IMG/VR virus record: IMGVR_UViG_2923318301_000001
Coordinates: 1 to 46,847 of that record
Direction: 5' to 3' (one strand)
DNA: 46,847 bases
Origin: a virus
Taxonomy: Duplodnaviria > Heunggongvirae > Uroviricota > Caudoviricetes
In this document: piece after piece, positions 1 through 46,847 of the stretch
Layout of the letters: the number at the start of each line of letters is the position of its first letter
Numbering within the stretch: the stretch's first letter is position 1
Translations under genes and position numbers: made by a program
Notes under the pieces: model-generated
Seen by the model: only the letters and a program-made list of their open reading frames with translations
Databases searched by the model: none
Told to the model about the DNA's origin: nothing

Positions 1-1053
1 CTAGTAGTAATGGTCATAACCTCCGCTTTCTCTTCTGGCTCTGGATGCTCTCACTCGTGCTTTTCTTAACATCCTTAACAGCGGGTGGGTTTGTACTTTG
101 TTCGAGTTTATTGTCTGTGAGGATAGTAACTCCCTGCGCTCTGTCTCTGCCTCTTTGGTGACCGCTATCACTGATAAATCCCAATCGTGTTTGCTAATTA
201 ACGGTGCTTGGAACGGGGTGATTGGTGAGCGATTTATGTCTTGTCGTTTCAATGTACGCTGTATCTGTCGCTTAACTTTGTAGTTGTCTTTCCTTGATGC
301 CTGAATGGCTTTTAGTATGCGTCTTACAGCATGAAAGCCAGTGATAGAAAGTGTTTCTTTTTTTATCTCATGCCGCGCCCAGCCATTCGAATAACCCCAA
401 ACGTTGGCATCTGACCAATCATATAGGCTCTTGCTCGCCTCTCTATTAAAGTCATTTAACTTAGTTTCGGGTTTTGCCATGTAATCAATCTGTTTACCTA
501 TACACCTTGTAGGCTCTGAATATTGCTGACCTTTCAAATCTAGATCCCACTGGGGAGGAACATTTGATGGGATTGCATTGTTTGCCAGTGTTACCCATTT
601 GCTGACAATTTTGCCTGCTTGCCCATTAATGCTTCTTTCGTTCACCATAATTATTGCGTGTACATGCGGCTCTGACTGGTGTTGAGCCCACTCCATGACG
701 TAAACCCACTGATTGCCTTTCGAAGTCAACCATCTGGTAAGTGCCTTTAACGCTTTGTTGAATTTCTCTGGCGTTGTTCCCTTAACGGGTCTGAAGGTAA
801 AGGAGTAGGGGATACCACTAGTTGATTCGACATCCAGAGTAAACAAAGCTCGCCTCATTGTACGCCATTTCTTCTTTGTCCAAGCTGGTGGTATGCAGTG
901 GTTAGCCTTTGATGATTGGCGTTTATTCTCCGCCTTTAATTCATTACGTTTGTGCGTAACTGATCTCACATAAGCTAATGTGCGACCATTGATGTGATTG
1001 ATTACGGCTTGTGATTTTGTGGATAGACTCGCGTCTTTATCGTATAATTCCAT
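1..1053 (-). CDS. Replication initiation protein, probable HUH-type rolling-circle initiator
   Basis: 350-aa ORF with stop at window position 1..3; H-x-H motif (PHVHAIIMV) typical of HUH endonucleases; last gene of the alpA-led operon. Family assigned by motif only. Confidence 0.55.
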   Translation of the reverse strand: MELYDKDASLSTKSQAVINHINGRTLAYVRSVTHKRNELKAENKRQSSKANHCIPPAWTKKKWRTMRRALFTLDVESTSGIPYSFTFRPVKGTTPEKFNKALKALTRWLTSKGNQWVYVMEWAQHQSEPHVHAIIMVNERSINGQAGKIVSKWVTLANNAIPSNVPPQWDLDLKGQQYSEPTRCIGKQIDYMAKPETKLNDFNREASKSLYDWSDANVWGYSNGWARHEIKKETLSITGFHAVRRILKAIQASRKDNYKVKRQIQRTLKRQDINRSPITPFQAPLISKHDWDLSVIAVTKEAETERRELLSSQTINSNKVQTHPLLRMLRKARVRASRARRESGGYDHYY

Positions 1054-1121
1054 GTGTAAAGTTCATATATTTCAATTGCTTCAAAGCCGACTCTCGCAAA
1101 GTCGGCTTTCTGCTTTGTCAA

Positions 1122-1508
1122 TCACAGGTATTTGGTTTCAATACCCTTGTAAACAGTTCTAAGCGTGTCTTCAGGCACTTTACCCACCAGCCCACGCAAC
1201 AACGACAACGTTATGTTTACCTTACGCAATGTCTTTACATATCTGGCGTTCGTCCTCCAGATCTTCAATGTTTCGTCTTTATCGCTGTGGTATGCTTCTA
1301 AATTGCGTTCTGTGACGTGATACGCCTCTGTTTTAAACTGCTCAACAGGAATTCCCCAATCGTTGCGTAACAGCGTTAAAACGCGACTACGTTCGTGATT
1401 TCCGGCTTTCCTTAATATGTCGTCAAACTCTTTTGGGGTAAGCTTCCTGCCACTTAGTAGGATATCGCGTATATTCGCGGCGACCTGAGAGCGTGTAAGA
1501 GTGCTCAT
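1122..1508 (-). CDS. Hypothetical protein (island operon)
   Basis: 128-aa ORF co-oriented with flanking genes; 4-bp overlap with the upstream ORF (1505..1508) suggests translational coupling; no recognisable motif. Confidence 0.55.
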   Translation of the reverse strand: MSTLTRSQVAANIRDILLSGRKLTPKEFDDILRKAGNHERSRVLTLLRNDWGIPVEQFKTEAYHVTERNLEAYHSDKDETLKIWRTNARYVKTLRKVNITLSLLRGLVGKVPEDTLRTVYKGIETKYL

Positions 1509-1699
1509 TTTCGTCCCCCCAGAAATCTGTCGGCAAATTGATCAAGGCTGGAGGCAAGCCACACCCGGCGCTTGCGTCCATTGATGGTCTGATTTATATA
1601 GGGAGGAAAGCTTCGGATATATCGCTTTAACTGATAGAAGCGTGACAGACAGACGCCAAGATATTCTGCTGCGTCTTTAGCGGTCAGGTAATTAATCAT
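1505..1699 (-). CDS. Small helix-turn-helix DNA-binding protein (AlpA/excisionase-like fold likely)
   Basis: 64-aa basic ORF; N-terminal LTAKDAAEYLGV resembles HTH_17-type excisionase/regulator proteins. Confidence 0.5.
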   Translation of the reverse strand: MINYLTAKDAAEYLGVCLSRFYQLKRYIRSFPPYINQTINGRKRRVWLASSLDQFADRFLGGRK

Positions 1700-1780
1700 T
1701 TTATTCCCTTACTGTTGTACCAAAATGTAATATGGAGGAGACTTCCTGTCTCCCCAAATTACTCTACAATTTTTGTGCGA

Positions 1781-1972
1781 TTAAATCAGATCTATTACTA
1801 AGTAATCATCGCCAGAGGCAATGCCGATAGCTTTTCCACCGCTGGTGGATTTCACATCATAAACCCAGGTGCTGGTGCTCACCTTTTGTGGCTCTGATCT
1901 AATCAGTGCCGCGAAGGTTTCAAAATCAACATGGGTTACGTTCAGCTTTTGATTGGTAGGTTTCAACTGCAT
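1781..1972 (-). CDS. Hypothetical small protein
   Basis: 63-aa ORF co-oriented in the island operon; no motif; could be spurious. Confidence 0.35.
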   Translation of the reverse strand: MQLKPTNQKLNVTHVDFETFAALIRSEPQKVSTSTWVYDVKSTSGGKAIGIASGDDYLVIDLI

Positions 1973-2020
1973 TCTTAATACCTAATAACGTATTGTTTGT
2001 ATCCTGTTTGTTTCTGTTCT

Positions 2021-2212
2021 TTAGTTACTACGCGATTCGGCTATACGTTGATCGATCCAGTCATCGATCTCGCTTTCAATAAAAGCTATTGCGCGAGCAC
2101 CAATCTTGACTGATTGGGGGAATTGTCCTCGGCTCATCAGAGCATATACCCACGCCTTGCTATAGCCAGTGCGTTTCAAAACCTCAGATAGCCGAATCAG
2201 CGACTTTTTCAT
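2021..2212 (-). CDS. alpA: AlpA-family transcriptional regulator
   Basis: 63-aa protein MKKSLIRLSEVLKRTGYSKAWVYALMSRGQFPQSVKIGARAIAFIESEIDDWI is a textbook AlpA sequence; ATG at 2212 preceded by GAGGT ribosome-binding site. Confidence 0.85.
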   Translation of the reverse strand: MKKSLIRLSEVLKRTGYSKAWVYALMSRGQFPQSVKIGARAIAFIESEIDDWIDQRIAESRSN

Positions 2213-2368
2213 ATCTACCTCGTAATACGTTGCTTGACTATGTGAGATAGTAAATCATTGTTTTTTTAAGTTTTCTGTGAATTTGGAGAAAAAATTTTTG
2301 GGAATAGAATTACCCCAAATTGGGCGTTATTTTTTAGTTCTAACGCACAATTTGGGAACATCCTTCCT

Positions 2369-3124
2369 TTATTTTGGACGCTTTTTGGTTGCTTTTTTCT
2401 TAAATTTGGGGGCGTACTTATCCAAAGCGTTCGTTAGCAATCTCCGAAATGTATCTGGGTGGGTATCGCTGTCTTCATCGTTCCCGAATATTATGTTGTT
2501 TTCTATTACTTGGGCACTAACCCTATTGATACTAAGGTTTCCTCCACTATGGAAATCTTTGCTTGATTCAAATAAGGCAATCGCCATTCCGGCGATCATC
2601 TTTAAAGCCGTATCTTTTCCTCTCCAGTTTTGTTCTCTTTCTACTTTTTTTGACAGTGCTCCAATTTCTGGTTCGTTATCTGGAACATTCATATCCAGTT
2701 CTGGGAAGAAGTTCACAACCTCGGAGCGCTTGAAATAAAACGAATCGTAAGACCCATACCAATCATCCTCATCATCGTGATATAAAAAGTCTTCCCCTTT
2801 CCTAACGTTGAAAGTCCCTTCTTCCCCCGGTATCGGGCTCTCCCTGTATTCATGCCCCATAGCCAGAAGACCTAAAAACTCCACACACTGCTTTTCAAAG
2901 TCGTCATTAGTTGTAAAACCTGATACCCAATCGAACTGATAAAAGCCCAGCCCCCCTAAAGTATCTGGTTTAGCTTTGCTCAATCTGTAGTTACTTAAGA
3001 TAGCGGCAGCGATCATTCTTTCATTTTCATTGTTTAGTCTTGCCAGTTCGCTGATCAGATTACCAAACCAGATTTTATCTTCTGACTCGTTATAAAACGC
3101 ATCTAGTCCTGTCATCTTAGTCAC
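2369..3124 (-). CDS. Hypothetical acidic protein, island cargo gene between int and alpA
   Basis: 251-aa ORF; start is GTG at 3124 or ATG at 3115, either within 8 bp of the int stop (3117..3119); acidic clusters (DDEDDWYGSYDSFYF, NDEDSDTHPD), lysine-rich C-terminal tail; no domain I can name. Confidence 0.65.
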   Translation of the reverse strand: MTKMTGLDAFYNESEDKIWFGNLISELARLNNENERMIAAAILSNYRLSKAKPDTLGGLGFYQFDWVSGFTTNDDFEKQCVEFLGLLAMGHEYRESPIPGEEGTFNVRKGEDFLYHDDEDDWYGSYDSFYFKRSEVVNFFPELDMNVPDNEPEIGALSKKVEREQNWRGKDTALKMIAGMAIALFESSKDFHSGGNLSINRVSAQVIENNIIFGNDEDSDTHPDTFRRLLTNALDKYAPKFKKKATKKRPK

Positions 3125-4403
3125 GGCGTGTTCTCCTTCCGAACTCGTAAGGGCTTATATGTATTTCTCGATTGGCGTCCAGATAATCTGCCCACCATTG
3201 AAGCATTAGTTTGCGCTCTTCTAAGTAATCAGCCTTGTGCTTGTAGGCTCTTTTAACGTCTTTATATTCTTTGTGGCTCATCTGGCGCTCTACTGCGTCC
3301 TCCTGCCACAAACCGGACTCCATCAGGGAACTACAGGCTGTGGCACGGAATCCATGTCCAGTTACGTCCTCTTGCGTGTTATAGCCCATTAAGCGTAATG
3401 CCTTGTTTACCGTGTTTTCACTCATCACGCCTTTGGTGTTTCTTTCATTCGGAAACACAACATCGTAGCTTCCGCTTAGTTCTCTCAACTGCTTTACAAT
3501 AGAAACAGCCTGACGGCTAAGAAGCACGATATGTTCGTCTTTTCCCGTTTTTGTGCCACGGGTGGAAAACCTCACACCATCGATAGGCTCTCTTTTTTTA
3601 GGGATAATCCACTCAGCCCGATCAAGGTCAAACTCTTTCCAACGGGCAAACCTTAACTCGCTTGAACGAACAAATGTCAACATGGTTAGCTCAATGGCAA
3701 GGCGGGTAAGAGGATTACCTTTAAAGCTGCCCAATCGAGTGAAAAAGTCTGGTAAATCTCTGGGATGTAGTGCGGCATGATGCTTAGTTTCATATTGCAT
3801 TAACCGGACATCGAGATCATTCGTGATGATTTCTGTCTTAATGCCGCTCAGACGGGCGCTATGTATGATGTCCTTAACTCGTTGTTTAAGTCGGTTGGCT
3901 GTATCGTGTTTCCCGGCGTCATCTACCTTCTTAAACAAAGGTAAAATTGTCATCGCCTCCAGTTTGCGAATATCCGAAGTGCCAATGTGAGGGAAAATAT
4001 ACATTTCAAGGCTTCTAAGTACGCGTTTTCGTTGGTCTTCGTTCCACATCTGGTGGCTTTCAACCCATTGACGTCCTATTGTCTCAAAAGTGAATGCGCC
4101 TTTTTCTTCTGCTTTTGCTGCTCTTTGCTCTGCTTTGGGATCTATCCCCTTGACTAACAACTTTTTGGCGTTGTCTCGTTTTTCTCTGGCGTCTTGTAAG
4201 CTAATGGTTGGATATACACCAAAAGCAAGTCTGTCTTCTTTCTTATCTGATGGGCGGCGATACTTCATTCGCCAATACTTCGACCCGGTCTGGGATACTT
4301 CAAGATAAAGACCACCACCATCAGACAATTTATAAGTTTTGTCTCGTGGCTTAGCTGCTTTGCACTGACGGTCTGTTAATTTGTTGAGGGTATTTCTGGA
4401 CAT
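3117..4403 (-). CDS. int: Tyrosine site-specific integrase (P4-type)
   Basis: 428 aa; N-terminal arm-binding-like region, C-terminal catalytic region with HGFRAT motif and downstream Tyr; start 164 bp from the att repeat. Confidence 0.9.
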   Translation of the reverse strand: MSRNTLNKLTDRQCKAAKPRDKTYKLSDGGGLYLEVSQTGSKYWRMKYRRPSDKKEDRLAFGVYPTISLQDAREKRDNAKKLLVKGIDPKAEQRAAKAEEKGAFTFETIGRQWVESHQMWNEDQRKRVLRSLEMYIFPHIGTSDIRKLEAMTILPLFKKVDDAGKHDTANRLKQRVKDIIHSARLSGIKTEIITNDLDVRLMQYETKHHAALHPRDLPDFFTRLGSFKGNPLTRLAIELTMLTFVRSSELRFARWKEFDLDRAEWIIPKKREPIDGVRFSTRGTKTGKDEHIVLLSRQAVSIVKQLRELSGSYDVVFPNERNTKGVMSENTVNKALRLMGYNTQEDVTGHGFRATACSSLMESGLWQEDAVERQMSHKEYKDVKRAYKHKADYLEERKLMLQWWADYLDANREIHISPYEFGRRTRRD

Positions 4404-4566
4404 GTTGGGGGCACATATACAATCGAACCAGCAATGCCCCTAATTATGCCCCATAGATTTACTTGATTTCAATAGACGGAAATGGACGTCATGAGAATAA
4501 AATCTCTTTATTTTTATATGTTTACATGGGATTTATAGACAATGGTAGACGTTGGTGTACAGCGGG

Positions 4567-4582
4567 ATGGTGTCCCCTGCAG
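4567..4582. repeat. att core repeat (attR of prophage, shared with island to the left)
   Basis: atggtgtcccctgcag is identical to the 3' end of tRNA-Arg at 45764..45779. Confidence 0.75.
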
Positions 4583-4655
4583 ACATCTACTTGAAGCGGC
4601 AGGGGATTGATTGGAATGGTGTTTTTTAGATGTGAGAAATATTTTACCCGCTATT

Positions 4656-4856
4656 TTACCCATTGGCGCGGCTTAAGAGCTTATTTTTGAATTCACAATG
4701 GTCACGATATAACCATCTTGCTCGACCGTGGATAACTTTGGCTTTTGGCAGGTCGCCGGACTTAATCCGGTCGTAGATGAAGGTTTTACCGAAGCCAGTA
4801 TCGGCCATGATGAATTTCAAATCAACCAGTGAATCAGGCTGTAGTTCGTGTTGCAT
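4656..4856 (-). CDS. torI: Recombination directionality factor / excisionase TorI
   Basis: 66-aa protein MQHELQPDSLVDLKFIMADTGFGKTFIYDRIKSGDLPKAKVIHGRARWLYRDHCEFKNKLLSRANG matches my recollection of E. coli TorI; GGAG ribosome-binding site upstream. Confidence 0.85.
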   Translation of the reverse strand: MQHELQPDSLVDLKFIMADTGFGKTFIYDRIKSGDLPKAKVIHGRARWLYRDHCEFKNKLLSRANG

Positions 4857-4875
4857 GAGTGCTATCTCCGAATAG

Positions 4876-4891
4876 GGAATCGAACCTGCAA
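4876..4891. repeat. Second tRNA-Arg-derived fragment (T-arm segment)
   Basis: ggaatcgaacctgcaa is identical to tRNA positions 45779..45794, i.e. the segment immediately adjoining the att core in the intact tRNA. Confidence 0.55.
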
Positions 4892-4900
4892 ATCAGGCAA

Positions 4901-4921
4901 TAAAAAACCGCATTGATGCGG
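4901..4921 (-). terminator. Putative intrinsic terminator of the early-left operon (read on minus strand)
   Basis: On the minus strand: stem ccgca / tgcgg with 4-nt loop followed by TTTTTT; lies just downstream of the yfdT-like gene. Confidence 0.45.
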
Positions 4922-4987
4922 CGATGGTAGGTCTGGATATCTTGATAAATGAAAATGCCTCATCGAGTGTGAGGCTGTATGGCTCCA

Positions 4988-5293
4988 TTATTTCACCTCT
5001 TGCTGTGACATTGTTGAAAAATGGATACCAGCTCGTTGCTGCCAGACGATCCAACCGAGAGTCATATCCCATGCCATGTATTCGTTATTGCCGTTTTTTG
5101 CTCTCCGACGATCTACTAAGTCACCGAAACGCTTTTCCATGAATAATTCATAAGCTTCGCGTTCATCTGGTTCTACTTCCAGAGATAGGAGTGCGATTTC
5201 ATAAGCACGGCGCTCAATATCGTCTCGCACGTCAAGGCTGCTGATACGCTCTTTAATTTCTTTAATCAGTTCTTTGTCGGTAAAAGTGGTCAT
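4988..5293 (-). CDS. yfdT: Phage early protein, YfdT-like
   Basis: 101-aa ORF; length and position (next to torI) match my recollection of CPS-53 YfdT; 1-nt overlap with upstream gene. Confidence 0.6.
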   Translation of the reverse strand: MTTFTDKELIKEIKERISSLDVRDDIERRAYEIALLSLEVEPDEREAYELFMEKRFGDLVDRRRAKNGNNEYMAWDMTLGWIVWQQRAGIHFSTMSQQEVK

Positions 5294-5655
5294 TATGCTC
5301 CAGCCTCCGGTGCTTTTGGCATTACTGCCCAGTGAGTGATATTGACGTTTTCAAGGTCCCCGACCTGAAATGTCCACTGCCATTCTCCGGTTTCTTTTTG
5401 TCCCCAGGTGTACCAGAGAGAACGCCAGCCAATTAGCCAGCCTTCTCCGTTAGCATCGAATAACAAAACACTTTCATTTGCTGGTGGCAGTTCAGTTGAC
5501 ACTGGTATTACTTTGTTTTCCTGTGCTGCACATTTAGCTTCAAGCGCATCGAATTTACGCACTAGGTATTCAGCATCTGTTTCATTTACTTTCAGATCTC
5601 GCGGTACACATCTCCCACGAAGAAACCCTTCCATTTCGAAAACATTCATGCGCAT
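5293..5655 (-). CDS. yfdS: DUF551-like phage protein, YfdS-like
   Basis: 120 aa; C-terminal ITHWAVMPKAPE resembles the DUF551 signature. Confidence 0.65.
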   Translation of the reverse strand: MRMNVFEMEGFLRGRCVPRDLKVNETDAEYLVRKFDALEAKCAAQENKVIPVSTELPPANESVLLFDANGEGWLIGWRSLWYTWGQKETGEWQWTFQVGDLENVNITHWAVMPKAPEAGA

Positions 5656-6182
5656 TTGCGTAACTCCGATAACTCGTTAAAGCGTTCCATAAACATCCCG
5701 TAGGCATGGCCCGGAGCCAGTGGAATCACGTTGAACATCTCTGTTGCCGGGATACCTTCCAGTACAGGCCAGAAAGAGCCATCATCAAGCCCGAGATCGC
5801 GGCGTTCGGTTGCCAGCATGATGAGATCGGCATATTTCACGGGCGTACTCATAACTGGGGGTAACCCGTATTTCTCACGGATTACGGCGTCTATTTTTTC
5901 TTCCATTTGTTTATAGTCAGGAAGAAGGCGTTTCAGTGGTGCGGGAATGTCCTGGCAATACGCTTCTGTTGCATCATGCATTAACGCTTCAAAAGCAAAT
6001 TCCTGCGGCACCAGCTGGCTGCAAAGAACCGCATGTTGGGCGACGCTGTAGAAGTGCGAAAGATGACCGGCAAAGCGACAGATATTTGAAAGGGAAACCG
6101 CGATATCGTTAATATCGATGTCGTCTTTATTTATCCTGTCATAATAAAAATGCTTCCCGGAAAAAGTTTTAATAAATGACAT
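5646..6182 (-). CDS. yfdR: HD-domain phosphohydrolase, YfdR-like
   Basis: 178 aa from MSFIKTFSG (track ORF extends 9 codons upstream to 6209); His/Asp-rich motifs (HxxHD...D) consistent with HD hydrolases. Confidence 0.7.
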   Translation of the reverse strand: MSFIKTFSGKHFYYDRINKDDIDINDIAVSLSNICRFAGHLSHFYSVAQHAVLCSQLVPQEFAFEALMHDATEAYCQDIPAPLKRLLPDYKQMEEKIDAVIREKYGLPPVMSTPVKYADLIMLATERRDLGLDDGSFWPVLEGIPATEMFNVIPLAPGHAYGMFMERFNELSELRKCA

Positions 6183-6309
6183 TTTGTTCTCCACGTATAT
6201 GCGCTGCACCGCGCTGAATTCTGGTAAAAAGAATCCCTCACCATCCGGCGATTATTGAGTAAATTACGTTTCCATAAATGCCCCCGCAGGGGCATTTGCA
6301 GTAATGAAA

Positions 6310-7134
6310 TCAGGCGGTGAAAGTACCAATAAAGGTTTCTACTTTGCTGTCCTTGAATTTCTCAACAAGCAGATCACGAAATTCGTTAGCCATTTCTTCC
6401 TGCACCGCCTCCAGCTGAATAATGCGCAGAACCAGTACAGGACGATCGCCAGTGATAATACTGAGGCGTAATTTAAACGGACGTTCTTTCAGACCTTCAA
6501 ACGGAACGCATTTAAATTCAAATGCCACTGGCATAATGTCTTTGGTCTTCGCTTCGACAGACTCCATCAGGGAGCGTTTGCCGCTGAAGTCATTATCTTC
6601 AAAATCAGCGGTCTGGTTTGCTTCAATCGTGATTTTACGGACAGCCGCAGCCGCTTTTGTTGCCTGAATAGCGTCACCATTAGCATCAAAGCCCACAAGA
6701 TAGTCGGCCCAGTCTTCAATCCATTCTGCCAGTGACTTCTGGGAGTTACGCTCGCCGTTAACAGACAACAGAGCAGAGAACGGTGCTGTCTTTTTCAGTT
6801 TGAGTGTGGCGGTGTTATCTGCGTGACCTGGTTCATCAATAGTACCCAGGTTAAGCACACTGACGGCACGCATATTATCAGCATCGATAAAGCAGCGGGT
6901 GCCTTCATCTGCAAGATCTTTAGAATAACGGGTAAAGTCATCGATGCTGGCAGTGGAAAGCGCACCACGGAAACGGAAGCGATTTAAATTAAATTTTTCC
7001 AGATCATGAATGCGGAAATTCTCAGGCAATGCCACAGCATCGGCACCAATCTTACTGATAATTTCATTAACACCCTGAGCAGAAATAAGGGCATGGATTT
7101 GATTAATTGCGGTTGCGTCTAAGTTCTGAGACAT
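6310..7134 (-). CDS. yfdQ: Phage early protein, YfdQ-like (DUF2303-type)
   Basis: 274-aa ORF; sequence and length match my recollection of CPS-53 YfdQ. Confidence 0.7.
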
Positions 7135-7199
7135 AATAAGTCCTCACTATATAAAGATATTCAGTGATGAGATAAATAATCAGTTAATTAAAAACGATA

Positions 7200-7562
7200 T
7201 TAACGACCTGCTGCGCGGAGTTTTCCGTCAGGTTCACCGGCAAGAGTCAGTAACTGTCCCTGGTCTTCCTGCAGAATAGTCAGGCGACCACCGCGATTGA
7301 CATACATCGGCGTTTCGGTGGTGTCTTCTTCGGAAATTTTCCCGCGGTTAGTCGGGCGAACATATGAGAGTTTGTGTTTGATTTTCACTCGGTTCTCATC
7401 AAACGGTTCGATTTCCAGGTTGAGCGAGACCTTACCTTTGGTTTTCGTGTTCATCACACCGGAAGCGACTTCACTGAGAACTGCGCCGATTTTGGTTTCA
7501 AATACGCCGCCGTCCAGCTCCCCGATAAATGCCTGCACATCAGTACTGCGTTCGCTAGCCAT
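7200..7562 (-). CDS. yfdP: Phage early protein, YfdP-like
   Basis: 120 aa from ATG at 7562 (MASERSTDVQ...), GAGGAG ribosome-binding site upstream; the track's 226-aa extension runs into a GC-rich structured region and reads Arg/Pro-rich, so rejected. Confidence 0.7.
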   Translation of the reverse strand: MASERSTDVQAFIGELDGGVFETKIGAVLSEVASGVMNTKTKGKVSLNLEIEPFDENRVKIKHKLSYVRPTNRGKISEEDTTETPMYVNRGGRLTILQEDQGQLLTLAGEPDGKLRAAGR

Positions 7563-7599
7563 TTTGCTGCTCCTCATCATATCGACCCTGCAAGGTCGG

Positions 7600-7860
7600 T
7601 TAGTTTCTCCACAAAACAGAGAAGAACACCTGCGGTGACTGCCGCCCGGATGGATTGGGTTATGAGCCCGTCGTCCGGTGATGCTCTTCTCTGTTTTGTA
7701 AAAAGGACGGTACCAGCCGGAAGCAAGGGTACAAGCTGGTACCGCCAAGACTACACACAGCATAAAGTTGTGGTGCCGGGTGCCTCCCGGTGCCTGGCGA
7801 AGGTTGCACACCAGGCGGGTGGGTATCCACAGAAGGTCGACTGTCAGCCTCAACCTTAAC
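7600..7860. other. GC-rich, highly structured non-coding block (candidate structured RNA or regulatory element)
   Basis: Perfect 15-bp inverted repeat 7611..7625 / 7685..7699 enclosing 59 nt; 10-bp inverted repeat 7708..7717 / 7735..7744; further stems at 7776..7790 and 7792..7816; visibly GC-rich against AT-rich neighbours; every overlapping ORF reads as low-complexity. Confidence 0.35.
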
Positions 7861-8030
7861 CCGCGTGCGCTGAGCCGCATTCACCACAACGCTAAGGATT
7901 CTCTCTGGTTGAAAATACTTAGCTGTTATGTGCCTGCTTTTAGCCACATCAGGCGAGGTGGACCTAGTTATTCCCCAACAACAAGGATTCGGTTAATCTG
8001 GTTATCCCCAACAATGCAAAAGGAAAAGAA

Positions 8031-8465
8031 ATGTCCGGTAATATCTATACGCTGTACAAATCCCACTGTGAAAATGTTGGAAAGTATCGGGGCATTGAAA
8101 TCAGTGGGGTAGTGTCATCAGTCGAAATAAGCAAAGTTGAATCAAGGGCAACATTACTTACTCTTTTGGACCTTGTCTTACATGAGCACCGGAAGAAATT
8201 CGGCACTCCCTATAATCAGTTGAATGGGAAAAAGGCTCTGGTTCACCTTATTCTGATGAAGCATCACTGGATGCCAAAACAGATTAATGAGATGAAATTT
8301 GATGAACTTCTTCTTTCAATTCAGGATGAACTCACACTTGATAAAATAAGCGTAACCGCCCAGAAATTTTTAGATTATCGAGACTGGAGATCACAAATTC
8401 ATCACTTTGATGATTTTGACGAAAATGAATGGGATCCTAATTTGTCTGCACAATATCTAAAGTAA
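8031..8465 (+). CDS. Hypothetical protein, AT-rich gene in the immunity region (position of rex/sieB in lambda)
   Basis: 144-aa ORF; AAGGA ribosome-binding site before ATG; opposite orientation to the early-left operon; AT-rich; no transmembrane segment or motif recognised. Confidence 0.6.
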   Translation: MSGNIYTLYKSHCENVGKYRGIEISGVVSSVEISKVESRATLLTLLDLVLHEHRKKFGTPYNQLNGKKALVHLILMKHHWMPKQINEMKFDELLLSIQDELTLDKISVTAQKFLDYRDWRSQIHHFDDFDENEWDPNLSAQYLK

Positions 8466-8640
8466 CATCCTGTGATAAAACCGTGATTTCCTGATCCAGT
8501 TTTTTTAAGGAGTCTATTGTTTCCTGTCGATAAGACAGCACTTCACGAAGCTGGTTTATAGCTGCCAGCTTCTTTGTCATCCACTCATAAATTTCCTCAT
8601 CTGTGTAGCCAGGCGCGACGATTTTGGGTTCTGTTTTGTG
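8437..8640 (-). CDS. Hypothetical small protein, first leftward gene after the cI-distal operator region
   Basis: 67 aa from second ATG (MHKTEPK...), AGGAGA ribosome-binding site 7 nt upstream; 3' end overlaps the convergent 144-aa ORF by 29 bp. Confidence 0.45.
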   Translation of the reverse strand, partial: HKTEPKIVAPGYTDEEIYEWMTKKLAAINQLREVLSYRQETIDSLKKLDQEITVLSQDVTLDIVQTN

Positions 8641-8703
8641 CATTTCACATCTCCTCAAGTTATCAGTTACTTGTTGATGGGGACCAGATTGTTAAAGAGC
8701 TAA

Positions 8704-8725
8704 GCGTCCTGTAGGGCGCTTTTTT
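8704..8725 (+). terminator. Putative intrinsic terminator (plus strand)
   Basis: Stem gcgtcc / gggcgc with loop tgta followed by TTTTTT. Confidence 0.5.
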
Positions 8726-8804
8726 GTTGCTAACGAATCATCCTGGACTTCATATGCCCCAGGCGGCTACTTCGTGGGCGTCCTGCCTGTTCGTTATCTT
8801 TGAT

Positions 8805-8880
8805 ATAAAATCTAACTTAACTTAGTTATTATGGCAAGAGAAAACACCAAACTTTTCTTAGTTCGGTGCCTTAGTTAGAG
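8805..8880. promoter_or_regulatory. Putative OL/PL operator-promoter region
   Basis: Repeated CTAA..CTTAG half-site motifs (ctaacttaacttag, cttag x2) matching the motif seen in the cI-cro intergenic region; lies downstream of the cI stop. Confidence 0.4.
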
Positions 8881-8890
8881 AAGAGAGGTC

Positions 8891-9517
8891 TTAGAGTTCG
8901 TATTGAACTCCTTTGACTACACCAATGATAAGGCAATTACCATTGATAGGGATGTTGGGATACCGAGGATTTAATGGCACTAAAAACTTTTGAGGGCCAT
9001 CGATGACTAATTTTTTTACTGTAGCTTCGTTTGTTCCATCAAGTCGAGCGATGACTATTTTTCCATGACGAGGTTCTGCATCTGGATCTACAATCACTGT
9101 TGCGCCTTCTGGTATTGTTGGGAGGCCATTAGGGTTAGTCATGGAGTCACCTTTAACCTCTAATGCAAATGAGTTATCACCAATCTTTAATGATGTATCT
9201 ACCCACTTGTCCACTTCACTAAACACTTCTGCTGCCCTGCACTCAGTAAACTGCCCAGCCTGAACCCACGATATTACAGGAACTCTGCGCATGTTTGTGA
9301 CGAGTTTGCCTTCAAACTCAGCACCATAAAGAATGTAATCTATTGACGTATTGAAGAACTTCGCTAATTTCGAAAGTGCCTCCCCACCAGGGGTATTGAT
9401 GTCTTTCTCCCAGTACCCCACAGCAACGTCGCTTACTCCACAAAATTTACCCAATTCTTTCTGGGACGTTCCGGTAACTCTTCTCAGAGCTTTTATACGC
9501 TGACCAACCGTTTCCAT
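8891..9517 (-). CDS. cI: CI-like prophage repressor (HTH domain plus S24 LexA-type autopeptidase domain)
   Basis: 208 aa; N-terminal XRE-type HTH (QKELGKFCGVSDVAVGYWEK), C-terminal S24 motif GDSM and downstream Lys; divergent from cro. Confidence 0.85.
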   Translation of the reverse strand: METVGQRIKALRRVTGTSQKELGKFCGVSDVAVGYWEKDINTPGGEALSKLAKFFNTSIDYILYGAEFEGKLVTNMRRVPVISWVQAGQFTECRAAEVFSEVDKWVDTSLKIGDNSFALEVKGDSMTNPNGLPTIPEGATVIVDPDAEPRHGKIVIARLDGTNEATVKKLVIDGPQKFLVPLNPRYPNIPINGNCLIIGVVKGVQYEL

Positions 9518-9539
9518 AGGAGCACCATTTCTTGAATTG

Positions 9540-9600
9540 CTAAGTAATCTTAGTTTTTATTGACCAAAGATAGATTTGTAATTAGCATCTAATAAAACTT
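9540..9600. promoter_or_regulatory. Putative OR operators with PR/PRM
   Basis: 14-bp inverted repeat ctaagtaatcttag (9540..9553), attagcatctaat (9581..9593), TTGACC -35-like hexamer at 9559..9564; sits between divergent cI and cro. Confidence 0.45.
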
Positions 9601-9614
9601 AGTTTGGAGGGCGT

Positions 9615-9815
9615 ATGACAACTGACGATATCGAAAGCTACTTCGGCAGTATTGAGAAAGTTGCTGCTTTTTTCGGCATAACAACTGAAGCCGTTTATCA
9701 GTGGCGAAACCGTCCGGGCCAGTTAATTCCAAAAGGACGTGCAGCAGAAGCTGCATATAGAACTTGCGGACGGTTGCCATTTAAACCTGAGCTTTATGAA
9801 AAATCTAATGGATAA
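9615..9815 (+). CDS. cro: Cro-like HTH regulator
   Basis: 66-aa HTH protein divergent from cI; GGAGG ribosome-binding site. Confidence 0.7.
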   Translation: MTTDDIESYFGSIEKVAAFFGITTEAVYQWRNRPGQLIPKGRAAEAAYRTCGRLPFKPELYEKSNG

Positions 9816-10404
9816 ATCGATTAACAGAAACCACAGAACGATGAGGCTAACCGTGGGTAAGCATCACTGGAAAGTAGAAAAACAGCCTGAGTGGTACGTG
9901 AAAGCTGTCAGAAAAACTATCGCAGCGTTGCCGGGTGGTTACGCTGAAGCAGCTGACTGGCTGGATGTAACAGAAAACGCATTATTTAACCGCCTTCGTG
10001 CCGATGGCGATCAGATTTTCCCGCTGGGATGGGCAATGATTTTGCAACGTGCTGGTGGAACTCACTTCATTGCTGACGCTGTGGCGCAGTCTGCAAATGG
10101 CGTCTTTGTGTCTCTTCCTGACGTCGAGGATGTGGACAACGCCGATATTAACCAGCGCCTGCTGGAAGTCATTGAACAGATTGGCAGTTATTCCAGACAG
10201 ATTCGTTCGGCAATCGAAGACGGTGTGGTGGAACCGCATGAGAAGACAGCAATTAACGACGAGCTGTATCTCTCAATTTCGAAGCTGCAGGAGCATGCAG
10301 CACTGGTCTACAAAATCTTTTGCATTTCAGAAAGTAATGACGCCCGCGAGTGTGCAGCTCCGGGCGCCGTGGCGTGTCGTGACTGTGGAGAAACTAACGC
10401 ATGA
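9808..10404 (+). CDS. Hypothetical early regulator (CII-position protein, C-terminal CxxC)
   Basis: 198 aa from ATG at 9808, overlapping the cro stop (ATGGATAA); track start at 9739 rejected because it overlaps cro; family uncertain. Confidence 0.55.
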
Positions 10405-10739
10405 ACAGTTTAACAACACACTACCGTCGCTCGCAACTGATTGCGCTTCCTGTACCGGGTGGAAAAGCGAAGGTGGAGTATTGCTATGCAGTAAATGTAC
10501 CAGGTGGCAGGGTAATTGTAACCCACAGCTTTGCAGAGTGGGCTGTGGGTGATTTTAACCGGCAAAAGGAGACAGTCCTTTGCGACAAGTTAACCGCTGG
10601 TTCAAAGATCACTACGGAGTACCCGTCAGAGTCATTCGTTGGGAGCCGGAAACACAACGGGTTATCTACCTCCGCGAAGGCTATGAGCATGAATGCTTCA
10701 GTCCGCTCGAACAGTTTCGTCGTAAATTCAGGGAAATAG
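10401..10739 (+). CDS. Hypothetical protein (uncertain; an alternative 60-codon ORF 10580..10760 in another frame may be the real gene)
   Basis: ATGA overlap with upstream stop supports coupling, but the TTG-initiated ORF at 10580..10760 has a AAGGAG ribosome-binding site and a more protein-like sequence and ends in an ATGA-type overlap with the O-like gene. Confidence 0.35.
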
Positions 10740-10748
10740 AGGTCGGTC

Positions 10749-11690
10749 ATGAGCACTAAATTAACCGGCTATGTATGGGATGGTTGCGCTGCGTCAGGCA
10801 TGAAATTATCCAGCGTGGCAATTATGGCCCGCCTGGCTGATTTCAGTAATGACGAAGGTGTGTGCTGGCCATCAATTGAAACCATTGCCCGTCAGATTGG
10901 CGCGGGGATGAGTACCGTCAGAACGGCTATCGCACGGCTGGAAGCAGAAGGCTGGTTAACGCGTAAGGCGCGTCGCCAGGGTAACCGCAATGCGTCGAAT
11001 GTTTATCAGCTTAACGTTGCGAAGCTTCAGGCAGCGGCATTTTCTCAACTGTCAGATTCTGACCCGTCAAAATCTGACGCATCAAAATCTGACCCGTCAA
11101 AATTTGATGCGTCGAAATCTGGCAAAAAAGCGGGTTTTCACCCGTCAGAATCTGGCGGGGATCCGTCAGTAAAATCAAAACATGATCCGTCAGATAAAAA
11201 ACCTTCTCGTCCGGACGCTTCGCAACCGGACACGCAGACGGCTGAACAGGATTTTTTAACTCGCCATCCTGATGCGGTTGTATTCAGCCCTAAAAAGCGC
11301 CAGTGGGGGACGCAGGATGATTTGACCTGCGCACAGTGGCTCTGGAAAAAAATCATCGCCCTGTACGAGCAGGCCGCCGAATGTGACGGCGAGGTGGTTC
11401 GTCCCAAAGAACCGAACTGGACAGCCTGGGCAAACGAAATTCGCCTGATGTGTGTGCAGGATGGTCGTACTCACAAACAAATCTGCGAGATGTACAGCCG
11501 CGTCAGCCGCGATCCGTTCTGGTGCCGTAACGTGCTCAGCCCGTCGAAGCTGCGGGAAAAATGGGATGAGCTTTCCCTGCGCTTATCGCCGTCCGTCAGC
11601 ACGTACACAGAAAAACGCGAAGACCCGTACTTCAAAGCCAGTTACGACAACGTGGACTACAGCCAGATCCCGGCAGGATTCAGGGGGTGA
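10749..11690 (+). CDS. Replication initiator, lambda O-like
   Basis: 313 aa; N-terminal winged-helix-like region; internal 5-aa periodic repeat (SDSDPSKSDASKSDPSKFDASKSGKK) encoded by DNA iterons, as in lambda O. Confidence 0.8.
   Translation: MSTKLTGYVWDGCAASGMKLSSVAIMARLADFSNDEGVCWPSIETIARQIGAGMSTVRTAIARLEAEGWLTRKARRQGNRNASNVYQLNVAKLQAAAFSQLSDSDPSKSDASKSDPSKFDASKSGKKAGFHPSESGGDPSVKSKHDPSDKKPSRPDASQPDTQTAEQDFLTRHPDAVVFSPKKRQWGTQDDLTCAQWLWKKIIALYEQAAECDGEVVRPKEPNWTAWANEIRLMCVQDGRTHKQICEMYSRVSRDPFWCRNVLSPSKLREKWDELSLRLSPSVSTYTEKREDPYFKASYDNVDYSQIPAGFRG
11049..11210. repeat. Putative replication origin: tandem ~15-bp iterons inside the O-like gene followed by an A-rich tract
   Basis: Five consecutive units 11064..11123 (ccgtcaaaatctgac, gcatcaaaatctgac, ccgtcaaaatttgat, gcgtcgaaatctggc), with further degenerate copies to 11210 ending in ataaaaaacc. 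Confidence 0.55.
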
Positions 11691-11692
11691 TC

Positions 11693-12181
11693 ATGAGTCT
11701 TTTGAATGAAGTTCAGAAATACATTGAAGCCCATCCGGGGTGTACTTCCGGAGACATTGCGGATGCTTTTGCAGGTTACTCACGGCAGCGCGTTCTGCAG
11801 TCAGCAAGCAAGTTACGTCAGAGTGGGCGTGTGGCTCACCGTTGTGAAGGAGATACACGCAGACATTTCCCACGCCTGACTGAGAGAGCGCAGGAGCCGG
11901 AACCACAACCAGTTCGTGAAACCAGACCTGTGCGCAATTTCTATGTCGGCACTAACGATCCCCGGGTGATTTTGTGCCTGACCCGCCAGGCGGAAGAACT
12001 GGAGTCCAGGGGCTTATACCGTCGTGCTGCAACGGTGTGGATGGCGGCATTCCGTGAAAGCTACTCCCAGCCAGAACGAAACAATTTTCTGGCGCGTCGT
12101 GAACGGTGTTTACGGAAAAGCAGTAAGCGGGCTGCATCAGGTGAAGAGTGGTATCTGTCAGGGAATTACGTGGGGGCTTAA
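11693..12181 (+). CDS. Hypothetical protein in the lambda P position (possibly YfdN-like)
   Basis: 162 aa from ATG at 11693, immediately after the O-like stop; basic, Arg-rich; not obviously a DnaB loader. Confidence 0.55.
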   Translation: MSLLNEVQKYIEAHPGCTSGDIADAFAGYSRQRVLQSASKLRQSGRVAHRCEGDTRRHFPRLTERAQEPEPQPVRETRPVRNFYVGTNDPRVILCLTRQAEELESRGLYRRAATVWMAAFRESYSQPERNNFLARRERCLRKSSKRAASGEEWYLSGNYVGA

Positions 12182-12507
12182 TGACGACGTTAACTCAATG
12201 CCAGCAGCAGGTGCTGGATATGCTGATTTCTTACCAGAAAGAACGTGGCTTCCCGCCAACCAATCAGGAGGTGGCAACCATGCTGGGATACCGTTCGGTG
12301 AATGCAGCGGTGGAGCATCTTCGCGCACTGGAGAAAAAAGGCGTCATCACGATAAAGCGTGGCGTGGCCCGGGGGATAACGCTTCATACCGCGGTGAAGG
12401 ACGACGACAGCGAGGCTGTCGGGATTATCCGCTCACTGCTTGCCGGTGAGGAAAACGCAAGGCTGCGTGCAACCCACTGGCTACATGAGAGAGGCCTGAA
12501 AGTATGA
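12181..12507 (+). CDS. LexA DNA-binding-domain-only protein
   Basis: 108 aa; MTTLTQCQQQVLDMLISYQKERGFPPTNQEVATMLGYRSVNAAVEHLRALEKKGVITIKRGVARGI parallels the LexA N-terminal winged helix; no S24 peptidase domain follows. Confidence 0.65.
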   Translation: MTTLTQCQQQVLDMLISYQKERGFPPTNQEVATMLGYRSVNAAVEHLRALEKKGVITIKRGVARGITLHTAVKDDDSEAVGIIRSLLAGEENARLRATHWLHERGLKV

Positions 12508-12893
12508 AACTGATCCTGCCTTTCCCGCCCAGCGTGAATACGTACTGGCGACACCCTAACAAAGGGGCGTTTGCTGGTAAAAGCCTGATAAGCACGGCGG
12601 GGCGCAAATTCCAGAGCGCGGCGTGCGCAGCAATAGTTGAGCAGTTACGTCGTCTGCCGAAACCAACGTCGGCACCTGCTTCAGTGGAGATCGTGTTGTT
12701 TCCTCCGGATAACCGGATCCGCGATCTGGACAACTATAACAAGGCACTGTTTGACGCCCTGACCCACGCGGGTGTGTGGGAAGACGACAGTCAGGTGAAA
12801 AGAATGCTGGTGGAGTGGGGACCGGTTATCCCGGAAGGGAAGGTCGAGATCACTATCAGTAAGTACGAGAAAACGGCGGGTGCAGCCGCCTGA
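12504..12893 (+). CDS. rusA: Holliday junction resolvase RusA
   Basis: 129 aa; RusA-like motifs (PPSVNTYW, RDLDNYNKALFDAL, VWEDDSQV). Confidence 0.85.
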   Translation: MKLILPFPPSVNTYWRHPNKGAFAGKSLISTAGRKFQSAACAAIVEQLRRLPKPTSAPASVEIVLFPPDNRIRDLDNYNKALFDALTHAGVWEDDSQVKRMLVEWGPVIPEGKVEITISKYEKTAGAAA

Positions 12894-12912
12894 TTAAGAG
12901 GAGAAACGAAGT

Positions 12913-13722
12913 ATGAATAATCTGATGGTCATTGATGGTATTGAAGTTCGTCGTGATGCTTATGGACGTTATAGCCTGAACGATCTGCATCGCGCAGCAG
13001 TAGCATCTGGTGCAAATGCCAGAACCAAGGAGCCAGGAAAGTTTCTTTCCAGCCAACAAACTGTTGAGCTTGTTCATGAATTGACCAACACCCAGAATTT
13101 GGGTGTTGACCCGGTGAGTGTGATTCATGGGGGAAATGAACGGGGAACGTATGTCTGTAAGGAACTGGTGTATGCCTATGCAATGTGGATCAGCCCGTCA
13201 TTCCATCTGAAGGTGATCCGTACTTTCGATATGGTAACCAGCGCACCGGAAAAATTATCCGGGCAGGCTGCTGACAAGATGCAGGCTGGAGTGATTCTGC
13301 TGGACTTTATGCGCAGGGAGTTAAACCTGTCTAACTCATCTGTGCTTGGGGCCTGTCAGAAACTCCAGGAGGCTATTGGCTTACCGAATCTGGCACCGCG
13401 TTATGCCATTGATGCTCCTGCTGACGCGCCTGATGGCTCAAGCCGCCCCACGCTGTCACTGAGTGCACTGCTGAAGCAGTATGGTATCCGCCTGACGGCT
13501 AATCAGGCATATCACCAGATGGCGAAGCTGGGGATCGTCGAACAGCGCGAACGATACAGCCGTACAGCGATTAACAACATCAAAAAATTCTGGTCGCTGA
13601 CAGCGAAAGGCTGCATGTTCGGCAAGAACATCACCAGTCCCGCAAATCCGCGCGAGACGCAGCCGCATTTCTTCGAATCCCGATTCCCTGAGCTGTTAAA
13701 GCTGCTCGATACCGTTCATTGA
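12913..13722 (+). CDS. KilA-N domain protein (antirepressor-like)
   Basis: 269 aa; N-terminal KilA-N-like region (IDGIEVRRDAYGRYSLNDLHRAA...). Confidence 0.7.
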   Translation: MNNLMVIDGIEVRRDAYGRYSLNDLHRAAVASGANARTKEPGKFLSSQQTVELVHELTNTQNLGVDPVSVIHGGNERGTYVCKELVYAYAMWISPSFHLKVIRTFDMVTSAPEKLSGQAADKMQAGVILLDFMRRELNLSNSSVLGACQKLQEAIGLPNLAPRYAIDAPADAPDGSSRPTLSLSALLKQYGIRLTANQAYHQMAKLGIVEQRERYSRTAINNIKKFWSLTAKGCMFGKNITSPANPRETQPHFFESRFPELLKLLDTVH

Positions 13723-13723
13723 G

Positions 13724-14719
13724 GTGACCGTGAGAGCACTACTGACCCCTGAAATTGCCCCGCGTATGGGGATCGTATTGTTCAGGCCAGGTTCAGAGCT
13801 GATGCCCCTGTTTATGCAGGGGCGTGTCCTGCTGGAGCCTGAGCCGGAACGTTATTCATCTTTCGCCAGTGGTGCCGTTCCGGCGGCATCACAACCGCTG
13901 GCGGATGATCCTGCCGTTCGGGCCGTGTTCCGCAATGAGGCAGTGATCCGTCGTGCTGGTGGCGTGGAATGTCTTGAAAGCTGGTTACTTCGTGAAAAAG
14001 GCTGCCAGTGGCCTCATTCCGACTGGCACAGCGAGAACATGACCACAATGCGACACGCTCCGGGTGCAATCCGTCTGTGCTGGCACTGCGATAACCAGCT
14101 GCGCGATCAGTTCACGGAACGGCTGGAATCAATGGCAACGGATAACTGTGCCCGCTGGGTGTTGTCTGTTGTGCGTCGGGATCTCGGTTTTGATGACAGT
14201 CACGTTGTGACAATGCCGGAACTGTGCTGGTGGCTGATTCGTAATGATCTGGCGGATGCCTTACCGGAAAGTGCAGCCCGTAAGGCACTGAGATTACCGA
14301 AGCCTGTTGTGCCGTCTGTTACCCGGGAAAGTGACCTTGTGCCTTCGGTTCCTGCCACCAGCATCATCCAGGATAAGGCGAAAAAGGTGCTGGCGCTGAA
14401 AGTGGATCCGGAGTCGCCGGAGTCTTTTATGTTACGCCCAAAACGTCGCCGCTGGGTTAATGAAAAGTACACGCGCTGGGTTAAGACACAGCCGTGTGCA
14501 TGTTGTGGAAAGCCCGCTGATGATCCCCACCACCTGATAGGTCACGGTCAGGGTGGAATGGGAACAAAAGCGCATGACCTTTTTGTGTTGCCTTTGTGCA
14601 GAAAGCATCACGACGAGCTGCATGCAGATACCGTGGCATTTGAAGAGAAGTATGGCTCCCAACTGGAGCTGATATTTCGTTTTATCGATCGTGTGCTGGC
14701 AATTGGCGTACTGGCCTGA
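13724..14719 (+). CDS. DUF968-type phage protein with HNH-like Cys/His motif
   Basis: 331 aa (GTG start at 13724, or ATG at 13766); C-terminal CACCGKPADDPHHLIGHG...LCRKHHDELH. Confidence 0.7.
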   Translation: MTVRALLTPEIAPRMGIVLFRPGSELMPLFMQGRVLLEPEPERYSSFASGAVPAASQPLADDPAVRAVFRNEAVIRRAGGVECLESWLLREKGCQWPHSDWHSENMTTMRHAPGAIRLCWHCDNQLRDQFTERLESMATDNCARWVLSVVRRDLGFDDSHVVTMPELCWWLIRNDLADALPESAARKALRLPKPVVPSVTRESDLVPSVPATSIIQDKAKKVLALKVDPESPESFMLRPKRRRWVNEKYTRWVKTQPCACCGKPADDPHHLIGHGQGGMGTKAHDLFVLPLCRKHHDELHADTVAFEEKYGSQLELIFRFIDRVLAIGVLA

Positions 14720-14736
14720 TTTTGTGGAGAAAGTTG

Positions 14737-15099
14737 ATGCGTGATATTCAAATGGTTCTGGATCGTTGGGGAGCATGGGCGGCGAGTGATAGTTCAGGAG
14801 TTGACTATTCTCCTATAGCTGCTGGGTTTAAAGGGCTTCTTCCCTATACAAGCAAAACACGTCAGGCTTGTTCAGATAGTGATGCATTAATTCTTGAAGG
14901 TTGTCTTGCTCGTCTAAAGCAAAAAAGGCCGGACGAACATTCGCTTCTTGTTGCCCATTACCTATTCGGTATCTCTAAAAGAAAGCTCGCCAAGGCTCGT
15001 AAAAAGGATGAGAAATTAATACGCATTGAGATACAGATGGCTGAGGGATTTATCGATGGTTGCCTTAGTATGCTCGATATACGTTTAGAATGTGAATAG
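14737..15099 (+). CDS. Late-gene antiterminator Q-like protein
   Basis: 120 aa from ATG at 14737 with GGAG ribosome-binding site (track uses TTG at 14722); sits between the nin-type region and the lysis genes; followed directly by a terminator. Confidence 0.6.
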   Translation: MRDIQMVLDRWGAWAASDSSGVDYSPIAAGFKGLLPYTSKTRQACSDSDALILEGCLARLKQKRPDEHSLLVAHYLFGISKRKLAKARKKDEKLIRIEIQMAEGFIDGCLSMLDIRLECE

Positions 15100-15103
15100 A
15101 TAC

Positions 15104-15134
15104 AACAACGGCTCTTAGAGAGCCGTTGTTTTTA
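15104..15134 (+). terminator. Intrinsic terminator immediately after Q
   Basis: Perfect 11-bp stem acaacggctct / agagccgttgt, loop ttag, then TTTTT. Confidence 0.65.
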
Positions 15135-15303
15135 GAAACTGTTTTTTATGACTGAACCTGTGGTGCAACTTAAAAAGTTACTGTAGCCATTGACGCCATT
15201 GTTGCTTGTTTTTTGAGCAGTGGATGGAATGCTTGCTGGCTTAGGCGCAGCTGTAGTTGTATGCCTGTTAGTATAGACTACAAAGTTACCTGTAGATGAT
15301 TTG

Positions 15304-16299
15304 TTATCCATGTCGAGCCCACCCCTCTGAGATAAGGTTATGATTTATGCCGAACTGACCTGGGACGCCTGGAACTTGCAAACGCTGTAACATCCCCTCA
15401 GTGCGGAATTGATATGAAAACGTGTCTGGAGCCTCTAAAATGCTTCTGACAGATACGTACGATGCCTGGTTAACTGTTCCTAAGATAGCATTTGGGTCAA
15501 AAGGTTCACCCAGATGCATCTCAGTTTTGAAATCTTCATAAATTTCTTTGATCAGACCGTAAAGGTGCTCATCTGGTTTTTCCACCGTAAGACCTAAATC
15601 GTTTACCGCTTCAATCCTATTTATAGTGTAGTCATGGCTACCAGAATCACTACAAAGGAAACTTACAATTTTCTCAATGCTTTCACTATCAGTGAGTTGG
15701 TGAGACAGTAGTTTTCTTGCGAGCATTTGAATCTGCGCTTTAGCTCGATAGACTTTTCCAAGTACCAAGGGATGAACCTTTTCACTTAATGCAAGGAGGA
15801 TCTGTGCAAGTGAGGCATCATCTTTGATACTCAAATCATGCTTAACTACTTCAAGATAGCCATTGATTTCTTCAACACTGACTGGAAGTTGAAGTGGCTG
15901 CCCATTGATTATGACCGAAGGGTTAAGTGGTGTATTCACACTTGGATCGATTGGCCCTAAGGTTGCCTGCTTGGTCATAACCAAGTTGTTCGCGCCAAGG
16001 CACATTATCGTCCCAGAACTATGGCATTTTGATGGGATTATGATTTCGAGTTCTTTACAAAACTGACGAAGCAGGTTTACAAGGCTCCATGCTGTTAAAG
16101 TGTCGCCGCCTCGCGTATAGAGCACGAGGCTAATTTTTTGAACATCACCTATCACATCAAGATGATTGACGAACAGATCGAATACATCAGCGCTGATTTG
16201 AGCTTCTTGGTTTGGTCTATCACCTGTTACATAGCATAATACTTTTGAATTGCGTGCTTGTTCCAGTTGCGCATACAGGGCTTTACGCTGCTCAAACAT
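15304..16299 (-). CDS. ClpP/S49-fold serine protease-like protein, reverse-oriented insertion between Q and the lysis cassette
   Basis: 331 aa; LVLYTRGGDTLTAWSLVN ... SKCHSSGTIMCLGAN ... ATLGPIDPS parallels the ClpP/SppA pattern (INSPGG ... GxASMG ... MIHQP); opposite strand to the flanking late genes. Confidence 0.7.
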   Translation of the reverse strand: MFEQRKALYAQLEQARNSKVLCYVTGDRPNQEAQISADVFDLFVNHLDVIGDVQKISLVLYTRGGDTLTAWSLVNLLRQFCKELEIIIPSKCHSSGTIMCLGANNLVMTKQATLGPIDPSVNTPLNPSVIINGQPLQLPVSVEEINGYLEVVKHDLSIKDDASLAQILLALSEKVHPLVLGKVYRAKAQIQMLARKLLSHQLTDSESIEKIVSFLCSDSGSHDYTINRIEAVNDLGLTVEKPDEHLYGLIKEIYEDFKTEMHLGEPFDPNAILGTVNQASYVSVRSILEAPDTFSYQFRTEGMLQRLQVPGVPGQFGINHNLISEGWARHG

Positions 16300-16753
16300 T
16301 CAGATGTCCTTATGTTAAGAATTTTCAAACCAAGAGGTAACATTCATTCAGAACTTACCACACAAGTGGTTAGATTCTATCGGCAAAAAAAGTCCAAAAA
16401 TTAGCGCATTTACAAAACTCAAAGAGAGCAATGAGATTTTGCAAACGTACAGTGTGGATAACTTATGTGCAAAGTGGCGTTGATTTTACTCATTCGCTTC
16501 AAAAAAACCATAGTTTTCCTCACGCGGTCCGCATTTTATCGTGTAATCTGTTAAGAGTGGTTACTTCGCCACACAGCTTAAACCTGCCGTCGAGCGGGTT
16601 TTGTCATTTCTGGGCCTTGGTATTCGTTGGGCTTGGTCTATCTAGCACTTATCCATTGGCTCGGCTTCTTTTACGTTTCCGCTTCTGGTTTGCGGTTCGT
16701 GGTACTCCCTCAATTTGCACCTCCTGTATCGGCGAGGTGAGAGATAACTACAA

Positions 16754-17080
16754 ATGCCTCATAACCCAAATACCTGGCTGGAGTTGGTCCAGAGCTGGTG
16801 GCGTGGAGACACACCGCTGGGCGCAGTGATTATGTCGATCGTTATGGCTGGCTTGCGCATTGCCTATTTTGGCGGTGGTGGTGGCTGGAAACGAAAAACG
16901 CTCGAGATTTTGCTCTGTGGTGCTCTGACGCTGACTTTTGCATCCGCTCTTGAGTATGTCGGATGGCCTAAATCTCTTTCTGTTGCCATTGGTGGCGGCG
17001 TTGGGCTGATCGGGGTCGATGCTATTCGTGGGGCTGCAATGAGAGTAATCGGTAATAAGTTTGGTGGCTCTAAGGAGTAA
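16754..17080 (+). CDS. Holin
   Basis: 108-aa protein with hydrophobic segments and charged C-terminus, immediately upstream of the endolysin. Confidence 0.7.
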   Translation: MPHNPNTWLELVQSWWRGDTPLGAVIMSIVMAGLRIAYFGGGGGWKRKTLEILLCGALTLTFASALEYVGWPKSLSVAIGGGVGLIGVDAIRGAAMRVIGNKFGGSKE

Positions 17081-17083
17081 TTT

Positions 17084-17560
17084 ATGCAGGTACTAAATTC
17101 CCAGCGTAAAGCTTTCCTGGATATGGTGGCATGGTCAGAAGGAACGGATAACGGGCGACAACCGACACGTAACCACGGTTATGACGTTATTGTCGGTGGC
17201 GAACTCTTCACTGATTACTCCGATCACCCTCGAAAACTTGTCACGCTAAACCCGAAACTCAAATCAACAGCCGCAGGCCGTTATCAACTTCTTTCACGCT
17301 GGTGGGATGCTTACCGCAAGCAGTTAGGGCTGACAGACTTCTCTCCTAAAAGCCAGGACGCTGTTGCATTGCAGCAGATTAAGGAGCGTGGCGCTTTACT
17401 AATGATTGATCGCGGTGACATCCGTCAGGCAATCGACCGTTGCAGCAATATCTGGGCCTCATTGCCGGGCGCTGGTTATGGTCAGTTCGAGCATAAGGCT
17501 GACAGTCTGATTTCAAAATTCAAAGAAGCAGGCGGAACGGTCAGAGAGATTGAGGCATGA
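17084..17560 (+). CDS. R: Endolysin, lambda R-type lytic transglycosylase
   Basis: 158 aa; near-identical to my recollection of lambda R ([56 protein letters not shown]...). Confidence 0.9.
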
Positions 17561-18018
17561 GCAGAGTCACCGCGATTATCTCCGCTCTGATAATCTGCAT
17601 CATCGTCTGCCTGTCATGGGCTGTTAATCATTATCGTGATAACGCCATTACCTATAAAGAGCAGCGCGACAAAAACGCCAGAGAACTGAAGCTGGCGAAC
17701 TCGACAATTACTGATATGCAGCTTCGCCAGCGTGATGTTGCTGCGCTCGATGCAAAATACACGAAGGAGTTAGCTGATGCGAAAGCTGAAAATGATGCTC
17801 TGCGTGATGATGTTGCCGCTGGTCGTCGTCGGTTGCACATCAAAGCAGTCTGTCAGTCAGTGCGTGAAGCCACCACCGCCTCCGGCGTGGATAATGCAGC
17901 CTCCCCCCGACTGGCAGACACCGCTGAACGGAATTATTTCACCCTCAGAGATAGACTGATAATAATGCAGAAACAACTAGAAGGGACTCAGCAGTATATT
18001 AAGGAACAGTGCAGATAA
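17557..18018 (+). CDS. Rz: i-spanin Rz
   Basis: 153 aa; N-terminal transmembrane segment, coiled-coil body; closely resembles lambda Rz; overlaps the R stop. Confidence 0.85.
17777..17959 (+). CDS. Rz1: o-spanin Rz1 (lipoprotein, embedded in Rz in +1 frame)
   Basis: 60 aa; lipobox LVVVGC, proline-rich; matches lambda Rz1. Confidence 0.8.
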
Positions 18019-18049
18019 AGTTGACCATATTGATGGGCAACTCATGCAA

Positions 18050-18343
18050 TTATTGTGAGCAATATACCCGTGCTTCCAGCGGAGTATAAATGCCAAAAGT
18101 GATGAAACCGAGCAATCCATTTACGAATGTTTGCTGGGTTTCTGTTTTAACCACATTTTCTGCACCACCACAAATTTTTGCTGCATCGACAGTTTTCTTC
18201 TGCCCAATTCCCGAAACGAAGAAATGATGGGTGATGGTTTCCTTTGGTGTTACTGCTGTCGGTTTGTTTCCAACAGTAAACGTCTGTTGAGCACATCCTG
18301 TAATAAGCATTGCCAGCGCGGCAGAAAACAACATTTTTTTCAT
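18050..18343 (-). CDS. bor: Bor lipoprotein (serum-resistance moron)
   Basis: 97 aa from MKKML; lipobox LITGC; closely matches lambda Bor; opposite orientation to the late operon. Confidence 0.85.
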   Translation of the reverse strand: MKKMLFSAALAMLITGCAQQTFTVGNKPTAVTPKETITHHFFVSGIGQKKTVDAAKICGGAENVVKTETQQTFVNGLLGFITFGIYTPLEARVYCSQ

Positions 18344-18838
18344 CTTATTATCCTGCATTGTTAAAAACGGCAGAATCCTATGTGACAACAATTAAACGAT
18401 AGTTAAATGGATTGATGAAAATTAAAACTATATAGGTGTACGCTCAGACTATTGGAGGAAGTTGGGGACACTCAGAATCCTGTGGAATGAAATAAACCGC
18501 TCTATCTGTCCTTTACCCTTTTAACTGCGCTGTATCGTCGCCGTATTCCCGTATTAACAGAGACCGTAGCCCGATGGGGAACTCCTTCTGCGCGAGTGTG
18601 AGGGAATAATCAAAAACGATGCACACTGGGTTTTTACCGCGTTTATGGTTCGCGGGTTTGTCCCTCATGCTCGCCAGTCCTGTGCGGGGGTGGAAGAAAC
18701 AGGACACTTACACAGATTCTTGTGGGCACGATGCTATGCCTTTCTGGATTATCCCGATGCCATTCATGCAAGGCGTTGTATCAGACGTTCGTCAGAGCTG
18801 TCAGGCTGACGGGTCCTCCCGGTGGGGTGGCCTGCCAC

Positions 18839-18856
18839 GGGGCGGGAGCGTCGCGG
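18839..18856. other. Candidate cos (cohesive-end) site
   Basis: ggggcgggagcgtcgcgg resembles the lambda cosN region GGGCGGCGACCTCGCGG; lies ~180 bp upstream of the small terminase gene. Confidence 0.3.
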
Positions 18857-19035
18857 AAAAAGGCTAGTTTTTGCATTTCCATGGCGGCGGCAGCATGTTT
18901 GGTAATTTATTGATAATTAAAAGTTATTTCTCTTTTCACCTGTACAATATTTTTTTCTCCCTGTCATTAGACCAGTTTGCAATTAATTGAAATATATAAA
19001 TAAACCTGATTTTTACCTGCCAGATGGAGTTGCTT

Positions 19036-19563
19036 ATGTCAAATGTGAGCGGGATCGGTGATGCTTATTACTGGAGTGTTTTTAAAATCGCCGAGGCCTT
19101 TGGGCTTCACCGGGACACAGTAAAAAAACGGCTCCTCGCGGCCAACACTCCTGTGGCTGCGACTGTCAGGGGGAACCCCGTTTACGCCCTGCAGCATGTC
19201 GGGCCTGCCCTGTTTAGTGTGAGGCATGAGGCAGCAGACTCTGTTCATGATCCATCCCGTATGGAGCCGAAAGAGAGAAAGGACTGGTACCAGTCTGAAA
19301 ATGAAAGGATCAAGCTGGAAAAGGAGCAGCGAAAACTCATCCCCGTTGATGAAGTAGTCATCGTCTATTCGTCCATGAGAAAGGCTGTCGTCCAGGTTCT
19401 GGAGACAATTCCGGATGTTCTTGAACGCGATTGCGCCCTGACTCCTCAGGCCGTCGGCGTTGTACAGCAGGCCATTGATGACCTGCGATACACTCTTCAG
19501 GAAAAATCCTACGAGGCTTGTGCTGCTGAATTAATTCCTGATGAGGAAGGAGAGAGTCTCTAG
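19036..19563 (+). CDS. Terminase small subunit (Nu1-like)
   Basis: 175 aa from ATG at 19036 (GGAG ribosome-binding site); HTH-like N-terminus; directly upstream of the large terminase. Confidence 0.7.
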   Translation: MSNVSGIGDAYYWSVFKIAEAFGLHRDTVKKRLLAANTPVAATVRGNPVYALQHVGPALFSVRHEAADSVHDPSRMEPKERKDWYQSENERIKLEKEQRKLIPVDEVVIVYSSMRKAVVQVLETIPDVLERDCALTPQAVGVVQQAIDDLRYTLQEKSYEACAAELIPDEEGESL

Positions 19564-19571
19564 GAGGAATA

Positions 19572-21671
19572 ATGGGTTTTTCATCAGCCCGAAATTTGGG
19601 AAGGGACATATCGGCAGGATTTTCCCCACCACGTCGCATGCCGATTTCGGAGGCTGTTAAAAAATTCATGCGTGTTCCCAAGGGGGCTGGTAACTCGGTG
19701 CCATGGGATCCTGAACTGACACCCTACATCATTGAGCCCATGAACTGCCTGGCATCGCGTGAATACGATGCGGTGATTTTTGTTGGTCCTGCGCGAACAG
19801 GGAAGACCATTGGTCTGATCGATGGATGGATTGTCTATACCATCGTTTGCGATCCTTCGGACATGCTCGTTGTGCAGATGACCGAAGATAAGGCCCGCGA
19901 GCATTCTAAAAAGCGCCTCGACAGAACGTTCAGAAGCAGTGCGGCGGTAAAGAAAAGAATGAGTCCACGTCGTAACGACAATAATGTTCATGATAAGACG
20001 TTCAGGGATGGCTCGTTCCTTAAAATTGGTTGGCCCTCGGTCAACATTATGTCGTCGTCGGATTACCGGTTTGTCGCCTTAACCGATTACGACCGTTTTC
20101 CGGAGAATATCGACAGCGAGGGTGATGGTTTCTCCCTGGCCTCAAAACGTACCACCACATTTATGTCCGCCGGGATGACTCTGGTGGAGAGCTCGCCGGG
20201 ACGTGACATCTGCGACAGCAAATGGCGACGTAAGTCGCCTCATGAAGCGCCACCGACGACTGGTATTCTTTCCCTTTACAATCGTGGTGACCGCCGCCGC
20301 TGGTACTGGCCATGTCCGCACTGCGGTGAATATTTTCAGCCAGCCATGGATGCCATGACCGGCTACCGTAATGAACCGGATCCCTTTAAAGCCAGTGAGG
20401 CGGCGTATCTACTTTGCCCGCACTGCAGCGGCATTATCACTGCGGAGAAAAAGCGTGAGCTCAATAGTGCAGGAGTCTGGTTGCGTGAAGGTCAGGTCAT
20501 TGATCGTAACGGCAACGTTTCCGGTGAACCGCGCCGCTCCCGTATCGCCAGTTTCTGGATGGAAGGGCCAGCTGCTGCGTATCAGACCTGGGCGCAACTG
20601 GTTTACAAATTACTGACTGCAGAACAGGAGTATGAAGCGACAGGAAGCGAAGAAACACTCAGGGCGGTTATCAACACCGACTGGGGATTGCCTTATCTTC
20701 CTCGTGCCAGCATGGAGCAACGAAAAAGTGAACTGCTTGAGCAGCGGGCAGAGCCAGTTCCTTCCCGCAGTGTTCCGGATGGCGTTAATTTCCTTGTGGC
20801 GACAGTGGATGTGCAGGCGGGACGTCATCGCCGTTTTGTGGTTCAGGTAACGGGCTATGGCAGCCGTGGCGAACGCTGGATTATTGATCGTTACAACATC
20901 ACGCAGTCATTGCGCAGTGACTGCGACGGGGAGAGCCAGCGAATTGATCCGGCCAGCTATCCGGAAGACTGGGATGTCCTGCTGACGGATGTTTTTCATA
21001 AAAGCTGGCCGCTGGCCTCCGATCCTTCTCAACAAATGCGACTGATGGCAATGGCGGTGGACTCCGGCGGTGAAGACGGGGTCACTGATAATGCCTATAA
21101 ATTCTGGCGTCGTTGCCGTCGTGATGGCCTTGGTAAACGTATTTACCTGTTTAAGGGTGACAGCATCCGGCGCGCAAAACTGATCAGCCGTACATTCCCT
21201 GATAACACCGGACGAACGGGCCGCCGGGCGCAGGCCGCAGGTGATGTGCCGCTCTGGCTTCTTCAGACGGATGCCCTGAAAGACCGGGTGAATAACGCGT
21301 TATGGCGTGACTCGCCAGGTCCAGGCTATGTGCATTTCCCTGACTGGCTGGGGAGCTGGTTTTACGACGAACTGACGTATGAAGAGCGGAGCAGTGACGG
21401 GAAATGGAGTAAGCCGGGTCGCGGTGCCAACGAAGCTTTTGACCTGATGGTGTATGCCGAGGCGCTGGTCATTCTGCATGGATACGAAAAGATCCGCTGG
21501 CCGGATGCACCGGAGTGGGCGAGCCGGGAAACCTGGCTGGAGTGTGTCCCGGACAGTACCGAACCGTCACCCTCACCGGAGCCGGTATCCACGCCTGTTA
21601 AAAAACAAAAACGGAAGAAAACAGTAACTGACGATGTTAACCCCTGGCTGACTTCCGGAGGATGGTTATGA
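19572..21671 (+). CDS. Terminase large subunit (lambda gpA family)
   Basis: 699 aa; Walker-A-like VGPARTGKT, Zn-ribbon CPHCGEYF ... CPHCSG, nuclease region. Confidence 0.9.
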   Translation: MGFSSARNLGRDISAGFSPPRRMPISEAVKKFMRVPKGAGNSVPWDPELTPYIIEPMNCLASREYDAVIFVGPARTGKTIGLIDGWIVYTIVCDPSDMLVVQMTEDKAREHSKKRLDRTFRSSAAVKKRMSPRRNDNNVHDKTFRDGSFLKIGWPSVNIMSSSDYRFVALTDYDRFPENIDSEGDGFSLASKRTTTFMSAGMTLVESSPGRDICDSKWRRKSPHEAPPTTGILSLYNRGDRRRWYWPCPHCGEYFQPAMDAMTGYRNEPDPFKASEAAYLLCPHCSGIITAEKKRELNSAGVWLREGQVIDRNGNVSGEPRRSRIASFWMEGPAAAYQTWAQLVYKLLTAEQEYEATGSEETLRAVINTDWGLPYLPRASMEQRKSELLEQRAEPVPSRSVPDGVNFLVATVDVQAGRHRRFVVQVTGYGSRGERWIIDRYNITQSLRSDCDGESQRIDPASYPEDWDVLLTDVFHKSWPLASDPSQQMRLMAMAVDSGGEDGVTDNAYKFWRRCRRDGLGKRIYLFKGDSIRRAKLISRTFPDNTGRTGRRAQAAGDVPLWLLQTDALKDRVNNALWRDSPGPGYVHFPDWLGSWFYDELTYEERSSDGKWSKPGRGANEAFDLMVYAEALVILHGYEKIRWPDAPEWASRETWLECVPDSTEPSPSPEPVSTPVKKQKRKKTVTDDVNPWLTSGGWL

Positions 21672-21880
21672 ATCAGAATGATATTGAAGCCATGATTCAG
21701 CGTTATACGGAAGCTGAAATGGCGGTGCTGGACGGAAAATCCGTCACTTTTAATGGTCAGCAGATGACCATGGAAAACTTATCTGAGATCCGGCAGGGAC
21801 GGCAGGAGTGGGAGCGCCGCCTTGCGGCTCTGATTTCACGACGACGGGGGCATCCCGGGTACCGGCTGGCGAGGTTCTGA
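21662..21880 (+). CDS. Head-tail connector protein, gpW-like
   Basis: 72 aa between terminase and portal; overlaps both neighbours at start/stop codons. Confidence 0.6.
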   Translation: MVMNQNDIEAMIQRYTEAEMAVLDGKSVTFNGQQMTMENLSEIRQGRQEWERRLAALISRRRGHPGYRLARF

Positions 21881-23355
21881 TGGCAATTCTTGATGATGTG
21901 ATTGGCGTTTTTTCACCAGGATGGAAAGCGGCAAGGCTGCGTTCCCGTGCGGTGATTCAGGCTTATGAGGCCGTAAAAACGACGCGGACACACAAAGCCC
22001 GACGGGAGAACCGAACTGCCGACCAGTTAAGCCAGTACGGGGCCGTGTCGTTACGTGAGCAGGCCCGTTACCTTGATAACAACCACGATCTGGTCATTGG
22101 TGTATTTGACAAGCTGGAAGAACGGGTGGTGGGGAAAAACGGGATTATTGTCGAGCCACATCCGGTATTACGCAATGGGGCCATTGCCCGTGATCTGGCA
22201 GCGGAGATACGCACCCGATGGAGTGAATGGTCTGTCAGTCCGGAAGTCACCGGGCAGTTTACCCGTCCGATGCTGGAACGTCTGATGCTGCGTACCTGGC
22301 TGCGCGATGGTGAGGTGTTTGCCCAGATGGTTTCCGGGCGCATAAACAGCCTGACGCCTTCTGCCGGTGTTCATTTCTGGCTGGAGGCGCTCGAGCCGGA
22401 CTTTATTCCCATGACCAGTGATGAGAGCAACAGGCTGAATCAGGGCGTGTTTGTTGATGACTGGGGGCGTCCCGAAAAATATCTGGTGTATAAAAGCCGT
22501 CCCGTATCCGGGCGGCAGATGGAAACCAAAGAAGTGGATGCAGAGCGAATGCTGCATCTTAAATTTGTTCGCCGTCTGCACCAGATGCGCGGGACGTCTT
22601 TATTGTCCGGTGTGCTGATCCGCCTCAGCGCCCTGAAAGAGTATGAAGATTCTGAGCTGACTGCAGCAAGGGTCGCCGCTGCTCTGGGGATGTACATCCG
22701 CAAAGGCGACGGACAGAGCTATGAAACGGATGGTAATGACAGCAAGGAGAATGAACGCGAGCTTACCATTCAGCCAGGCATTATTTACGACGATCTGAAA
22801 CCCGGCGAAGAAATCGGAATGGTGAAGTCGGATCGCCCAAATCCTAACCTTGAAACTTTTCGTAATGCTCAGTTGCGTGCCGTGGCGGCGGGCAGTCGTC
22901 TGAGTTTTTCCAGTACAGCGCGCAACTATAACGGCACTTACAGCGCCCAGCGTCAGGAGCTGGTTGAATCCACTGATGGCTACCTGATCCTGCAGGACTG
23001 GTTTATTGGTGCCGTCACCCGCCCGATGTATCGTGCCTGGCTGAAACAGGCTGTGGCATCCGGTGTTATCAGGCTACCCCGCGATCTTGACCGTTCTTCA
23101 CTGTATACCGCGGTGTATTCCGGACCGGTGATGCCGTGGATTGACCCTGTTAAGGAGGCTGAGGCCTGGAAAATCCAGATTCGTGGTGGAGCGGCGACAG
23201 AATCAGACTGGGTACGTGCAGGTGGTCGTAATCCGGATGATGTCAAACGTCGGCGCAAGGCCGAAATTGATGAAAACCGCAAGCTGGACCTGGTATTTGA
23301 TACCGATCCGGCCAGTGATAAAGGAGGCAGCAGTGCCGCAACGAAACGACAGTAG
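21880..23355 (+). CDS. Portal protein (lambda gpB family)
   Basis: 491 aa from ATG at 21880 (TGATG overlap with W stop); the track's 21808 start is an in-frame extension overlapping W. Confidence 0.85.
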   Translation: MAILDDVIGVFSPGWKAARLRSRAVIQAYEAVKTTRTHKARRENRTADQLSQYGAVSLREQARYLDNNHDLVIGVFDKLEERVVGKNGIIVEPHPVLRNGAIARDLAAEIRTRWSEWSVSPEVTGQFTRPMLERLMLRTWLRDGEVFAQMVSGRINSLTPSAGVHFWLEALEPDFIPMTSDESNRLNQGVFVDDWGRPEKYLVYKSRPVSGRQMETKEVDAERMLHLKFVRRLHQMRGTSLLSGVLIRLSALKEYEDSELTAARVAAALGMYIRKGDGQSYETDGNDSKENERELTIQPGIIYDDLKPGEEIGMVKSDRPNPNLETFRNAQLRAVAAGSRLSFSSTARNYNGTYSAQRQELVESTDGYLILQDWFIGAVTRPMYRAWLKQAVASGVIRLPRDLDRSSLYTAVYSGPVMPWIDPVKEAEAWKIQIRGGAATESDWVRAGGRNPDDVKRRRKAEIDENRKLDLVFDTDPASDKGGSSAATKRQ

Positions 23356-23401
23356 CCGCAGTACACCGACGACCAGTCCGAAGAATAATTCCTGGTTCAG
23401 G

Positions 23402-25360
23402 ATGCAGGCTGGTCACCAGAGTGACGCGGATATTTATATTTATGACGAGATTGGTTTCTGGGGTGTTACAGCGAAGCAGTTTATCAGTGATCTGAATGCA
23501 CTGGGCGATATCACCCACATTAATCTCCATATCAATTCACCGGGTGGCGATGTCTTTGAAGGCATCGCCATTTTTAATGCGCTGAAAACACATGGTGCGT
23601 CCATTACCGTTTATGTCGACGGTGTGGCGGCATCAATGGCGTCGGTCATTGCGATGGTGGGAAACCCGGTCATTATGCCGGAAAACACCTTCATGATGAT
23701 TCATAAACCATTTGGCTTTACGGGCGGTGATGCGGAGGACATGCGCACCTATGCCGACCTGCTCGATAAAGTTGAGGCGGTTCTGTTACCCGCTTATGCA
23801 CAGAAAACCGGGAAAACCACCGATGAAATTGCTGCCATGCTGGCGGATGAGACCTGGATGTCCGGTGCCGAATGTCTGGCACAGGGATTTGCTGATCAGG
23901 TGACACCAGCCGTTAAGGCAATGGCATGTATTCAGTCAAAACGTACAGAGGAATTTAAAAAGATGCCGGAATCCATTCGAAACATGATTACTCCGCCACG
24001 CAACAGTGCTCCACGCGTACAGGATGATGAACCTGCAGCCTCCCGGACGCCAGTGCAGGCAGCAGCACCCGTGGTGGATGAAAACAGTATCCGTGCGCAG
24101 GTACTGGCAGAGCAAAAAGCGCGTGTAAACGGTATTAATGATCTGTTTGCCATGTTTGGCGGGCGTTATCAGATGCTGCAGGCCCAGTGTCTTGCCGATC
24201 CTGAATGTTCGCTGGAGCAGGCCCGTGAAAAGCTGTTGAACGAGATGGGGCGCGAGTCCACGCCATCCAATAAAAATACCCCGGCTCATATTTATGCCGG
24301 TAACGGTAATTTTGTGGGGGACGGGATCCGCCAGGCGCTGATGGCGCGTGCCGGATTTGAAAAAAACGAACGTGATAATGTCTACAACGGGATGACCCTG
24401 CGTGAATATGCCCGTATGTCACTAACTGAACGGGGTATTGGGGTTTCCGGTTATAACCCGATGCAGATGGTCGGTGCGGCGTTCACACACAGTACGTCTG
24501 ACTTCGGTAATATTCTGCTGGATGTTGCGAACAAAGCCATTCTGCAGGGCTGGGAAGATGCCCCTGAAACCTATGAACAGTGGACGCGGAAAGGTCAGTT
24601 GTCTGATTTTAAAATTGCCCATCGTGTGGGTATGGGGGGCTTCAGTGCTCTGCGTCAGGTGCGTGAAGGGGCGGAATATAAATACGTCACCACCGGAGAT
24701 AAACAGGCCACTATTGCACTGGCGACCTATGGCGAGCTGTTCAGTATCACCCGTCAGGCCATTATCAATGATGATCTGAATATGCTGACCGATGTCCCGA
24801 TGAAACTGGGCCGTGCGGCGAAATCCACTATTGCCGATCTGGTTTATGCCATTCTGACGTCTAACCCGAAAATCTCCACAGATAATGTAAGTCTGTTCGA
24901 TAAAGCGAAACATGCAAACGTACTGGAGAGCGCTGCAATGGACGTGGCATCGCTGGATAAAGCCCGCCAGTTGATGCGCGTTCAGAAAGAGGGGGAGCGT
25001 CATCTGAATATTCGTCCTGCGTTCGTACTGGTACCGACGGCGATGGAGTCTGTTGCTAACCAGGTCATTCGCTCCTCAAGTGTCAAGGGGGCTGACATTA
25101 ACGCCGGTATTATTAACCCGGTGAAAGATTTTGCGACCGTTATTGCAGAGCCTCGTCTTGATGATAACAGCCAGACCACCTTCTACCTGGCTGCGTCAAA
25201 AGGCTCCGATACGATTGAAGTGGCTTATCTCAACGGTGTGGATACGCCATATATTGATCAGATGGAGGGCTTCAGTGTGGATGGCGTGACAACGAAAGTG
25301 CGTATTGACGCCGGTGTCGCGCCAGTTGATCACCGCGGTCTGGTGAAATGTACGGCGTAA
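23402..25360 (+). CDS. Prohead protease - scaffold - major capsid fusion protein
   Basis: 652 aa from first ATG after the portal stop; N-terminal ClpP-like protease motifs (INSPGGDVFEG, SMASVIAMVG, MIHKP), central linker, C-terminal HK97-fold-like capsid region. Confidence 0.8.
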   Translation: MQAGHQSDADIYIYDEIGFWGVTAKQFISDLNALGDITHINLHINSPGGDVFEGIAIFNALKTHGASITVYVDGVAASMASVIAMVGNPVIMPENTFMMIHKPFGFTGGDAEDMRTYADLLDKVEAVLLPAYAQKTGKTTDEIAAMLADETWMSGAECLAQGFADQVTPAVKAMACIQSKRTEEFKKMPESIRNMITPPRNSAPRVQDDEPAASRTPVQAAAPVVDENSIRAQVLAEQKARVNGINDLFAMFGGRYQMLQAQCLADPECSLEQAREKLLNEMGRESTPSNKNTPAHIYAGNGNFVGDGIRQALMARAGFEKNERDNVYNGMTLREYARMSLTERGIGVSGYNPMQMVGAAFTHSTSDFGNILLDVANKAILQGWEDAPETYEQWTRKGQLSDFKIAHRVGMGGFSALRQVREGAEYKYVTTGDKQATIALATYGELFSITRQAIINDDLNMLTDVPMKLGRAAKSTIADLVYAILTSNPKISTDNVSLFDKAKHANVLESAAMDVASLDKARQLMRVQKEGERHLNIRPAFVLVPTAMESVANQVIRSSSVKGADINAGIINPVKDFATVIAEPRLDDNSQTTFYLAASKGSDTIEVAYLNGVDTPYIDQMEGFSVDGVTTKVRIDAGVAPVDHRGLVKCTA

Positions 25361-25383
25361 ACGTCGCAGACAACAACTCTGAT

Positions 25384-25403
25384 GGCCCGTAAGGGCTTTT
25401 TTT
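25384..25403 (+). terminator. Weak putative terminator after capsid gene
   Basis: 4-bp stem gccc / gggc, loop gtaa, then T7; a second 7-bp hairpin at 25415..25433 has no T-tract. Confidence 0.35.
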
Positions 25404-25446
25404 GTACCTGAAATCAGCCCCTGAACGGGGCTGTGCGGAGACAGTT

Positions 25447-25770
25447 ATGGCAAAGAATTTTGTAGAAGAAGGAAAAACGGTGGCGATTGTTGCCAGTGCA
25501 GCCATCAGCAGCGGAGATCTGGTGCAGGTGGGCGATGTTTTTGCGGTGGCGCTGACCGATATTCCACAGGGTGAAACAGGCGACGGCATGACCGAAGGTG
25601 TGTTTATGCTGCCTAAGCTGAAAACGGATGACATGAAAACGGGTAAGAAGGTTTATCTGAAGTCCGGAAAAGTTCAGCTGACTAACAGCGGCTCTGATCC
25701 GCTGGTCGGGGTTGTCTGGGCAGATGCCGGAACCAGTGCAGAAGAAGTGCCGGTAAAACTCAATGTCTGA
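25447..25770 (+). CDS. Head decoration / DUF2190-like protein
   Basis: 107 aa from ATG at 25447; position directly after the capsid gene; family recalled, not verified. Confidence 0.5.
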   Translation: MAKNFVEEGKTVAIVASAAISSGDLVQVGDVFAVALTDIPQGETGDGMTEGVFMLPKLKTDDMKTGKKVYLKSGKVQLTNSGSDPLVGVVWADAGTSAEEVPVKLNV

Positions 25771-26038
25771 TCCCTTTTCCCGGCTGGCAGCGCGTATGGA
25801 TGCTATCACGGTTAGAAAGATGGGAAAGACAGCCTCGATTAATGATGTCGATATGACTGTGATCCCGGGAGAAACACTGGCAGAGCTGAATGCTCTGTCC
25901 GGACCTGCGGTCTCTCTGGTGGTGTTTTCTTCGGGATACCGCCCACGGCGCGGGGATCGCGTTGTTTATGACGGACAACAATGGACGGTCACACGGCATG
26001 AACGTTTTAACGGTAAGCCAATGATCTTTATTGAGTAA
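25763..26038 (+). CDS. Head-tail joining protein (FII position)
   Basis: 91 aa; position between head genes and the Z-like gene. Confidence 0.5.
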   Translation: MSDPFSRLAARMDAITVRKMGKTASINDVDMTVIPGETLAELNALSGPAVSLVVFSSGYRPRRGDRVVYDGQQWTVTRHERFNGKPMIFIE

Positions 26039-26049
26039 AGAGGTGTGGG

Positions 26050-26628
26050 ATGAAGGGGCTTGAGAATGCCATCCGTAATCTGAACAGCCTTGATACCCGT
26101 ATGGTGCCACAGGCCAGCGCATGGGCGATAAACCGTGTGGCACAGAAAGCGGTCTCGGTCGCCACCCGGCAGGTTGCCGGGAATACCGTTGCGGGAGATA
26201 ACCAGGTGAAAGGGATCCCCCTGAAACTGGTACGTCAGCGTGTCCGGGTGTTTAAAGCCAGTCCGTCAGGAAAAATGACGGCCAGGATCCGCGTTAACCG
26301 GGGCAATCTGCCCGCTATTAAGCTGGGGACAGCCCGGGTCAGACTGGCCCGGCGTGGTGGAAAACTGCAGTACCGTGGCAGTGTGCTGAAGGTGGGTAAA
26401 TATCTTTTCCGGGATGCGTTTATTCAGCAACTGGCGAATGGTCGCTGGCATGTGATGCGGCGTATTGATGGCAAAAATCGTTACCCCATTGATGTGGTGA
26501 AAATCCCGCTGTCCGGACCGCTGACACAGGCATTTGAAGATGCCCGCGACCGCATCATTGCTGCGGAAATGCCGAAACAGCTGGGGTATGCACTGAAACA
26601 ACAACTGAGGTTATGGCTGACCCGATGA
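26050..26628 (+). CDS. Z: Tail completion protein, lambda Z-like
   Basis: 192 aa, same length and position as lambda Z. Confidence 0.65.
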   Translation: MKGLENAIRNLNSLDTRMVPQASAWAINRVAQKAVSVATRQVAGNTVAGDNQVKGIPLKLVRQRVRVFKASPSGKMTARIRVNRGNLPAIKLGTARVRLARRGGKLQYRGSVLKVGKYLFRDAFIQQLANGRWHVMRRIDGKNRYPIDVVKIPLSGPLTQAFEDARDRIIAAEMPKQLGYALKQQLRLWLTR

Positions 26629-27026
26629 ACCGACATACACAAATCCGCCAGGCCGTACTGGCACGCCTTCGGGAACAGTGTGGAGACAGCGCCACGTTTT
26701 TTGACGGGCTTCCGGCATTTGTTGATGCGCAGGAACTGCCTGCCGTGGCGGTGTGGCTGAGTGATGCTCAGTACACCGGAAAAATGACGGATGAAGATGA
26801 CTGGCAGGCTGTTCTGCATATTGCTGTCTTCATCCGGGCACAGGCACCGGATTCAGAGCTGGATATGTGGATGGAGAGCACCATTTTCCCGGCCCTGAAT
26901 GATGTACCGGCACTTTCCGGACTCATCGACACCCTGATCCCACTCGGTTTTAACTATCAACGTGATAATGAGATGGCCACCTGGGCGATGGCGGAAATCA
27001 CGTACCAGATCACGTACACGAATTAA
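26613..27026 (+). CDS. U: Tail terminator protein, lambda U-like
   Basis: 137 aa; shares ATFFDG, PAVAVWL, DSELDMWMES, ITYQITY-type blocks with lambda U. Confidence 0.8.
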   Translation: MADPMNRHTQIRQAVLARLREQCGDSATFFDGLPAFVDAQELPAVAVWLSDAQYTGKMTDEDDWQAVLHIAVFIRAQAPDSELDMWMESTIFPALNDVPALSGLIDTLIPLGFNYQRDNEMATWAMAEITYQITYTN

Positions 27027-27036
27027 GGAGGTGGCA

Positions 27037-27780
27037 ATGACCACACCAAATCCACTGGCAAAAACGAAAGGTGCGGGAACGACGTTCTGGATGTACACCG
27101 GCAAGGGCGATGCGTTTGCGAACCCTTTATCGGACACTGACTGGCTGCGTCTTGCGATGGTGAAGGATCTGCAACCTGGCGAAATGACCGCTGATGCAGA
27201 AGATGACACTTATCTCGATGATGAAGATGCAGACTGGAAAACGACAACCCAGGGGCAGAAATCCGTCGGTGATACTTCGGCGACGCTGGCCTGGCGTCCG
27301 GGTGACAGCGGGCAGAAAAAACTGGTTCAGTTGTTCGACTCCGGTGAAGTCTGCGCGTTTCGTATCAAATATCCCAACGGTACTGTTGATGTTTTCCGTG
27401 GCTGGCTGAGTTCACTGGGTAAAACCATTGCCTCAAAAGACGTGATGACCCGCACCGTGAAAATCAGCGGTGTGGGGCGTCCATATCTGGCAGAGGAGGG
27501 CACTGAAACTGTGGGCGTTACCGGGCTGACGGTGGCACCGGCATCCGCCAGTGTCAATGTGGGAGCAACCACCACGCTGACCTTTACAGTAAAACCTGAC
27601 GGAGCCAGTGACAAAGCGATCAGTGTGCATTCGACAGATCCACAGACTGCCACTGTGACCCTGAACGGACTTGTGGCCACGGTGAAAGGCGTGAAGCAGG
27701 GCAGTGTCAGCATTGTGGGCATGACTTCTGACGGCGATTTTGTGGCAGTGGCTACGGTGGCTGTCAGCGCCGCAGGTTAA
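27037..27780 (+). CDS. V: Major tail protein V (with C-terminal Ig-like domain)
   Basis: 247 aa from ATG at 27037 (AAGGAGG ribosome-binding site); KGAGTTFWMYTG, FRGWLSS blocks match lambda V; track start at 26962 rejected. Confidence 0.9.
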   Translation: MTTPNPLAKTKGAGTTFWMYTGKGDAFANPLSDTDWLRLAMVKDLQPGEMTADAEDDTYLDDEDADWKTTTQGQKSVGDTSATLAWRPGDSGQKKLVQLFDSGEVCAFRIKYPNGTVDVFRGWLSSLGKTIASKDVMTRTVKISGVGRPYLAEEGTETVGVTGLTVAPASASVNVGATTTLTFTVKPDGASDKAISVHSTDPQTATVTLNGLVATVKGVKQGSVSIVGMTSDGDFVAVATVAVSAAG

Positions 27781-27800
27781 CAGGATGATACTCATCATTT

Positions 27801-27826
27801 GCCCCGGTTATTCGGGGCTTTTTTGC
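27801..27826 (+). terminator. Intrinsic terminator/attenuator after the major tail gene
   Basis: Stem gccccg / cggggc, loop gttatt, then TTTTTT. Confidence 0.6.
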
Positions 27827-27837
27827 AGGTGGAGAAT

Positions 27838-28227
27838 ATGATGTTTCTGAAACAGGGCACGTTTAATTATGAAAAACAGTCCGTGGTGCTCAGTGAGCTG
27901 TCCGGGCTGCAGAGAATTGAATATCTGGCGTTTGTTCAGCAGCGAACGGCAAAGTTTGATGCCGGGGAGGGAGAACTGCCGGAGGCTGAACGACAGATTG
28001 CTTTTCTGCGGATGGGGATGGATATCAATGCCTGGCTGGTTTCCCGCTCACTGTGGAATGCGGATCAGTCTAAGGATGTAGAGACGCTTTGCGCATCCGT
28101 TATTACAACATGGTCGTATGATGCCCTGGGTGCGGGGGCGGAGATGGTTCTGTCGCTGAGCGGTATGGGGGCCATTGATAATGCCGGGGATGATGAGCAT
28201 GAGGCGCTGACGCCGGAAAAGTCCTGA
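27838..28227 (+). CDS. G: Tail assembly chaperone G
   Basis: 129 aa from ATG at 27838; lambda G-like (SELSGLQRIEYLA); ends just after a putative slippery site. Confidence 0.8.
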   Translation: MMFLKQGTFNYEKQSVVLSELSGLQRIEYLAFVQQRTAKFDAGEGELPEAERQIAFLRMGMDINAWLVSRSLWNADQSKDVETLCASVITTWSYDALGAGAEMVLSLSGMGAIDNAGDDEHEALTPEKS

Positions 28228-28565
28228 CGCGGGAAATGCAGTTTGTCATGCGGCTTGCCCGGGAGTTCCGGCGGGCAGACTGGCGGCGGATGCTGTCGGA
28301 AATGTCGGCCACTGAGCTTGGTGAGTGGGGCGATTATTTCCGGATGCAGAGCTTCAGTGATGTGTGGATGGATGCGCAGTTTGCCTCGCTGAAGGCATTG
28401 ATCGTGAGAATGGTGTCCGGCAGCAGTGATGCTGCGGTGGCTGATTTCAGCCTTTTACCGGAAGAGAACGGGATACCGGAGCGAACGGACGAAGAACTGA
28501 TGCATCTTGGAGAAGGTATTTCCGGAGGTGTGCGTTATGGACCAGATAGCCAACCTGGTCATTGA
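28215..28565 (+). CDS. T: T segment of the G-T tail chaperone, expressed by -1 frameshift from G
   Basis: Open -1 frame from 28203 to 28565 with no own ribosome-binding site; heptamer GGAAAAG at 28215..28221 one base different from lambda GGGAAAG. Confidence 0.65.
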   Translation, partial: GKVLTREMQFVMRLAREFRRADWRRMLSEMSATELGEWGDYFRMQSFSDVWMDAQFASLKALIVRMVSGSSDAAVADFSLLPEENGIPERTDEELMHLGEGISGGVRYGPDSQPGH

Positions 28566-31500
28566 TTTGGGGATTGATGCGGCAGAGTTTAAAAATGAAA
28601 TTCCCCGTATCAAAAACCTTCTGAATGGTGCCGCCAGCGATGCAGAACGGTCTTCTGCCCGTATGCAGCGTTTTATGGAGCGTCAGACTCAGGCCGCCCG
28701 GCAGACAACGCAGGCGGCTTCTTCGGCTGCAACAGCCGCCTCCGTCCATGCGCAGACGGTGGAGAAGAACGCACAGGCTCATGAACGCATGGCTCGCGAG
28801 GTGGAGAAAACCCGCCAGCGCATGGAGGCGCTGAGCCAGAAAATGCGCGATGAACAGGCGCAGGCCATGGCTCTGGCGGAGGCTCAGGATAAAGCGGCTG
28901 CTGCGTTTTATCGTCAGATTGACAGTGTGAAACAGGCCAGTGCGGGGCTGCAGGAATTACAGCGTATTCAGCAGCAGATCCGACAGGCCAGACACAGTGG
29001 CGGGATTGGTCAGCAGGATTATCTGGCGCTGATTTCTGAGGTTACGGCGAAAACCCGTGTTCTTACACAGGCTGAGGAAGAGGCTACCCGACAGAAAGTG
29101 GCGTTTATCCGTCAGCTTAAAGAGCAGGCAACCCGCCAGAATCTTTCTTCTTCTGAGTTGCTTCGTGCTAAGGCTGCCCAGCTGGGGGTAAGCAGTGCTG
29201 CAGAAGTGTATATCCGCAAAATGGAGCAGGCAGGAAAAGCCACGCATTCGCTGGGTCTGAAAAGTGCAGCGGCCCGCCAGGAGATAGGCGTTCTGATAGG
29301 TGAACTGGCTCGCGGCAATTTAGGTGCGCTGAGGGGATCCGGGATAACGCTGGCTAACCGTGCCGGATGGATAGACACACTGATGTCACCGAAAGGCATG
29401 ATGCTGGGCGGGGTTATTGGCGGTATTGCCGCGGCCGTCTATGGTCTGGGTAAAGCCTGGTATGACGGTCAGAAGGAGGGGGAAGAATTTAACCGCCAGT
29501 TGTCGCTGACGGGGCATTATGCCGGAGTCACTGCCGGGCAGCTGTGGACGCTTAGTCGTGCTATTTCCGGGAATGGTATCACGCAACATGCTGCAGCCGG
29601 TGCGCTGGCTCAGGTGGTGGGGAGTGGTGCATTTCGTGGAAACGATATCGGTATGGTGGCGAGAGCTGCCGCACAGATGGAGCGATCGGTTGGCCAGTCG
29701 GTCAGCGATACCATAAATCAGTTTAAGCGGCTGAAGGATGATCCTGTAAATGCCGCGAAGGCTCTGGACAATGAGCTGCATTTTCTTACTGCCACTCAGC
29801 TTGAGCAGATACGTGTCCTTGGGGATCAGGGACGGTCCAGTGATGCTGCACGGATAGCCATGTCTGCACTGGCAGAGGAAACCGGTCGGCGTACTGCGGA
29901 TATTGATAATAACCTCAATGCGCTTGGCAGTACGCTGAAGTATCTGTCTGATTTGTGGAGTCGTTTCTGGGATGCGGCCATGAATATTGGTCGTGAAGAC
30001 TCGCTGGATGAACAGATTGCCGCTTTACAGGAGAAAGTGTCGCGGGCGAAAAGACTCCCCTGGACGGCATCATCTTCTCAGGTTGAATACGATCAGCAGC
30101 GTCTTAACGATCTTCAGGAGAAAAAACGCCAGAAGGATTTGCAGGATGCAAAAGAGCAGGCAGAGCGGAATTATCAGGAGCAACAGAAACGACGTAATGC
30201 TGAAAATGCTGCACTGAACCGGATGAATGAAACGGAAGCAGCACGACATCAGCGTGAAATTGCGCGTATTAATGCCATGCAGTACGCCGACCAGGCTGTC
30301 AGGGATGCGGCGATACAACGTGAAAATGAACGTTACGAGAAAGCCCTGGCATCCGGTAAGAAAAAAACACGCGAAACCCGTAATGATGAGGCCACCCGGT
30401 TATTGCTGCAGTACAGTCAGCAACAGGCACAGGTGGAAGGGCAGATTGCTGCTGCAAGACAGTCAGCAGGCATTGCCACTGAAAAGATGACAGAAGCGCA
30501 TAAACAGCTTCTGGCTCTGCAGCAGCGCATCAGCGACCTGGACGGGAAAAAACTGACGGCAGATGAAAAGAGTGTGCTGGCCCGTAAAGATGAACTGATT
30601 CAGGCACTGACGCTGCTGGATGTAAAACAGCAGGAGCTTCAGAAACAGACGGCACTCAACGAGCTGAAGAAAAAAACAATTCAGCTGACCAGTCAACTGG
30701 CTGAAGAAGAGCGCGCTCAGCGTCAGCAACATGACCTGGATATCGCCACGGTGGGTATGGGTGATCAGCAGAGGCAGCGATATCAGGTACAACTGAGTCT
30801 TCGCCAGAAATACCAGCAACAGCTGGAGCAGTTGAGGCGGGATAGTGAGCAGAAAGGGACATATAACACGGATGACTACAGAAAGGCCGAGCAGGCGCTG
30901 ACGGAGAGCCTGAACCGACAACTGAATGAGAATCGCCGTTATTGGCAACAGCTTGAAATTGCTCAGGGTAACTGGAAAAACGGTGCTATGCGGGCGTTTC
31001 AGAATTTCACGGCAGATGCGGATAATGCGGCAGGCACTGCTGAGCAGATGCTTACAGCGGCATTTAACAGTGCAGGTAATGCACTGGCAACGTTCTGTAC
31101 TACCGGAAAACTGAACTTCAAATCTTTTACCGCCTCGCTCCTTTCTGATCTGGCAAAAATCATGGCTCAGATGTCCATGATGCAGGCAGTTAAGGGGATT
31201 GGTTCGGCGTTTGGCTGGGGGAGTGCAGCAACTGCCAGTGTGACGCCCAATGCTGATGGTGGTGTTTATCAGTCTGCTGATTTGAGTCGCTACAGTGGCA
31301 CGGTGGTTAACCGTCCGACGTTTTTTGCTTTTGCAAAAGGTGCAGGTGTGATGGGGGAAGCTGGGCCTGAAGCCATTCTGCCTCTGCGTCGTGGTGCTGA
31401 CGGTAAGCTGGGGGTTGTGGCGGATATTGGTGGTTCAGGTATGGCGATGTTTGCCCCGCAGTACAACATCGAGATCAATAACGATGGCACGAACGGGCAG

Positions 31501-31611
31501 ATAGGTCCGGCTGCCCTGAAGGTGGTTTATGACCTCGGGAAAAAAGCAGCAGCGGACTTTATGCAACAGCAGTCCCGTGATGGTGGTCTGTTCTCCGGAG
31601 GTGGACGATGA
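28537..31611 (+). CDS. H: Tail tape measure protein (lambda H-like)
   Basis: 1024 aa from ATG at 28537 (GGAGG ribosome-binding site); long coiled-coil Q/A/E/R-rich body, glycine-rich C-terminus. Confidence 0.9.
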   Translation: MDQIANLVIDLGIDAAEFKNEIPRIKNLLNGAASDAERSSARMQRFMERQTQAARQTTQAASSAATAASVHAQTVEKNAQAHERMAREVEKTRQRMEALSQKMRDEQAQAMALAEAQDKAAAAFYRQIDSVKQASAGLQELQRIQQQIRQARHSGGIGQQDYLALISEVTAKTRVLTQAEEEATRQKVAFIRQLKEQATRQNLSSSELLRAKAAQLGVSSAAEVYIRKMEQAGKATHSLGLKSAAARQEIGVLIGELARGNLGALRGSGITLANRAGWIDTLMSPKGMMLGGVIGGIAAAVYGLGKAWYDGQKEGEEFNRQLSLTGHYAGVTAGQLWTLSRAISGNGITQHAAAGALAQVVGSGAFRGNDIGMVARAAAQMERSVGQSVSDTINQFKRLKDDPVNAAKALDNELHFLTATQLEQIRVLGDQGRSSDAARIAMSALAEETGRRTADIDNNLNALGSTLKYLSDLWSRFWDAAMNIGREDSLDEQIAALQEKVSRAKRLPWTASSSQVEYDQQRLNDLQEKKRQKDLQDAKEQAERNYQEQQKRRNAENAALNRMNETEAARHQREIARINAMQYADQAVRDAAIQRENERYEKALASGKKKTRETRNDEATRLLLQYSQQQAQVEGQIAAARQSAGIATEKMTEAHKQLLALQQRISDLDGKKLTADEKSVLARKDELIQALTLLDVKQQELQKQTALNELKKKTIQLTSQLAEEERAQRQQHDLDIATVGMGDQQRQRYQVQLSLRQKYQQQLEQLRRDSEQKGTYNTDDYRKAEQALTESLNRQLNENRRYWQQLEIAQGNWKNGAMRAFQNFTADADNAAGTAEQMLTAAFNSAGNALATFCTTGKLNFKSFTASLLSDLAKIMAQMSMMQAVKGIGSAFGWGSAATASVTPNADGGVYQSADLSRYSGTVVNRPTFFAFAKGAGVMGEAGPEAILPLRRGADGKLGVVADIGGSGMAMFAPQYNIEINNDGTNGQIGPAALKVVYDLGKKAAADFMQQQSRDGGLFSGGGR

Positions 31612-31937
31612 AAACCTTCCGCTGGAAAGTGAAACCCGGTATGGATGTGGCTTCGGCCCCTTCTGTAAGAAAGGTGCGCTTTGGTGATGGCTATTCCCAG
31701 CGAGCGCCTGCCGGGCTGAATGCCAACCTGAAAACGTACAGCGTGACGCTTTCTGTCCCCCGTGAGGAGGCCACGGTACTGGAGTCGTTTCTGGAAGAGC
31801 ACGGGGGCTGGAAAGCCTTTCTGTGGACGCCGCCTTATGAGTGGCGGCAGATAAAGGTGACCTGCGCAAAATGGTCGTCGCGGGTCAGTATGCTGCGTGT
31901 TGAGTTCAGCGCAGAGTTTGAACAGGTGGTGAACTGA
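31608..31937 (+). CDS. M: Minor tail protein M
   Basis: 109 aa; lambda M-like; ATGA overlap with H. Confidence 0.85.
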   Translation: MKTFRWKVKPGMDVASAPSVRKVRFGDGYSQRAPAGLNANLKTYSVTLSVPREEATVLESFLEEHGGWKAFLWTPPYEWRQIKVTCAKWSSRVSMLRVEFSAEFEQVVN

Positions 31938-32635
31938 TGCAGGATATCCGGCAGGAAACACTGAATGAATGCACCCGTGCGGAGCAGTCGGCCAGCGTGG
32001 TGCTCTGGGAAATCGACCTGACAGAGGTCGGTGGAGAACGTTATTTTTTCTGTAATGAGCAGAACGAAAAAGGTGAGCCGGTCACCTGGCAGGGGCGACA
32101 GTATCAGCCGTATCCCATTCAGGGGAGTGGGTTTGAACTGAATGGCAAAGGCACCAGTACGCGCCCCACGCTGACGGTTTCTAACCTGTACGGTATGGTC
32201 ACCGGGATGGCGGAAGATCTGCAGAGTCTGGTCGGCGGAACGGTGGTCCGGCGTAAGGTTTACGCCCGTTTTCTGGATGCGGTGAACTTCGTCAACGGAA
32301 ACAGTGACGCCGATCCGGAGCAGGAGGTGATCAGCCGCTGGCGCATCGAGCAGTGCAGCGAACTGAGCGCGGTGAGTGCCTCCTTTGTACTGTCCACGCC
32401 GACGGAAACGGATGGCGCTGTTTTTCCGGGACGTATCATGCTGGCCAACACCTGCACCTGGACCTATCGCGGTGATGAGTGCGGTTATCACGGTCCGGCA
32501 GTCGCGGATGAATATGACCAGCCGACGTCCGATATCACGAAGGATAAATGCAGCAAATGCCTGAGCGGCTGTAAGTTTCGCAATAACGTCGGCAACTTTG
32601 GCGGCTTCCTTTCCATTAACAAACTTTCGCAGTAA
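31937..32635 (+). CDS. L: Minor tail protein L
   Basis: 232 aa; lambda L-like with C-terminal Cys cluster. Confidence 0.85.
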   Translation: MQDIRQETLNECTRAEQSASVVLWEIDLTEVGGERYFFCNEQNEKGEPVTWQGRQYQPYPIQGSGFELNGKGTSTRPTLTVSNLYGMVTGMAEDLQSLVGGTVVRRKVYARFLDAVNFVNGNSDADPEQEVISRWRIEQCSELSAVSASFVLSTPTETDGAVFPGRIMLANTCTWTYRGDECGYHGPAVADEYDQPTSDITKDKCSKCLSGCKFRNNVGNFGGFLSINKLSQ

Positions 32636-32639
32636 TCCC

Positions 32640-33383
32640 ATGACAGAGACAGAATCAGCGATTCTGGCGCACGCCCGGCGATGTGCGCCAGCGGAGTCGT
32701 GCGGCTTCGTGGTGAGAACGCCGGAGGGGGAAAGATATTTTCCCTGCGTGAATATCTCCGGTGAGCCGGAGGAGTATTTCCGGATGTCGCCGGAGGACTG
32801 GCTGCAGGCAGAAATGCAGGGTGAGATTGTGGCGCTGGTCCACAGTCACCCCGGTGGTCTGCCCTGGCTGAGTGAGGCCGATCGGCGGCTGCAGGTGCAG
32901 AGTGATTTGCCGTGGTGGCTGGTCTGCCGGGGGGCGATTTACAAGTTCCGCTGTGTGCCACATCTTACCGGGCGGCGCTTTGAGCACGGGGTGACGGACT
33001 GTTACACGCTGTTCCGGGATGCTTACCATCTGGCGGGGATTGAGATGCCGGATTTTCATCGCGAGGATGACTGGTGGCGTAACGGTCAGAATCTCTATCT
33101 GGATAATCTGGAGGCCACAGGGCTGTATCAGGTGCCGTTGTCAGCGGCGCAGCCGGGCGATGTGCTGCTGTGCTGTTTTGGTTCATCGGTGCCGAATCAT
33201 GCCGCCATTTACTGTGGTGACGGCGAGCTGCTGCACCATATTCCTGAACAACTGAGCAAACGAGAGAGGTATACCGACAAATGGCAGCGACGCACACACT
33301 CCCTCTGGCGTCACCGGGCATGGCACGCATCTGCCTTTACGGGGATTTACAACGATTTGGTCGCCGCATCGACCTTCGTGTGA
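32640..33383 (+). CDS. K: Tail assembly protein K (NlpC/P60-JAB-like)
   Basis: 247 aa from ATG at 32640; HSHPGG motif; lambda K-like. Confidence 0.85.
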   Translation: MTETESAILAHARRCAPAESCGFVVRTPEGERYFPCVNISGEPEEYFRMSPEDWLQAEMQGEIVALVHSHPGGLPWLSEADRRLQVQSDLPWWLVCRGAIYKFRCVPHLTGRRFEHGVTDCYTLFRDAYHLAGIEMPDFHREDDWWRNGQNLYLDNLEATGLYQVPLSAAQPGDVLLCCFGSSVPNHAAIYCGDGELLHHIPEQLSKRERYTDKWQRRTHSLWRHRAWHASAFTGIYNDLVAASTFV

Positions 33384-33922
33384 AAACGGGGGCTGAAGCC
33401 ATCCGGGCGCTGGCCACGCAGCTTCCGGCGTTTCGCCAGAAACTGAATGATGGCTGGTATCAGGTGCGCATTTCCGGGCGTGATGCAGGCGAAAACGAAT
33501 TATCTGCCCGTCTTAATGAGCCGCTGGCAAATGGTGCCGTGATCCACATCGTACCGCGTCTGGCGGGTGCCAAAAGTGGCGGTATTTTTCAGGCAGTGCT
33601 GGGTGCGGCGCTAATTGCTACGGCAATCTGGATGCCGGGGCTTAGTATTGTTGCAAGTAATCTCATGTTCTCTCTTGGGGCAGGTATGGTTTTAGGCGGT
33701 GTTGCGCAGATGCTGGCACCGAAAGCCAAAACGCCTAAAGTGTCAGCCACTGATAACGGTAAGCAAAATACCTATTTTTCCTCATTGGATAACATGGTTG
33801 CCCAGGGCAATGTCCTGCCTGTTCTGTACGGTGAAATGCGCGTGGGGTCACGTGTGGCATCTCAGGAGATCAGCACGGCAGATGAAGGGGATGGTGGTCA
33901 GGTTGTGGTAATTGGGCGGTAA
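33281..33922 (+). CDS. I: Tail assembly protein I
   Basis: 213 aa; N- and C-terminal blocks match lambda I (MAATHTLPLASPGMARICLYGDLQRFGRRIDL ... NVLPVLYGEMRVGSRV); overlaps K as in lambda. Confidence 0.8.
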   Translation: MAATHTLPLASPGMARICLYGDLQRFGRRIDLRVKTGAEAIRALATQLPAFRQKLNDGWYQVRISGRDAGENELSARLNEPLANGAVIHIVPRLAGAKSGGIFQAVLGAALIATAIWMPGLSIVASNLMFSLGAGMVLGGVAQMLAPKAKTPKVSATDNGKQNTYFSSLDNMVAQGNVLPVLYGEMRVGSRVASQEISTADEGDGGQVVVIGR

Positions 33923-33994
33923 TATTATTTACTCATGTTCTAACTGATTTAATATTTATATCGAACACTGATAATTATTCTGTTGGTTAGCTAT

Positions 33995-34333
33995 ATGAAC
34001 AAAACGATTTTATTCTGCACGATTATTGCCTTAACAGGATGTAAATCTTTGGATTACGTAAAATCCGGCAAGCCTGTAATGGAAGGTAATTCATTAAAAA
34101 ATATTGATGAATTGTCAGGCTGCATATCCAGACAATGGGCTGGTAATGGAACACCTATAACATCCATTCCTATTGAGAATGGGGTAAGCCTTTTAGTTCC
34201 ACAGGCTATGGGTGGGTATGATGTTGTGCTTGATATCAAAAAAGCAGGAAATGGCAGTAGTTTTACTCTTTATGAACGCGTACCAGCATTAACGCCAAAA
34301 ATTTTTGCTGATAGTGTTAATGCATGTAAATAA
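33995..34333 (+). CDS. Lipoprotein moron inserted between I and J
   Basis: 112 aa from MNKTILFCTIIALTGC (signal peptide plus lipobox); AT-rich gene with its own upstream AT-rich region and downstream terminator. Confidence 0.65.
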   Translation: MNKTILFCTIIALTGCKSLDYVKSGKPVMEGNSLKNIDELSGCISRQWAGNGTPITSIPIENGVSLLVPQAMGGYDVVLDIKKAGNGSSFTLYERVPALTPKIFADSVNACK

Positions 34334-34357
34334 TAGTTAATCCTGCCGTAACTCATG

Positions 34358-34387
34358 AGCCGCCTTTTGGGCGGCTTTGTTGTTTAT
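34358..34387 (+). terminator. Intrinsic terminator after the lipoprotein moron
   Basis: Stem agccgcc / ggcggct, loop ttttg, then T-rich tttgttgttt. Confidence 0.55.
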
Positions 34388-34399
34388 GGAGTGTGAGGA

Positions 34400-37300
34400 A
34401 TGGGTAAAGGTAGCAGTAAGGGGCATACCCCGCGCGAAGCGAAGGACAACCTGAAGTCCACGCAGCTGCTGAGTGTGATCGATGCCATCAGCGAAGGGCC
34501 GGTTGAAGGTCCGGTGGATGGATTAAAAAGCGTGCTGCTGAACAGTACGCCGGTGCTGGACACTGAGGGGAATACCAACATCTCCGGTGTCACGGTGGTG
34601 TTCCGTGCCGGTGAGCAGGAGCAGACACCGCCGGAGGGGTTTGAATCCTCCGGCTCCGAGACGGTGCTGGGTACGGAAGTGAAATATGACACGCCGATCA
34701 CCCGCACCATTACGTCTGCAAACATCGACCGTCTGCGCTTTACCTTCGGCGTGCAGGCACTGGTGGAAACCACCTCAAAGGGGGACCGGAATCCGTCGGA
34801 AGTCCGCCTGCTGGTTCAGATCCAGCGTAATGGTGGCTGGGTGACGGAAAAAGACATCACCATTAAGGGCAAAACCACCTCGCAGTATCTGGCCTCGGTG
34901 GTGGTGGGTAACCTGCCGCCGCGCCCGTTCAATATACGGATGCGCAGGATGACGCCGGACAGCACCACAGACCAGCTGCAGAACAAAACGCTCTGGTCGT
35001 CATACACCGAAATCATCGATGTGAAACAGTGCTACCCGAACACGGCACTGGTCGGCGTGCAGGTGGATTCGGAGCAGTTCGGCAGCCAGCAGGTGAGCCG
35101 TAATTATCATCTGCGCGGGCGCATTCTGCAGGTGCCGTCGAACTATAACCCGCAGACGCGGCAATACAGCGGTATCTGGGACGGAACGTTTAAGCCAGCA
35201 TACAGCAACAACATGGCCTGGTGTCTGTGGGATATGCTGACCCATCCGCGCTACGGCATGGGGAAACGTCTTGGTGCGGCGGATGTGGACAAATGGGCGC
35301 TGTATGTCATCGGCCAGCATTGCGATCAGTCGGTGCCGGACGGTTTTGGCGGCACAGAGCCGCGCATCACCTGTAATGCGTACCTGACCACACAGCGCAA
35401 GGCGTGGGATGTGCTCAGTGATTTCTGCTCTGCGATGCGCTGTATGCCGGTATGGAACGGGCAGACGCTGACGTTCGTGCAGGACCGACCGTCGGATAAG
35501 GTGTGGACCTATAACCGCAGTAATGTGGTGATGCCGGATGATGGTGCGCCGTTCCGCTACAGCTTCAGCGCCCTGAAGGACCGCCATAATGCCGTTGAGG
35601 TGAACTGGATTGACCCGAATAACGGCTGGGAGACGGCGACAGAGCTTGTGGAGGACACGCAGGCCATTGCCCGTTACGGTCGTAACGTCACGAAGATGGA
35701 TGCTTTTGGCTGTACCAGCCGGGGGCAGGCACACCGCGCCGGGCTGTGGCTGATTAAAACAGAACTGCTGGAAACGCAGACCGTGGACTTCAGCGTGGGT
35801 GCCGAAGGGCTTCGCCATGTACCGGGCGATGTCATTGAAATCTGCGATGATGACTATGCCGGTATCCGCACCGGCGGGCGCGTGCTGGCGGTAAACAGCC
35901 AGACCCGGACGCTGACGCTCGACCGTGAAATCACGCTGCCATCTTCCGGCACCACGCTGATAAGCCTGGTTGACGGGCAGGGGAGTCCGGTCAGCGTGGA
36001 GGTTCAGTCCGTCACCGACGGCGTGAAGGTGAAAGTGAGCCGTGTTCCTGACGGCGTTGCTGAATACAGCGTATGGGGGCTGAAGCTGTCGACGTTGCGC
36101 CAGCGCCTGTTCCGCTGCGTGAGTATCCGTGAGAACGACGACGGCACGTATGCCATCACCGCCGTGCAGCATGTACCGGAAAAAGAGGCCATCGTGGATA
36201 ACGGGGCGCACTTTGACGGCGACCAGAGCGGCACGGTAAATGGTGTCACGCCGCCAGCGGTGCAGCACCTGACCGCAGAAGTCACCGCAGACAGCGGGGA
36301 ATACCAGGTGCTGGCGCGCTGGGACACGCCGAAGGTGGTGAAGGGCGTGAGCTTCCTGCTTCGCCTGACCGTGGCAGCGGATGACGGCCGTGAGCGGCTG
36401 GTCAGCACGGCCCGGACGACGGAAACCACTTACCGCTTCACACAACTGGCTCTGGGGAACTACAGGCTGACAGTCCGGGCAGTAAATGCGTGGGGGCAGC
36501 AGGGCGATCCGGCGTCGGTATCGTTCCGGATTGCCGCACCGGCAGCGCCGTCGCGGATTGAGCTGACGCCGGGCTATTTTCAGATAACCGCCACGCCGCA
36601 TCTTGCGGTTTATGACCCGACGGTACAGTTTGAGTTCTGGTTCTCGGAAAAACGGATTGCGGATATCAGGCAGGTTGAAACCAGCGCGCGTTATCTTGGT
36701 ACGGCACTGTACTGGATAGCCGCCAGTATCAATATCAAACCGGGCCATGATTATTATTTTTACGTTCGCAGTGTGAACACCGTTGGCAAATCGGCATTCG
36801 TGGAGGCTGTCGGTCGGGCGAGCGATGATGCGGAAGGTTACCTGGATTTTTTCAAAGGCAAGATAACCGAATCCCATCTCGGTAAAGAGCTGCTGGAAAA
36901 AGTTGATCTGACGGAGGATAACGCCAGCAGACTGGATGAGTTTTCGAAAGAGTGGAAGGACGCTAACGATAAATGGAATGCCATGTGGGGCGTCAAAATT
37001 GAGCAGACCAAAGACGGCAAACATTATGTCGCGGGTATTGGCCTCAGCATGGAGGACACGGAGGAAGGCAAGCTGAGCCAGTTTCTGGTTGCCGCTAACC
37101 GTATCGCGTTTATTGACCCGGCAAACGGGAATGAAACGCCGATGTTTGTGGCGCAGGGCAACCAGATATTCATGAACGACGTGTTCCTGAAGCGCCTGAC
37201 AGCCCCCACCATTACCAGCGGTGGCAGTCCTCCGGTATTTTCCCTGACATCAGACGGAAAGCTGACCGCTAAAAATGCGGATATCAGTGGTAGTGTGAAT

Positions 37301-37813
37301 GCGAACTCAGGAACGCTCAACAATGTCACGATTAACCAGAACTGTACGATTAAGGGCATGCTGGAGGCGACCCAGGTCAGAGGGGATTTCGTTAAAGCTG
37401 TATCAAAAGCCTTCCCGAAAAAAGTCGGTACGTGGGGTAACACGGAAACACCAAACGGTACGGTTACAGTCACCATCAGCGATGATCATAACTTTGACCG
37501 CCAGATTATTATTCCGCCCATTATTTTTAACGGTATAGCGTATGACGATCCGGGGAGCGGAAATAACCCAGGAGGCACGCGATACACGGGTTATGGTTTT
37601 GAAGTTCGCAAAAACGGCGTATTAATCGCATCCAGAGAAACTAAAGGGGCCATTCCCGGTAGTTACAGTGCAGTTATTGATATGCCGAGTGGCAGGGGAA
37701 GCGTCACTCTGGAGTTTAAGATTTTCCAGAAAGGCAATCAGGGGGCAGGCAATATCACCGACTGTACGGTGATTGTGACCAAAAAAGCCGCTTCCGGCAT
37801 CAGTATTCGTTGA
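34400..37813 (+). CDS. J: Central tail fibre / host specificity protein J
   Basis: 1137 aa; collinear with lambda J in length and recognisable blocks. Confidence 0.95.
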
Positions 37814-37883
37814 AATATTTATAACCCCAATAAAGGGCGTCAGGAATGACGCCTTTTTTATTGCAGAAAAGCGAGAGGTAATT

Positions 37884-38483
37884 ATGCGTAAAGTTTGTGC
37901 AGCAATTTTGTCCGCAGCCATTTGTCTGGCCGTATCCGGTGCGCCTGCATGGGCGTCTGAACATCAGTCCACGCTGAGCGCGGGGTATCTTCATGCCTCG
38001 ACGAACGTCCCCGGCAGTGATGATCTGAACGGGATTAACGTGAAATACCGTTATGAGTTTACGGACACACTGGGGCTGGTGACGTCATTCAGCTATGCAG
38101 GAGACAAGAATCGCCAGCTGACCCGTTACAGCGATACCCGCTGGCATGAAGATTCCGTTCGTAACCGCTGGTTCAGCGTAATGGCGGGGCCGTCTGTGCG
38201 CGTAAATGAATGGTTCAGCGCGTATGCGATGGCGGGTGTAGCTTACAGCCGTGTGTCGACTTTCTCCGGGGATTATCTTCGCGTAACTGACAACAAGGGG
38301 AAAAAGCACGATGTGCTGACCGGAAGTGATGACGGTCGCCACAGCAACACGTCTCTGGCGTGGGGGGCTGGCGTGCAGTTTAACCCGACCGAATCCGTGG
38401 CCATTGATATTACTTATGAAGGCTCCGGCAGTGGTGACTGGCGCACTGACGGTTTCATCGTGGGTGTCGGTTATAAATTCTGA
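37884..38483 (+). CDS. lom: Outer membrane protein Lom (Ail/Lom family)
   Basis: 199 aa; signal peptide, beta-barrel pattern, C-terminal GYKF; lambda Lom-like. Confidence 0.9.
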   Translation: MRKVCAAILSAAICLAVSGAPAWASEHQSTLSAGYLHASTNVPGSDDLNGINVKYRYEFTDTLGLVTSFSYAGDKNRQLTRYSDTRWHEDSVRNRWFSVMAGPSVRVNEWFSAYAMAGVAYSRVSTFSGDYLRVTDNKGKKHDVLTGSDDGRHSNTSLAWGAGVQFNPTESVAIDITYEGSGSGDWRTDGFIVGVGYKF

Positions 38484-38510
38484 TTAGCCAGGTAACACAG
38501 TGTTATGACA

Positions 38511-38536
38511 GCCCGCCGGTTCAGGCGGGCTTTTTT
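38511..38536 (+). terminator. Intrinsic terminator after lom
   Basis: Stem gcccgcc / ggcgggc, loop ggttca, then TTTTTT. Confidence 0.7.
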
Positions 38537-38547
38537 GTGGGGTGAAT

Positions 38548-41500
38548 ATGGCAGTAAAGATTTCAGGTGTACTGAAAGACGGCGCAGGTAAACCGGTACA
38601 GAACTGCACAATCCAGCTGAAAGCAAAACGTAACAGCACCACGGTGGTGGTGAACACGGTGGCCTCAGAAAATCCGGATGAAGCCGGGCGTTACAGCATG
38701 GACGTTGAGTACGGTCAGTACAGCGTTATTCTGTTGGTGGAAGGCTTCCCGCCATCGCATGCCGGGACCATCACCGTGTATGAAGACTCACAACCGGGTA
38801 CGCTGAATGATTTTCTCGGTGCCATGACGGAGGATGATGCCCGTCCGGAGGCACTGCGCCGTTTTGAGCTGATGGTGGAAGAAGTGGCGCGTAACGCGTC
38901 CGCGGTGGCACAGAACACGGCAGAGGCTGCTATTTCTGCCTCTCAGGCCGAAGAGTTCGCGAGCAATGCTTCTGAATATGCGCTGAATAAGTTCACGTTC
39001 TATAAAACGCCGAGCGATCCGGACGGTACAATTGCAGGCCTTGCTGCTACTACCAGCGGGCAGTCTTTCCGTGTAGCGGAAGGCCCGGGAGCAACAGCGG
39101 CATTCAAAACCTACGAGAACCAGGATGGCGTGGCTATACTACAGGCTTCTCAGCCAGGCACAGCTGCTATAACAGGGACAATCCGCGAATTTCCCACGCT
39201 GGAGGCGGCACAGGCTGATGCAGACGCTGGCAATATTCTTTCTGGTTCAAAATGCTGGGTAACCAGTGCTATAAATACCTCGCTGGCTGACGAGTATGTA
39301 AATACATCCGGGGTTATGACTGCAACCGGGAGAACAATTATTTCCCAGTACAGCCTATCTTCGTCTATATCAAGAGAAGCAACTAGAAGAAAAAATGGTG
39401 ATTATCAGGATTTGATTGAATTCAAATCTCTTGATGATACAGCACTACCATTACCGGAAAATTCAGTATTAGAATTTTTGTCTCTGGCAACCACTACGGA
39501 TGTAAACACAAACTTCTATCGCCTTGTTTTTTCTTCGCTGGGTTCTGAGGTTGCGTCACTGGTTTTTCCTGGGACGAACACCCAGTATTCTGATGGTAAA
39601 TTCTGGTCAGCGTATCGCCTGTTCCGATTTCAGGATTTGAAGTATGTTTCCATTCTGGAAACGACCAGTAGTGTAGTTCGGGTTCGCTATGACCTGCCGG
39701 CTGGGTTTGGTGTTCCGGTAGCAGGCTCAAACTATATTGCACTTGATATTACAGGCAAGTTTTATCCGGCGCAGGCAGGCTCAGTTAACTCCGTCACAAG
39801 GAAGTCAATATCCGGGACAGCAATTGCCAACGCCATTCAGTTCGTGGTTACCATCGCTGAACTTACGGCTGCTGGTTATACGGCGTCGACCGTTGTTGAT
39901 TACATCAACTCAATAGCGCCAGATTGCCTCTTTGCGGCATATGCGGCATATGATACGACGATTGCCCAGACAGGGTTTGAAGATTTTTTCAGGATTCAGT
40001 TACCTGCTGGTGATTATACCGTTAGCCGTGATGGCTTTGCGCCTTCAGGACTGGCAGTGTTACCTGCCGGTGCGTATTCGGTATGGCGTAAAAAGCCTGT
40101 AAGGCAGGTATTTGTTGGAAACTTCCTGAGAAATGTTGCTGATGTTAAAAATCTGCTGTCGGCAGAATATAAAAACTATCCCGTTGAGCTTAAGGTGTCG
40201 TTTGGTCCCGGCGAAGTGCCAGACTCCGATGCGCTGAAGGTGATGGACGCTGACGGCAACGTGTTTGACTGCCAGTTTGCGGATAACGTTTATCCCAATC
40301 CACGCCTGAAATCGAACACCGGATACCATGCCGACGGCTCCCTGGCATCAGGGTCTGTGTTCATCACCGATACCCTGGCATCAGGACAGCAGAAATATTA
40401 CGAACTCAGGGCATACAATCGTCGCCGCCAGGACCTGGCCTCAGAGTCCTTCCCGCAGCTCGTGAGGGTGGCTGACGGGTTCACCGTTACCGTGGGCGGG
40501 TATGTGTATTTTTTCCAGCGCCAGAACAGCCTGGGGCTGACCAGTATCACCGACCCGGCAGGACAGACGCACAGTTTTGCGCATTCCTGTTACTGTACCG
40601 GGATTGTCTCCGGCGGATCCTCAAGTAACAAGATGGTGCTCGGTGCATCACTGCGCATGGTTAATACCGGGCCGGTCTTTACTGAGCTGGAGCTGACCGT
40701 CAGAAACCGGACCATCGGAACACTGGCTGAAGGGGCGTTACAGTCCACAGTACGCTACCGGATTTTCAAAAATGGCAAGGTGCTTATCCGGGTCATGACC
40801 ACGGCTACGCAAGATATTCCGGCTGGAGTATTATTTGGTGCATATTCCCGTCTGAACCTGAATGATGGTGCATATACCTTTGATGCCGCTAGAGCACTGA
40901 CGTACTGGACGGATTCAGTCACCGGCAAGCGATTTACGGCCACGACGGTCTTTGCTAATGGGGATATCCACCGAGATGGCCCTGCTTATGGGCCAACGCG
41001 CCCGATACGGGCAACGGCGCTGCAACCCACAGGCACAACAACTCGGCTGGACGCGGGATGGCTTTTCGTTGACCTGAATGACGATTCATTCCTGAACTGG
41101 CCTGTGCCAAAAAACTGGACGTGGACACATGAGACATGGATTGACTGCGACAACACCATCACCAGTTCCACCTCAGAGGTTAATGCACTGCTGGTAAGTC
41201 AGGCTAACAACCGCCCGGTAGGGTTCATGGGTGATTGCAGTTATGCAGGTGTTCTGCGGCTGGACATGCTGGAGAAAATCGCCTGTCACGTCAGGGGATC
41301 CGTTGAGTGGTGGAAAAGCACTGACGCTACTGTTTATGGTGGCGGACCCGATGTGAAAACGCAGTTCTATTGCCACATGGCAGAGATTTTTCTGTTAGAA
41401 AAGTATGGCATCAGCACGCTGAACACAGTGTATACGAATTTTAAATCGTACATGAGGGGATTTGGCGGCATAACTAATCCAGGTATTATGTTCACTGATG

Positions 41501-42282
41501 GATGGTGGGGGTTGCAGTTCCAGTCGCGTCTGAGTATTCCGTGCTATGAGTGGCTCTACAAAATGGCGGTGAAGGCCGGAGATACAGCCAAACAAACCGA
41601 GCTGAAGGCGGGGATTAAATCCCTCGCGGATGCCGTCATGGTGTCATATAACACCTATGGTGGCGTGGCTCTGGTGGGGACAGCCACAAACTCAGGAAAC
41701 AGCAACTCTAACGCGACAGCCATGCGCGTGCTGGCGCTGGCGATTTATATGGGGCTGGATACCGGCGGGACGTACCTTGCTGCATTCAATGCGCTGGAGA
41801 CCTTCATCACGAACTCAGCGACATTCATGAAAGCGGAAAACATTATTCTCGATGGCCCGTCGGATTCCACGCTGAAGAGCATGTACCTGCCGTACATGGT
41901 TTACGCCACTAATAACTACCTGCTGGCCTGCAAGCTGCTTAACCGGACACCAAAGTTTGACCTGGTGAATTTTATCCTGACAGCGTCAAACAGCGCGGGA
42001 GGATTCAGTGAGGTGGATTACTGCATCTCTGAAAGCCGACGTGGTGGCGCGAACACTATCGCGTTTGCGTTACTGCCGCTGTTTCAGTCCGCCAGGCCGT
42101 CAGCAATGATTGCCGCAAAATCGCTGTTCGGAATTTTTGAGACGCAGTACGGGCCGAAACCGGGACTACCAAAGCGCTTCTTTGATTTTGACGGCAGCAG
42201 TGCGGCTGGCAGCACGATGTATGACCCGTGCTTTGTGGCGTCAACGCTTGCCGACCTTTGGCTGTCATATGGCTACAATTAA
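38548..42282 (+). CDS. Side tail fibre / tailspike-like protein with lambda Stf N-terminal anchor and divergent large C-terminal region
   Basis: 1246 aa; first ~120 aa near-identical to my recollection of lambda Stf (MAVKISGVLKDGAGKPVQNCTIQLKAKRNSTTVVVNTV...), remainder unrelated to the Stf repeats. Confidence 0.8.
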   Translation: MAVKISGVLKDGAGKPVQNCTIQLKAKRNSTTVVVNTVASENPDEAGRYSMDVEYGQYSVILLVEGFPPSHAGTITVYEDSQPGTLNDFLGAMTEDDARPEALRRFELMVEEVARNASAVAQNTAEAAISASQAEEFASNASEYALNKFTFYKTPSDPDGTIAGLAATTSGQSFRVAEGPGATAAFKTYENQDGVAILQASQPGTAAITGTIREFPTLEAAQADADAGNILSGSKCWVTSAINTSLADEYVNTSGVMTATGRTIISQYSLSSSISREATRRKNGDYQDLIEFKSLDDTALPLPENSVLEFLSLATTTDVNTNFYRLVFSSLGSEVASLVFPGTNTQYSDGKFWSAYRLFRFQDLKYVSILETTSSVVRVRYDLPAGFGVPVAGSNYIALDITGKFYPAQAGSVNSVTRKSISGTAIANAIQFVVTIAELTAAGYTASTVVDYINSIAPDCLFAAYAAYDTTIAQTGFEDFFRIQLPAGDYTVSRDGFAPSGLAVLPAGAYSVWRKKPVRQVFVGNFLRNVADVKNLLSAEYKNYPVELKVSFGPGEVPDSDALKVMDADGNVFDCQFADNVYPNPRLKSNTGYHADGSLASGSVFITDTLASGQQKYYELRAYNRRRQDLASESFPQLVRVADGFTVTVGGYVYFFQRQNSLGLTSITDPAGQTHSFAHSCYCTGIVSGGSSSNKMVLGASLRMVNTGPVFTELELTVRNRTIGTLAEGALQSTVRYRIFKNGKVLIRVMTTATQDIPAGVLFGAYSRLNLNDGAYTFDAARALTYWTDSVTGKRFTATTVFANGDIHRDGPAYGPTRPIRATALQPTGTTTRLDAGWLFVDLNDDSFLNWPVPKNWTWTHETWIDCDNTITSSTSEVNALLVSQANNRPVGFMGDCSYAGVLRLDMLEKIACHVRGSVEWWKSTDATVYGGGPDVKTQFYCHMAEIFLLEKYGISTLNTVYTNFKSYMRGFGGITNPGIMFTDGWWGLQFQSRLSIPCYEWLYKMAVKAGDTAKQTELKAGIKSLADAVMVSYNTYGGVALVGTATNSGNSNSNATAMRVLALAIYMGLDTGGTYLAAFNALETFITNSATFMKAENIILDGPSDSTLKSMYLPYMVYATNNYLLACKLLNRTPKFDLVNFILTASNSAGGFSEVDYCISESRRGGANTIAFALLPLFQSARPSAMIAAKSLFGIFETQYGPKPGLPKRFFDFDGSSAAGSTMYDPCFVASTLADLWLSYGYN

Positions 42283-42296
42283 TGGAAAATAGAAAT

Positions 42297-42324
42297 CAAA
42301 AGGCCTAAATAATACGGCCTTTTG
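42297..42324. terminator. Hairpin after the Stf-like gene (possible terminator)
   Basis: 9-bp stem caaaaggcc / ggccttttg with 10-nt loop; A-tract before and T-tract within/after. Confidence 0.4.
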
Positions 42325-42779
42325 ATTTGCGGGGGTATATATGGCGCTTAAGCTATTAGCCAATAATAACGCAAAGAGTGTTCTCGCTGCGGGTATTAGC
42401 GCGTCCGCTACCGTTATTACCGTGGGTACCGGAGCGGGGGCTTTATTCCCTTCCCCTGTATCTGGACAGAGCTATTTCAAATTAACGATAACCGACGCGG
42501 CCACGAAAACAATATCTGAAATTATGCACGTCACGTCTGTATCCGGTGACGTGATGACAGTAATTCGTGGTCAGGAAGGAACTACGGCACGCGTATGGTC
42601 AACGAATGACATTGTCGCGAATTTAATGACCGCCGGATCATTGTTATCTTTCCTGCAGATCAGCAATAACCTGTCAGAAATTAAAGATGCCGGTGAGGAT
42701 GCGATAAATGAAGCCCGTTATAACCTCGGAATATCTGATTCCTCTGGTTTTGTCGGGCGTTCACTTGGCGCTCCAAAAG

Positions 42780-42788
42780 CTTTCTATG
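42780..42788. repeat. IS903 target-site duplication (left copy)
   Basis: ctttctatg, identical to 43846..43854. Confidence 0.85.
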
Positions 42789-43845
42789 GGCTTTGTTGAA
42801 TAAATCGAACTTTTGCTGAGTTGAAGGATCAGATCACGCATCTTCCCGACAACGCAGACCGTTCCGTGGCAAAGCAAAAGTTCAAAATCACCAACTGGCC
42901 CACCTACAATAAAGCCCTCATCAACCGTGGCTCCATAACTTTCTGGCTGGATGATGAAGCTATTCAGGCCTGGTATGAGTCAGCAACACCTTCTTCACGA
43001 GGCAGACCTCAGCGCTATTCTGACCTTGCCATCACCACCGTTCTGGTCATTAAACGCGTGTTCAGGTTGACCCTGCGGGCTGCACAGGGTTTTATTGATT
43101 CCATTTTTTCTCTGATGAACGTTCCGCTACGCTGCCCGGATTACAGCTGTGTCAGCAGGCGGGCAAAGTCGGTTAATGTCAGTTTCAAAACGCCCACCCG
43201 GGGTGAAATCGCACACCTGGTAATTGATTCCACCGGGCTGAAGGTCTTCGGTGAAGGCGAGTGGAAAGTCAAAAAGCATGGCCAGGAACGCCGCCGTATC
43301 TGGCGTAAGCTGCATCTCGCCGTTGACAGTAAAACACATGAAATCATCTGCGCTGACCTGTCGCTGAACAACGTTACGGACTCAGAGGCCTTCCCCGGGT
43401 TAATCCGGCAAACCCACCGGAAAATCAGGTCAGCCGCCGCCGATGGCGCTTACGATACCCGGCTCTGTCACGATGAACTGCGGCGTAAGAAAATCAGCGC
43501 GCTTATCCCTCCCCGAAAAGGTGCGGGTTACTGGCCCGGTGAATATGCAGACCGTAACCGTGCAGTGGCTAATCAGCGAATGACCGGGAGTAATGCGCGG
43601 TGGAAATGGACAACAGATTACAACCGTCGCTCGATAGCGGAAACGGCGATGTACCGGGTAAAACAGCTGTTCGGGGGTTCACTGACGCTGCGTGACTACG
43701 ATGGTCAGGTTGCGGAGGCTATGGCCCTGGTACGAGCGCTGAACAAAATGACGAAAGCAGGTATGCCTGAAAGCGTGCGTATTGCCTGAAAACACAACCC
43801 GCTACGGGGGAGACTTACCCGAAATCTGATTTATTCAACAAAGCC
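42789..43845 (+). mobile_element. IS903 (IS5 family), intact
   Basis: 1057 bp; 18-bp terminal inverted repeats ggctttgttgaataaatc (42789..42806 and reverse complement at 43828..43845); single transposase ORF; 9-bp direct target duplication. Confidence 0.85.
42866..43789 (+). CDS. IS903 transposase (DDE)
   Basis: 307 aa from GTG at 42866 (track ORF starts at TTG 42821); IS5-family transposase features. Confidence 0.8.
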   Translation: MAKQKFKITNWPTYNKALINRGSITFWLDDEAIQAWYESATPSSRGRPQRYSDLAITTVLVIKRVFRLTLRAAQGFIDSIFSLMNVPLRCPDYSCVSRRAKSVNVSFKTPTRGEIAHLVIDSTGLKVFGEGEWKVKKHGQERRRIWRKLHLAVDSKTHEIICADLSLNNVTDSEAFPGLIRQTHRKIRSAAADGAYDTRLCHDELRRKKISALIPPRKGAGYWPGEYADRNRAVANQRMTGSNARWKWTTDYNRRSIAETAMYRVKQLFGGSLTLRDYDGQVAEAMALVRALNKMTKAGMPESVRIA

Positions 43846-43854
43846 CTTTCTATG
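43846..43854. repeat. IS903 target-site duplication (right copy)
   Basis: ctttctatg, identical to 42780..42788. Confidence 0.85.
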
Positions 43855-44442
43855 CAAACGGAACCTATACGCGATCTCCTCTGGCCCGTTATGCAAAAGT
43901 AACGTTGACCGGCGCCGGTGGTGGCGGTGGCGGCTGCCAGGCCTCCAACAATACAGAAACCTTCTCCGGTGCCGGCGGCGGTGCGGGTGCGACCATTATC
44001 GTATGGGTTGACCTGTCTGCTGCCAGTTCTTACGCGATTACTGTCGGCAAGGGTGGTAAGGGCGGAGTTGGCGCAGTAAGTGGTGCGGATGGTGGTGCTA
44101 CCTCGTTTGCCAGCCTGTTCTCAGCTCCTGGCGGGAAAGGCGGCGTGAAGTCAGGCGTGTCCAATACCGCCGGCGGCGCCGGAGGTACGGCGGCGACCGG
44201 AGATATCAGGATCAACGGTGGTACCGGCTCAGATGGACAGACAGGCTCAAGCCTTCTGACGGGCAACGGCGGGGCGTCGTATTTTGGCGGCGGTGGCCGG
44301 GCGGGTTCTCAGGCCGGTATTGCTGGCGCAGCTCCCGGATCCGGTGGTGGTGGCGCGTATGACCTTGGGTTTACCGGTACGGCATTTACCGGTGGTGATG
44401 GTGCTACTGGCATGGCGATCGTGGAAGAATTCGCGTAATGGC

Positions 44443-45603
44443 TTACACTCCTGCACGACCATCGATGTAATCAGCCCACCACTGCATCATTTCTCTGCGC
44501 TTATCGAGATACTGAGCATGATTGTAAATTCCACGCACAGATCCGCCGTTGGCATGTGCCAGTTGCACTTCAATAGCATCAGCGGGCCATTCGTTCTCGT
44601 TCATAATCGTGCTGAATTCATGCCTGAATCCGTGACCGCTTTCCAGCCCCTCATAGCCGATTTGTTTGATCACAAGCAATACCGCGTTCTCGCAGATTGG
44701 TTTCTTCTTATCGTTGCGCCCGGCAAAAACAAACTCTGAGACTGGTTTGGTGATTGAGCTTAGCGTAGTGAGAAGTTCAACCACCTGGTCTGACATAGGA
44801 ACCACATGAATTTTGCGTCCCTTCATCACACTGGCGTCGATGGTGATAATCCTGTTTTCAAAATCGACGTTCTTCCATAGCATGGAACGAAGCTCTTTCG
44901 TTCTTAGGGCTGTGTAGCGTAAAACTTTGGTCGCAATGAGCGATACGATACTTCCTGAAAATGTTGCCAGTGCTTTATTGAATGCCGGGATCTGGTCTGC
45001 AGGAAGAAACGGGAAGTTCTTCTTGCGGTATCCCTTCATGGCGTCAGCAAGGTCAGGTGCTGGGTTATATTTAGCCCTTCCGGTGACAATAGCGTAACGG
45101 AAAACCTCTCCGCATCTTCTGCGGGCTTTGTTGGCTCGCTCCATTGCACCGCGATCTTCGAATCTTCGGATTACTTCCAGCAGTTGCATCGGCTCAATAT
45201 CCTGAATCTCAAGACCGCCGATGATGGGTAAAATGTCGTCATCAAACATTTTGGCAAGTTCAGTTGCATAGCCTACTGACCAGACTTGCTTCTTGTGCTC
45301 GTACCATTCCTTGTAAATCGCACTAAAGGAATTGTTGTTAGACGAAGCCTTTTTCGCCTTTACCGGATCGATGCCAGCCGAGATGTCTTTCCTCGCAGTC
45401 CATGCCTTATCCCTTGCCTCCTGCAAAGTCATAAGTGGATATTTTCCGACGGTCAGGATTTTCTCCTTACCGTCAATCTTGTAGCGAAGCTGCCATACCT
45501 TTTTCCCGGATACAGGAACATAAAGGTACAGGCCATTACCATCGAGAAGGCGGTATGGTTTTTCTTTCGGCTTTGCTGCTTCAATCTGCTTAACGGTGAG
45601 CAT
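44443..45603 (-). CDS. intS: Prophage integrase IntS (tyrosine recombinase)
   Basis: 386 aa from MLTVKQIEAAKPKEKPYRLLDG (track start at 45639 adds 12 codons); matches my recollection of E. coli IntS; adjacent to argW. Confidence 0.9.
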   Translation of the reverse strand: MLTVKQIEAAKPKEKPYRLLDGNGLYLYVPVSGKKVWQLRYKIDGKEKILTVGKYPLMTLQEARDKAWTARKDISAGIDPVKAKKASSNNNSFSAIYKEWYEHKKQVWSVGYATELAKMFDDDILPIIGGLEIQDIEPMQLLEVIRRFEDRGAMERANKARRRCGEVFRYAIVTGRAKYNPAPDLADAMKGYRKKNFPFLPADQIPAFNKALATFSGSIVSLIATKVLRYTALRTKELRSMLWKNVDFENRIITIDASVMKGRKIHVVPMSDQVVELLTTLSSITKPVSEFVFAGRNDKKKPICENAVLLVIKQIGYEGLESGHGFRHEFSTIMNENEWPADAIEVQLAHANGGSVRGIYNHAQYLDKRREMMQWWADYIDGRAGV

Positions 45604-45763
45604 GGGTAAAAATCCGGTGGGTAAAATTATTTTATCCACTTTTTACCCGTCATGGAGTGCGGCTGTCAACGATCTGACGCGAACCATGACGAACCGTGAA
45701 TATACGGAAGGCTTGATATTCAGGGGATTTTGCGGACTGGTACGGATGGGAGCGAACTGATAA

Positions 45764-45779
45764 ATGGTGTCCCCTGCAG
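45764..45779. repeat. att core at the tRNA (attL)
   Basis: atggtgtcccctgcag, identical to 4567..4582; covers the tRNA 3' acceptor end. Confidence 0.75.
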
Positions 45780-45839
45780 GAATCGAACCTGCAATTAGCC
45801 CTTAGGAGGGGCTCGTTATATCCATTTAACTAAGAGGAC
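45765..45839 (-). tRNA. argW: tRNA-Arg (anticodon CCU)
   Basis: 75-nt reverse-strand sequence with 3' CCA, T-arm GGTTCGATTCC and anticodon loop CTCCTAA; matches my recollection of E. coli argW. Confidence 0.9.
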
Positions 45840-45914
45840 AATGCGGCATGAGTATACCCGCTAATGGACTGCGGGGTAAGTACGCTGCCGCTCGATTGCT
45901 TAAACCCTCGCCAT

Positions 45915-46847
45915 TTATGCCGGGTTTTTATCATTTTTCTTAATGTTTTCCGCACGTTCTGCTTTTTGGCGTGCTTCTGCTTTGCGCTTGTTGCTCATGT
46001 CGTTGCGGATCTGTGCATGACTCATTAACGCGAAGATAAAGGTGCCGCCGCAGATGTTCCCCGCTAAAGTAGGTAGTGCGAAGGGCCAGATGAAATCGCT
46101 CCAGTGCAGCGTACCGTTAAACACCAGATAGAGGATTTCAACAGAACCGACAACGATGTGAGTGGTGTCACCCAGGGCAATAAGCCAGGTCATCAATATA
46201 ATCACCACAATCTTTGCCGCACCCGCTGCAGGAAACATCCATACCATAGTGGCGATCAGCCAGCCGGAAATGATCGCGTTGGCAAACATCTCGCTGGGGG
46301 TGTTCTTCATCACATCCATGCCGATTTTGACAAATGCATCGCGAGTTTCTTCATTGAAGATTGGCATATATTCAAATGCCCACGCCGCAATACCTGTCCC
46401 GAGAATATTACCCAGCAGCACGACGCCCCATAACCGCATAAGTAAGCCAACGTTGCTCATTGTCGGTTTTTGCATGACGGGTAGTACCGCAGTCACGGTG
46501 TTTTCGGTAAATAATTGCTGGCGGGCCATAATGACGATAATAAAACCAAAGGTATAACCGAGATTCTCCAGCAAGAAGCTGCCCGGCACGCCTTCCAGTT
46601 CGACATGAAATATCCCTTTTGCCAGTAGCGAAGCGCCCATCGACAGACCCGCCGCAATGGCTGACCACAGTAGTGCCATTGCGTCGCGTTCCAGCTCTTT
46701 TTCACCATCCTGGCGGATATGCTCATGAATTGCCATCGCCCGGGAGGGGAGTCGGTCTTCATCTATTTCTATTTTTTTGCCGCGCTCTTTTTCTTCGCTC
46801 TCAACTTCAATTTCGTCGCTGTGTTGATCAATTTTGTCGTTGTCCAT
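45915..46847 (-). CDS. yfdC: Inner-membrane formate/nitrite transporter family protein YfdC (host gene)
   Basis: 310 aa with multiple transmembrane segments; start codon is the last 3 nt of the window; its position next to argW is as I recall for E. coli K-12. Confidence 0.8.
   Translation of the reverse strand: MDNDKIDQHSDEIEVESEEKERGKKIEIDEDRLPSRAMAIHEHIRQDGEKELERDAMALLWSAIAAGLSMGASLLAKGIFHVELEGVPGSFLLENLGYTFGFIIVIMARQQLFTENTVTAVLPVMQKPTMSNVGLLMRLWGVVLLGNILGTGIAAWAFEYMPIFNEETRDAFVKIGMDVMKNTPSEMFANAIISGWLIATMVWMFPAAGAAKIVVIILMTWLIALGDTTHIVVGSVEILYLVFNGTLHWSDFIWPFALPTLAGNICGGTFIFALMSHAQIRNDMSNKRKAEARQKAERAENIKKNDKNPA

Follow-up and report, generated by a model that had tools for sequence, protein, structure and literature searches.

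A head-to-tail tandem of a KplE1-type lambdoid prophage and a small Rep/AlpA island at argW of Escherichia coli

This study analyzed a 46,847-nt stretch of viral DNA (hereafter, the window), the compared parts of which were 100% identical to E. coli SCEC020023 (NZ_CP025950.3). The results indicate that two unrelated integrative elements were, very probably, added one after another at the 3' end of argW in a head-to-tail orientation. Three direct att copies bound the two elements, each of which carries its own integrase beside a copy, and the resulting order is argW, a 41.2-kb lambdoid prophage (intS to torI), a 10.3-kb island (int to resolvase), and a chromosomal flank containing a DUF4942 fragment and the csc sucrose genes. 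The prophage represents, in nearly complete form, the lineage from which CPS-53/KplE1 of E. coli K-12 arose by decay; the island is one of an argW-specific family whose members keep the same backbone but exchange the contents of a cargo slot. The accretion of elements in tandem at tRNA hotspots is already well known, and the arrangement found here is an ordinary and expected one.

Attachment sites and integrases

The tRNA-Arg(CCT) gene argW occupies 45765-45839 on the minus strand and is followed by yfdC (45915-46847, minus strand), which represents the conserved chromosomal flank. The 16-nt KplE1 core ATGGTGTCCCCTGCAG was found in exactly two copies in the window, both exact: the tRNA-proximal copy at 45764-45779 in the 3' end of argW, and a middle copy at 4567-4582 that matches this 3' end over all 16 nt. 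No further match with two or fewer mismatches was present in the window; 0.02 matches were expected by chance, and two copies occurred in none of 100 shuffles. The initial annotation had proposed that the other end of the island must lie to the left of the window, and leftward extension located a third att copy, cTGGTGTCCCCTGCAGGAATCGAA, 5.7 kb left of base 1 (L001 14259-14282 in NZ_CP025950.3). This copy has 23 nt in common with the tRNA, and its position gives the island a length of 10.3 kb.

Two ORFs on the minus strand, 3117..4403 and 44443..45603, encode tyrosine integrases that match NF007246 (E 4e-69 and 7e-71, respectively) and share 31% identity (E 1e-63). Visual inspection of their alignment showed RxxEL and HGFR motifs and a C-terminal tyrosine in both proteins. 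The integrases have the same orientation, as the initial annotation had described, and the start codon of each faces its own core copy at a distance of approximately 160 bp; all of the coordinates given in that annotation check out. The term P4-type, which it used for the island integrase, fits both integrases when taken broadly (NF007246).

The middle att copy is a hybrid site, with a phage arm on one side and an island arm on the other. Each element has a recombination module of its own, made up of intS, torI, and KplE1-type arms in the phage and of a P4-family int, an AlpA-type factor, and arms with GGGGCA motifs in the island. On the basis of this gene content, each element should excise alone between its own att pair. 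Apart from the core, no sequence common to the island and the prophage was found (best other match, E >1), and the island, at 41% GC, differs from the prophage, at 51%.

The prophage as a relative of CPS-53/KplE1

The prophage shares its attachment gene and its 16-nt core, published as CTGCAGGGGACACCAT (PMC2951348), with CPS-53/KplE1 of K-12, an element that excises in vivo (Panis et al. 2010, PMC2951348). As in that element, the core is duplicated by integration at the 3' end of argW, the genes for the IntS orthologue and TorI lie at the tRNA end and the opposite end, respectively, and both are transcribed in the direction of the tRNA. IntS (386 aa; 44443-45603, minus strand) is 97.7% identical to K-12 IntS at the protein level, and the excision directionality factor TorI (4656-4856, minus strand) is identical at 66 of 66 residues. 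Whole-arm alignment indicates that both arms, where the IntS and TorI binding sites of KplE1-type modules lie, are conserved: the attL arm (45604-45763, minus strand) together with the core spans 177 bp and is 97.2% identical to K-12 without gaps, and the attR arm (4583-4655, minus strand) differs by one base.

A second tRNA-derived piece, GGAATCGAACCTGCAA, is located at 4876-4891, approximately 20 bp upstream of torI, and repeats argW T-arm bases 45779-45794 without a mismatch. K-12 and HK620 contain this piece as well, and in HK620 it is enclosed by the annotated "phage integration" promoter and cII site; the Sf6 match spans the same region. In the P22-like, argW-integrating phages HK620, Sf6, and HK633, the module from the core through torI to 4922, T-arm piece included, is 97-98% identical to that of the window. 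These phages are podoviruses with P22-type morphogenesis, whereas the window prophage carries lambda-like siphovirus head and tail genes.

K-12 aligned to three collinear pieces of the window, namely 4565-7581 (96.3%), 10982-12184 (98.7%), and 44471-46847 (97.4%), and the yfdP-T genes and the yfdO/yfdN segment of CPS-53 are collinear with the prophage at 96-99%. The early-left genes yfdT, yfdS, yfdR, yfdQ, and yfdP (4988-7562, minus strand; RefSeq) encode proteins 95-99% identical to those of CPS-53. The initial annotation had proposed this likeness of the early-left genes and IntS/TorI to CPS-53, and the alignment bears it out. The immunity region (8891-10404) comprises a cI-like LexA/S24 repressor gene (8891-9517, minus strand), cro (9615-9815, plus strand), and the cII-like ymfL (9853-10404, plus strand). 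K-12 does not have window 7582-10981 and is thereby without this region as well as the 5' part of the O gene. The replication module (10749-12181, plus strand) encodes an O-like initiator (313 aa) followed by YfdN; 15-bp iterons lie in the initiator gene at 11037-11159, and K-12 yfdO corresponds to the C-terminal 122 aa of this initiator. K-12 also lacks everything from approximately 12185 to 44470 of the prophage. Decay in K-12 removed the immunity region, a portion of the O gene, and every late gene. K-12 carries gtrABS (yfdGHI) beside intS; the window prophage does not, as had been noted, and its intS adjoins a glycine-rich-domain gene split by IS903B.

RefSeq and Pfam place genes for a LexA-like protein, RusA, KilA-N, and DUF968 within 12181-18018 (plus strand), together with the Q antiterminator (14734-15099, plus strand), an SDH/Clp-fold protease gene (15304-16299, minus strand), and the holin, endolysin, and Rz genes (16754-18018, plus strand). 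The packaging, head, and tail genes (19036-38483, plus strand; RefSeq) include a DUF1441 small-terminase candidate, TerL, the portal, a ClpP-protease/capsid fusion, the lambda-like tail genes Z to J, and Lom. The side tail fibre gene (38542-42282, plus strand) is an open ORF of 1246 aa (phage_tail_N, E 1e-71) that RefSeq annotates only as an N-terminal pseudogene; the full-length match is to phrog_20877 (residues 124-1243 against profile positions 101-1155 of 1161, E 3e-178). The glycine-rich-domain gene (42341-44438, plus strand; 343 aa when restored) is interrupted by IS903B at 42789-43845 with a 9-bp target duplication, CTTTCTATG, and strain ECSD228, a carrier of the same prophage, has its uninterrupted 343-aa form. 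RefSeq additionally flags one frameshift at approximately 7577-7887; the affected stretch falls within 6,885 bp that can be aligned to phage 569R4 with no more than two gaps.

Annotation and Pfam indicate complete modules for immunity and antitermination, DNA replication and packaging, head and tail, and lysis; the initial annotation had already called immunity, replication, lysis, head, and tail complete. Its term "intact" is slightly too strong, because one gene is disrupted by IS903B and RefSeq flags the frameshift; for the same two reasons, the viability of the prophage is not assured.

Close relatives are also found among lambdoids of the vB_EcoS-569R4 (ON470598.1) and PhiR40_1/cdtI/mEp460 type, with which the prophage is collinear at 94-98% in its early-left, immunity, O/YfdN, head, and tail genes. 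Phage 569R4 itself is 94-98% identical over the aligned blocks; window 5302-12184, replication module included, matches it at 98.1% with two gaps, and cdtI is 98.7% identical over the head genes. The lysis region, the genes downstream of Q, and the tail fibre end all differ between the 569R4 group and the prophage, and the record for 569R4, being a partial genome, does not include the int/att end.

The island and its relatives

The island backbone consists of Int, AlpA, and an HUH Rep, to which a resolvase arm and the swappable cargo slot are added. The island integrase (428 aa; 3117-4403, minus strand) represents an argW-specific lineage of the P4 family: relatives at least 96% identical adjoin tRNA-Arg(CCT), and the next tier, approximately 58% identical, adjoins tRNA-Leu(CAA), tRNA-Leu(TAA), or tRNA-Phe. 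The int-proximal att arm (4404-4566) contains GGGGCA at 4408-4413, 4435-4440, and 4447-4452 and, according to a promoter scan, a promoter-like site at 4443-4472 on the minus strand. Five of the seven GGGGCA copies of the island lie in its two arms, and none was found in the phage arms.

The AlpA-family regulator (2021-2212, minus strand; PF05930 Phage_AlpA, E 3.6e-18; PHROG "excisionase and transcriptional regulator") is a candidate excision directionality factor. The Rep-like protein (1-1053, minus strand; complete, 350 aa) matches PF23343 REP_ORF2-G2P (E 7.6e-7), its translation contains HVHAI (HUH) and YMAK (YxxK) motifs that mark a rolling-circle type, and its family is narrow, with 8 clusters in 5.8 billion proteins. 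Between these genes, all on the minus strand, lie those for a 128-aa protein with no function assigned (1122-1508), a 64-aa HTH_17 DNA-binding protein (1505-1699), and a 63-aa protein with no function assigned (1781-1972). A further gene (2369-3124, minus strand), the start of which overlaps the end of int by 8 bp, encodes a 251-aa protein that had no match in Pfam, NCBIfam, PADLOC, or PHROG; only 10 related clusters were found, and its AlphaFold model (pLDDT 39) was unusable.

Klebsiella, Citrobacter, and E. albertii also carry the island at argW. In Klebsiella, exact 23-nt repeats mark its two ends at argW, and its backbone and arm motifs are the same; the order and sizes of the small genes at 1122-1972 and the positions and 12-bp spacing of the GGGGCA motifs are conserved in it.

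P4-family islands at leuX and other tRNAs share the layout of the window island, with the tRNA 3' end approximately 165 bp upstream of int and in the same orientation; their integrases are approximately 58% identical to that of the window island, which, unlike them, targets argW and has an HUH Rep. The P4-family integrase beside a tRNA 3' end is likewise a feature of P4-like satellites, whereas the alpha primase/helicase, sid/psu/delta capsid-size genes, and helper cos of such satellites were not detected: Pfam and PHROG showed no primase or helicase domains and no P4-type capsid or packaging functions in the island proteins, and the island has no sequence in common with the prophage beyond the core. 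The combination of int, an AlpA-type regulator, a replication initiator, and a variable cargo slot in a small element lacking structural genes resembles PICMI (PMC10803314), PICI, and the integrase-only E. coli defence islands (PMC10121019). In PICMI and PICI, the replication protein is of the primase type, whereas that of the island is an HUH Rep, and the island, unlike minimal phage satellites, is not enriched beside prophages.

Junction census and origin of the tandem

We counted junctions over 5,426 complete E. coli genomes. The argW site was empty in 1,415 genomes, the island was located directly on argW in 196 (top listed matches 100% identical), the IntS/TorI prophage was alone (flank-core-torI junction) in 372, and the tandem junction was present in 35. 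Both elements therefore occur singly at argW with the same junctions, and the empty site exists as well, which substantiates the tandem site-specific integration proposed in the initial annotation. The 35 tandems compare with 46.6 expected (odds ratio 0.68), so co-occurrence is not enriched. Known tandems at one att site, including phage-ICE tandems (PMC13651849), those treated in a review of IMEs (PMC5704250), and an integration spot occupied singly or in tandem (bioRxiv 10.64898/2026.01.13.699239), similarly show three direct att copies, one recombinase per element, and each element alone elsewhere; here, a lambdoid phage is paired with a small Rep/AlpA island and not with an ICE. In O157:H7, the argW region is a remnant of such a tandem, fused by deletion.

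In the proposed mechanism, both tyrosine recombinases would exchange strands inside one common 15-nt stretch, TGGTGTCCCCTGCAG. The island would have been resident first, and the phage would then have integrated into the regenerated tRNA copy. That the island arrived before the phage is the most likely order.

The map by itself fits either order: if an IntS phage had lysogenised the empty argW and the island had later entered its distal copy (attR), the outcome would look the same. We regard this reverse order as unlikely. It is consistent with strain TUM9754, in which a second IntS prophage occupies the distal att copy beside the resolvase arm of the island, indicating that distal copies serve as targets. 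However, the island is the constant partner, at 99.8-100% identity, beside at least two unrelated phages (the lambdoid one and, in strain 7/2, a different, P22-like IntS/TorI prophage); moreover, it stands alone in 196 genomes, and the exact prophage of the window was found in only about four.

Another rival reading takes the island for a satellite or hitcher that depends on IntS/TorI phages, shares their att site for that reason, and is switched on by prophage induction. The int, AlpA, and Rep genes, the size of 8-10 kb, and the absence of structural genes constitute a satellite-like layout, and integrase-only islands with defence genes have been proposed as uncharacterised satellites (PMC10121019). 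In addition, no terminator-like site was found between torI and the co-directional island int, which makes read-through possible. We nevertheless consider this reading improbable: the census shows no excess of tandems, the island is 5.6 times more common alone than in tandem, no cos, pac, or other sequence is common to the two elements, and no packaging or capsid-remodelling genes were detected in the island.

A single composite element of 51.5 kb, moving as a unit with the inner att copy as a relic, is very improbable; three direct repeats would in principle permit recombination between the outer copies, but these would pair a phage arm with an island arm of different motifs, the GC content differs by 10 points, and the junction counts contradict such a unit, each part being found alone with exact junctions in hundreds of genomes. 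A chance repeat at 4567-4582 beside a left integrase from an unrelated neighbouring locus is refuted by the core statistics, the same core flanking the island in E. coli and Klebsiella, the K-12 attR junction at the same base, and the same island abutting argW with the same junctions in 196 genomes, leaving this reading next to no probability.

The practical value of these findings is modest: RefSeq already contains the sequence, and such an architecture is to be expected at a tRNA hotspot. The prophage provides a full-length template that shows the decay of CPS-53/KplE1, and the tandem is a worked example of how composite "argW islands" form. Two different tyrosine recombinases acting at one 15-nt crossover site would offer a natural substrate for hybrid-att cross-talk tests. 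It is conceivable, if rather doubtful, that the 8-10-kb argW islands are an undescribed hitcher family in which prophage induction couples the excision of both elements; such a family would be characterized by a P4-type Int together with AlpA, an HUH Rep, a resolvase at the distal end, and a swappable slot for two or three cargo genes, probably anti-phage ones. Because the island int lies directly downstream of torI, is co-directional with it, and is not separated from it by a terminator, prophage induction could drive expression of the island integrase and, if this is true, could couple the excision of both elements.

Attachment cores and integrases at argW

The only tRNA gene found by ARAGORN was the minus-strand tRNA-Arg(CCT) gene argW at 45765..45839, beyond which yfdC occupies 45915..46847. 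A search of the window revealed exact copies of the 16-nt core ATGGTGTCCCCTGCAG at the tRNA 3' end (45764-45779) and at 4567-4582, and no third match with up to two mismatches was present in the window. The published core of the K-12 prophage KplE1, CTGCAGGGGACACCAT, is the same as this 16-mer (PMC2951348). Two minus-strand tyrosine integrase genes matched the P4-like class model NF007246, namely that of the island at 3117..4403 (E 4e-69) and intS of the prophage at 44443..45603 (E 7e-71). The two integrases share 31% identity, with catalytic motifs seen by eye in the alignment, and each start codon points to its own core copy approximately 160 bp away. The tRNA scan, the repeat search, and the NF007246 matches thus confirmed the cores and integrases as described and placed in the initial annotation, which had also predicted a third att copy to the left.

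The searched parts of the window matched Escherichia coli SCEC020023 (NZ_CP025950.3) at 100%, and the predicted copy, cTGGTGTCCCCTGCAGGAATCGAA, was found in this genome 5.7 kb left of window base 1 (14259-14282 of the source-genome sequence, L001), with 23 nt in common with the tRNA 3' end. These limits give the island a length of 10.3 kb. When the 20 kb to the left of the window were searched with up to three mismatches permitted, only the two expected copies appeared. Past the third copy, SCEC020023 carries a DUF4942 gene fragment, the csc genes for sucrose use, and the remains of dsdX; this is the argW-dsd region, already known to be variable (PMC3032704). In E. coli 23CRST025 (L093, 1-1375), a degraded second recombinase gene and a hypothetical gene lie left of an island-only copy and may be what is left of another island in the array.

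An exact 16-nt piece of the argW T-arm, GGAATCGAACCTGCAA, was also observed at 4876-4891, approximately 20 bp upstream of torI. Read together, this piece and the core at 4567-4582 make up 31 nt of the tRNA 3' end, interrupted by 293 bp carrying torI. The same piece occurs in K-12 and HK620, the Sf6 match covers the same region, and in HK620 the piece lies inside the annotated cII-dependent 'phage integration' promoter.

Independence of the island and the prophage

We searched 700-nt synthetic junctions against 5,426 complete E. coli genomes. The results revealed the empty site, in which the flank is joined to argW, in 1,415 of the 5,426 genomes and an IntS/TorI prophage alone (flank-core-torI) in 372. 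The int arm of the island adjoined argW directly in 196 genomes (the best listed matches being 100% identical), and the tandem junction (island int arm-core-torI) was present in 35. A P22-like podovirus prophage with the same IntS/TorI module adjoins this island (99.9% identical) in strain 7/2. The island and the prophage of the window have no sequence in common other than the core, and they differ in GC content (41% and 51%, respectively). Klebsiella pneumoniae carries a syntenic island (Rep 50% identical) between yfdC/argW and the chromosome, the ends of which are exact 23-nt repeats, TTCGATTCCTGCAGGGGACACCA. The closest relatives of the island integrase (at least 96% identity; Citrobacter and E. 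albertii) adjoin tRNA-Arg(CCT), and the next tier, approximately 58% identical, adjoins tRNA-Leu(CAA), tRNA-Leu(TAA), or tRNA-Phe; a tRNA-Leu or tRNA-Phe neighbourhood is expected for P4-family integrases.

Pairs of GGGGCA motifs, 12 bp apart, were present in both island arms (window 4408-4452 and L001 14335-14352) at positions kept between the E. coli and Klebsiella islands, and none was found in the phage arms. These motifs are candidate arm-type integrase sites. Of the three copies in the arm next to int, two overlap a promoter-like site at 4443-4472, an overlap that suggests integrase autoregulation as for intS.

The junction counts, together with strain 7/2, the lack of common sequence, the GC contents, the Klebsiella island, the arm motifs, and the integrase relatives, bear out the proposed tandem integration at argW, and a tandem of two independent elements is well supported. 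A satellite link of the island to IntS phages was not supported: tandems were unenriched (35 observed versus 46.6 expected; odds ratio 0.68, with a p-value that shared ancestry makes unreliable), and no cos/pac packaging sequence was shared between the island and the prophage. A single composite element was excluded by the junction counts. A chance repeat at 4567-4582 was likewise excluded; 0.02 core matches were expected by chance, and none of 100 shuffles gave two.

The tandem arrangement itself is ordinary, and the initial annotation was correct in its finding and supported in its interpretation. The accretion of elements in tandem at a single att site has been well described (PMC13651849; PMC5704250; bioRxiv 10.64898/2026.01.13.699239), and HK620, Sf6, and CUS-3 are known to carry the IntS/TorI module (PMC2951348). 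Neither the Int-AlpA-HUH Rep-resolvase island family nor argW tandems were specifically described in the literature searched.

Relation of the prophage to CPS-53

K-12 CPS-53 aligned to the window in three collinear blocks, at 4565-7581 (96.3%), 10982-12184 (98.7%), and 44471-46847 (97.4%). TorI is identical to its K-12 counterpart, and identities are 97.7% for IntS and 95-99% for YfdP to YfdT; K-12 yfdO corresponds to the C-terminal 122 residues of the O-like initiator of the window, a protein of 313 aa. CPS-53 differs from the prophage in being without 7582-10981, where the immunity region lies, and nearly all late genes, and the three-block alignment and the yfdO fragment indicate that K-12 lost them. 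The O-like initiator gene carries 15-bp iterons at 11037-11159, which are likely the replication origin. Approximately six such TCAAAATCTGACCCG-like iterons were counted inside the gene, and K-12 yfdO, a 3' fragment, keeps them.

The prophage carries cI, cro, and cII; O and YfdN; RusA, KilA-N, and Q; holin, endolysin, and Rz; terminase, portal, and a protease-capsid fusion; lambda-type tail genes through J; and Lom with a 1246-aa side tail fibre. Accessory genes encode an SDH/Clp-fold serine protease (15304-16299), located between Q and the lysis genes, an Iss/Bor lipoprotein (18050-18343), and the Lom-family outer-membrane protein (37884-38483). The side tail fibre ORF (38542-42282) is open and has a full-length match to phrog_20877, and no known domain was found in its C-terminal 1,100 residues. 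RefSeq calls only a 445-bp N-terminal pseudogene here and leaves 3.3 kb blank.

A 343-aa glycine-rich-domain gene is interrupted by an IS903B copy at 42789-43845, which is accompanied by a perfect 9-bp target duplication (CTTTCTATG). This gene is intact in the otherwise identical prophage of strain ECSD228, indicating that the insertion is recent. RefSeq also records a frameshift near 7577-7887. The description of the prophage as an intact relative of CPS-53 therefore held for the relationship, as the three blocks and TorI/IntS reveal, but 'intact' was slightly overstated in view of IS903B and the frameshift. The prophage has no gtrABS genes; the initial annotation had noted that none adjoins intS. 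Over 5302-12184, phage vB_EcoS-569R4 matches the prophage at 98.1% identity with two gaps, and over most late genes the identity is 94-98%. Lambdoid phages near this prophage are already deposited as phage genomes.

Excision, cargo, and order of arrival

In tRNA sense, the island encodes int, a 251-aa protein, AlpA (PF05930, E 4e-18), a 63-aa protein, an HTH_17 protein, a 128-aa protein, an HUH Rep (PF23343; HVHAI and YMAK motifs), two cargo genes of 330 and 821 aa left of the window, a 58-aa ORF, and a serine recombinase (PF00239); the 251-, 63-, and 128-aa proteins have no assigned function. The 251-aa protein had no match in four HMM libraries, its family comprises only 10 clusters, and AlphaFold on a 7-sequence alignment yielded a pLDDT of 39.

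Three att copies and two recombination modules were observed directly, as was the presence of each element without the other. The phage would excise between the argW and middle copies, and the island between the middle and third copies with its own Int and AlpA; the excised island would then replicate through the HUH Rep, with the resolvase resolving multimers. Excision of KplE1 between its two cores by IntS and TorI is established (PMC2951348). The island int runs in the same direction as torI with no terminator-like site between them, an arrangement that would make read-through from an induced prophage into the island int possible.

The cargo slot lies between Rep and the resolvase (SCEC020023, L001 15748-19202; 4.3 to 0.8 kb left of the window). 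The 821- and 330-aa proteins had no Pfam, PADLOC, PHROG, or PDB match; in other strains the slot is occupied by a SIR2 protein or a GTPase-domain pair, and in Klebsiella by an HNH_2 gene set. The slot looks like an anti-phage cargo hotspot, and the island resembles the integrase-only defence islands discussed for E. coli (PMC10121019).

The map by itself leaves the order of arrival undecided. The island probably arrived first, followed by the prophage, because the same island is paired with at least two unrelated phages and is far commoner alone than in tandem, and the exact prophage of the window was found in only approximately four genomes.

In E. coli O157:H7 TW14359 (L004, 9001-17600), a tandem of this type has been reduced by deletion to a fused remnant at argW, in which the resolvase arm of the island, with the 3' portion of rep, is joined to what remains of a P22-like prophage, with intS at its end. 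E. coli TUM9754 (L005, 4659-11944) carries two intS genes at argW, with the second IntS prophage in the distal att copy, by the resolvase arm. This finding indicates that displaced tRNA copies serve as integration targets.

Follow-up and report, generated by a model that had tools for sequence, protein, structure and literature searches.

A second copy of the argW T-arm, probably a control site, upstream of torI in a prophage of the KplE1/HK620/Sf6 family

The prophage module and its two argW-derived 16-mers

The window, which is the whole analysed stretch of 46,847 nucleotides from IMG/VR record IMGVR_UViG_2923318301_000001, carries a full-length member of the KplE1 (CPS-53)/HK620/Sf6 family. 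The att core CTGCAGGGGACACCAT is present at both prophage ends, where one copy is the argW 3′ end, and it is identical to the published 16-nt KplE1 core (PMC2951348). A P4-type integrase lies beside attL and a TorI recombination directionality factor (RDF) beside attR, and the two are co-oriented across attP. Five TorI pentamers and GGGTAAAA-type arm sites overlap PintS in attL. The module is the same as that of KplE1, HK620 and Sf6 with respect to the core, torI beside attR, intS beside attL, the arm-type repeats, and the TorI pentamers of attL. The stretch 4400..5100 is 100% identical to E. coli SCEC020023, and the region is matched in about half of the complete E. coli genomes. The sole tRNA gene that ARAGORN finds in the window is argW. 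The features of the locus are listed in Table 1.

Table 1. Features of the attachment sites, of torI and of the T-arm-like box in the window
Feature	Position	Strand	Basis or location
argW, tRNA-Arg(CCT), integration target; its 3′ end forms attL	45765..45839	minus	ARAGORN
attL copy of the 16-nt att core, CTGCAGGGGACACCAT in tRNA sense	45764..45779	minus	sequence match
argW T-arm segment TTGCAGGTTCGATTCC, template of the upstream box	45779..45794	minus	sequence match
attR copy of the 16-nt att core, marking the right end of the ~41-kb prophage	4567..4582	minus	sequence match
P arm of attR	4583..4655	minus	sequence
8-bp inverted repeat, TCCCCTGC in core / GCAGGGGA in P arm	4573..4580 / 4599..4606
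Two IntS arm-type repeats (reverse complement GGGTAAAAT)	4641..4649, 4653..4661		P arm side of attR
torI, 66-aa excisionase / recombination directionality factor	4656..4856	minus	ORF; annotated torI in identical records
torI Shine-Dalgarno GGAG, 6 nt downstream of the box	4866..4869	minus	kept in 14 lineages
T-arm-like box TTGCAGGTTCGATTCC, 16/16 identical to argW	4876..4891	minus	sequence match
Invariant octamer GTTCGATT within the box	4878..4885	minus	14-lineage alignment
TorI-type motif GGTTCG within the box	4881..4886	minus	motif from PMC2951348
Intrinsic terminator ending the upstream gene	4901..4922 (hairpin 4907..4922 + T-run)	minus	near conserved-module boundary
intS, P4-type tyrosine integrase (arm-binding, central and catalytic domains)	44443..45603	minus	domain matches
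TorI site I1, GTTCG	45753..45757	minus	P′ arm of attL
TorI site I2, GTCCG	45733..45737	minus	P′ arm of attL
TorI sites I3 and I4, GGTTCG	at 45690 and 45680	minus	P′ arm of attL
TorI site I5, GATCG, adjoining the -35 element TTGACA	45670..45674	minus	P′ arm of attL

The core in attR corresponds to the last 16 nt of argW, and the box upstream of torI corresponds to the next 16 nt, in the T-arm. Strand and order are the same for both pairs of 16-mers, and the two tRNA segments are adjacent with one base in common (45779). The preliminary description, in which two adjoining argW pieces flank torI, is confirmed to this extent, as both 16-mers match the tRNA base for base. Core and box are 293 bp apart in the prophage (4583..4875), with the order and orientation that they have in the tRNA. 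These 293 bp were first described as holding torI alone; they also comprise the P arm of attR, the two IntS arm-type repeats and the inverted repeat.

With two mismatches allowed, ATGGTGTCCCCTGCAG is found only at 4567..4582 and 45764..45779 (expected 0.02 in the window), and GGAATCGAACCTGCAA only at 4876..4891 and 45779..45794 (expected 0.03). When the 418 nt upstream of the core are aligned locally with the tRNA, the best alignment is exactly the box 16-mer, with a score of 32. Shuffled controls have a mean score of 16.2 (sd 2.2), and 32 is reached in 1 of 3000. The expectation of 0.03 and the shuffle control bear out the earlier judgement that a 16/16 match by chance is unlikely.

Several other observations concern the attachment sites. 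The TCCCCTGC/GCAGGGGA inverted repeat, with GCAGGGGA placed 18 nt into the P arm, is kept in 6/6 aligned phages with a variable spacer. It may be a candidate pair of IntS core-type sites, with an unusually wide spacing. A 49-aa ORF (4514..4663, minus strand), homologous to HK620 hkaB and Sf6 gene 17, spans the att core. As its C-terminal part varies with the attR flank, it is probably no genuine gene in the integrated prophage. On the attL side, the argW T-loop GTTCG lies 31 bp from I1, I1 and I2 are 20 bp apart, and I3 to I5 are spaced by 10 bp (45670..45788, minus strand). The distances of 31 bp and 20 bp are close to three and two helical turns. From its sequence, the argW T-loop may be an extra candidate TorI site, exclusive to attL and attB.

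A second integrative element occupies positions 1..4566 of the window, in tandem at the same argW, and abuts the attR core. Its integrase ORF (3117..4403, minus strand) is P4-type and 31% identical to IntS. The element also contains an AlpA-like 63-aa protein (2021..2212), small HTH proteins, and a 'rolling circle replication-associated protein', and looks like a PICI or a P4-like satellite. In other strains, this island adjoins argW directly, with no prophage in between.

The box in related phages and lineages

The comparison used torI loci from IMG/VR together with those of one genome per species. An identical 16-mer stands upstream of torI in K-12 CPS-53/KplE1 and in free phages: HK620, Sf6, IME10, Kapi1 and others all have it at the same place. 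In HK620 (AF335538), the box occupies about 1677..1692, within a predicted 'pI promoter / cII site', and the Sf6 box falls in an annotated 'boundary sequence'. Similarity of the window to HK620 and Sf6 stops at about 4911-4922, that is, at the terminator hairpin. The mobile torI-attP-int module thus has the box at its edge.

Relatives from Erwinia, Serratia, Pantoea, Citrobacter and Edwardsiella keep the box as (C)AGGTTCGATTCC, in which GTTCGATT is invariant (Table 2). Two box copies are present in the Erwinia-type loci and in locus L092. In the 14-lineage alignment, the invariant elements are GTTCGATT, the Shine-Dalgarno sequence and the start codon only, while the other flanks diverge. The distance from box to GGAG is 5-6 nt in most lineages. 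Retention of the box while its flanks diverge beyond alignment points to selection. The common core sequence suggests that the T-stems of the hosts are alike.

Table 2. Versions of the box upstream of torI
Lineage	Box	Remark
E. coli type	TTGCAGGTTCGATTCC	16/16 to argW
Erwinia type	CACAGGTTCGATTCCC	single or tandem pair
Serratia	TTCCAGGTTCGATTCCTG	17/18; 2 nt longer, 3-nt core overlap
Pantoea L137	CCGGTTCGATTCCTG	likewise extends into the core
Citrobacter type	CCAGGTTCGATTTCC	1-nt insertion
Edwardsiella / P. stewartii	GACAGGTTCGATTCCCTGTC

Among the torI loci compared, no box was found in the Klebsiella type, Tatumella, Rouxiella, Arsenophonus, some Pantoea, and Dryocola L136. In the Klebsiella type, torI follows directly after the upstream ORF, with neither terminator nor box. 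Dryocola sp. L136 has a TorI nearly identical to that of the box-bearing Citrobacter type, and its box is cleanly gone (TTTTTTATTGCCTG joined to GAGGAAAGCatg). The gap suggests that about 24 nt were deleted recently. Several lineages and this recent derivative do without the box, which indicates that it is dispensable. Two further torI loci, L133 from an 'Actinomycetes' MAG and L150 from a 'Parachlamydiaceae' MAG, carry enterobacterial-type torI modules and are probably cases of MAG contamination or mis-binning.

A candidate operator of torI and the alternative explanations

The experimentally defined TorI sites are GTTCG, GATCG and GTCCG (PMC2951348), and they are published on attL only (PMC2951348, PMC3509656). 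According to the authors of PMC2951348, excision control must act on the RDF gene. Int and the RDF repress int in KplE1 and in P4 (for P4, a passage of PMC7286903), and the same source, where it cites Piazzolla 2006, gives Int and Vis as repressors of P4 Pint.

The GGTTCG within the box is a candidate TorI site, which fits G(T/A)(T/C)CG, typically (R)GTTCG. Sites I1-I5 (45670..45757) and the box have one orientation, and the box shares the GTTCG/GGTTCG motif of the published I1-I5 sites (PMC2951348). In contrast to I1-I5, it lies about 300 bp away across the core, is outside the minimal attR, is usually single, and has ATT(C)CC. Across lineages, the P′ arm contains about five co-oriented RGTTCG sites. 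TorI binding sites form cooperative arrays at spacings of 10-20 bp. The E. coli-type leader has one good TorI-type motif and a weak ATTCG 12 nt downstream. Two TorI-type motifs are present in the Erwinia, L092, P. stewartii and Edwardsiella types, and in the last two the second motif (GTTCG/GTCCG) comes 12 nt further downstream, overlapping the Shine-Dalgarno sequence.

The window contains 87 GTTCG pentamers against 94 expected, so a lone GTTCG carries no statistical weight. ATT(C)CC is conserved in the box and not in the P′-arm sites (GTTCGC), so TorI recognition alone is insufficient to account for the whole box. No repeated operator was found elsewhere in the prophage: the box 12-mer is confined to torI and argW. 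A sigma-70 promoter scan detected none near the box. With no promoter visible there, an operator would need to act as a roadblock or through the leader RNA.

The upstream piece is a conserved extra T-arm copy and probably a control site of torI. The favoured interpretation is held with about even confidence: this copy of the argW T-arm, maintained as a separate element, would act as an operator-type site restraining torI. From the sequence comparison, we infer that proteins bind the box and that it has a regulatory function. The box is placed between the intrinsic terminator and the torI ribosome-binding site and is part of the conserved IntS/TorI module. In the proposed mechanism, TorI would bind it through GGTTCG, on DNA or possibly on the leader RNA, and IntS might perhaps also bind, via its core-binding domain. 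TorI or IntS at the box would then hold torI expression in check.

An unlikely alternative is that the box acts in the torI leader RNA, either as an anti-Shine-Dalgarno element (UUCC/GGAG) or by folding into a T-arm-like hairpin, which would limit TorI translation or serve as a protein-binding site. AUUCC or UUUCC pairs with GGAG in the minimum-free-energy folds of several lineages, and T-arm-like hairpins occur in the Edwardsiella and Serratia versions. The P4 protein Vis, a TorI relative, was reportedly found by Piazzolla et al. in 2006 to bind RNA and to regulate int post-transcriptionally, which counts for this explanation. However, RNAalifold gives neither a consensus structure nor covariation over the 14 lineages, the z-scores of the individual folds are insignificant (-1.7 to +0.7), and an Rfam search returns no match. 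A T-arm RNA element would have a conserved T-loop-closing stem with covariation, and this combination is not found. The whole torI transcript and the individual leaders fold no better than shuffles. As judged from the fold models, the box may have a weak anti-Shine-Dalgarno role.

The preliminary description saw in the two pieces a 31-bp tRNA copy split by torI. On this account, an ancestral attP held a contiguous tRNA copy of at least 31 bp, into which a torI cassette was inserted, and the 16-mers are its halves. The pieces abut to the base in E. coli-type phages, and the torI-attP-int unit travels whole as one mosaic module, which counts for such an origin; it is nevertheless quite unlikely. 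In most lineages, the core is already flanked by an in-register T-loop remnant, and attP has no gap. Most non-E. coli lineages have TTCGAT-GTA-TGCAGGGGAC beside the core where the tRNA has TTCGAT-TCC-TGCAGGGGAC; the remnant is a degenerate GTAGAT in the present prophage and TTCGAT in most relatives. Since the T-loop remnant in attP is in register, the upstream box is a second copy and not the other half. The box also overlaps the core by 3 nt (CCTG) in Serratia and Pantoea lineages, is duplicated in tandem in Erwinia phages, and is absent from others. Because its ends vary across lineages, the exact abutment marks where the E. coli-type similarity stops and is not a property of the element.

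Contiguous T-arm-plus-core 25-mers lie in whole tRNA genes in 120/120 of the viral-contig matches listed, and no attP with an unsplit T-arm and core is present among these matches (at least 120, all whole tRNA genes). Excision in vitro works with a 135-bp attR, whose inner end is set by primer attR-IHF2 within the torI 3′ end (PMC3509656). This attR recombines without the box, which is therefore outside the minimal recombination site. The box is neither required for in vitro recombination nor in register with the crossover, as an att identity block would be. A decayed full duplicate of T-arm and core upstream of torI was also considered and rejected: when compared with 31 other leaders in the window, the one following the box shows no greater likeness to the core.

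The attP of L003 and of L086-L141 (equivalent to window 4583..4592) has TTCGAT in register, with the T-stem TCC changed to GTA/GTC. This conserved 3-nt mismatch sets the edge of the identity block in these loci.

In phages that integrate into tRNA genes, such as P22 at thrW, attP has a long identity block that copies the 3′ part of the tRNA. The attachment sites of tRNA-integrating elements are said to have been classified by Williams in 2002. P22-type identity blocks are contiguous and include the crossover, whereas the box is detached by 293 bp and is unneeded for in vitro recombination.

It is likewise rather improbable that the box resembles a generic T-loop by chance or is left over from a tRNA fragment without any function. 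GGTTCGAnnCC is indeed a generic T-arm consensus, but the E. coli-type match extends through the argW-specific TTGCAGG. Several lineages have no box and in vitro excision is independent of it, yet the octamer is invariant across lineages whose flanks cannot be aligned. Moreover, 4 exact copies of the T-loop 9-mer GGTTCGATT occur in the window where 0.34 are expected; of the three outside the tRNA, two are just upstream of recombination genes.

A cII-activated integration promoter pI at this position, with an incidental tRNA likeness, is very unlikely. It has been predicted in the HK620 and Sf6 annotations, which place a pI promoter over the box; in the HK620 record, the promoter is at 1664..1702 (window 4863..4901) and the cII site at 1689..1701. 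The coordinates coincide with the box, but the comparative data support neither the half-sites nor the promoter. The half-sites are spaced as TTGC-N5-TTGC and not N6, and such patterns occur at chance frequency. Among E. coli-type loci for which a start was recognised, about one in three has TTAC in place of the first TTGC, and the cII site is not kept in the other box-bearing lineages. Neither a sigma-70-like promoter nor the arrangement of a cII-activated one (TTGC-N6-TTGC with -35/-10 elements) is found at the box.

Lastly, a scar of successive argW integrations in this chromosome with different crossover points, as the tandem island and its integrase might suggest, has a close to negligible probability and is refuted by the same 16-mer in the same place in the virion-derived genomes of HK620 and Sf6 and in K-12 CPS-53, which has no tandem island. 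Of the earlier account, the second 16-mer thus stands as a real, non-chance copy of the argW T-arm, while the split-site and scar readings lack support.

T-arm-like boxes in integrase leaders and significance for the family

The operator interpretation of the torI box has a parallel in P4-type integrase genes. Besides the copies in argW and at torI, one GGTTCGATT lies at 4421..4429 (minus strand). It precedes the start codon ATG of the island integrase by 17 nt and is flanked by GGGGCAT repeats on one side and by an inverted copy of them on the other. The fourth is at 7405..7413 (plus strand), in the opposite orientation, among overlapping ORFs of both strands (about 7200..7880). The E. coli relatives of the island are at least 94% identical and hence uninformative on the 9-mer, so more distant integrases (L277-L355) were used. 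Integrases that are 45-59% identical and target leuX or tRNA-Asn have (G/C)TTCGAT(T) at the same leader position, between arm-type repeats. Their leader box retains GAT even with GAG in the target T-loop. At argW, leuX and a tRNA-Asn gene alike, the leaders of P4-type integrases contain (G)GTTCGAT(T), and the L355 leader box GGTTCGATTTCC is 12/12 identical to the Citrobacter-type torI box.

As at torI, the (G)GTTCGAT(T) box of the P4-type int genes is in the leader of a recombination gene, near arm-type repeats, and these genes too belong to tRNA-targeting elements. They differ in that the box precedes int and not the RDF gene. A doubtful but broader proposal is that the T-arm-like box is a family-wide cis element of P4-type tRNA-targeting modules, which would be read by AlpA/Vis/TorI-type factors that recognise T-loop sequence on DNA or leader RNA. 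If this were true, one code would mark the chromosomal target, where the T-loop is 31 bp, or three helical turns, from I1. The same code would feed back on the recombination genes, namely torI here and int in P4-like islands.

The module, the core and the protein sites are already known; what is new, if modest, is a conserved T-arm-like box that stands detached at the torI ribosome-binding site. In the KplE1 publications consulted, the tRNA-derived part is described as the 16/17-nt core alone, whereas an extra T-arm copy is present here. A second T-arm copy ahead of torI was not found described in any of the KplE1/TorI publications consulted, including PMC2951348 and PMC3509656. The finding corrects the tempting reading of a split att site and casts doubt on the predicted promoter and cII-site annotation in the HK620 and Sf6 records. 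Excision in this family is thought to be set mainly by the amount of TorI, and the regulation of torI is poorly defined. The box, which abuts the torI ribosome-binding site and has a TorI motif, is an easily mutated candidate control point.

Follow-up and report, generated by a model that had tools for sequence, protein, structure and literature searches.

Small RNAs encoded by prophages include PasD and STnc100, which have been described as related to each other; PasD was found via Hfq RIL-seq, and the link between the two was already drawn by a 2026 preprint. In EHEC lysogens copies of STnc100 are transcribed, and one of them was confirmed by Northern blot. A further RNA, the 193-nt sRNA-17 of E. 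coli K1 RS218, which lies in an mEp460-type prophage, was mapped by 5'/3' RACE and Northern blot, with very low counts in RNA-seq (PMC7719688). Its mutant was a Cm-cassette replacement that kept the terminator, yfdP expression rose ~95-fold, and yfdP was treated as a trans target, with neither a connection to STnc100 nor a structure described (PMC7719688).

We analyzed a 46,847-nt stretch of viral DNA (the window; IMG/VR record IMGVR_UViG_2923318301_000001), in which a block of the immunity region is bounded by the start of yfdP at 7562 and by a 144-aa ORF at 8031-8465 on the plus strand. The prophage that hosts the block is a very common E. coli prophage type. GC content was 0.555-0.585 over 7600-7899 versus 0.355-0.42 across the 144-aa ORF. 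The block contained a 25-nt inverted repeat (7611-7635/7675-7699, 84% complementary, its outer 15 bp perfect), a perfect 10-bp inverted repeat (7708-7717/7735-7744), and two copies of the direct repeat TCCCCAACAA (7972-7981 and 8005-8014). A third inverted repeat of 9 bp (7767-7775/7882-7890), absent from the list of an earlier reading made from the letters alone (the sequence-only reading), closes the entire upstream domain. The minus strand of 7563-8030 folded at -186.3 kcal/mol compared to -152.3 +/- 6.3 for its shuffles (z -5.37, with 0 of 100 shuffles equal), and the plus strand gave a z of -3.19. The 10-bp stem is followed by a U-run on the minus strand and not on the plus strand, which makes the minus strand the relevant one. 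Compared to Salmonella phage ST64B, the block was ~78% identical, with substitutions spread over the three codon phases as 29/28/30 and indels of 1, 20, 1, 4, and 1 nt. Translations across it were rich in Arg, Pro, and Gly, the ORF calls in deposited records conflicted in frame and strand, and the helices of the block covaried among relatives. The sequence-only reading had proposed a GC-rich structured block, non-coding and possibly a structured leader, and each of these points was borne out, the block being a genuine structured RNA between the immunity genes and yfdP and part of the early-left operon leader. We consider it likely that the block as a whole is a leftward (minus strand) non-coding early-left leader whose upstream half is an STnc100/PasD/sRNA-17-type sRNA gene that ends in its own terminator. 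The features of the locus were as follows.

7700..7891, minus strand: predicted sRNA of ~190 nt, of the STnc100/PasD/sRNA-17 kind, subtype 'A1', placed by the Rfam match and the sRNA-17 ends; from 7891 to 7700 a structured 5' core, a single-stranded linker, and an intrinsic terminator
7765..7891, minus strand: core domain, a junction of several helices that P1 closes (covariance model R1)
7882..7890, minus strand: 5' strand of helix P1, GUUGUGGUG, pairing with 7775..7767 (CACCACAAC) as a 9-bp inverted repeat
7771..7792, minus strand: 22-nt family core CACCGGGAGGCACCCGGCACCA, identical to STnc100 at 22 of 22 bases
7790..7776, minus strand: hairpin P5, CCGGG-AGGCA-CCCGG, stacked on the 3' strand of P1
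7793..7815, minus strand: hairpin P4, CCUGGUG-UGCAACCUU-CGCCAGG
7806..7800 with 7857..7851, minus strand: long-range pairing (probable pseudoknot) of the P4 loop (CAACCUU) with AAGGUUG
7746..7766, minus strand: single-stranded linker UUUAUGCUGUGUGUAGUCUUG, candidate seed or Hfq-binding region
7700..7746, minus strand: intrinsic terminator on the 10-bp inverted repeat, made of GGCGGUACCAGC, a 17-nt loop, GCUGGUACCGUC, and CUUUUU
7611..7699, minus strand: module B, a three-way junction on a closing stem of 25 bp (fold and inverted repeat)
within 7699..7611, minus strand: arm 1 of module B, with the initiator-tRNA anticodon stem-loop sequence GGGCUCAUAACCC at its apex
within 7699..7611, minus strand: arm 2 of module B, GCGG-CAGUCA-CCGC
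7583..7598, minus strand: small hairpin CGACC-UUGCAG-GGUCG, directly 5' of the yfdP ribosome-binding site
7200..7562, minus strand: yfdP, first early-left gene after the leader (SD GAGGAG at 7575..7570, ATG at 7562..7560)
7921..8030: intergenic stretch from the RNA to the divergent ORF, with two direct repeats GTTAT(T)CCCCAACAA (plus strand) and the ORF ribosome-binding site
8031..8465, plus strand: AT-rich 144-aa gene of the ECs1072 family, an accessory gene ('moron') that runs antisense to early-left transcription
8738..8793, minus strand: element in the PL leader sharing sequence blocks with HK022 putL and putR, a candidate antiterminator RNA

The sequence-only reading had found no known architecture that the block matched, a claim that did not survive a permissive Rfam scan. 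At gathering thresholds the argW tRNA was the only Rfam match in the window. The permissive scan returned STnc100 (RF02076) across the full model (positions 1-206) at 7920..7697 on the minus strand, with an E of 1e-7 and a score of 43.4 bits that falls under the 47-bit gathering cut-off; the same model gave 35.1 bits for ST64B and 33.4 bits for phage P1. A covariance model built here (R1), whose seed includes the window itself, scored 74.5 bits at the core as its sole match in the window, and 71.6, 80.1, and 75.0 bits in ST64B, phage P1, and the L406 locus respectively. By these sequence comparisons 7891..7700 is a divergent STnc100 member. The locus is, moreover, the positional homologue of sRNA-17. 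RS218 was mapped through mEp460 and the primers of PMC7719688, and the coordinates and primers of sRNA-17 led to 1357..1549 of mEp460 (L243), which opens with P1 and closes with the terminator U-run. The window is collinear with this stretch of mEp460, where sRNA-17 likewise lies upstream of module B and yfdP, and the transcript ends predicted for the window were taken from the sRNA-17 RACE ends. In sequence sRNA-17 and the window had only P1, the first 15 nt, the end of the linker, and the terminator in common, and sRNA-17 itself scored 25.6 bits with R1 and had no Rfam match. Of 5426 complete E. coli genomes, 1830 contained the 7700..7891 element at a coverage of at least 80%. At least 120 IMG/VR contigs had the exact 22-nt core and, outside it, no similarity to the window that BLAST could detect; homologues were collected by exact motifs, so the invariance of such motifs is partly by construction. 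A few alignment rows also entered as extra 'loci', which left the counts unaffected. The RNA of the window is an ordinary member of a common class and no new kind of system.

The sequence-only reading had made its stems depend on covariation, and this was found among relatives for P1, the long-range pairing, and arm 1 of module B. The outer pairs of P1 covaried over 27 representatives (columns 5/138: GC in 13, AU in 12, GU in 2, unpaired in 0), and phage P1 carried GUUGCGGUG/CACCGCAAC as its closing helix. In L193 the P5 loop was kept and the stem was compensated (GGUGG-AGGCA-CCACC). A duplexfold comparison in cis and in trans was too noisy for the long-range pairing, and run-length and permutation tests were used instead. 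The longest complementary run in cis averaged 6.96 versus 5.51 +/- 0.22, with 0 of 20000 permutations as high, and for Watson-Crick pairs alone the permutation test gave 5.81 versus 4.03. ST64B retained the long-range pairing and lost the competing local hairpin. The pairing is probably a pseudoknot; base-pairing of the P4 loop of RF02076 with the stretch that follows the 5' hairpin is our own reading of that model and not a feature taken from Rfam. The 5' hairpin of STnc100, AAUCCCCCUGUGCGGAGGGG, was replaced in the window by AAUGCGGCUCAGCGCACGCGG, where Rfam marks non-canonical pairs, leaving only the loop letters CU..GCG in common. The window shares the AAUGCGGCUCAGCGCACGCGG subtype with ST64B, phage P1, and a small number of viral contigs. 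Phages differ at this locus in the interior of the core, unrelated sequence having been exchanged into a conserved helix frame. It is unusual for a base-pairing sRNA to contain a pseudoknotted junction with invariant nucleotides, and this suggests a 5' domain with a function of its own, closer in appearance to a binding domain than to a carrier of the seed.

Downstream of the core, the linker was long, unstructured, and not conserved between clusters. Its GCUGUGUGUAGUCUUGGCGG was retained by ST64B, L193, and K-12 e14, and a search within the window and prophage returned no complementary site for it. The terminator consists of a 12-bp stem and CUUUUU. A rho-independent terminator is annotated at the same place in the SfV record, and e14 retained the stem with a wholly different loop. 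By inspection there was no alternative pairing between the 3' half of the core and the terminator arm, and the MFE fold retained both; a riboswitch or attenuator reading was rejected on these grounds. No consensus sigma-70 promoter was found on the minus strand over 7891-7990, and because no convincing one lies upstream of P1, the 5' end might come from processing of the PL transcript. Several family members, the commonest cluster included, had by eye a sigma-70-like promoter directly 5' of P1, with a terminator following 60-90 nt further on. A sigma-54-like string, TGGC..GGCA, was also noticed by eye at 7946..7931 of the window.

The downstream half of the leader is occupied by module B and the small hairpin. 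The apex of arm 1 was matched to the initiator tRNA through the known tRNA-fMet sequence and not through a tool. In this arm 95.8% of cells were paired, four pairs were changed on both sides, and covariation was 0.290 versus 0.154; arm 2 and the long stem also showed compensated variation in relatives. Module B was rejected as a tRNA. ARAGORN, applied to the block and to homologues of module B with default thresholds, lowered thresholds, and in mitochondrial mode, called no tRNA or tmRNA (at 60-80% thresholds its calls were meaningless), and the Rfam tRNA model had no match on the homologues. The small hairpin varied with its pairing kept, as CGGCC.. and CGCCCC.. in alignment rows cut at the 3' side, and as GGCGG/CCGCC in full in ST64B.

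Taken together, we propose the following working of the locus. The sRNA would begin with a 5' domain of ~125 nt, closed by the 9-bp helix, that holds the invariant hairpin of the family and the pseudoknot-type pairing. The ~20-nt linker would be the likely region for pairing with targets in trans and for Hfq binding, and the Rho-independent terminator would set the 3' end. As a unit the sRNA may behave as an RNA 'moron', meaning an accessory cassette of promoter, gene, and terminator that sits inserted within a phage operon. A lysogen would make a short terminated transcript, and the terminator would shield yfdP-yfdQ-yfdR-xis-int against read-through. After induction PL transcription would have to cross the terminator, for which the put-like element at 8793..8738 may help. 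The downstream half would serve as leader, with a tRNA-like three-way junction hairpin (7699..7611) and the small hairpin before the yfdP ribosome-binding site, most likely for transcript processing, stability, or control of translation. The ~95-fold rise of yfdP in the sRNA-17 mutant is no proof of such insulation, because the Cm-cassette replacement retains the terminator; the terminator together with read-through from the cassette may explain the 'yfdP regulation' attributed to sRNA-17.

Two other readings treat the block as a gene or as one part of a gene pair. PGAP places a frameshifted CDS at 7577-7887 on the minus strand ('frameshifted hypothetical protein'), K-12 e14 has an intact 103-codon ORF, ymfH, across the same sequence, and some phage records lengthen yfdP or place ORFs here, all of which would make the block a decayed protein-coding gene homologous to K-12 YmfH. 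We give next to no credence to this reading, given that substitutions fell evenly on the codon phases, indels were not multiples of 3, the frame and strand of the ORF calls vary among records, and the translations have the composition described above; moreover, changes in the helices were compensatory, hairpin loops were replaced wholesale with their stems retained, and unrelated sequence was swapped into the interior within a conserved helix frame. The frameshifted gene that the sequence-only reading had foreseen as its own refutation is exactly what PGAP claims, and the claim rests on K-12 'YmfH', apparently an ORF call over the RNA. Both the YmfH protein call and the PGAP pseudogene call look wrong. 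The sequence-only reading had also raised an RNA-plus-protein system, in which the RNA and the divergent 144-aa gene would form one functional two-part unit, the protein regulating or binding the RNA, or the pair acting as a defence or counter-defence module. The ORF is a real ECs1072-family gene, and an E. albertii relative (72%) kept the arrangement with the RNA. The same divergent adjacency occurs in late phage regions (Q, an ECs1072-like gene on the opposite strand, canonical STnc100, holin), where the RNA lay on the strand opposite to the late-type protein in 21 of 21 sampled loci, 19 at ~150 nt and 2 at ~1.25 kb; the late-region protein is only 24-25% identical by alignment (~30% by tblastn), and the RNA there is of another subtype. 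However, the RNA occurred without the gene at 26 of 43 loci of its own subtype, only 2 of ~120 canonical-core loci had an ECs1072 relative, and the core was missing beside the ECs1072-family genes of L399, L401, L403, L404, and L405. In SfV, PhiR49_1, ST64B, and K-12 e14 the slot of the ORF holds other genes or nothing. Each 'type' is essentially one haplotype, which leaves few independent observations, and the RNA and the ORF are both accessory genes favouring the same insertion hot-spots. The ORF had no Pfam or PADLOC match and no fold relative or recognisable fold was found for it; the block had no tandem repeats, and a ToxIN-type or retron RNA-protein defence module was rejected on both counts. 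The repeat-bearing part of the intergenic stretch accompanies the ECs1072-family genes of L405 and L404, two loci without the RNA core, and the 70 nt closest to the RNA (7961..7891) go with the RNA instead. We consider 7921..8030 to be probably the promoter/operator region of the ORF, and the ORF an independent accessory gene, separate from the RNA, with a functional link unlikely and a single two-part unit very unlikely.

The remaining alternatives concern what the core does. It could be a cis-acting regulatory RNA and not the body of a trans-acting sRNA, either a put/EAR-like processive antiterminator or an attenuator sensing a ligand or factor, which would gate PL transcription past 7700 into yfdP..int. 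The block is situated in the PL leader, and L190-type homologous cores begin a few nt from a PL-like promoter flanked by operator palindromes; in ST64B only leader lies between the operator-like region that we take for PL and the core. The pseudoknotted architecture and the invariant nucleotides would suit such an element, the two family-scanned ORFs between cI and the block included no N-type protein, and in phage P1 the core directly precedes tciA with no terminator. We nonetheless give this reading only a small chance of being right. Several members, including the commonest cluster, look stand-alone with their own promoter and terminator, and stand-alone STnc100-type units have been observed as discrete RNAs. 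The linker is long, unstructured, and variable across clusters, inspection offered no antiterminator pairing with the terminator arm, and a swapped interior would be odd for an element that binds RNA polymerase. The antitermination RNA entertained in the sequence-only reading was not supported for the block, which resembles HK022 put in neither sequence nor architecture. No HK022 put blocks were found in 7563-8030, and their single occurrence in the window, 8793..8738, is the better put-like candidate; that element is conserved, with fold z-scores that were not significant. It is also conceivable, if unlikely, that the core (A) and module B are a phage RNA device engaging a host or defence protein instead of a base-pairing sRNA scaffold. 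For example, A/B could be a decoy or competitor for readers of the anticodon stem-loop of initiator tRNA, like VapC-type tRNA-fMet nucleases (Shigella, Salmonella), MetRS, or IF3-30S, or could be sensed by, or interfere with, retron-type defences. A and B travel together in three arrangements, among them A-terminator-B (the window and ST64B) and B-then-A (the phage P1 ban operon); phage tRNA arrays contain B as a unit that ends in CCA, and the interior of A is cassette-like inside a fixed helix frame. A K-12 'ymfH' clone, which carries this RNA, has reportedly been identified as a trigger of the retron-Sen2 toxin. The device reading fits these four observations.

The reading we prefer, an sRNA gene with its own terminator in an early-left leader, has consequences beyond this phage. 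About one third of complete E. coli genomes, K-12 included (as YmfH), carry the 190-nt element, and its identification as an RNA corrects a widespread mis-annotation as a hypothetical protein or frameshifted pseudogene; the RNA may also be what confers the retron-trigger phenotype of 'ymfH'. It joins the literature on STnc100, PasD, and sRNA-17, the last of which was not previously tied in. The covarying and probably pseudoknotted 5' domain with its invariant nucleotides sharpens the question of what this abundant prophage RNA does.

Compared to known systems, module B shares with tRNA the anticodon stem-loop sequence of the initiator, GGGCUCAUAACCC, but in the window its closing stem is 25 bp and it has no CCA, no D arm, and no T-loop motif; in Klebsiella phages the homologue lies directly after tRNA genes, with a closing stem of 6 bp and an NCCA end. 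HK022 put and the locus are alike in being structured RNAs that precede terminators, and the locus lies in the PL leader of a lambdoid phage that apparently lacks N. Put, however, consists of two stem-loops over ~70 nt, whereas the RNA of the window is a closed junction of several helices, ~125 nt long, that has a terminator of its own and no sequence similarity to put. DicF, from the dicBF operon of the Qin prophage, is likewise an sRNA inside a lambdoid immunity-region operon with its 3' end set by an intrinsic terminator and a similar linker-plus-terminator layout, and the phage P1 annotation places a 'dicF-like region' in the operon that holds its copy; DicF differs in being 53 nt long without a structured 5' domain, and its Rfam model gave 19.4 bits here (cut-off 48). 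STnc100/PasD, of Salmonella, EHEC, and EPEC prophages, shares with the window the full-length model match and the 22-nt core, a closing helix (UGGUG/CACCA), P4 and the long-range pairing, a linker, an intrinsic terminator, and residence in lambdoid prophages. The window differs from it in scoring under the curated cut-off, in its swapped 5' hairpin, in having no clear promoter, in the module B that follows, and in its place in the early-left leader, STnc100 lying between Q and the lysis genes. sRNA-17 differs from the window in the sequence of its core interior (variant A3), and shares with it the same locus, helix P1 (GUUGUGGUG/CACCACAAC), the terminator, module B, the small hairpin, and yfdP downstream.

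The window proved to be an SfV/SfIV-like lambdoid prophage adjoining tRNA-Arg(CCU), and a 1.5-kb stretch around the block (7563-8030) had matches in 2898 of 5426 complete E. coli genomes, with 361 covering most of the stretch. All repeats listed for the block by the sequence-only reading were recovered in place, and an extra 9-bp inverted repeat (7767-7775 / 7882-7890) flanked the upstream domain. GC content was 0.555-0.585 over 7600-7899 versus 0.355-0.42 over the 144-aa ORF. Against dinucleotide shuffles, the fold of 7563-8030 scored z = -5.37 on the minus strand and z = -3.19 on the plus strand. Since a U-run followed the 10-bp stem on the minus strand only, the block is read leftward, in the same direction as the early-left operon.

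Features of the window considered here
9615-9815, plus strand: cro
8891-9517, minus strand: cI-like repressor
8793..8738, minus strand: candidate put-like element, immediately 3' of the likely PL
3' of the core, minus strand: linker of 21 nt
3' of the linker, minus strand: terminator, 12-bp stem and U-run
7699..7611, minus strand: module B, 25-bp stem closing a three-way junction
7598..7583, minus strand: small hairpin upstream of the yfdP ribosome-binding site
Minus strand: early-left genes yfdP, yfdQ, yfdR, on to xis/int

The upstream half of the block is a divergent, sub-threshold variant of the known prophage sRNA family STnc100; the sequence-only reading had described a real feature correctly, but was wrong to place it in an unprecedented class. 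Rfam at the gathering threshold gave no match over the block, whereas a permissive scan aligned STnc100 (RF02076, cut-off 47 bits) over its full model length at 7920..7697 (minus) with 43.4 bits and an E-value of 1e-7. A 22-nt sequence, CACCGGGAGGCACCCGGCACCA, occurred in at least 120 viral contigs otherwise without BLAST-detectable similarity to the window. These contigs formed 16 sequence clusters, and the core was aligned from 27 representatives, ST64B and phage P1 among them. Their common architecture consisted of a closing helix (P1), a 5' hairpin, a variable middle, a P4 hairpin, and P5, an invariant hairpin stacked on helix P1. The outer pairs of helix P1 covaried (columns 5/138: GC 13, AU 12, GU 2, unpaired 0 in the 27 representatives), with a score of 0.211 versus 0.101 in shuffles, none of 500 being as high. 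In nearly all clusters the 13 nt 3' of the 5' hairpin could pair with the P4 loop, through at least 10 different sequence pairs (AAGGUUG with CAACCUU in the window). The longest complementary run in cis averaged 6.96 nt versus 5.51 +/- 0.22 with permuted partners (0/20000 as high), or 5.81 versus 4.03 when only Watson-Crick pairs were counted. This pairing made a pseudoknot in most members and was nested in two. The covariance model built from the core alignment, its seed including the window, found a single window copy at 7891..7765. Transcription of STnc100 copies is known from EHEC lysogens, with Northern blot confirmation for one. PasD is related to STnc100 according to a 2026 preprint, which describes the two as prophage sRNAs whose usual location is near Q and lysis genes.

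A protein-coding reading of the block was rejected. PGAP called a "frameshifted hypothetical protein" at 7577-7887 (minus), but other records disagreed with this and among themselves: yfdP was lengthened by 106 codons over the block in Kati and SfIV, opposite-strand ORFs were called in SfIV and PhiR49_1, and SfV had a terminator annotated instead of an ORF. Substitutions relative to ST64B fell evenly on the codon phases (29/28/30), and indels measured 1, 20, 1, 4, and 1 nt. The PGAP call derives from K-12 "YmfH", the e14 prophage of E. coli K-12 having a copy of the block (92.7%) that bears the annotation ymfH (L407, the e14 locus, 2505-2816). In e14 the terminator loop was wholly swapped while the stem was kept, the pattern expected of an RNA and not of a protein. 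In the e14 copy the two conserved motifs, P5 hairpin and module B loop, both have lesions. Over-expression of ymfH appears in a preprint's list of prophage triggers for the retron-Sen2 toxin RcaT; because the ymfH clone contains the block RNA, this effect may be RNA-borne.

Module B is an undescribed tRNA-like leader element, fused to the sRNA-family variant. The apex of its arm 1 is GGGCUCAUAACCC, the sequence of the E. coli initiator tRNA-fMet anticodon stem-loop, three G-C pairs included. As a tRNA, however, module B was rejected, recognised as such by neither ARAGORN nor Rfam. At least 120 viral contigs contained the motif ACGGGCTCATAAYCCAATCCAT, which had two settings: either 3' of the terminator and 5' of yfdP, as in the window, or, in Klebsiella-type phages, directly 3' of tRNA genes downstream of Q, with NCCA after a 6-bp closing stem. 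The Klebsiella homologues are unannotated late-region units of ~70 nt, seen in GZ7 (L004, about 2503-2580) and 13 other Klebsiella phages. Arm 1 covaried, being paired in 95.8% of cells with four pairs altered on both sides, and compensated changes were found among relatives in arm 2 and the long stem. In phage P1 (L003, 2440-2500) the ban operon contained, among tRNA genes, a B-like element immediately 5' of an STnc100-like core; the element overlapped the start codon of upl, a predicted gene. The small hairpin kept its pairing with different stem sequences in relatives, with the full view in ST64B. Module B and the pseudoknotted, invariant 5' domain of the core are conserved in a way that suggests that they bind something.

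The 144-aa protein belongs to a genuine family (NCBIfam "ECs1072", phrog_5286) with few homologues, in enterobacteria only; Pfam and PADLOC gave no match. Its AlphaFold2 model was confident (pLDDT 83.4) and all-alpha, and structural comparison found no convincing relative. Evidence for a functional tie to the RNA was mixed. An ECs1072-like relative (24-25% identity by alignment, about 30% by tblastn) lies in late regions, divergent and ~150 nt from canonical STnc100, with the RNA on the opposite strand in 21/21 sampled loci. However, the 144-aa gene was missing from 26 of 43 loci with the window's RNA subtype, its slot holds different genes or none in other phages, family members in five loci (L399, L401, L403, L404, L405) lacked the core, and the repeat-bearing stretch beside the ORF travels with the ORF. 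We read the ORF and the RNA as two accessory elements with common insertion hot-spots; a functional tie, though unlikely, may exist.

Several further observations concern these genes. The late-region ECs1072-like gene, from another phage group, sits on the opposite strand between Q and lysis genes (loci L033 5453-6243, L050 5248-5962, and L324-L397), and the canonical STnc100 beside it has a good TTGAAA-17-TAAATT promoter. The direct repeat GTTAT(T)CCCCAACAA, present twice upstream of the 144-aa ORF (7966-8014, plus), was kept alongside the ORF in other contexts, as in L405 (L404 has an analogous repeat); it probably serves the 144-aa gene as a promoter element or regulator-binding site. A 68/73-aa early-left ORF (phrog_1744; 8437-8658, minus) is convergent with the 144-aa ORF and shares 29 nt with the latter's 3' end. 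Two plus-strand terminator-like hairpins (8547-8572 / 8702-8721) lie inside or behind the early-left ORF, and the 144-aa gene transcript therefore probably runs antisense across it.

Near the likely PL, the conserved element at 8793..8738 has CGAAC..GGC and AGGATGA blocks in common with HK022 putL and putR. It was conserved in ST64B, had a compensated stem among relatives (CCUGG/CCAGG versus CCGGU/ACCGG), and preceded module B in 90 of 161 loci; its fold z-scores were unremarkable. We regard the element, from a phage in which no N gene is evident, as a candidate antiterminator RNA of the put type and a lead rather than a finding. Operator-like CTTAGTT repeats (8800-8880) and a promoter-like site (8837..8809) were also present. 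In ST64B (L005, 21-97), Rfam matched isrK above cut-off (64.3 bits) and c4-a1b1 weakly, right of the cro-side genes; both are absent from the window.

Most likely, the early-left leader carries an RNA "moron". The short RNA would end by termination at ~7700, and its 3' part would resemble a base-pairing sRNA, an unstructured linker preceding the terminator hairpin and U-run. The terminator would also sit between PL and yfdP..int, so that upon induction RNA polymerase would have to read through it.

An experimental reference point is sRNA-17 of E. coli K1 RS218, a 193-nt transcript from an mEp460-type prophage defined by 5'/3' RACE and Northern blot (PMC7719688). Placed on mEp460, the coordinates published for the sRNA and its intergenic region, like the supplement's "full length" primers, extended from the first bases of helix P1 through the terminator U-run. 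The window's terminator recurs in mEp460 with the same hairpins and yfdP after it, whereas the core interior differs in sequence. Rfam gave no match on the mEp460 core (25.6 bits with our model), and the authors therefore found "no Rfam homolog" (PMC7719688). This one locus carries several unrelated core interiors across phages, the helix P1 frame and downstream elements being constant; the interiors are like exchangeable cassettes. Interiors swapped upstream of the shared terminator, within the frame GUUGUGGUG ... CACCACAAC, were seen in loci L130, L133, L190, L193, L239, L240, and L243 (mEp460); the L190 core starts a few nt past a PL-like promoter flanked by operator palindromes. The sRNA-17 mutant showed a ~95-fold rise in yfdP (PMC7719688), but this Cm-cassette replacement retains the terminator hairpin, and the rise therefore cannot be read as lost insulation. 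Together, the block has a variant of a known RNA family at a known sRNA locus and is not a new kind of system, and its interest lies mainly in widespread mis-annotation, including K-12 ymfH, and in structural features that fit a plain sRNA poorly.

What the first reader, a model, noticed from the sequence alone, without database searches (positions are those of the whole stretch)
15100..16753. Reverse-oriented ClpP/S49-fold protease gene in the Q-to-lysis slot (the locus that carries stx in toxin phages)
Between the Q terminator (15104..15134) and the holin (16754) the late operon is interrupted by a 331-aa gene on the opposite strand (15304..16299), flanked by 170 bp and 454 bp of non-coding DNA. 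Its sequence follows the ClpP/SppA pattern (YTRGGDTL ... SKCHSSGTIMCLGAN ... ATLGPIDPS), so it looks like a standalone ClpP-fold serine protease distinct from the head maturation protease, which in this phage is fused to the capsid gene at 23402..25360. The Q-S gap is a classic moron locus, and a protease here is not part of any lysis or morphogenesis module I know. Any role in exclusion of competing phages is speculation.
Basis: partly seen in the sequence, partly recalled or inferred. Interest (0 to 1): 0.75.

Follow-up and report, generated by a model that had tools for sequence, protein, structure and literature searches.

The report
Prophage protease-plus-small-protein accessory cassette
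A prophage carries, between its late-gene activator Q and the late promoter, a self-contained two-gene unit encoding a ClpP-fold serine protease and a tiny unannotated partner protein; its function is untested, and its placement makes it a reasonable candidate for a new phage-versus-phage conflict system.

Summary

- The "170 bp of non-coding DNA" holds a conserved 59-aa gene (15132..15311) whose ATG overlaps the protease stop. All 58 non-identical related loci have such an ORF (11.5 expected by chance), with dN/dS 0.05-0.3. PGAP, Pfam and PHROGs all miss it.
- The hairpin at 15104-15130 is the cassette's own terminator, not a Q terminator.
- The gene does not interrupt the late operon and is not in the stx position. 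A conserved promoter-like, leader and terminator element (16524-16612) lies between the cassette and the holin. It directly follows Q in empty-site prophages, and stx lies downstream of it.

The Q-to-late-promoter slot is a cargo hotspot with at least nine alternative, mostly reverse-oriented cargos. These include a PD-Lambda-1-like gene and a PifA-like KAP NTPase.

Function is untested. Lysogen-expressed proteolytic phage exclusion is the leading inference, resting on association only.

The parts
14722..15099 (+). Antiterminator Q gene (left border of the slot). PGAP starts it at 14734.
   Evidence: PF06530 176.9 bits. Distant relative of Q21, PDB 6p18, E 0.003. PGAP annotates 'antiterminator Q family protein'.
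15104..15130 (.). 12-bp GC-rich hairpin: the cassette's 3' intrinsic terminator. It is also placed to stop rightward transcription leaving Q (UUUUU on the + strand).
   Evidence: dG -18.2 (+) and -18.7 (-) kcal/mol, z -5.4 and -6.2. Listed by the terminator scan. Terminator-like hairpins follow the small ORF in 26 of 43 other lineages against 2.4 expected. No such hairpin at the empty site in L092.
15132..15311 (-). Unannotated 59-aa partner gene. Its ATG overlaps the protease stop by 8 nt (ATGGATAA). The product is polar, S/T/N-rich and predicted disordered.
   Evidence: ORF listed. All 58 non-identical related loci have a 55-81-codon ORF (two outliers, 108 and 125) starting at -50..+15 of the protease stop, against 11.5 expected from shuffles and 18 antisense. 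Starts fall at -1/-4/-8/-11/-14. dN/dS 0.05-0.32. Iterative HMM links it to 8 other lineages with no true decoy hits among 3,335 small ORFs. No Pfam, PHROG, NCBIfam or PADLOC family. Not annotated by PGAP. No secondary structure on its own, pTM 0.15.
15304..16299 (-). 331-aa SDH-type ClpP-fold serine protease. Layout: ClpP-like core about residues 1-137, helical region about 142-273, C-terminal three-stranded sheet 278-330.
16018..16020 (-). Codon of Ser94, the predicted nucleophile (…PSKCH-S-SGT…).
   Evidence: Invariant in 31 and in 46 sequences. Aligns to the Ser of PH1510-N (…AASAGT…) that is Ala in the entry 6m4b.
15946..15948 (-). Codon of Asp118 (GPI-D-PS), invariant. By eye it occupies the sequence position of the ClpP catalytic His motif.
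   Evidence: Invariant in 46 of 46. The positional correspondence to ClpP 'IHQP' is my reading of the sequences, not a computed alignment.
15634..15636 (-). Codon of His222 in the invariant loop S219-G-S-H-D223, the predicted catalytic His.
   Evidence: Invariant in 46 of 46, whereas H176 is 44 of 46. The loop 220-222 is the only AF2 segment with pLDDT below 50.
16300..16523 (-). Cassette upstream region: Shine-Dalgarno AAGGA (16307-16311) and an extended -10-like TGgTAAGTT (16352-16360). The promoter is not established.
   Evidence: Read directly from the sequence. The consensus scan finds no strong sigma-70 site here. Across lineages, promoter-like sites are only marginally enriched (16 against 12 expected).
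16524..16612 (+). Conserved late-regulatory element, inferred to be pR'/Q-loading site/leader/tR'. Components: GCGGTCCGC palindrome (16524-16532); TAnnnT -10-like TAATCT (16544-16549); invariant leader core (16549-16603) with hairpins 16557-16572 and 16580-16601; then a U-run.
   Evidence: Invariant core in five phages. Present in every sampled prophage between the reverse cargo and the first forward late gene. Begins 45 bp after the Q stop in the empty site L092, where the -10 is TATTAT. Terminator-like site. Leader fold -16.6 kcal/mol, z -2.3. General Q-cassette architecture from Yin et al., bioRxiv 10.1101/651190.
16754..17080 (+). Holin, the first late gene (right border).
   Evidence: PF05106 88.1 bits. 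PGAP 'phage holin, lambda family'.

Best explanation
The locus is a horizontally mobile, self-contained two-gene transcription unit. Its order is Shine-Dalgarno, a 331-aa cytoplasmic SDH-type ClpP-fold serine protease (predicted triad Ser94/Asp118/His222), an 8-nt overlap, a 59-aa disordered partner protein, and an intrinsic terminator.

It is inserted antisense between the antiterminator gene Q and the Q-dependent late promoter of a lambdoid argW prophage. Because it lies upstream of and opposite to the late transcript, it should be expressed independently of Q, most probably in the lysogen.

I infer that it acts in conflict between phages (superinfection exclusion or abortive infection). In this model the protease is the effector. 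The co-translated, fast-evolving partner is its regulator or first substrate, either an inhibitor/pro-peptide-like clamp or a sensor whose loss or displacement on infection releases proteolysis.

Shown: gene structure, fold, conserved catalytic residues, obligate pairing, purifying selection on both genes, the cassette's own terminator, its mobility between accessory-gene slots, and the hotspot nature of the slot.

Inferred: timing of expression, proteolytic activity, the role of the partner, and any defence phenotype.
For: Protease identity:
- Family, fold and model results.
- Invariant S94, D118, H222 and G64-G65 down to 43% identity.

Partner gene:
- Present at 58 of 58 loci against 11.5 expected, with coupled starts.
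- dN/dS 0.05-0.32, with dN 3-5 times that of the protease.
- HMM-linked across lineages with no decoy hits.
- Independently called in distant genomes and present where callers missed it.

Self-contained unit:
- Terminator after the partner in 26 of 43 lineages against 2.4 expected.
- No other conserved neighbour.
- Antisense to both flanks in 12 of 45 lineages, and the upstream gene is on the opposite strand in 15 of 43.
- GC 38-43% against 49-59% in the flanks.

Accessory-slot positions:
- Next to S24 repressors, Q/holins, integrases, N and CII.
- Directly after and co-oriented with a cI-like repressor in a Pseudomonas prophage.

Hotspot and defence association:
- At least nine alternative cargos after the same Q.
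- These include a PD-Lambda-1-like gene at 2e-89 and a KAP NTPase matching PDC-S20 at 5e-177 and PifA at 6e-18.
- An empty site exists.
Against: - No match to any of the 5,027 PADLOC models.
- Neighbours are ordinary phage genes, not defence islands; the only recurrent PADLOC hits nearby are methyltransferases.
- No experimental or literature link between this family and defence.
- None of 50,697 deposited phage genomes carries it.
- An independent promoter could not be demonstrated: only weak candidates here and marginal enrichment across lineages.
- Most alternative cargos in the slot are themselves of unknown function, so the association argument is thin.
Confidence: 0.4

Rival explanations
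1. Addiction or toxin-antitoxin-like module that stabilises the prophage. One product is harmful (unrestrained protease, or the small protein) and the other neutralises it. Any defence effect would be secondary.
For: - Obligate two-gene unit with translational coupling.
- The partner is disordered and fast-evolving, as many antitoxins are.
- The cassette sits beside HigBA or PemK genes in some loci.
- It is mobile between elements.
Against: - No similarity to known toxin or antitoxin families.
- The partner has no DNA-binding domain for autoregulation.
- The gene order (large enzyme first, small protein second) and S/T-rich composition are atypical.
- Nothing tested.
Confidence: 0.2
2. A regulator of the phage's own life cycle. 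The protease would process a phage or host regulator (for example a repressor, antirepressor or lysis timing factor) and the small protein would tune it.
For: - Recurrent placement next to regulatory genes: S24 repressors in 5 neighbours, plus Q, N and CII.
- Directly downstream of a cI-like gene in L011.
Against: - Sibling prophages with the same Q, Nin region and lysis genes replace it with unrelated cargo or have nothing there, so it is dispensable for the life cycle.
- It occurs in many different slots and phage backbones.
- It is present in only 47 of about 580 E. coli genomes that carry this Q type.
Confidence: 0.15
3. A host-benefit moron unrelated to phages, for example a stress-protein or quality-control protease that raises lysogen fitness. 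This would be analogous to the nearby iss/bor gene.
For: - Moron-like placement and low GC.
- The same prophage carries iss/bor downstream of the lysis genes.
Against: - No signal peptide or membrane segment, so it is not a surface factor like Bor/Iss (sequence; globular model).
- The rapidly evolving partner suggests an arms race rather than housekeeping.
- The family is seen almost only in prophage or mobile contexts.
Confidence: 0.1
4. A decaying duplicate of a head-maturation protease plus scaffold remnant with no present function.
For: - Same ClpP fold as prohead proteases, with weak hits to head-maturation PHROGs and NCBIfam models.
- The protease followed by a small polar protein loosely recalls a protease-scaffold arrangement.
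Against: - Strong purifying selection on both genes (protease omega 0.02-0.08, partner 0.05-0.3).
- Invariant catalytic residues down to 43% identity.
- More than 4,100 full-length homologs.
- NF045542 scores 28 bits against a cutoff of 120.
- Structurally closest to SDH proteinases, not head proteases.
Confidence: 0.02

Closest known systems
SDH-type ClpP-fold serine proteinases (Pfam PF01972 SDH_protease; NCBIfam NF047768 Clp_like_SDH)
   Same: - Passes the Pfam gathering score.
- ClpP fold.
- Best structural matches are proteins annotated as serine dehydrogenase proteinase, over about 265 columns.
- Invariant Ser, Asp and His occur in that order.
- PGAP already gives it this name.
   Different: - Only 77 residues match the Pfam profile.
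- The NCBIfam equivalog score is 69.5 against a cutoff of 250.
- It has an extra C-terminal three-stranded sheet ending in an invariant E-G-W.
- It is always followed by a coupled small ORF.
- No member of the family has a known substrate or role as far as I could find.
NfeD/STOPP protease PH1510-N with its operon partner stomatin (PDB 2deo, 3bpp, 3viv)
   Same: - The nucleophile Ser aligns.
- From my own knowledge: it is a ClpP-fold protease whose substrate is the product of the adjacent gene, which serves as a model for how protease and partner might relate here.
   Different: - From my own knowledge, 1510-N is membrane-anchored and uses a Ser-Lys dyad, and its partner is a roughly 250-aa SPFH-domain protein.
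- Here the protein is soluble, K91 is not invariant (41 of 46), His222 and Asp118 are invariant, and the partner is a 55-80-aa disordered polypeptide.
- NfeD1b_N Pfam scores 11.7 bits against a cutoff of 40.
Phage head-maturation proteases of the ClpP/S49 type, including this phage's own protease-capsid fusion at 23402..25360
   Same: Same fold, phage-borne, with weak profile hits (PHROGs 1684, 2976 and 133; NF045542).
   Different: - 21% identity over 66 residues to the resident head protease.
- Below all family cutoffs.
- Outside the morphogenesis module and on the opposite strand.
- Dispensable in sibling phages.
Shiga-toxin (stx) moron locus of lambdoid phages
   Same: Lies in the interval between Q and the lysis genes, and is variable cargo.
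   Different: - In Stx2a_1447 and phiP27, stx lies downstream of the conserved promoter-like/terminator element and is co-oriented with the late genes, so it would be Q-dependent.
- This cassette lies upstream of that element and antisense to it, with its own terminator.
Prophage-encoded exclusion/defence genes: PD-Lambda-1, PifA-like KAP NTPase (PDC-S20), rexAB next to cI, Lit protease of e14
   Same: - PD-Lambda-1-like and KAP NTPase genes occupy the very same slot in sibling phages.
- In a Pseudomonas prophage the cassette sits directly after the repressor gene, the position rexAB holds in lambda (lambda layout from my own knowledge).
- From my own knowledge, Lit shows that a prophage protease can mediate abortive infection.
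   Different: - No sequence or profile similarity to any of them.
- Lit is a single-gene zinc metalloprotease.
- No phenotype is known for this cassette.

Membership tests
SDH-type ClpP-fold serine proteinase (Pfam PF01972) | Score at or above the Pfam gathering threshold | tested here: met
   54.2 bits against 31.3, but only residues 53-129 align to profile positions 91-167 of 286.
SDH-type ClpP-fold serine proteinase (NCBIfam NF047768, equivalog) | Score at or above the curated equivalog cutoff | tested here: not met
   69.5 bits against a cutoff of 250. This makes it a divergent subfamily, not an equivalog.
SDH-type ClpP-fold serine proteinase | ClpP/crotonase fold, and closest structural neighbours within the SDH family | tested here: met
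   [not shown]
SDH-type ClpP-fold serine proteinase | Catalytic residues in the order Ser, Asp, His. This definition is recalled from the Pfam annotation; the library's description line reads 'ClpP-like SDH-type serine proteinase'. | tested here: inconclusive
   S94, D118 and H222 are invariant in 46 sequences down to 43% identity and occur in that order. S94 aligns to a known catalytic Ser.
SDH-type ClpP-fold serine proteinase | Peptidase activity | not testable with these tools
   Needs purified protein with an S94A control.
ClpP (S14) ATP-dependent protease subunit | Ser-His-Asp triad with His in the '…IHQP' motif; score at ClpP model cutoffs | tested here: not met
   No ClpP NCBIfam or TIGR model is listed for this protein at E up to 1. 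By my reading of the sequence, the corresponding motif reads GPIDPS, with Asp118 where ClpP has His.
SppA/S49 and NfeD (Ser-Lys dyad ClpP-fold peptidases) | Family model cutoff, and a conserved general-base Lys | tested here: not met
   NfeD1b_N scores 11.7 bits against 40. No SppA model is listed. K91 is present in 41 of 46 and K110 in 43 of 46, so neither is invariant. The region around PH1510-N Lys138 does not align.
Phage head maturation protease, ClpP-related (NF045542) | Model cutoff, and location in the head-assembly module | tested here: not met
   28.3 bits against 120. The gene lies between Q and the holin on the opposite strand. The phage has its own protease-capsid fusion scoring 986 bits.
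Known or candidate anti-phage defence systems (PADLOC-DB v2.0.0) | Match to any of the 5,027 models | tested here: not met
   No family at E up to 1 for the protease or the small ORF.
Late-operon morons of the stx type | Located downstream of pR'/tR' and co-oriented with the late genes, so that Q drives expression | tested here: not met
   The cassette is antisense and upstream of the conserved promoter-like/terminator element. stx in L003 and L004 lies downstream of that element. The identity of the element as pR' is inferred, not mapped.
Prophage accessory-gene (moron) cassette | Variable presence among syntenic phages, its own transcription signals, and atypical composition | tested here: met
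   At least nine alternative cargos plus empty sites after the same Q. Own terminator. GC 38-43% against 49-59%. The promoter is not demonstrated.

The most novel reading that the evidence does not exclude
The cassette is a previously unrecognised two-component, protease-based anti-phage system that is widespread in temperate phages of Proteobacteria. In this reading an SDH-type ClpP-fold protease is kept inactive by, or primed on, its co-translated disordered partner. It is released on infection to cleave a phage or essential host protein. Because the protease shares its fold with prohead proteases, assembling capsid components are one possible target.
Probability: 0.3. Interest if true: 0.8.

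Novelty: new variant of a known kind. Interest (0 to 1): 0.55.

Why it matters
- **A candidate system.** If the cassette is a defence or exclusion system, it would add a ClpP-fold protease effector with a dedicated micro-protein partner to the known repertoire. PADLOC does not contain the family, and more than 4,100 homologs exist with no assigned role.
- **An annotation gap.** A conserved, selected 55-80-aa gene is missed by PGAP, Pfam and PHROGs, and ordinary sequence searches do not detect it as a family.
- **A sharper map of lambdoid phages.** The Q-to-lysis interval has two distinct cargo sites. One lies upstream of the inferred late promoter: it is antisense and would be Q-independent, and it holds this cassette, PD-Lambda-1-like genes and KAP NTPases. 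The other lies downstream: it is co-oriented and would be Q-dependent, and it holds stx. This distinction predicts when each type of cargo is expressed.

Tried and rejected
- **Complex model.** I built a paired protease-linker-partner alignment (A4) for a complex prediction.
- **Active-site geometry.** Model coordinates are not exposed to scripts, so no triad distances could be measured.
- **afdb50 fold search.** Unavailable.
- **Literature.** Searches on PF01972, SDH_sah and DUF114, on ClpP-like proteases in phage defence, on DefensePredictor and on metagenomic selections found nothing about this family. The Brenes & Laub 2025 paper on prophage-encoded defences is not held.
- **Promoter test.** Consensus promoter scanning upstream of 44 cassette lineages gave only marginal enrichment, so I do not claim a mapped promoter.
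- **Small-protein sweep.** A full HMMER sweep with the 59-aa protein found only near-identical copies plus low-complexity noise. Homology across lineages needed local iterative HMMs.
- **Rfam.** No RNA family in the region.
- **Frameshift idea rejected.** I considered that the small ORF might be a frameshift extension of the protease. Every lineage has its own ATG at the stop codon with a Shine-Dalgarno-like GGAGG or GGGTGG upstream, and the relative frame differs between lineages.
- **Chance ORF rejected.** Ruled out by the shuffle and antisense controls and by dN/dS.
Full report
**1. The observation**

Its borders are as described:
- Q (PF06530, 176.9 bits) ends at 15099.
- A lambda-family holin (PF05106) starts at 16754.
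- A 12-bp hairpin lies at 15104-15130. Its dG is about -18 kcal/mol on either strand, with z -5.4 and -6.2.

- 23402..25360 encodes a ClpP-like prohead protease/major capsid fusion (NF045540, 986 bits against a cutoff of 475).
- That fusion shares only 21% identity over 66 residues with the ORF in question.
- The window ends at tRNA-Arg(CCT), next to an integrase ORF.

**2. The protein**

Family scans:

| Library | Result |
|---|---|
| Pfam | SDH_protease (PF01972), 54.2 bits against gathering score 31.3; only residues 53-129 align |
| NCBIfam | Clp_like_SDH equivalog, 69.5 bits against cutoff 250 |
| PHROGs | phrog_11747 (unknown function), 1.5e-91 over residues 1-286 |
| PADLOC | no match |

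PGAP already names the protein 'SDH family Clp fold serine proteinase'.

The family is large, with more than 4,100 hits. These are full-length proteins of about 330 aa, 55-65% identical across Enterobacteriaceae, Pseudomonas, Nitrosomonas and Ectothiorhodospira.

An AlphaFold2 model built on 31 sequences is confident (pLDDT 86, pTM 0.83).
- Against viral models the best matches are giant-virus 'serine dehydrogenase proteinase' proteins over about 265 columns. These rank ahead of the phage ClpP and S49 proteases.

Catalytic candidates:
- A profile search of the PDB aligns the invariant S94 to the Ser of PH1510-N that is replaced by Ala in entry 6m4b.
- In 46 sequences down to 43% identity, the invariant polar residues are S94, T97, D118-P-S120, E143, R185, Q189, S219-G-S-H222-D223, R285 and E289, plus G64-G65.
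- H176 (44 of 46) and K91 (41 of 46) are not invariant.
- The conserved set therefore reads Ser…Asp…His, as the family name implies.
- The protein has no signal peptide or membrane segment (sequence).

**3. A second gene that annotation misses**

Its ATG overlaps the protease stop by 8 nt. PGAP does not annotate it.

I fetched 73 related loci from viral contigs and tested whether such an ORF is a general feature:
- **Presence.** All 58 non-identical loci have an ORF of 55-81 codons (two outliers at 108 and 125) starting within -50..+15 of the protease stop. Shuffling the downstream sequence predicts 11.5, and 18 pass on the antisense strand.
- **Coupling.** The ATG sits at -1, -4, -8, -11 or -14 in nearly every lineage. 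It is preceded by GGAGG or GGGTGG-like sequences formed by the protease's conserved E-G-W codons.
- **Selection.** dN/dS in the small ORF's own frame is 0.05-0.32. Its dN is 3-5 times that of the protease.
- **Independent calls.** Gene callers predict it in distant genomes, and it is present where they missed it.
- **Composition.** The products are polar, S/T/N/A-rich chains with two short hydrophobic motifs.
- **Structure.** The window's copy has no predicted secondary structure on its own (pTM 0.15, a single-sequence model).
- **Not a described family.** There is no match in Pfam or PHROGs. A full HMMER sweep of 1.84 billion representatives finds only near-identical copies.
- **Homology across lineages.** Iterative HMMs were run against a background of 3,335 small ORFs from the same loci. 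They link the window's ORF to partners from eight other lineages, and link at least 19 further lineages to each other. Every apparent decoy hit proved to be a partner ORF located at a protease stop.

**4. The unit is self-contained and mobile**

- A terminator-like hairpin follows the small ORF within 40 nt in 26 of 43 lineages, against 2.4 expected. The hairpin at 15104-15130 is therefore the cassette's terminator. It could also stop rightward transcription leaving Q.
- The nearest neighbours of 45 lineages share no conserved gene.
- The flanking families are those found at the accessory-gene positions of temperate phages: S24 repressors, Q with DUF968, holins and lysozymes, integrases, portals, N and CII.
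- In a Pseudomonas prophage the cassette directly follows a cI-like repressor on the same strand.
- The cassette is antisense to both flanks in 12 of 45 lineages. The upstream gene is on the opposite strand in 15 of 43.
- In the window its GC content is 38-43%, against 49-59% to the left and about 50% to the right.
- A promoter could not be established. I see an AAGGA Shine-Dalgarno and an extended -10-like TGgTAAGTT. The consensus scan is silent in that region, and enrichment of promoter-like sites across lineages is marginal.

**5. Where the cassette sits relative to the late operon**

Only 47 of 5,426 complete E. coli genomes carry the whole slot. About 780 others share just the last 235 bp before the holin.

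That shared segment contains a core that is invariant in SfIV, Stx2a_1447, phiP27 and cdtI. The core consists of:
- a GCGGTCCGC palindrome;
- ten bases;
- a TAnnnT hexamer (TAATCT here);
- a leader of about 30 nt;
- an 8-bp hairpin followed by a U-run (16580-16612).

Position of the element:
- In every prophage sampled it lies between the reverse-oriented cargo and the first forward late gene.
- In strain KC-Dl-1 there is no cargo. The element begins 45 bp after the Q stop, and its hexamer is TATTAT.

This matches the canonical Q cassette described by Yin et al. (bioRxiv 10.1101/651190): the Q gene, then pR', a pause site, a terminator, then the late genes. The Q here is a distant Q21 relative.

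I therefore infer that the element is the late promoter, Q-loading region and tR'. This is an inference and has not been mapped.

In Stx2a_1447 and phiP27 the methylase, tRNAs and stx genes lie downstream of the element and are co-oriented with it. The protease cassette lies upstream of it and is antisense. So it neither interrupts the late transcript nor occupies the stx position.

**6. The slot is a cargo hotspot**

I sampled fourteen E. coli prophages and four phages that share this Q family. The sub-slot holds:

| Cargo | Notes |
|---|---|
| SDH protease cassette | window and L088 |
| 339-aa hypothetical | three times |
| KAP-family NTPase | three times; PADLOC PDC-S20 5e-177, PifA 6e-18 |
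| DUF6731 pair | three times |
| NYN-domain protein | once |
| Other hypotheticals | four |
| PD-Lambda-1-like gene (phiP27 L22) | 2e-89; forward orientation |
| Empty | twice |

All cargo except phiP27's is reverse-oriented.

The same Nin-Q-cassette-lysis module also occurs on two 43.7-kb circular E. coli records. These have a contractile-tail, HK97-capsid backbone, so the module moves between phage types, and such phages can be recovered as circles.

No deposited phage genome among 50,697 carries the gene. The nearest relatives there are about 25% identical.

**7. Interpretation**

Firmly supported:
- It is a mobile two-gene unit.
- It encodes an SDH-type ClpP-fold protease with intact, deeply conserved catalytic residues.
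- It also encodes a coupled, selected, fast-evolving micro-protein.
- It sits in a Q-proximal cargo hotspot outside the inferred late transcript.

Inferred:
- It is expressed in the lysogen.
- The protein is proteolytically active.
- The partner acts as regulator or first substrate.
- It has a role in phage-phage conflict.

The defence reading rests on placement, on two defence-family cargos at the same site, and on the arms-race-like evolution of the partner. Against it are the absence of any PADLOC match, of any defence-island association and of any experiment. The rivals are a toxin-antitoxin-like stabiliser, a life-cycle regulator and a host-fitness factor; these remain open. A decaying head-protease remnant is excluded by the selection data.

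**8. Novelty and score**

The protease family is known and already named in annotation, so the fold call itself is not new. Three things are new relative to the libraries and literature I could search:
- the obligate partner gene;
- the self-contained cassette architecture;
- the separation of the Q-S interval into two cargo sites with opposite inferred expression logic.

I rate it a new variant of a known kind, with interest 0.55. It is a solid, testable lead for a protease-based conflict system and a concrete annotation gap, but it has no functional evidence yet.

Noticed in passing
window 18050-18343 (-): An iss/bor-type lipoprotein gene ('increased serum survival lipoprotein Iss' in the PGAP annotation of the identical prophage) sits antisense just after the lysis genes. 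Its GC is low (about 40%). This is a second moron in the same phage.
   Followed up: partly
window 16290-16299 / 15304-15325 and the equivalent positions in L015-L083: The protease's conserved C-terminal E-G-W codons (W327 in 45 of 46, E325 and G326 nearly invariant) coincide with the GGAGG or GGGTGG Shine-Dalgarno-like sequence of the overlapping partner ORF. The same bases may be under dual constraint.
   Followed up: partly
window 15634-15645 (protease residues 219-223): The invariant loop S-G-S-H-D that contains the predicted catalytic His is the only segment of the AF2 model with pLDDT below 50 (residues 220-222). It may be a mobile catalytic loop.
   Followed up: no
L108 (NZ_CP081704.1, whole record) and NZ_CP081794.1: Two 43.7-kb circular E. 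coli records typed as plasmids are phage genomes. They have a contractile tail, an HK97-type capsid and a P27-family terminase. They carry the same Nin-Q-cassette-lysis module, plus a type II restriction-modification pair next to the integrase.
   Followed up: partly
L001 10421-12816 (E. coli EJN001): In this 100%-identical copy of the slot, the phage terminase large-subunit gene is annotated as truncated and is followed by another tyrosine integrase. A second element appears to be inserted into that prophage.
   Followed up: no
phages collection: None of 50,697 deposited phage genomes encodes a close homolog of the protease, although 73 prophage-derived viral contigs and 47 E. coli genomes do. 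The nearest relatives are about 25% identical, for example in a Shewanella Mu-like phage and a Klebsiella phage 'SppA protein'.
   Followed up: partly
window 20000-44000: Megablast of this stretch hit the 5,000-record ceiling in the plasmid collection (mostly Klebsiella), while the phage structural genes align only to 20018-38923. Some widespread repeat or IS-like piece probably lies within the stretch. It was not located.
   Followed up: no
L094 8267-9121: In one distant genome the cassette is followed on the same strand by a Trypsin_2-family serine protease and then by transposase genes. This is a second protease next to the first.
   Followed up: no
window 16431-16829 (+): A 132-aa ORF runs through the conserved leader/terminator element and into the holin start. 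It is probably spurious, and PGAP does not annotate it.
   Followed up: no
L102 1-553 (E. coli S3): A prophage with the same Q type lies next to an annotated anti-phage sirtuin gene, dsr1, and its replication region is heavily degraded.
   Followed up: no

Follow-up and report, generated by a model that had tools for sequence, protein, structure and literature searches.

A small gene between the tail genes I and J of a lambda-like prophage raises two questions. Is it a part of the tail module or an accessory insertion, and, if it was inserted, does its product, a putative lipoprotein, mask the receptor recognized by the J protein of the same phage? An earlier note on this DNA had taken the gene for an insertion and had proposed receptor masking as a candidate role.

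The stretch of DNA analysed (IMGVR_UViG_2923318301_000001, 46,847 nucleotides, hereafter the window) matched E. coli SCEC020023 (NZ_CP025950.3, 1512502-1559348) collinearly and without gaps at 99.985% identity. It is a complete lambda-like prophage of the KplE1/CPS-53 type, adjoining tRNA-Arg, intS and yfdC. Over its whole length (1..46847) it corresponds to the cryptic prophage KplE1/CPS-53 of K-12 in a complete, lambda-like form, located at argW. The torI gene (~4656..4856, minus strand) lies near the left end together with yfdT, yfdR, yfdQ and yfdP, and intS (44443..45603) and tRNA-Arg (45765..45839), both on the minus strand, are at the right end. The tail genes are arranged in the order H-M-L-K-I, the small ORF, and J-lom-stf. 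The tail assembly gene I (33281..33922) and the tail tip / host-specificity gene J (34400..37813), both on the plus strand, form the left and right flanks of the insertion.

Several other features of the prophage were observed. The element to the left of torI (1..4403) contains a gene for a rolling-circle replication-associated protein (1..1053, minus strand), small DNA-binding genes and its own tyrosine integrase gene (3117..4403, minus strand); this could be a satellite or an integrative element placed in tandem with the prophage. Another lipoprotein gene of the moron type, iss of the Bor family (18050..18343, minus strand), lies on the opposite strand just past the lysis cassette. Between the Q antiterminator and holin genes, a gene for an "SDH family Clp fold serine proteinase" (15304..16299, minus strand) is likely to be another accessory gene, also on the opposite strand. 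The side tail fibre ORF is intact in the window (1246 aa, 38542..42282), where RefSeq gives only a 445-bp N-terminal pseudogene, and an IS903B transposase gene (42821..43789) is found 3' of this ORF among small genes before intS.

The inserted cassette and the junction hairpin

The GC content was 0.315-0.41 across 33900..34399, against 0.52-0.65 on the I side and 0.57-0.61 on the J side; that of the lipoprotein coding sequence was 0.37, against 0.56-0.58 in the flanks. Genes I and J are separated by 477 bp in the window, compared with ~60 bp in lambda and ~60 bp in the "empty" junction of a prophage from IMG/VR (locus L048) that is otherwise nearly the same and the J N-terminal region of which is 98% identical to that of the window. 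In the alignment to these empty junctions, homology ended right after the stop codon of I and restarted at ~34353. The inserted DNA therefore extends over ~33923..34352, a low-GC cassette of ~430 bp on the plus strand that stands in place of ~20-25 nt of the ~60-nt spacer between I and J. Gene I differs from its lambda counterpart synonymously in the last four codons and also in the stop codon, which suggests that the left recombination point lies inside the end of I. Morons, a term used here in the sense of Juhala and Hendrix, are recognized by criteria following PMC3594210: additional DNA separating genes that adjoin each other in related phages, a base composition unlike that of the neighbouring genes, a promoter and a terminator of their own, and expression from the repressed prophage. 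The cassette shows the first two, and the AT-rich insertion described in the earlier note is confirmed. We conclude that a moron-type accessory cassette has entered the I-J junction of an argW-integrated lambda-like prophage by recombination.

Two short repeats were found around the insert. A perfect 10-nt inverted repeat, TATTATTTAC / GTAAATAATA, at 33923..33932 and 34326..34335 encloses the region that starts at the first base past the end of gene I and runs to where the lipoprotein gene stops, and an 8-nt direct repeat, TTGGGCGG, at 33912..33919 and 34367..34374 lies on both sides of the whole insert. Both are short enough to occur by chance, and a transposition mechanism was not adopted because repeats of 8 and 10 nt are too short to serve as an argument. 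A scan of 33700..34600 against Rfam gave sub-threshold chance matches only.

The cassette begins with an AT-rich leader of 72 nt (33923..33994, plus strand) without a strong Shine-Dalgarno sequence. No sigma-70-like promoter on the plus strand of this leader reached the scan threshold. The best candidate found by eye is weak, with TTTACT (33928..33933) and TAATAT (33950..33955) separated by a 16-nt spacer and matching at 8 of 12 positions.

After the lipoprotein gene there is a terminator-like hairpin with a T-rich tail (34357..34387, plus strand; GAGCCGCC-TTT-GGGCGGCTT). The hairpin proper (34357..34377) has a 9-bp stem with six GC pairs and a predicted energy of -22.1 kcal/mol (z -2.7). The earlier note had assigned this structure (34358..34387) to the cassette as its own terminator. 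The hairpin is real, but the insert ends at ~34352, and a homologous hairpin is present in the empty I-J junctions of lambda (CCGCC-TGC-GGGCGG-TTTT) and L048, where the sequence at the same place reads AACCGCC-TGC-GGGCGGTTTTGTCATTTATGGAG. Since this homologous hairpin already exists in empty junctions, the hairpin appears to be a junction element of the tail-operon backbone, with the cargo placed upstream of it, and not a private terminator of the cassette. Putative terminators at the I-J junction were also annotated by the depositors of N15, phiKO2 and HK97. An almost identical unit, the hairpin plus TTTATGGGG, lies 5' of gene I in HK97 and 3' of the lipoprotein gene in loci L084 and L070, and every copy of the lipoprotein gene in an enterobacterial tail context is followed by a hairpin and a T run.

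It is worth noting that a recurrent unit, nearly identical from place to place and composed of a GC-rich hairpin, a T run and TTTATGG(A/G)G, was seen at tail-gene junctions of lambda-, HK97- and N15-like phages. Its last part supplies the ribosome-binding site of the next gene. The unit is located at 34357..34399 in the window, at 2470..2505 in lambda (L078) and at 6800..6830 in HK97 (L085), and it also occurs 3' of the lipoprotein gene in L084 and L002. It marks the K-I junction in HK97 and the I-J junction in lambda, with cargo genes just upstream. The unit may mark recombination slots for morons.

The lipoprotein and its family

The coding sequence (33995..34333, plus strand, ATG start) specifies a prolipoprotein of 112 aa, with a predicted mature protein of 97 aa, that belongs to the PHROG 914 / phiKO2 Gp19 family; RefSeq annotates the same coding sequence as "hypothetical protein" (WP_153274582.1). 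The signal peptide and the lipobox LTGC are encoded by 33995..34042 (plus strand), in which the codon of Cys16, the predicted lipidation site, occupies 34040..34042. As read from the sequence, the N-terminus consists of MNK with one positive charge, the uncharged stretch TILFCTIIA and the lipobox with Cys16. A charged n-region, an uncharged h-region and a lipobox of the form [LVI][ASTVI][GAS]C are thus all found within the first ~35 residues, as expected of a lipoprotein. In E. coli, Asp at position +2 keeps a lipoprotein in the inner membrane. Since the +2 residue here is Lys rather than Asp, the sorting rule predicts an outer-membrane location; Asp was found at +2 in none of the listed family members.

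The protein gave a full-length match to the profile phrog_914, which is annotated as "unknown function" (E 5.7e-33, residues 1-112 on profile positions 1-118 of 118). An exhaustive profile search yielded 116 family clusters at 50% identity, almost all of 105-125 aa and nearly all with the lipobox retained, and all 35 sampled family members matched phrog_914. When 35 diverse members were aligned, C16, C43 and C111 proved invariant, and P27, K35, W48 and G63 almost invariant. Among 33 close copies, 11 variable sites are synonymous and 6 non-synonymous, an excess that indicates purifying selection on the gene. The profile match, the conserved length, lipobox and cysteines, and the synonymous excess together argue that the ORF is not a product of chance, and the 112-aa lipoprotein ORF with the lipobox LTGC, as the earlier note had read it, stands.

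The AlphaFold2 model (pLDDT 84, pTM 0.76) shows a strand-helix-four-strand-helix domain that is structured from residue 19, three residues past the lipid-bearing Cys. Cys43 is located in helix 1 and Cys111 in the C-terminal helix of this model; we infer that the two may form a disulfide bond. P27, K35, W48, G63 and a Y-E-R motif are kept from the enterobacterial to far more distant members, and this conservation suggests a conserved partner, which is not necessarily related to phages.

Comparisons with known proteins gave little beyond the family itself. Scans of the protein and 35 relatives against Pfam, NCBIfam and PADLOC returned nothing meaningful, a search of PDB sequences with a profile picked up signal peptides only, and the structural matches were to generic folds at 6-13% identity. 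Of the known folds compared, Flpp3 (DUF3568), an outer-membrane lipoprotein of Francisella, and the N-terminal domain of BamC show 6-10% identity and no sequence-level relationship to the protein. This fold is generic and tells nothing about a partner. In the literature, no paper on the function of the lipoprotein or of PHROG 914 was found. Separately, the family profile matched one protein of 1047 aa without a lipobox (P0030) at five distinct places (E 2e-10), which could reflect either repeats of the family domain or a compositional artefact.

Distribution and junction slots

The cassette was found in 336 of 5426 complete E. coli genomes (~6%), at 348 places and always with at least 95% identity, and on one plasmid. 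The isolates that carry it came from human, animal and food sources. The I/J flanks were found in 4296 genomes at 8687 places. Since only ~4% of the I-J junctions are occupied, the lipoprotein gene is accessory and lies outside the tail module. The earlier note had called the gene moron-like, and had named presence of the ORF in all relatives as a sign that it was a tail-module gene after all; comparison of the I-J junctions showed that the ORF is not present in all of them. In 58 IMG/VR loci, a copy of 98-100% identity was located between I and J wherever the contig included the flanks.

The phage records gave a different picture. Although the flanking I and J sequences recur in hundreds of lambdoid and Stx phages, a megablast search found the cassette in none of the 50,697 deposited phage genomes. 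Either the carriers are rarely induced or isolated, or the absence is a sampling effect. With tblastn, the phage records yielded distant homologues only, in Fraca and LMessi, and from those, homologues in phiKO2 and Serratia phage OS31.

Relatives of the lipoprotein are also found at other junctions. Those with 30-58% identity lie at the K-I junction in Fraca, LMessi, phiKO2 (Gp19), the loci L069, L070, L083 and L084, and a Kluyvera genome. The Kluyvera locus, with the order K-lipoprotein-I, was the only one found when genome contigs were scanned with the alignment of close copies. A relative in L061 is also at the K-I junction, inside a 4-kb accessory cluster; defence genes were sought in this cluster by guilt by association, and only Arc-like, Bro-N/KilA-N and HTH regulators were found. 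Other relatives, in L062 and L065-L067, lie between the G/T chaperone genes and the tape-measure gene, the slot of HK97 gene 15. Outside tail operons, relatives of ~25% identity form an opposite-strand pair in a prophage replication module and also occur in a small capsid/terminase/primase element and in an integrase-bearing island. In the enterobacterial tail contexts the GC content of the lipoprotein gene is 0.37-0.46, against 0.52-0.58 in the flanks, and in the K-I contexts the upstream gap is only ~36-40 nt. From the positions of its members, the lipoprotein family hops among junctions of siphophage tail operons and other mobile elements.

The best-annotated relative is phiKO2 Gp19 (YP_006599.1), whose depositors called it a "putative moron gene product". 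It belongs to PHROG 914, has ~111 aa and a GC content lower than that of its flanks, and its gene lies at a tail-tip gene junction with a hairpin after it. In contrast to the gene in the window, it occupies the K-I rather than the I-J junction. It was found through the Fraca homologue, which is 48.6% identical to Gp19, and not through the window protein itself.

The I-J junction is a known cargo slot, since unrelated genes have also been inserted there: HK97 carries its annotated morons, genes 22 and 23, at this junction, and mEp021 an HNH gene. HK97 gene 15, between G/T and the tape-measure gene, and genes 22/23 resemble the cassette in being extra genes between tail genes that are adjacent in relatives, each before a junction terminator. 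Gene 22 shares the I-J slot with the cassette, and some relatives of the lipoprotein occupy the slot of gene 15. The products are different: gp15, of 62 aa, resides in the inner membrane, and gp22 lacks a lipobox. A homology of the lipoprotein to gp15 or gp22 was rejected, as no alignment at all was obtained.

Two further observations concern these slots. In L048, a lambdoid prophage copy of greater divergence has its genes I and J ~340 bp apart (12233..12575) with no convincing ORF in the gap, and evidently the junction also holds other or decayed inserts. In the ~290-bp K-I gap of HK97 (L085), an unannotated ORF of 32 codons (6562..6660) encodes the hydrophobic peptide MYTVGFGWIFVGIFIGLILWFFINRASVRANR and precedes the annotated terminator. 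It may be a micro-moron.

Receptor matching and possible functions

If the lipoprotein masked the receptor of its own phage, it would be expected to co-vary with the receptor-binding domain of J. The C-terminal receptor-binding region of the window's J (37034..37810, plus strand) is of the phage 434 type: the last 259 aa are 98% identical to J of phage 434 and 97.7% identical to that of lambda h434, and 434 J confers OmpC specificity (PMC11101478). We compared the J types in 36 IMG/VR loci having a complete J beside a lipoprotein gene of at least 98% identity. Six of the J C-termini were of the 434 type, 24 were VT1-Sakai/PPompW-like (53-61% identical to the 434 type) and three were 2H10-like, while two belonged to an unrelated J of 1084 aa and one could not be placed. 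The lipoprotein, at least 98% identical throughout, is thus found with at least four J C-terminal types that are mutually 53-65% identical or unrelated. The tape-measure protein H is also of two types beside the lipoprotein, 97-100% or ~25% identical.

The reverse comparison gave the same result. In 66 phage records the J end is at least 90% identical to that of the window, and none of the 66 has the cassette; phage 434, lambda h434, mEp460 and Stx phages with a 434-type J end are all without the lipoprotein gene. At 90% identity or more, only the immediate neighbours I, N-terminal J, K, L and M are linked with the gene, and physical proximity alone explains this linkage. The linkage to J is therefore no evidence of receptor matching, and the lipoprotein gene does not co-vary with the receptor-binding domain. 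Since the same lipoprotein accompanies at least four J types and is missing from phages with a 434-type J, we regard masking of the J-cognate receptor as disfavoured. Of the interpretation in the earlier note, the accessory lipoprotein cassette stands and the masking directed against J-cognate phages does not; superinfection exclusion of another kind is possible.

We tentatively favour, at a probability of roughly 0.35, an envelope-level exclusion or lysogenic-conversion factor that is not aimed at the receptor of the carrier's J. The prolipoprotein would be lipidated at Cys16 and sorted by the Lol system to the inner leaflet of the outer membrane, where it would present a compact alpha/beta domain of ~95 aa, with almost no tether, directly under the membrane. 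Tail assembly does not depend on it, and purifying selection maintains it as cargo. By precedent, we would guess that it acts as a lysogenic-conversion factor at the periplasmic face of the outer membrane and interferes with incoming phages. Its target would then be an outer-membrane component other than J's own receptor or a post-adsorption step common to siphophage tails, and its action would not be matched to the J receptor-binding domain of the carrier phage.

This envelope-level exclusion is consistent with the insertion and its composition, the patchy presence (336 of 5426 genomes), the conserved lipobox, Lys at +2 and the Cys pair, the signs of selection and mobility, and the coexistence of one lipoprotein with at least four J and two H types. 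There is also precedent, as tail-operon morons and phage lipoproteins have repeatedly turned out to be exclusion factors: HK97 gp15, which is expressed from the prophage and excludes without blocking the receptor, and Cor (PMC3594210), and Lpp021/Lpp010 of mEpimmI phages, experimentally shown to exclude OmpA- and LamB-dependent phages (PMC11893012). On the other side, neither homology nor experiment ties PHROG 914 to a function, and the fold match is generic. Without a promoter above threshold, and with the short gaps in the K-I contexts, transcription may come mainly from the late operon, which would fit prophage defence less well. In addition, the partner suggested by the conserved residues need not concern phages.

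This last point leads to a host-fitness or virulence factor unrelated to phages, for example one acting against serum or complement, envelope stress, or colicins and antimicrobial peptides in the manner of Bor/Iss or TraT. Besides the residues kept across very distant members, the occurrence of some members in non-tail mobile elements and of the cassette in human, animal and food isolates would fit such a role, and the nearest solved fold, Flpp3, was deposited in the PDB as a virulence determinant of Francisella tularensis. Lambda Bor/Iss, a serum-resistance lipoprotein of the outer membrane encoded by a prophage moron, is a natural comparison. Its gene is located beside the lysis cassette and not in the tail operon, and homology was rejected because hhalign aligned only the signal peptide. 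The prophage in the window already has iss, and the striking recurrence of enterobacterial relatives at tail-tip junctions, together with the membership of all 35 sampled proteins in a phage protein family, also speaks against a role apart from phages. We regard the fitness factor as possible, though it is not our preferred reading.

Masking of the receptor of the carrier's own J, here OmpC, would exclude phages of the same specificity and spare progeny from debris, as Cor and Llp do at FhuA. The attraction of the idea lies in the position of an outer-membrane lipoprotein gene next to the host-specificity gene. Cor (N15 gp24, also in phi80, HK022 and mEp167) and T5 Llp are small phage lipoproteins that are encoded near tail or receptor-binding genes and act on an outer-membrane protein. 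They accompany FhuA-specific phages. Cor (~77 aa) and Llp (an 83-residue chain in 8a60) are, however, shorter than the lipoprotein here, and the cor gene lies 3' of J in N15 and Fraca, whereas the gene in the window lies 5' of a J of the 434/OmpC type. Fraca has both, a homologue of the lipoprotein gene at its K-I junction and, as a separate gene following J, cor.

Lpp021 and Lpp010 are likewise encoded inside the structural gene cluster of temperate coliphages and act against OmpA- or LamB-dependent phages. They differ from the present protein in length (72 and 82 aa), in being encoded on the opposite strand 3' of J, and in matching the receptor class (OmpA or LamB) of their own phage. Homology to these masking proteins was sought and rejected in each case. 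For the Cor family (phrog_1119), hhalign with Fraca Cor was restricted to the signal peptide and linker, and the window protein has no phrog_1119 match. In the comparison with T5 Llp (PDB 8a60_B) only the signal peptide aligns, and Llp was not among the structural or sequence matches of the lipoprotein beyond that. For Lpp021/Lpp010, BLASTP gave no alignment and hhalign the signal peptide only. With the J types and the 66 same-J-end phage records also against it, masking of the carrier's own receptor is unlikely.

We consider it similarly improbable that the lipoprotein is a late lytic helper, read through from the Q-antiterminated tail operon, that changes the envelope before lysis or reduces the loss of progeny. 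The orientation of the gene with the tail operon, the want of a convincing promoter of its own and the very short upstream gaps in the K-I contexts would all be expected of such a helper. The gene is, however, missing from ~96% of I-J junctions and from every isolated lambdoid phage of the collection, and so the lipoprotein cannot be important for growth; a receptor block protecting progeny, moreover, should co-vary with J, which the lipoprotein does not.

Selfish or decaying cargo with no current function has very little probability. Frameshifted or truncated copies do exist (P0002, P0004, P0007, P0012, P0013 and L058-L060), and identities of at least 95% among all E. coli copies fit a recent spread, but the synonymous excess, the length, lipobox and Cys pair kept down to ~25% identity over 116 clusters, and the confident fold argue against decay. 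Inhibition of the NlpC/P60 peptidase K, conceived by analogy with T4 Spackle and from the frequent adjacency to K, was set aside as unsupported.

A bolder form of the favoured envelope-level exclusion is that PHROG 914 represents a new and widespread class of prophage exclusion proteins, which would lie almost untethered beneath the outer membrane and block a receptor-independent post-adsorption step of siphophage infection, either tail-tip penetration or the ejection of DNA through outer membrane and periplasm. Such a block would explain why the gene travels with the tail-tip genes K, I and N-terminal J while the receptor-binding end of J varies independently of it. We hold this to be a doubtful proposition.

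Tail-operon morons, phage lipoproteins, PHROG 914 and phiKO2 Gp19 as a putative moron product were already known, and tail-operon morons are a well-known source of lysogenic-conversion and exclusion genes. PHROG 914 is broad, with 116 sequence clusters across many bacteria. If the lipoprotein is a host-fitness factor, it would be another cargo gene spread by lambdoid prophages. If it is an exclusion factor, it would represent a class of lipoproteins untied to the receptor of the carrier, which would be relevant to the prediction of phage susceptibility and to phage therapy in E. coli and Klebsiella.

What the first reader, a model, noticed from the sequence alone, without database searches (positions are those of the whole stretch)
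38548..44438. Two-gene receptor-binding module: Stf-anchor chimera plus a second fibre, with no tfa-like chaperone gene
The 1246-aa protein keeps the lambda Stf N-terminal anchor but carries a long unrelated C-terminal body that could be a tailspike or enzymatic domain. It is followed, after a hairpin, by a second fibre gene with a glycine-rich C-terminus that runs directly into the intS stop. Domain swapping downstream of a conserved anchor is the usual route to new host range. I could not assign the C-terminal region to a fold from sequence alone.
Basis: partly seen in the sequence, partly recalled or inferred. Interest (0 to 1): 0.4.

Follow-up and report, generated by a model that had tools for sequence, protein, structure and literature searches.

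The report
Enzyme-bearing lambda side fibre, broken partner
A lambda-like E. coli prophage carries an intact but never-annotated side tail fibre whose lambda-type anchor is fused to a sugar-degrading-enzyme-like body, followed by a short fibre gene that an insertion sequence has split; this is ordinary modular host-range swapping, but the enzyme family is uncharacterised.

Summary
The long ORF is real and intact (38548-42282; 1244 aa from the ATG, 1246 from an upstream GTG). Residues 1-135 are the lambda Stf N-terminal collar domain. The rest matches no Pfam or NCBIfam family and no solved structure by sequence.

A confident AlphaFold2 model shows neither a Stf-type rod nor a beta-helix. It has small beta domains, a mutarotase-like beta-supersandwich and a C-terminal (alpha/alpha)6 barrel. 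The best full-length match is the PL26 exo-rhamnogalacturonan lyase. I read it as a surface-polysaccharide depolymerase of the rare alpha/alpha-toroid class.

A 1057-bp IS903B with a 9-bp target duplication sits at 42789-43845. Removing it restores a 343-aa gene identical to an intact allele elsewhere. That protein is a structural short fibre, not a chaperone. No tfa gene is present.

The cassette from about residue 207 of the long protein to the second fibre's stop is collinear with a contractile-tail (Baseplate_J) contig, where the large protein carries the second fibre's anchor type instead of StfN. The second fibre was therefore probably imported as a passenger. Verdict: new member of a known kind, moderate-to-low interest.

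The parts
38548..42282 (+). RBP1: intact side-tail-fibre gene, 1244 aa from the ATG (ORF listing starts it at GTG 38542, giving 1246 aa). RefSeq annotates only the first 445 nt, as a pseudogene.
38548..38952 (+). RBP1 aa 1-135: lambda Stf N-terminal anchor (collar domain plus linker)
   Evidence: PF08400 E 1.2e-71. 88/94 identical to 9e7m_Ta. Role of StfN in Ur-lambda: PMC12617516.
38953..39372 (+). RBP1 aa 136-275: 'module B', a conserved adaptor shared at 60-80% identity with many Klebsiella/E. coli prophage receptor-binding proteins that carry other bodies (SGNH, beta-helix, SASA) and other anchors. It is the only long stretch that lambda-type and contractile-tail-type proteins share; DNA-level collinearity with L014 starts inside it, at 39167.
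39373..40125 (+). RBP1 aa 276-526: predicted beta-rich domains, family-specific, function not assigned
   Evidence: pLDDT mostly 80-90
40126..41154 (+). RBP1 aa 527-869: predicted mutarotase-like beta-supersandwich; carries about 23 family-invariant residues
41173..42273 (+). RBP1 aa 876-1242: predicted (alpha/alpha)6 barrel (six-hairpin glycosidase-like), with the invariant E1162-S-R1164-R1165-G motif and invariant Y1004, N1053, D1071, Y1076, Y1116, Y1124
42293..42328 (+). Intergenic hairpin (13-bp stem), followed by a GGGGG ribosome-binding-like run upstream of the fibre2 ATG; conserved in the contractile-tail-type cassette
42341..42788 (+). fibre2, 5' part (aa 1-149 plus the first base of codon 150): N-terminal anchor domain ('anchor2') and helical linker
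   Evidence: (8jov_1 tail fibre N-terminus, E 1.2e-7)
42789..43845 (+). IS903B (IS5 family), 1057 bp, 18-bp terminal inverted repeats; transposase at 42821-43789; 9-bp target duplication CTTTCTATG at 42780-42788 and 43846-43854
43855..44438 (+). fibre2, 3' part (rest of codon 150 to aa 343 plus stop): glycine-rich C-terminal domain
   Evidence: PF21722 E 8.5e-14. Model pLDDT >90. Foldseek to Bxb1 tail tip 9d93_Q and Pam3 fibre 7ypx.
44443..45603 (-). intS integrase, converging on fibre2; in other genomes fibre2 and intS form the right end of contractile-tail prophages at argW
45765..45839 (-). tRNA-Arg (CCT), argW, the prophage attachment site

Best explanation
The region is the receptor-binding end of a mosaic lambda-like (KplE1/CPS-53-family) prophage at argW.

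RBP1 is a side tail fibre. Its first ~91 residues form the lambda StfN collar domain. By analogy with Ur-lambda, that domain clamps trimers onto the tail at the gpV-gpM junction (inferred from 94% identity). After a conserved adaptor (module B), RBP1 carries a carbohydrate-active-enzyme-like body instead of a gp37-like rod and tip: a beta-supersandwich plus an (alpha/alpha)6 barrel, PL26-like in overall layout (predicted).

The most likely job of that body is to bind and cleave a surface polysaccharide (capsule, O-antigen or colanic acid) so that the central fibre gpJ can reach its outer-membrane receptor (inferred; lyase versus hydrolase is undecided). Such a body has no gp37-type tip, which would explain why no Tfa chaperone gene is present.

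fibre2 is a short structural fibre with an N-terminal anchor and a glycine-rich knob. It belongs natively to Baseplate_J-type contractile-tail prophages. It came into this lambda-type phage together with the RBP1 body and intS, by a recombination inside RBP1 at or within module B. On this tail it probably has no docking site. It is in any case inactivated here by a recent IS903B insertion.
For: - StfN.
- Conservation: 40 invariant columns across 42 homologues down to 28% identity, concentrated in the supersandwich and barrel. They include E1162, R1164, R1165, D1071 and several Tyr and Asn.
- Distribution: homologues are tail genes of Klebsiella and E. coli phages and prophages.
- Circumstantial activity: halo-forming Klebsiella phage SAKp02 has a 38%-identical homologue as its last tail gene before the lysis cassette.
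- Precedent: alpha/alpha-toroid depolymerase domains are a recognised rare class in Klebsiella prophages.
- Cassette and mosaic.
- Native context of fibre2: all 8 enterobacterial species loci have the fibre2-type anchor 1-2.5 kb downstream of a Baseplate_J gene. E. coli WI1 has baseplate ... SGNH protein ... fibre2-intS-argW, and L029 and L030 are similar.
- fibre2 is structural: its fold matches fibre chains resolved in virions, and its anchor also heads large receptor-binding proteins.
- IS.
- No tfa.
Against: - No enzymatic activity or substrate is known for any member of the body family. The link to carbohydrate-active enzymes rests on a predicted monomer structure only, at 7-14% identity, with global TM 0.23-0.27 to PL26.
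- Catalytic residues could not be mapped onto a characterised homologue.
- The fold could serve binding only.
- Oligomeric state and the way three ~950-aa lobes hang from a trimeric stalk are not modelled.
- fibre2 is kept intact next to this RBP1 in at least 14 other E. coli genomes at two or more loci. That is also compatible with a function on the lambda-type virion.
Confidence: 0.65

Rival explanations
1. Branched side fibre. fibre2 is a working secondary receptor-binding protein on this lambda-type tail. Its N-terminal anchor docks onto RBP1, for example on module B. The cassette would then be a self-contained two-receptor module that works on any tail, as in the anchor-branch models for Klebsiella phages. 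The IS insertion would be a real loss of host range in this strain.
For: - RBP1 and fibre2 are adjacent and co-inherited, with a conserved intergenic hairpin, on two different tail types.
- The imported segment includes most of module B: DNA collinearity with L014 begins at 39167, about aa 207.
- Another module-B protein (SASA type) also has a small fibre2-anchor protein downstream.
- Intact fibre2 persists beside RBP1 in at least 14 E. coli genomes.
Against: - RBP1 occurs without fibre2 in at least 8 lambdoid prophages, where homology ends 16 nt after its stop codon.
- Module-B proteins occur without any fibre2-type gene within 6 kb downstream.
- fibre2 is three times commoner than this RBP1 in E. 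coli (72 versus 26 genomes) and sits in Baseplate_J contexts.
- In L014, RBP1 itself carries the same anchor type as fibre2. That fits a shared baseplate site better than docking on RBP1.
- No complex prediction was possible with these tools.
Confidence: 0.25
2. The RBP1 body is a non-catalytic adhesin. It would be an enzyme-derived fold retained only to bind a glycan or a protein receptor, and it does not depolymerise anything.
For: - No catalytic residues could be matched to a characterised enzyme.
- There is no sequence link to any CAZy family with a solved structure.
Against: - Charged and aromatic residues in both the supersandwich and the barrel are strictly invariant across homologues down to 28% identity.
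- The family is found mainly in Klebsiella phages, where capsule depolymerases are the rule.
- A phage with a homologue forms halo plaques.
Confidence: 0.2
3. fibre2 is a tail-fibre assembly factor (chaperone) for RBP1, functionally replacing Tfa.
For: The best PHROG hit of its C-terminal part (phrog_863) is labelled 'tail fiber assembly'. It also sits where tfa sits in lambda.
Against: - Its fold matches fibre chains built into virion structures: Bxb1 9d93_Q, E 1.6e-8, and Pam3 7ypx, E 3.3e-8.
- Its N-terminus is a virion anchor that also heads large receptor-binding proteins, and it resembles the N-terminus of the 8jov tail fibre.
- The same glycine-rich domain ends P2-type tail fibres.
- RBP1 is kept intact without it.
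- There is no similarity to lambda Tfa.
Confidence: 0.04

Closest known systems
Lambda (Ur-lambda) side tail fibre Stf, PDB 9e7m/9mgh; Pfam PF08400
   Same: The N-terminal ~94 residues are 94% identical (collar domain that binds the gpV-gpM junction). The gene sits in the same position after J and lom.
   Different: Everything after about aa 135. There is no gp37-like coiled rod or tip, no OmpC-type receptor-binding domain and no downstream tfa.
PL26 exo-rhamnogalacturonan lyase PcRGLX (Penicillium chrysogenum), PDB 5xq3
   Different: Only 13% identity and no sequence- or profile-level hit. Global TM is only 0.23-0.27. PcRGLX is a secreted fungal enzyme, not a virion protein. Catalytic residues were not compared.
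Six-hairpin (alpha/alpha)6 enzymes: GH88 unsaturated glucuronyl hydrolase (1vd5), GH105 YteR (1nc5), cellobiose 2-epimerase (4z4j), GH76, GH8, GH15
   Different: Only 7-12% identity. These are single-domain cytoplasmic or secreted enzymes. Which chemistry applies here, if any, is unknown.
Alpha/alpha-toroid class of phage and prophage capsule depolymerases (DepoScope, PMC11326577; Klebsiella lysogen survey, PMC12491483)
   Same: A receptor-binding protein that carries an alpha/alpha-toroid polysaccharide-degrading fold. The class is rare: 29 of the depolymerase domains found in Klebsiella prophages, under 1%.
   Different: I could not check whether this exact family is among those 29. Here the fold is mounted on a lambda StfN anchor in E. 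coli.
1355-aa tail protein of Klebsiella phage SAKp02 / vB_KpnS_MAG26fr (Casjensviridae)
   Same: 38% identity over 96% of the body. It is the last tail gene before the lysis cassette, and the phage forms halo plaques.
   Different: Different N-terminal part and a different tail type. The depolymerase activity of that protein was inferred from plaques, not shown with purified protein.
Glycine-rich fibre proteins: cyanophage Pam3 fibre (7ypx, 7yfw), mycobacteriophage Bxb1 tail-tip chain Q (9d93); Pfam PF21722. Ralstonia phage tail fibre 8jov for the N-terminus.
   Same: The fibre2 C-terminal domain matches at Foldseek E 1.6e-8 to 3.3e-8 with 25-27% identity. fibre2 aa 7-105 resemble the N-terminus of 8jov_1; that chain matches Ralstonia podophage-size genomes.
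   Different: fibre2 is interrupted by an IS here. Its docking site on any tail is unknown.
IS903B (IS5 family)
   Same: 1057 bp, 18-bp terminal inverted repeats, 9-bp target duplication, DDE transposase. NF033579 E 6e-107. RefSeq names it IS903B in the near-identical record.
   Different: Nothing notable.

Membership tests
Lambda Stf-type side tail fibre | N-terminal tail-attachment (collar) domain, PF08400 | tested here: met
   E 1.2e-71 over aa 3-136; 88/94 identical to 9e7m_Ta
Lambda Stf-type side tail fibre | gp37-like fibrous rod and receptor-binding tip along the C-terminal part | tested here: not met
   No fibre-repeat, collar or tip Pfam family for aa 137-1244 even at E<=10. The predicted structure is globular enzyme-like domains.
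Lambda Stf-type side tail fibre | Downstream Tfa-type assembly chaperone gene | tested here: not met
   tblastn with lambda Tfa (recalled sequence): best E 1.5 in the window, positive control found in L002. ORFs between 42283 and 44442 are only the fibre2 pieces and the transposase.
Phage depolymerase-type receptor-binding protein (tailspike sensu lato) | Virion anchor joined to a polysaccharide-degrading fold | tested here: met
   StfN anchor plus a predicted beta-supersandwich and (alpha/alpha)6 barrel. Prediction only.
Phage depolymerase-type receptor-binding protein (tailspike sensu lato) | Demonstrated cleavage of a host surface polysaccharide | not testable with these tools
   Only circumstantial evidence: halo plaques of SAKp02, which carries a 38% homologue.
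CAZy PL26 | Sequence membership in the family | tested here: not met
   13% identity in the structural alignment. Family profiles A1 and A3 find no PDB sequence, 5xq3 included, at E<=10.
CAZy PL26 | Overall multi-domain architecture | tested here: inconclusive
CAZy PL26 | Catalytic residues and beta-elimination chemistry | not tested
   No paper on PcRGLX was found in the searchable library.
Six-hairpin (alpha/alpha)6 glycosidase-like superfamily | (alpha/alpha)6 barrel fold | tested here: met
Glycine-rich fibre domain family (PF21722 Gly_rich_2) | HMM match above the gathering score, and a fold like the fibre chains seen in virions | tested here: met
   52.5 bits against a cut-off of 24.3 for the restored protein. 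Foldseek to 9d93_Q and 7ypx at E ~1e-8.
Tfa / tail fibre assembly chaperones (for fibre2) | Similarity to Tfa-type chaperones | tested here: not met
   No Pfam chaperone family hit and no Tfa similarity. Only a PHROG label, 'tail fiber assembly', for phrog_863.
IS903 group of the IS5 family | About 1057 bp, 18-bp terminal inverted repeats, 9-bp target duplication, DDE transposase | tested here: met
   Precise excision in silico restores an allele identical to the intact one.

The most novel reading that the evidence does not exclude
The RBP1 body founds a new carbohydrate-active enzyme family. It has no sequence relatives among characterised families, has a PL26-like architecture and is represented by only ~97 clusters among 1.84 billion representative proteins. 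It would cleave an E. coli or Klebsiella capsule or O-antigen linkage. In addition, the RBP1-fibre2 cassette would be a tail-agnostic two-receptor module in which fibre2 docks on RBP1's module B, giving a lambda-type siphophage a branched, enzyme-bearing side fibre imported wholesale from a contractile-tail phage.
Probability: 0.15. Interest if true: 0.6.

Novelty: new member of a known kind. Interest (0 to 1): 0.35.

Why it matters
- **Annotation gap.** A 3.3-kb intact gene is invisible in RefSeq. In all 26 complete E. coli genomes that carry it, PGAP calls only a 445-nt 'pseudogene' and leaves the rest blank. Host-range and depolymerase surveys based on annotation will therefore miss it.
- **Enzyme discovery.** The body belongs to a small family with no Pfam model and no characterised member. 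It is a candidate source of new capsule- or O-antigen-degrading enzymes for Klebsiella and E. coli typing or therapy.
- **Phage evolution.** The locus is a clean example of a receptor-binding cassette moving between contractile and non-contractile tails by swapping only the anchor, and dragging along a partner fibre that may no longer fit.

None of this changes current concepts of phage host-range evolution.

Tried and rejected
- **Sequence families for aa 137-1244:** Pfam (also in four pieces at E<=10), NCBIfam, PDB phmmer and two PDB profile searches (A1, A3) gave nothing. PHROGs gave only an unknown-function family, phrog_20877.
- **Exhaustive HMMER search:** 97 clusters in all. Ten of the remote ones have no Pfam hit, and the few with names are 'hypothetical'. 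No bridge to a characterised family was found.
- **Beta-helix / pectate-lyase idea:** rejected from the model and both fold searches.
- **'Body aligns along its length to Stf fibres':** rejected.
- **fibre2 as chaperone:** rejected.
- **Literature:** searches for '8JOV' and 'PcRGLX' gave nothing usable. The PL26 search found only reviews.
- **The search for related loci:** failed with alignment A2 (no conserved stretch) and found nothing with full-length P0121. It worked with an anchor-only alignment.
- **Not done:** checking whether SAKp02 has other depolymerase candidates.


Full report
**Anatomy**

On the + strand the window reads gpJ (34400-37813), lom (37884-38483), a terminator-like hairpin, and then a long ORF at 38542/38548-42282. 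After a 13-bp-stem hairpin (42293-42328; -17.8 kcal/mol, z -3.4) comes a 152-aa ORF (42341-42799). It is followed by an IS5-family transposase ORF (42821-43789) and a glycine-rich ORF that ends at 44438. intS converges from the other strand, with its stop at 44443. tRNA-Arg (argW) and yfdC follow.

The whole window is 99.9% identical to E. coli strain 961. There it is a KplE1/CPS-53-family lambdoid prophage, with torI/xis at the far end and intS next to argW.

The long ORF and its anchor are confirmed. PF08400 matches aa 3-136 at E 1.2e-71. 88 of 94 residues are identical to the Ur-lambda Stf collar-domain chain 9e7m_Ta. In Ur-lambda, Stf residues 1-91 form the collar that binds gpV and gpM and holds four trimeric side fibres (PMC12617516). 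The protein is 1244 aa from the ATG at 38548, which is the start used by lambda and RefSeq.

The hairpin, the glycine-rich end abutting intS and the absence of tfa are also confirmed. tblastn with lambda Tfa (sequence recalled from memory) finds nothing better than E 1.5 in the window. The same query finds the annotated tfa remnants in control locus L002.

- A 1057-bp element occupies 42789-43845. It has 18-bp terminal inverted repeats and a 9-bp target duplication, CTTTCTATG.
- Its transposase matches NF033579 at E 6e-107, and RefSeq calls it IS903B.
- Removing the IS and one duplicate copy restores a 1032-nt, 343-aa ORF. That ORF is identical, base for base, to the intact 'glycine-rich domain-containing protein' gene of E. 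coli ECSD228. The insertion is therefore recent.

**The body of RBP1**

Residues 137-1244 match no Pfam or NCBIfam model, even in pieces at E<=10, and no PDB sequence. PHROGs place them in phrog_20877, function unknown.

The protein has three layers:
- aa 1-135 are StfN.
- aa 136-275 ('module B') are 60-80% identical to a stretch found in very many Klebsiella and E. coli prophage receptor-binding proteins. Those proteins carry SGNH, beta-helix, SASA or other bodies and have different N-termini.
- From about aa 275-320 onward, the body is shared with about 40 protein clusters. All are labelled hypothetical or carry no source name, apart from one mislabel, and they come from Klebsiella, Raoultella, Serratia and E. 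coli.

An exhaustive HMMER scan of 1.84 billion representative proteins found only 97 clusters.

I predicted the structure with AlphaFold2 on a 42-sequence alignment. The model has mean pLDDT 82.7 and pTM 0.67, and the two C-terminal domains are mostly above 85. It shows small beta domains, a large beta-sandwich region (aa ~527-869) and an all-helical barrel (aa ~876-1242).
- Foldseek against the PDB ranks the PL26 exo-rhamnogalacturonan lyase PcRGLX first: E 7.6e-11, ~970 aligned columns, 13% identity, but TM only 0.23-0.27. Beta-sandwich domains of Golgi mannosidase II and LacZ come next.

The body is therefore neither a Stf-type rod nor a beta-helix tailspike. It has the supersandwich-plus-(alpha/alpha)6 layout typical of glycoside hydrolases, phosphorylases and some lyases.

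Forty alignment columns are invariant across homologues down to 28% identity, and they sit in these two domains. Examples are D567, R586, E713, E715, D806, R809, D810, Y1004, N1053, D1071, Y1076, Y1116, Y1124 and E1162-S-R1164-R1165-G. That pattern is what a conserved active site would give. I could not map these residues in 3D.

Two pieces of context support a depolymerase role. First, alpha/alpha-toroid domains are a recognised but rare class of phage depolymerase: 29 domains, under 1% of those found in Klebsiella prophages (PMC12491483; PMC11326577). Second, Klebsiella phage SAKp02 forms halo plaques (PMC11280391), and its last tail gene before the lysis cassette is a 38%-identical homologue. 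No member of the family has been assayed.

**fibre2**

The restored 343-aa protein matches PF21722 (Gly_rich_2) at 52.5 bits. Its model is confident for aa ~145-343 (pLDDT above 90) and poor for the N-terminal ~110 residues. The poor N-terminal confidence may reflect a domain that needs to oligomerise in order to fold.

Foldseek matches the glycine-rich domain to fibre chains resolved in virions: mycobacteriophage Bxb1 tail tip 9d93_Q at E 1.6e-8 and cyanophage Pam3 fibre 7ypx at E 3.3e-8. It matches the ALK/LTK glycine-rich domain only weakly.

Residues 7-105 resemble the N-terminus of tail-fibre chain 8jov_1 (E 1.2e-7), a chain that matches Ralstonia phages. The same N-terminal domain heads small proteins with other C-termini (Collar, gp53-like), and the same glycine-rich domain ends P2-type fibres. 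fibre2 is therefore a modular structural fibre. It is not a chaperone, despite the 'tail fiber assembly' label on phrog_863.

**The two genes as a cassette, and where it came from**

Protein P0004 (1223 aa) is 73% identical to RBP1 from about aa 124 to the end, but it starts with a fibre2-type anchor that is 48% identical to fibre2 aa 1-105. Its contig, L014, encodes a Baseplate_J-type contractile tail. There the gene is followed, across the same hairpin, by a fibre2 that is 97% identical to ours. Window 39167-44441 is collinear with L014.

The fibre2-type anchor belongs to that tail type:
- In all eight enterobacterial species-representative genomes that have it, it lies 1-2.5 kb downstream of a homologous Baseplate_J gene.
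- fibre2 itself occurs in 72 of 5426 complete E. coli genomes, against 26 for the RBP1 body.
- In the three contexts I opened, it is the last gene of a baseplate-bearing prophage or phage-plasmid. One of them ends fibre2-intS-argW exactly as this window does.

Conversely, RBP1 occurs in at least eight other lambdoid prophages without fibre2. There homology stops 16 nt after its stop codon and tfa remnants follow.

The simplest history is one recombination inside the RBP1 gene, at or within the shared module B. It joined a lambda-type tail module (StfN) to the right end of a contractile-tail prophage (body, fibre2, intS). RBP1 is fitted to its new tail by its StfN anchor. fibre2 keeps an anchor for a baseplate that this phage does not have.

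**Mechanism proposed**

Shown by the tools:
- the gene structures;
- the identity of the anchor;
- the IS insertion;
- the shared cassette;
- the absence of tfa.

Predicted from the AlphaFold2 model:
- the fold of the body.

Inferred:
- RBP1 trimers sit on the lambda collar site.
- RBP1 binds and cleaves a surface polysaccharide, helping gpJ reach its receptor.
- No Tfa is needed because there is no gp37-like tip.
- fibre2 is a passenger on this tail, and is in any case knocked out here.

The main rival (0.25) is that fibre2 docks on RBP1, for example on module B, making a branched fibre. Co-inheritance and the persistence of intact fibre2 beside RBP1 in at least 14 genomes favour it. The independent distributions of the two genes, and the shared anchor type in L014, argue against it. 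A binding-only body (0.2) cannot be excluded.

**Novelty**

Modular anchor swapping and enzyme-bearing receptor-binding proteins are textbook, and IS disruption is trivial. What is new is modest:
- an uncharacterised family with no characterised sequence relatives and a PL26-like layout, mounted on a lambda Stf anchor;
- a systematic RefSeq blind spot, because PGAP annotates only a 445-nt pseudogene and leaves 3.3 kb blank in all 26 genomes;
- a well-documented transfer of a two-gene cassette between tail types.

I rate it a new member of a known kind, interest 0.35.

Noticed in passing
window 38993-42282 (and the same stretch in all 26 E. coli genomes): RefSeq/PGAP annotates only the first 445 nt of the intact 3.7-kb gene, as a 'pseudogene, missing C-terminus', and leaves about 3.3 kb with no feature. 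This is a systematic annotation gap for this protein family.
   Followed up: yes
window 1-4403: Left of torI, the prophage's excisionase end, lies what looks like a second integrative element. It has a tyrosine recombinase (3117-4403, -), a rolling-circle replication-associated protein (1-1053, -), and MerR and HTH regulators.
   Followed up: no
window 18050-18343 (-) and 15304-16299 (-): Two likely moron genes sit inside the prophage: iss (increased serum survival lipoprotein) after the lysis genes, and an SDH-family Clp-fold serine proteinase between the Q antiterminator and the holin.
   Followed up: no
L007 5484-12270 (GCA_037052385.1): A 65%-identical body homologue without StfN (P0005, 1113 aa) lies next to a resolvase/invertase gene (PF00239). 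It is on the opposite strand to a gpJ-like gene and an SGNH tail protein. This could be an invertible host-range switch.
   Followed up: no
L028 5154-9001, L029, L030, L009 (other E. coli and Klebsiella prophages): In the contractile-tail prophages, three conserved small genes (about 250, 79 and 105 aa, all hypothetical) sit between the large SGNH/SASA receptor-binding protein and the fibre2-type gene. They are absent from the RBP1-fibre2 cassette studied here.
   Followed up: no
L029 (NZ_CP141750.1, 47.9-kb circular 'plasmid'): A fibre2 copy (96% identical) lies on a 48-kb circular record that encodes baseplate, integrase, Kil, CIII, SSB and Rad52-like genes. It looks like a phage-plasmid or an excised prophage assembled as a plasmid.
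   Followed up: no
RBP1 aa ~199-530 versus P0004: Identity to the contractile-tail-type homologue is almost 100% across the N-proximal beta domains but only about 60-80% in the supersandwich and barrel. This suggests a further, more recent exchange inside the body.
   Followed up: partly
window 43833-44438: RefSeq calls the 3' fragment of the broken fibre2 as a separate gene that starts inside the right end of IS903B (43833). Whether IS-borne signals express a truncated glycine-rich protein was not examined.
   Followed up: no
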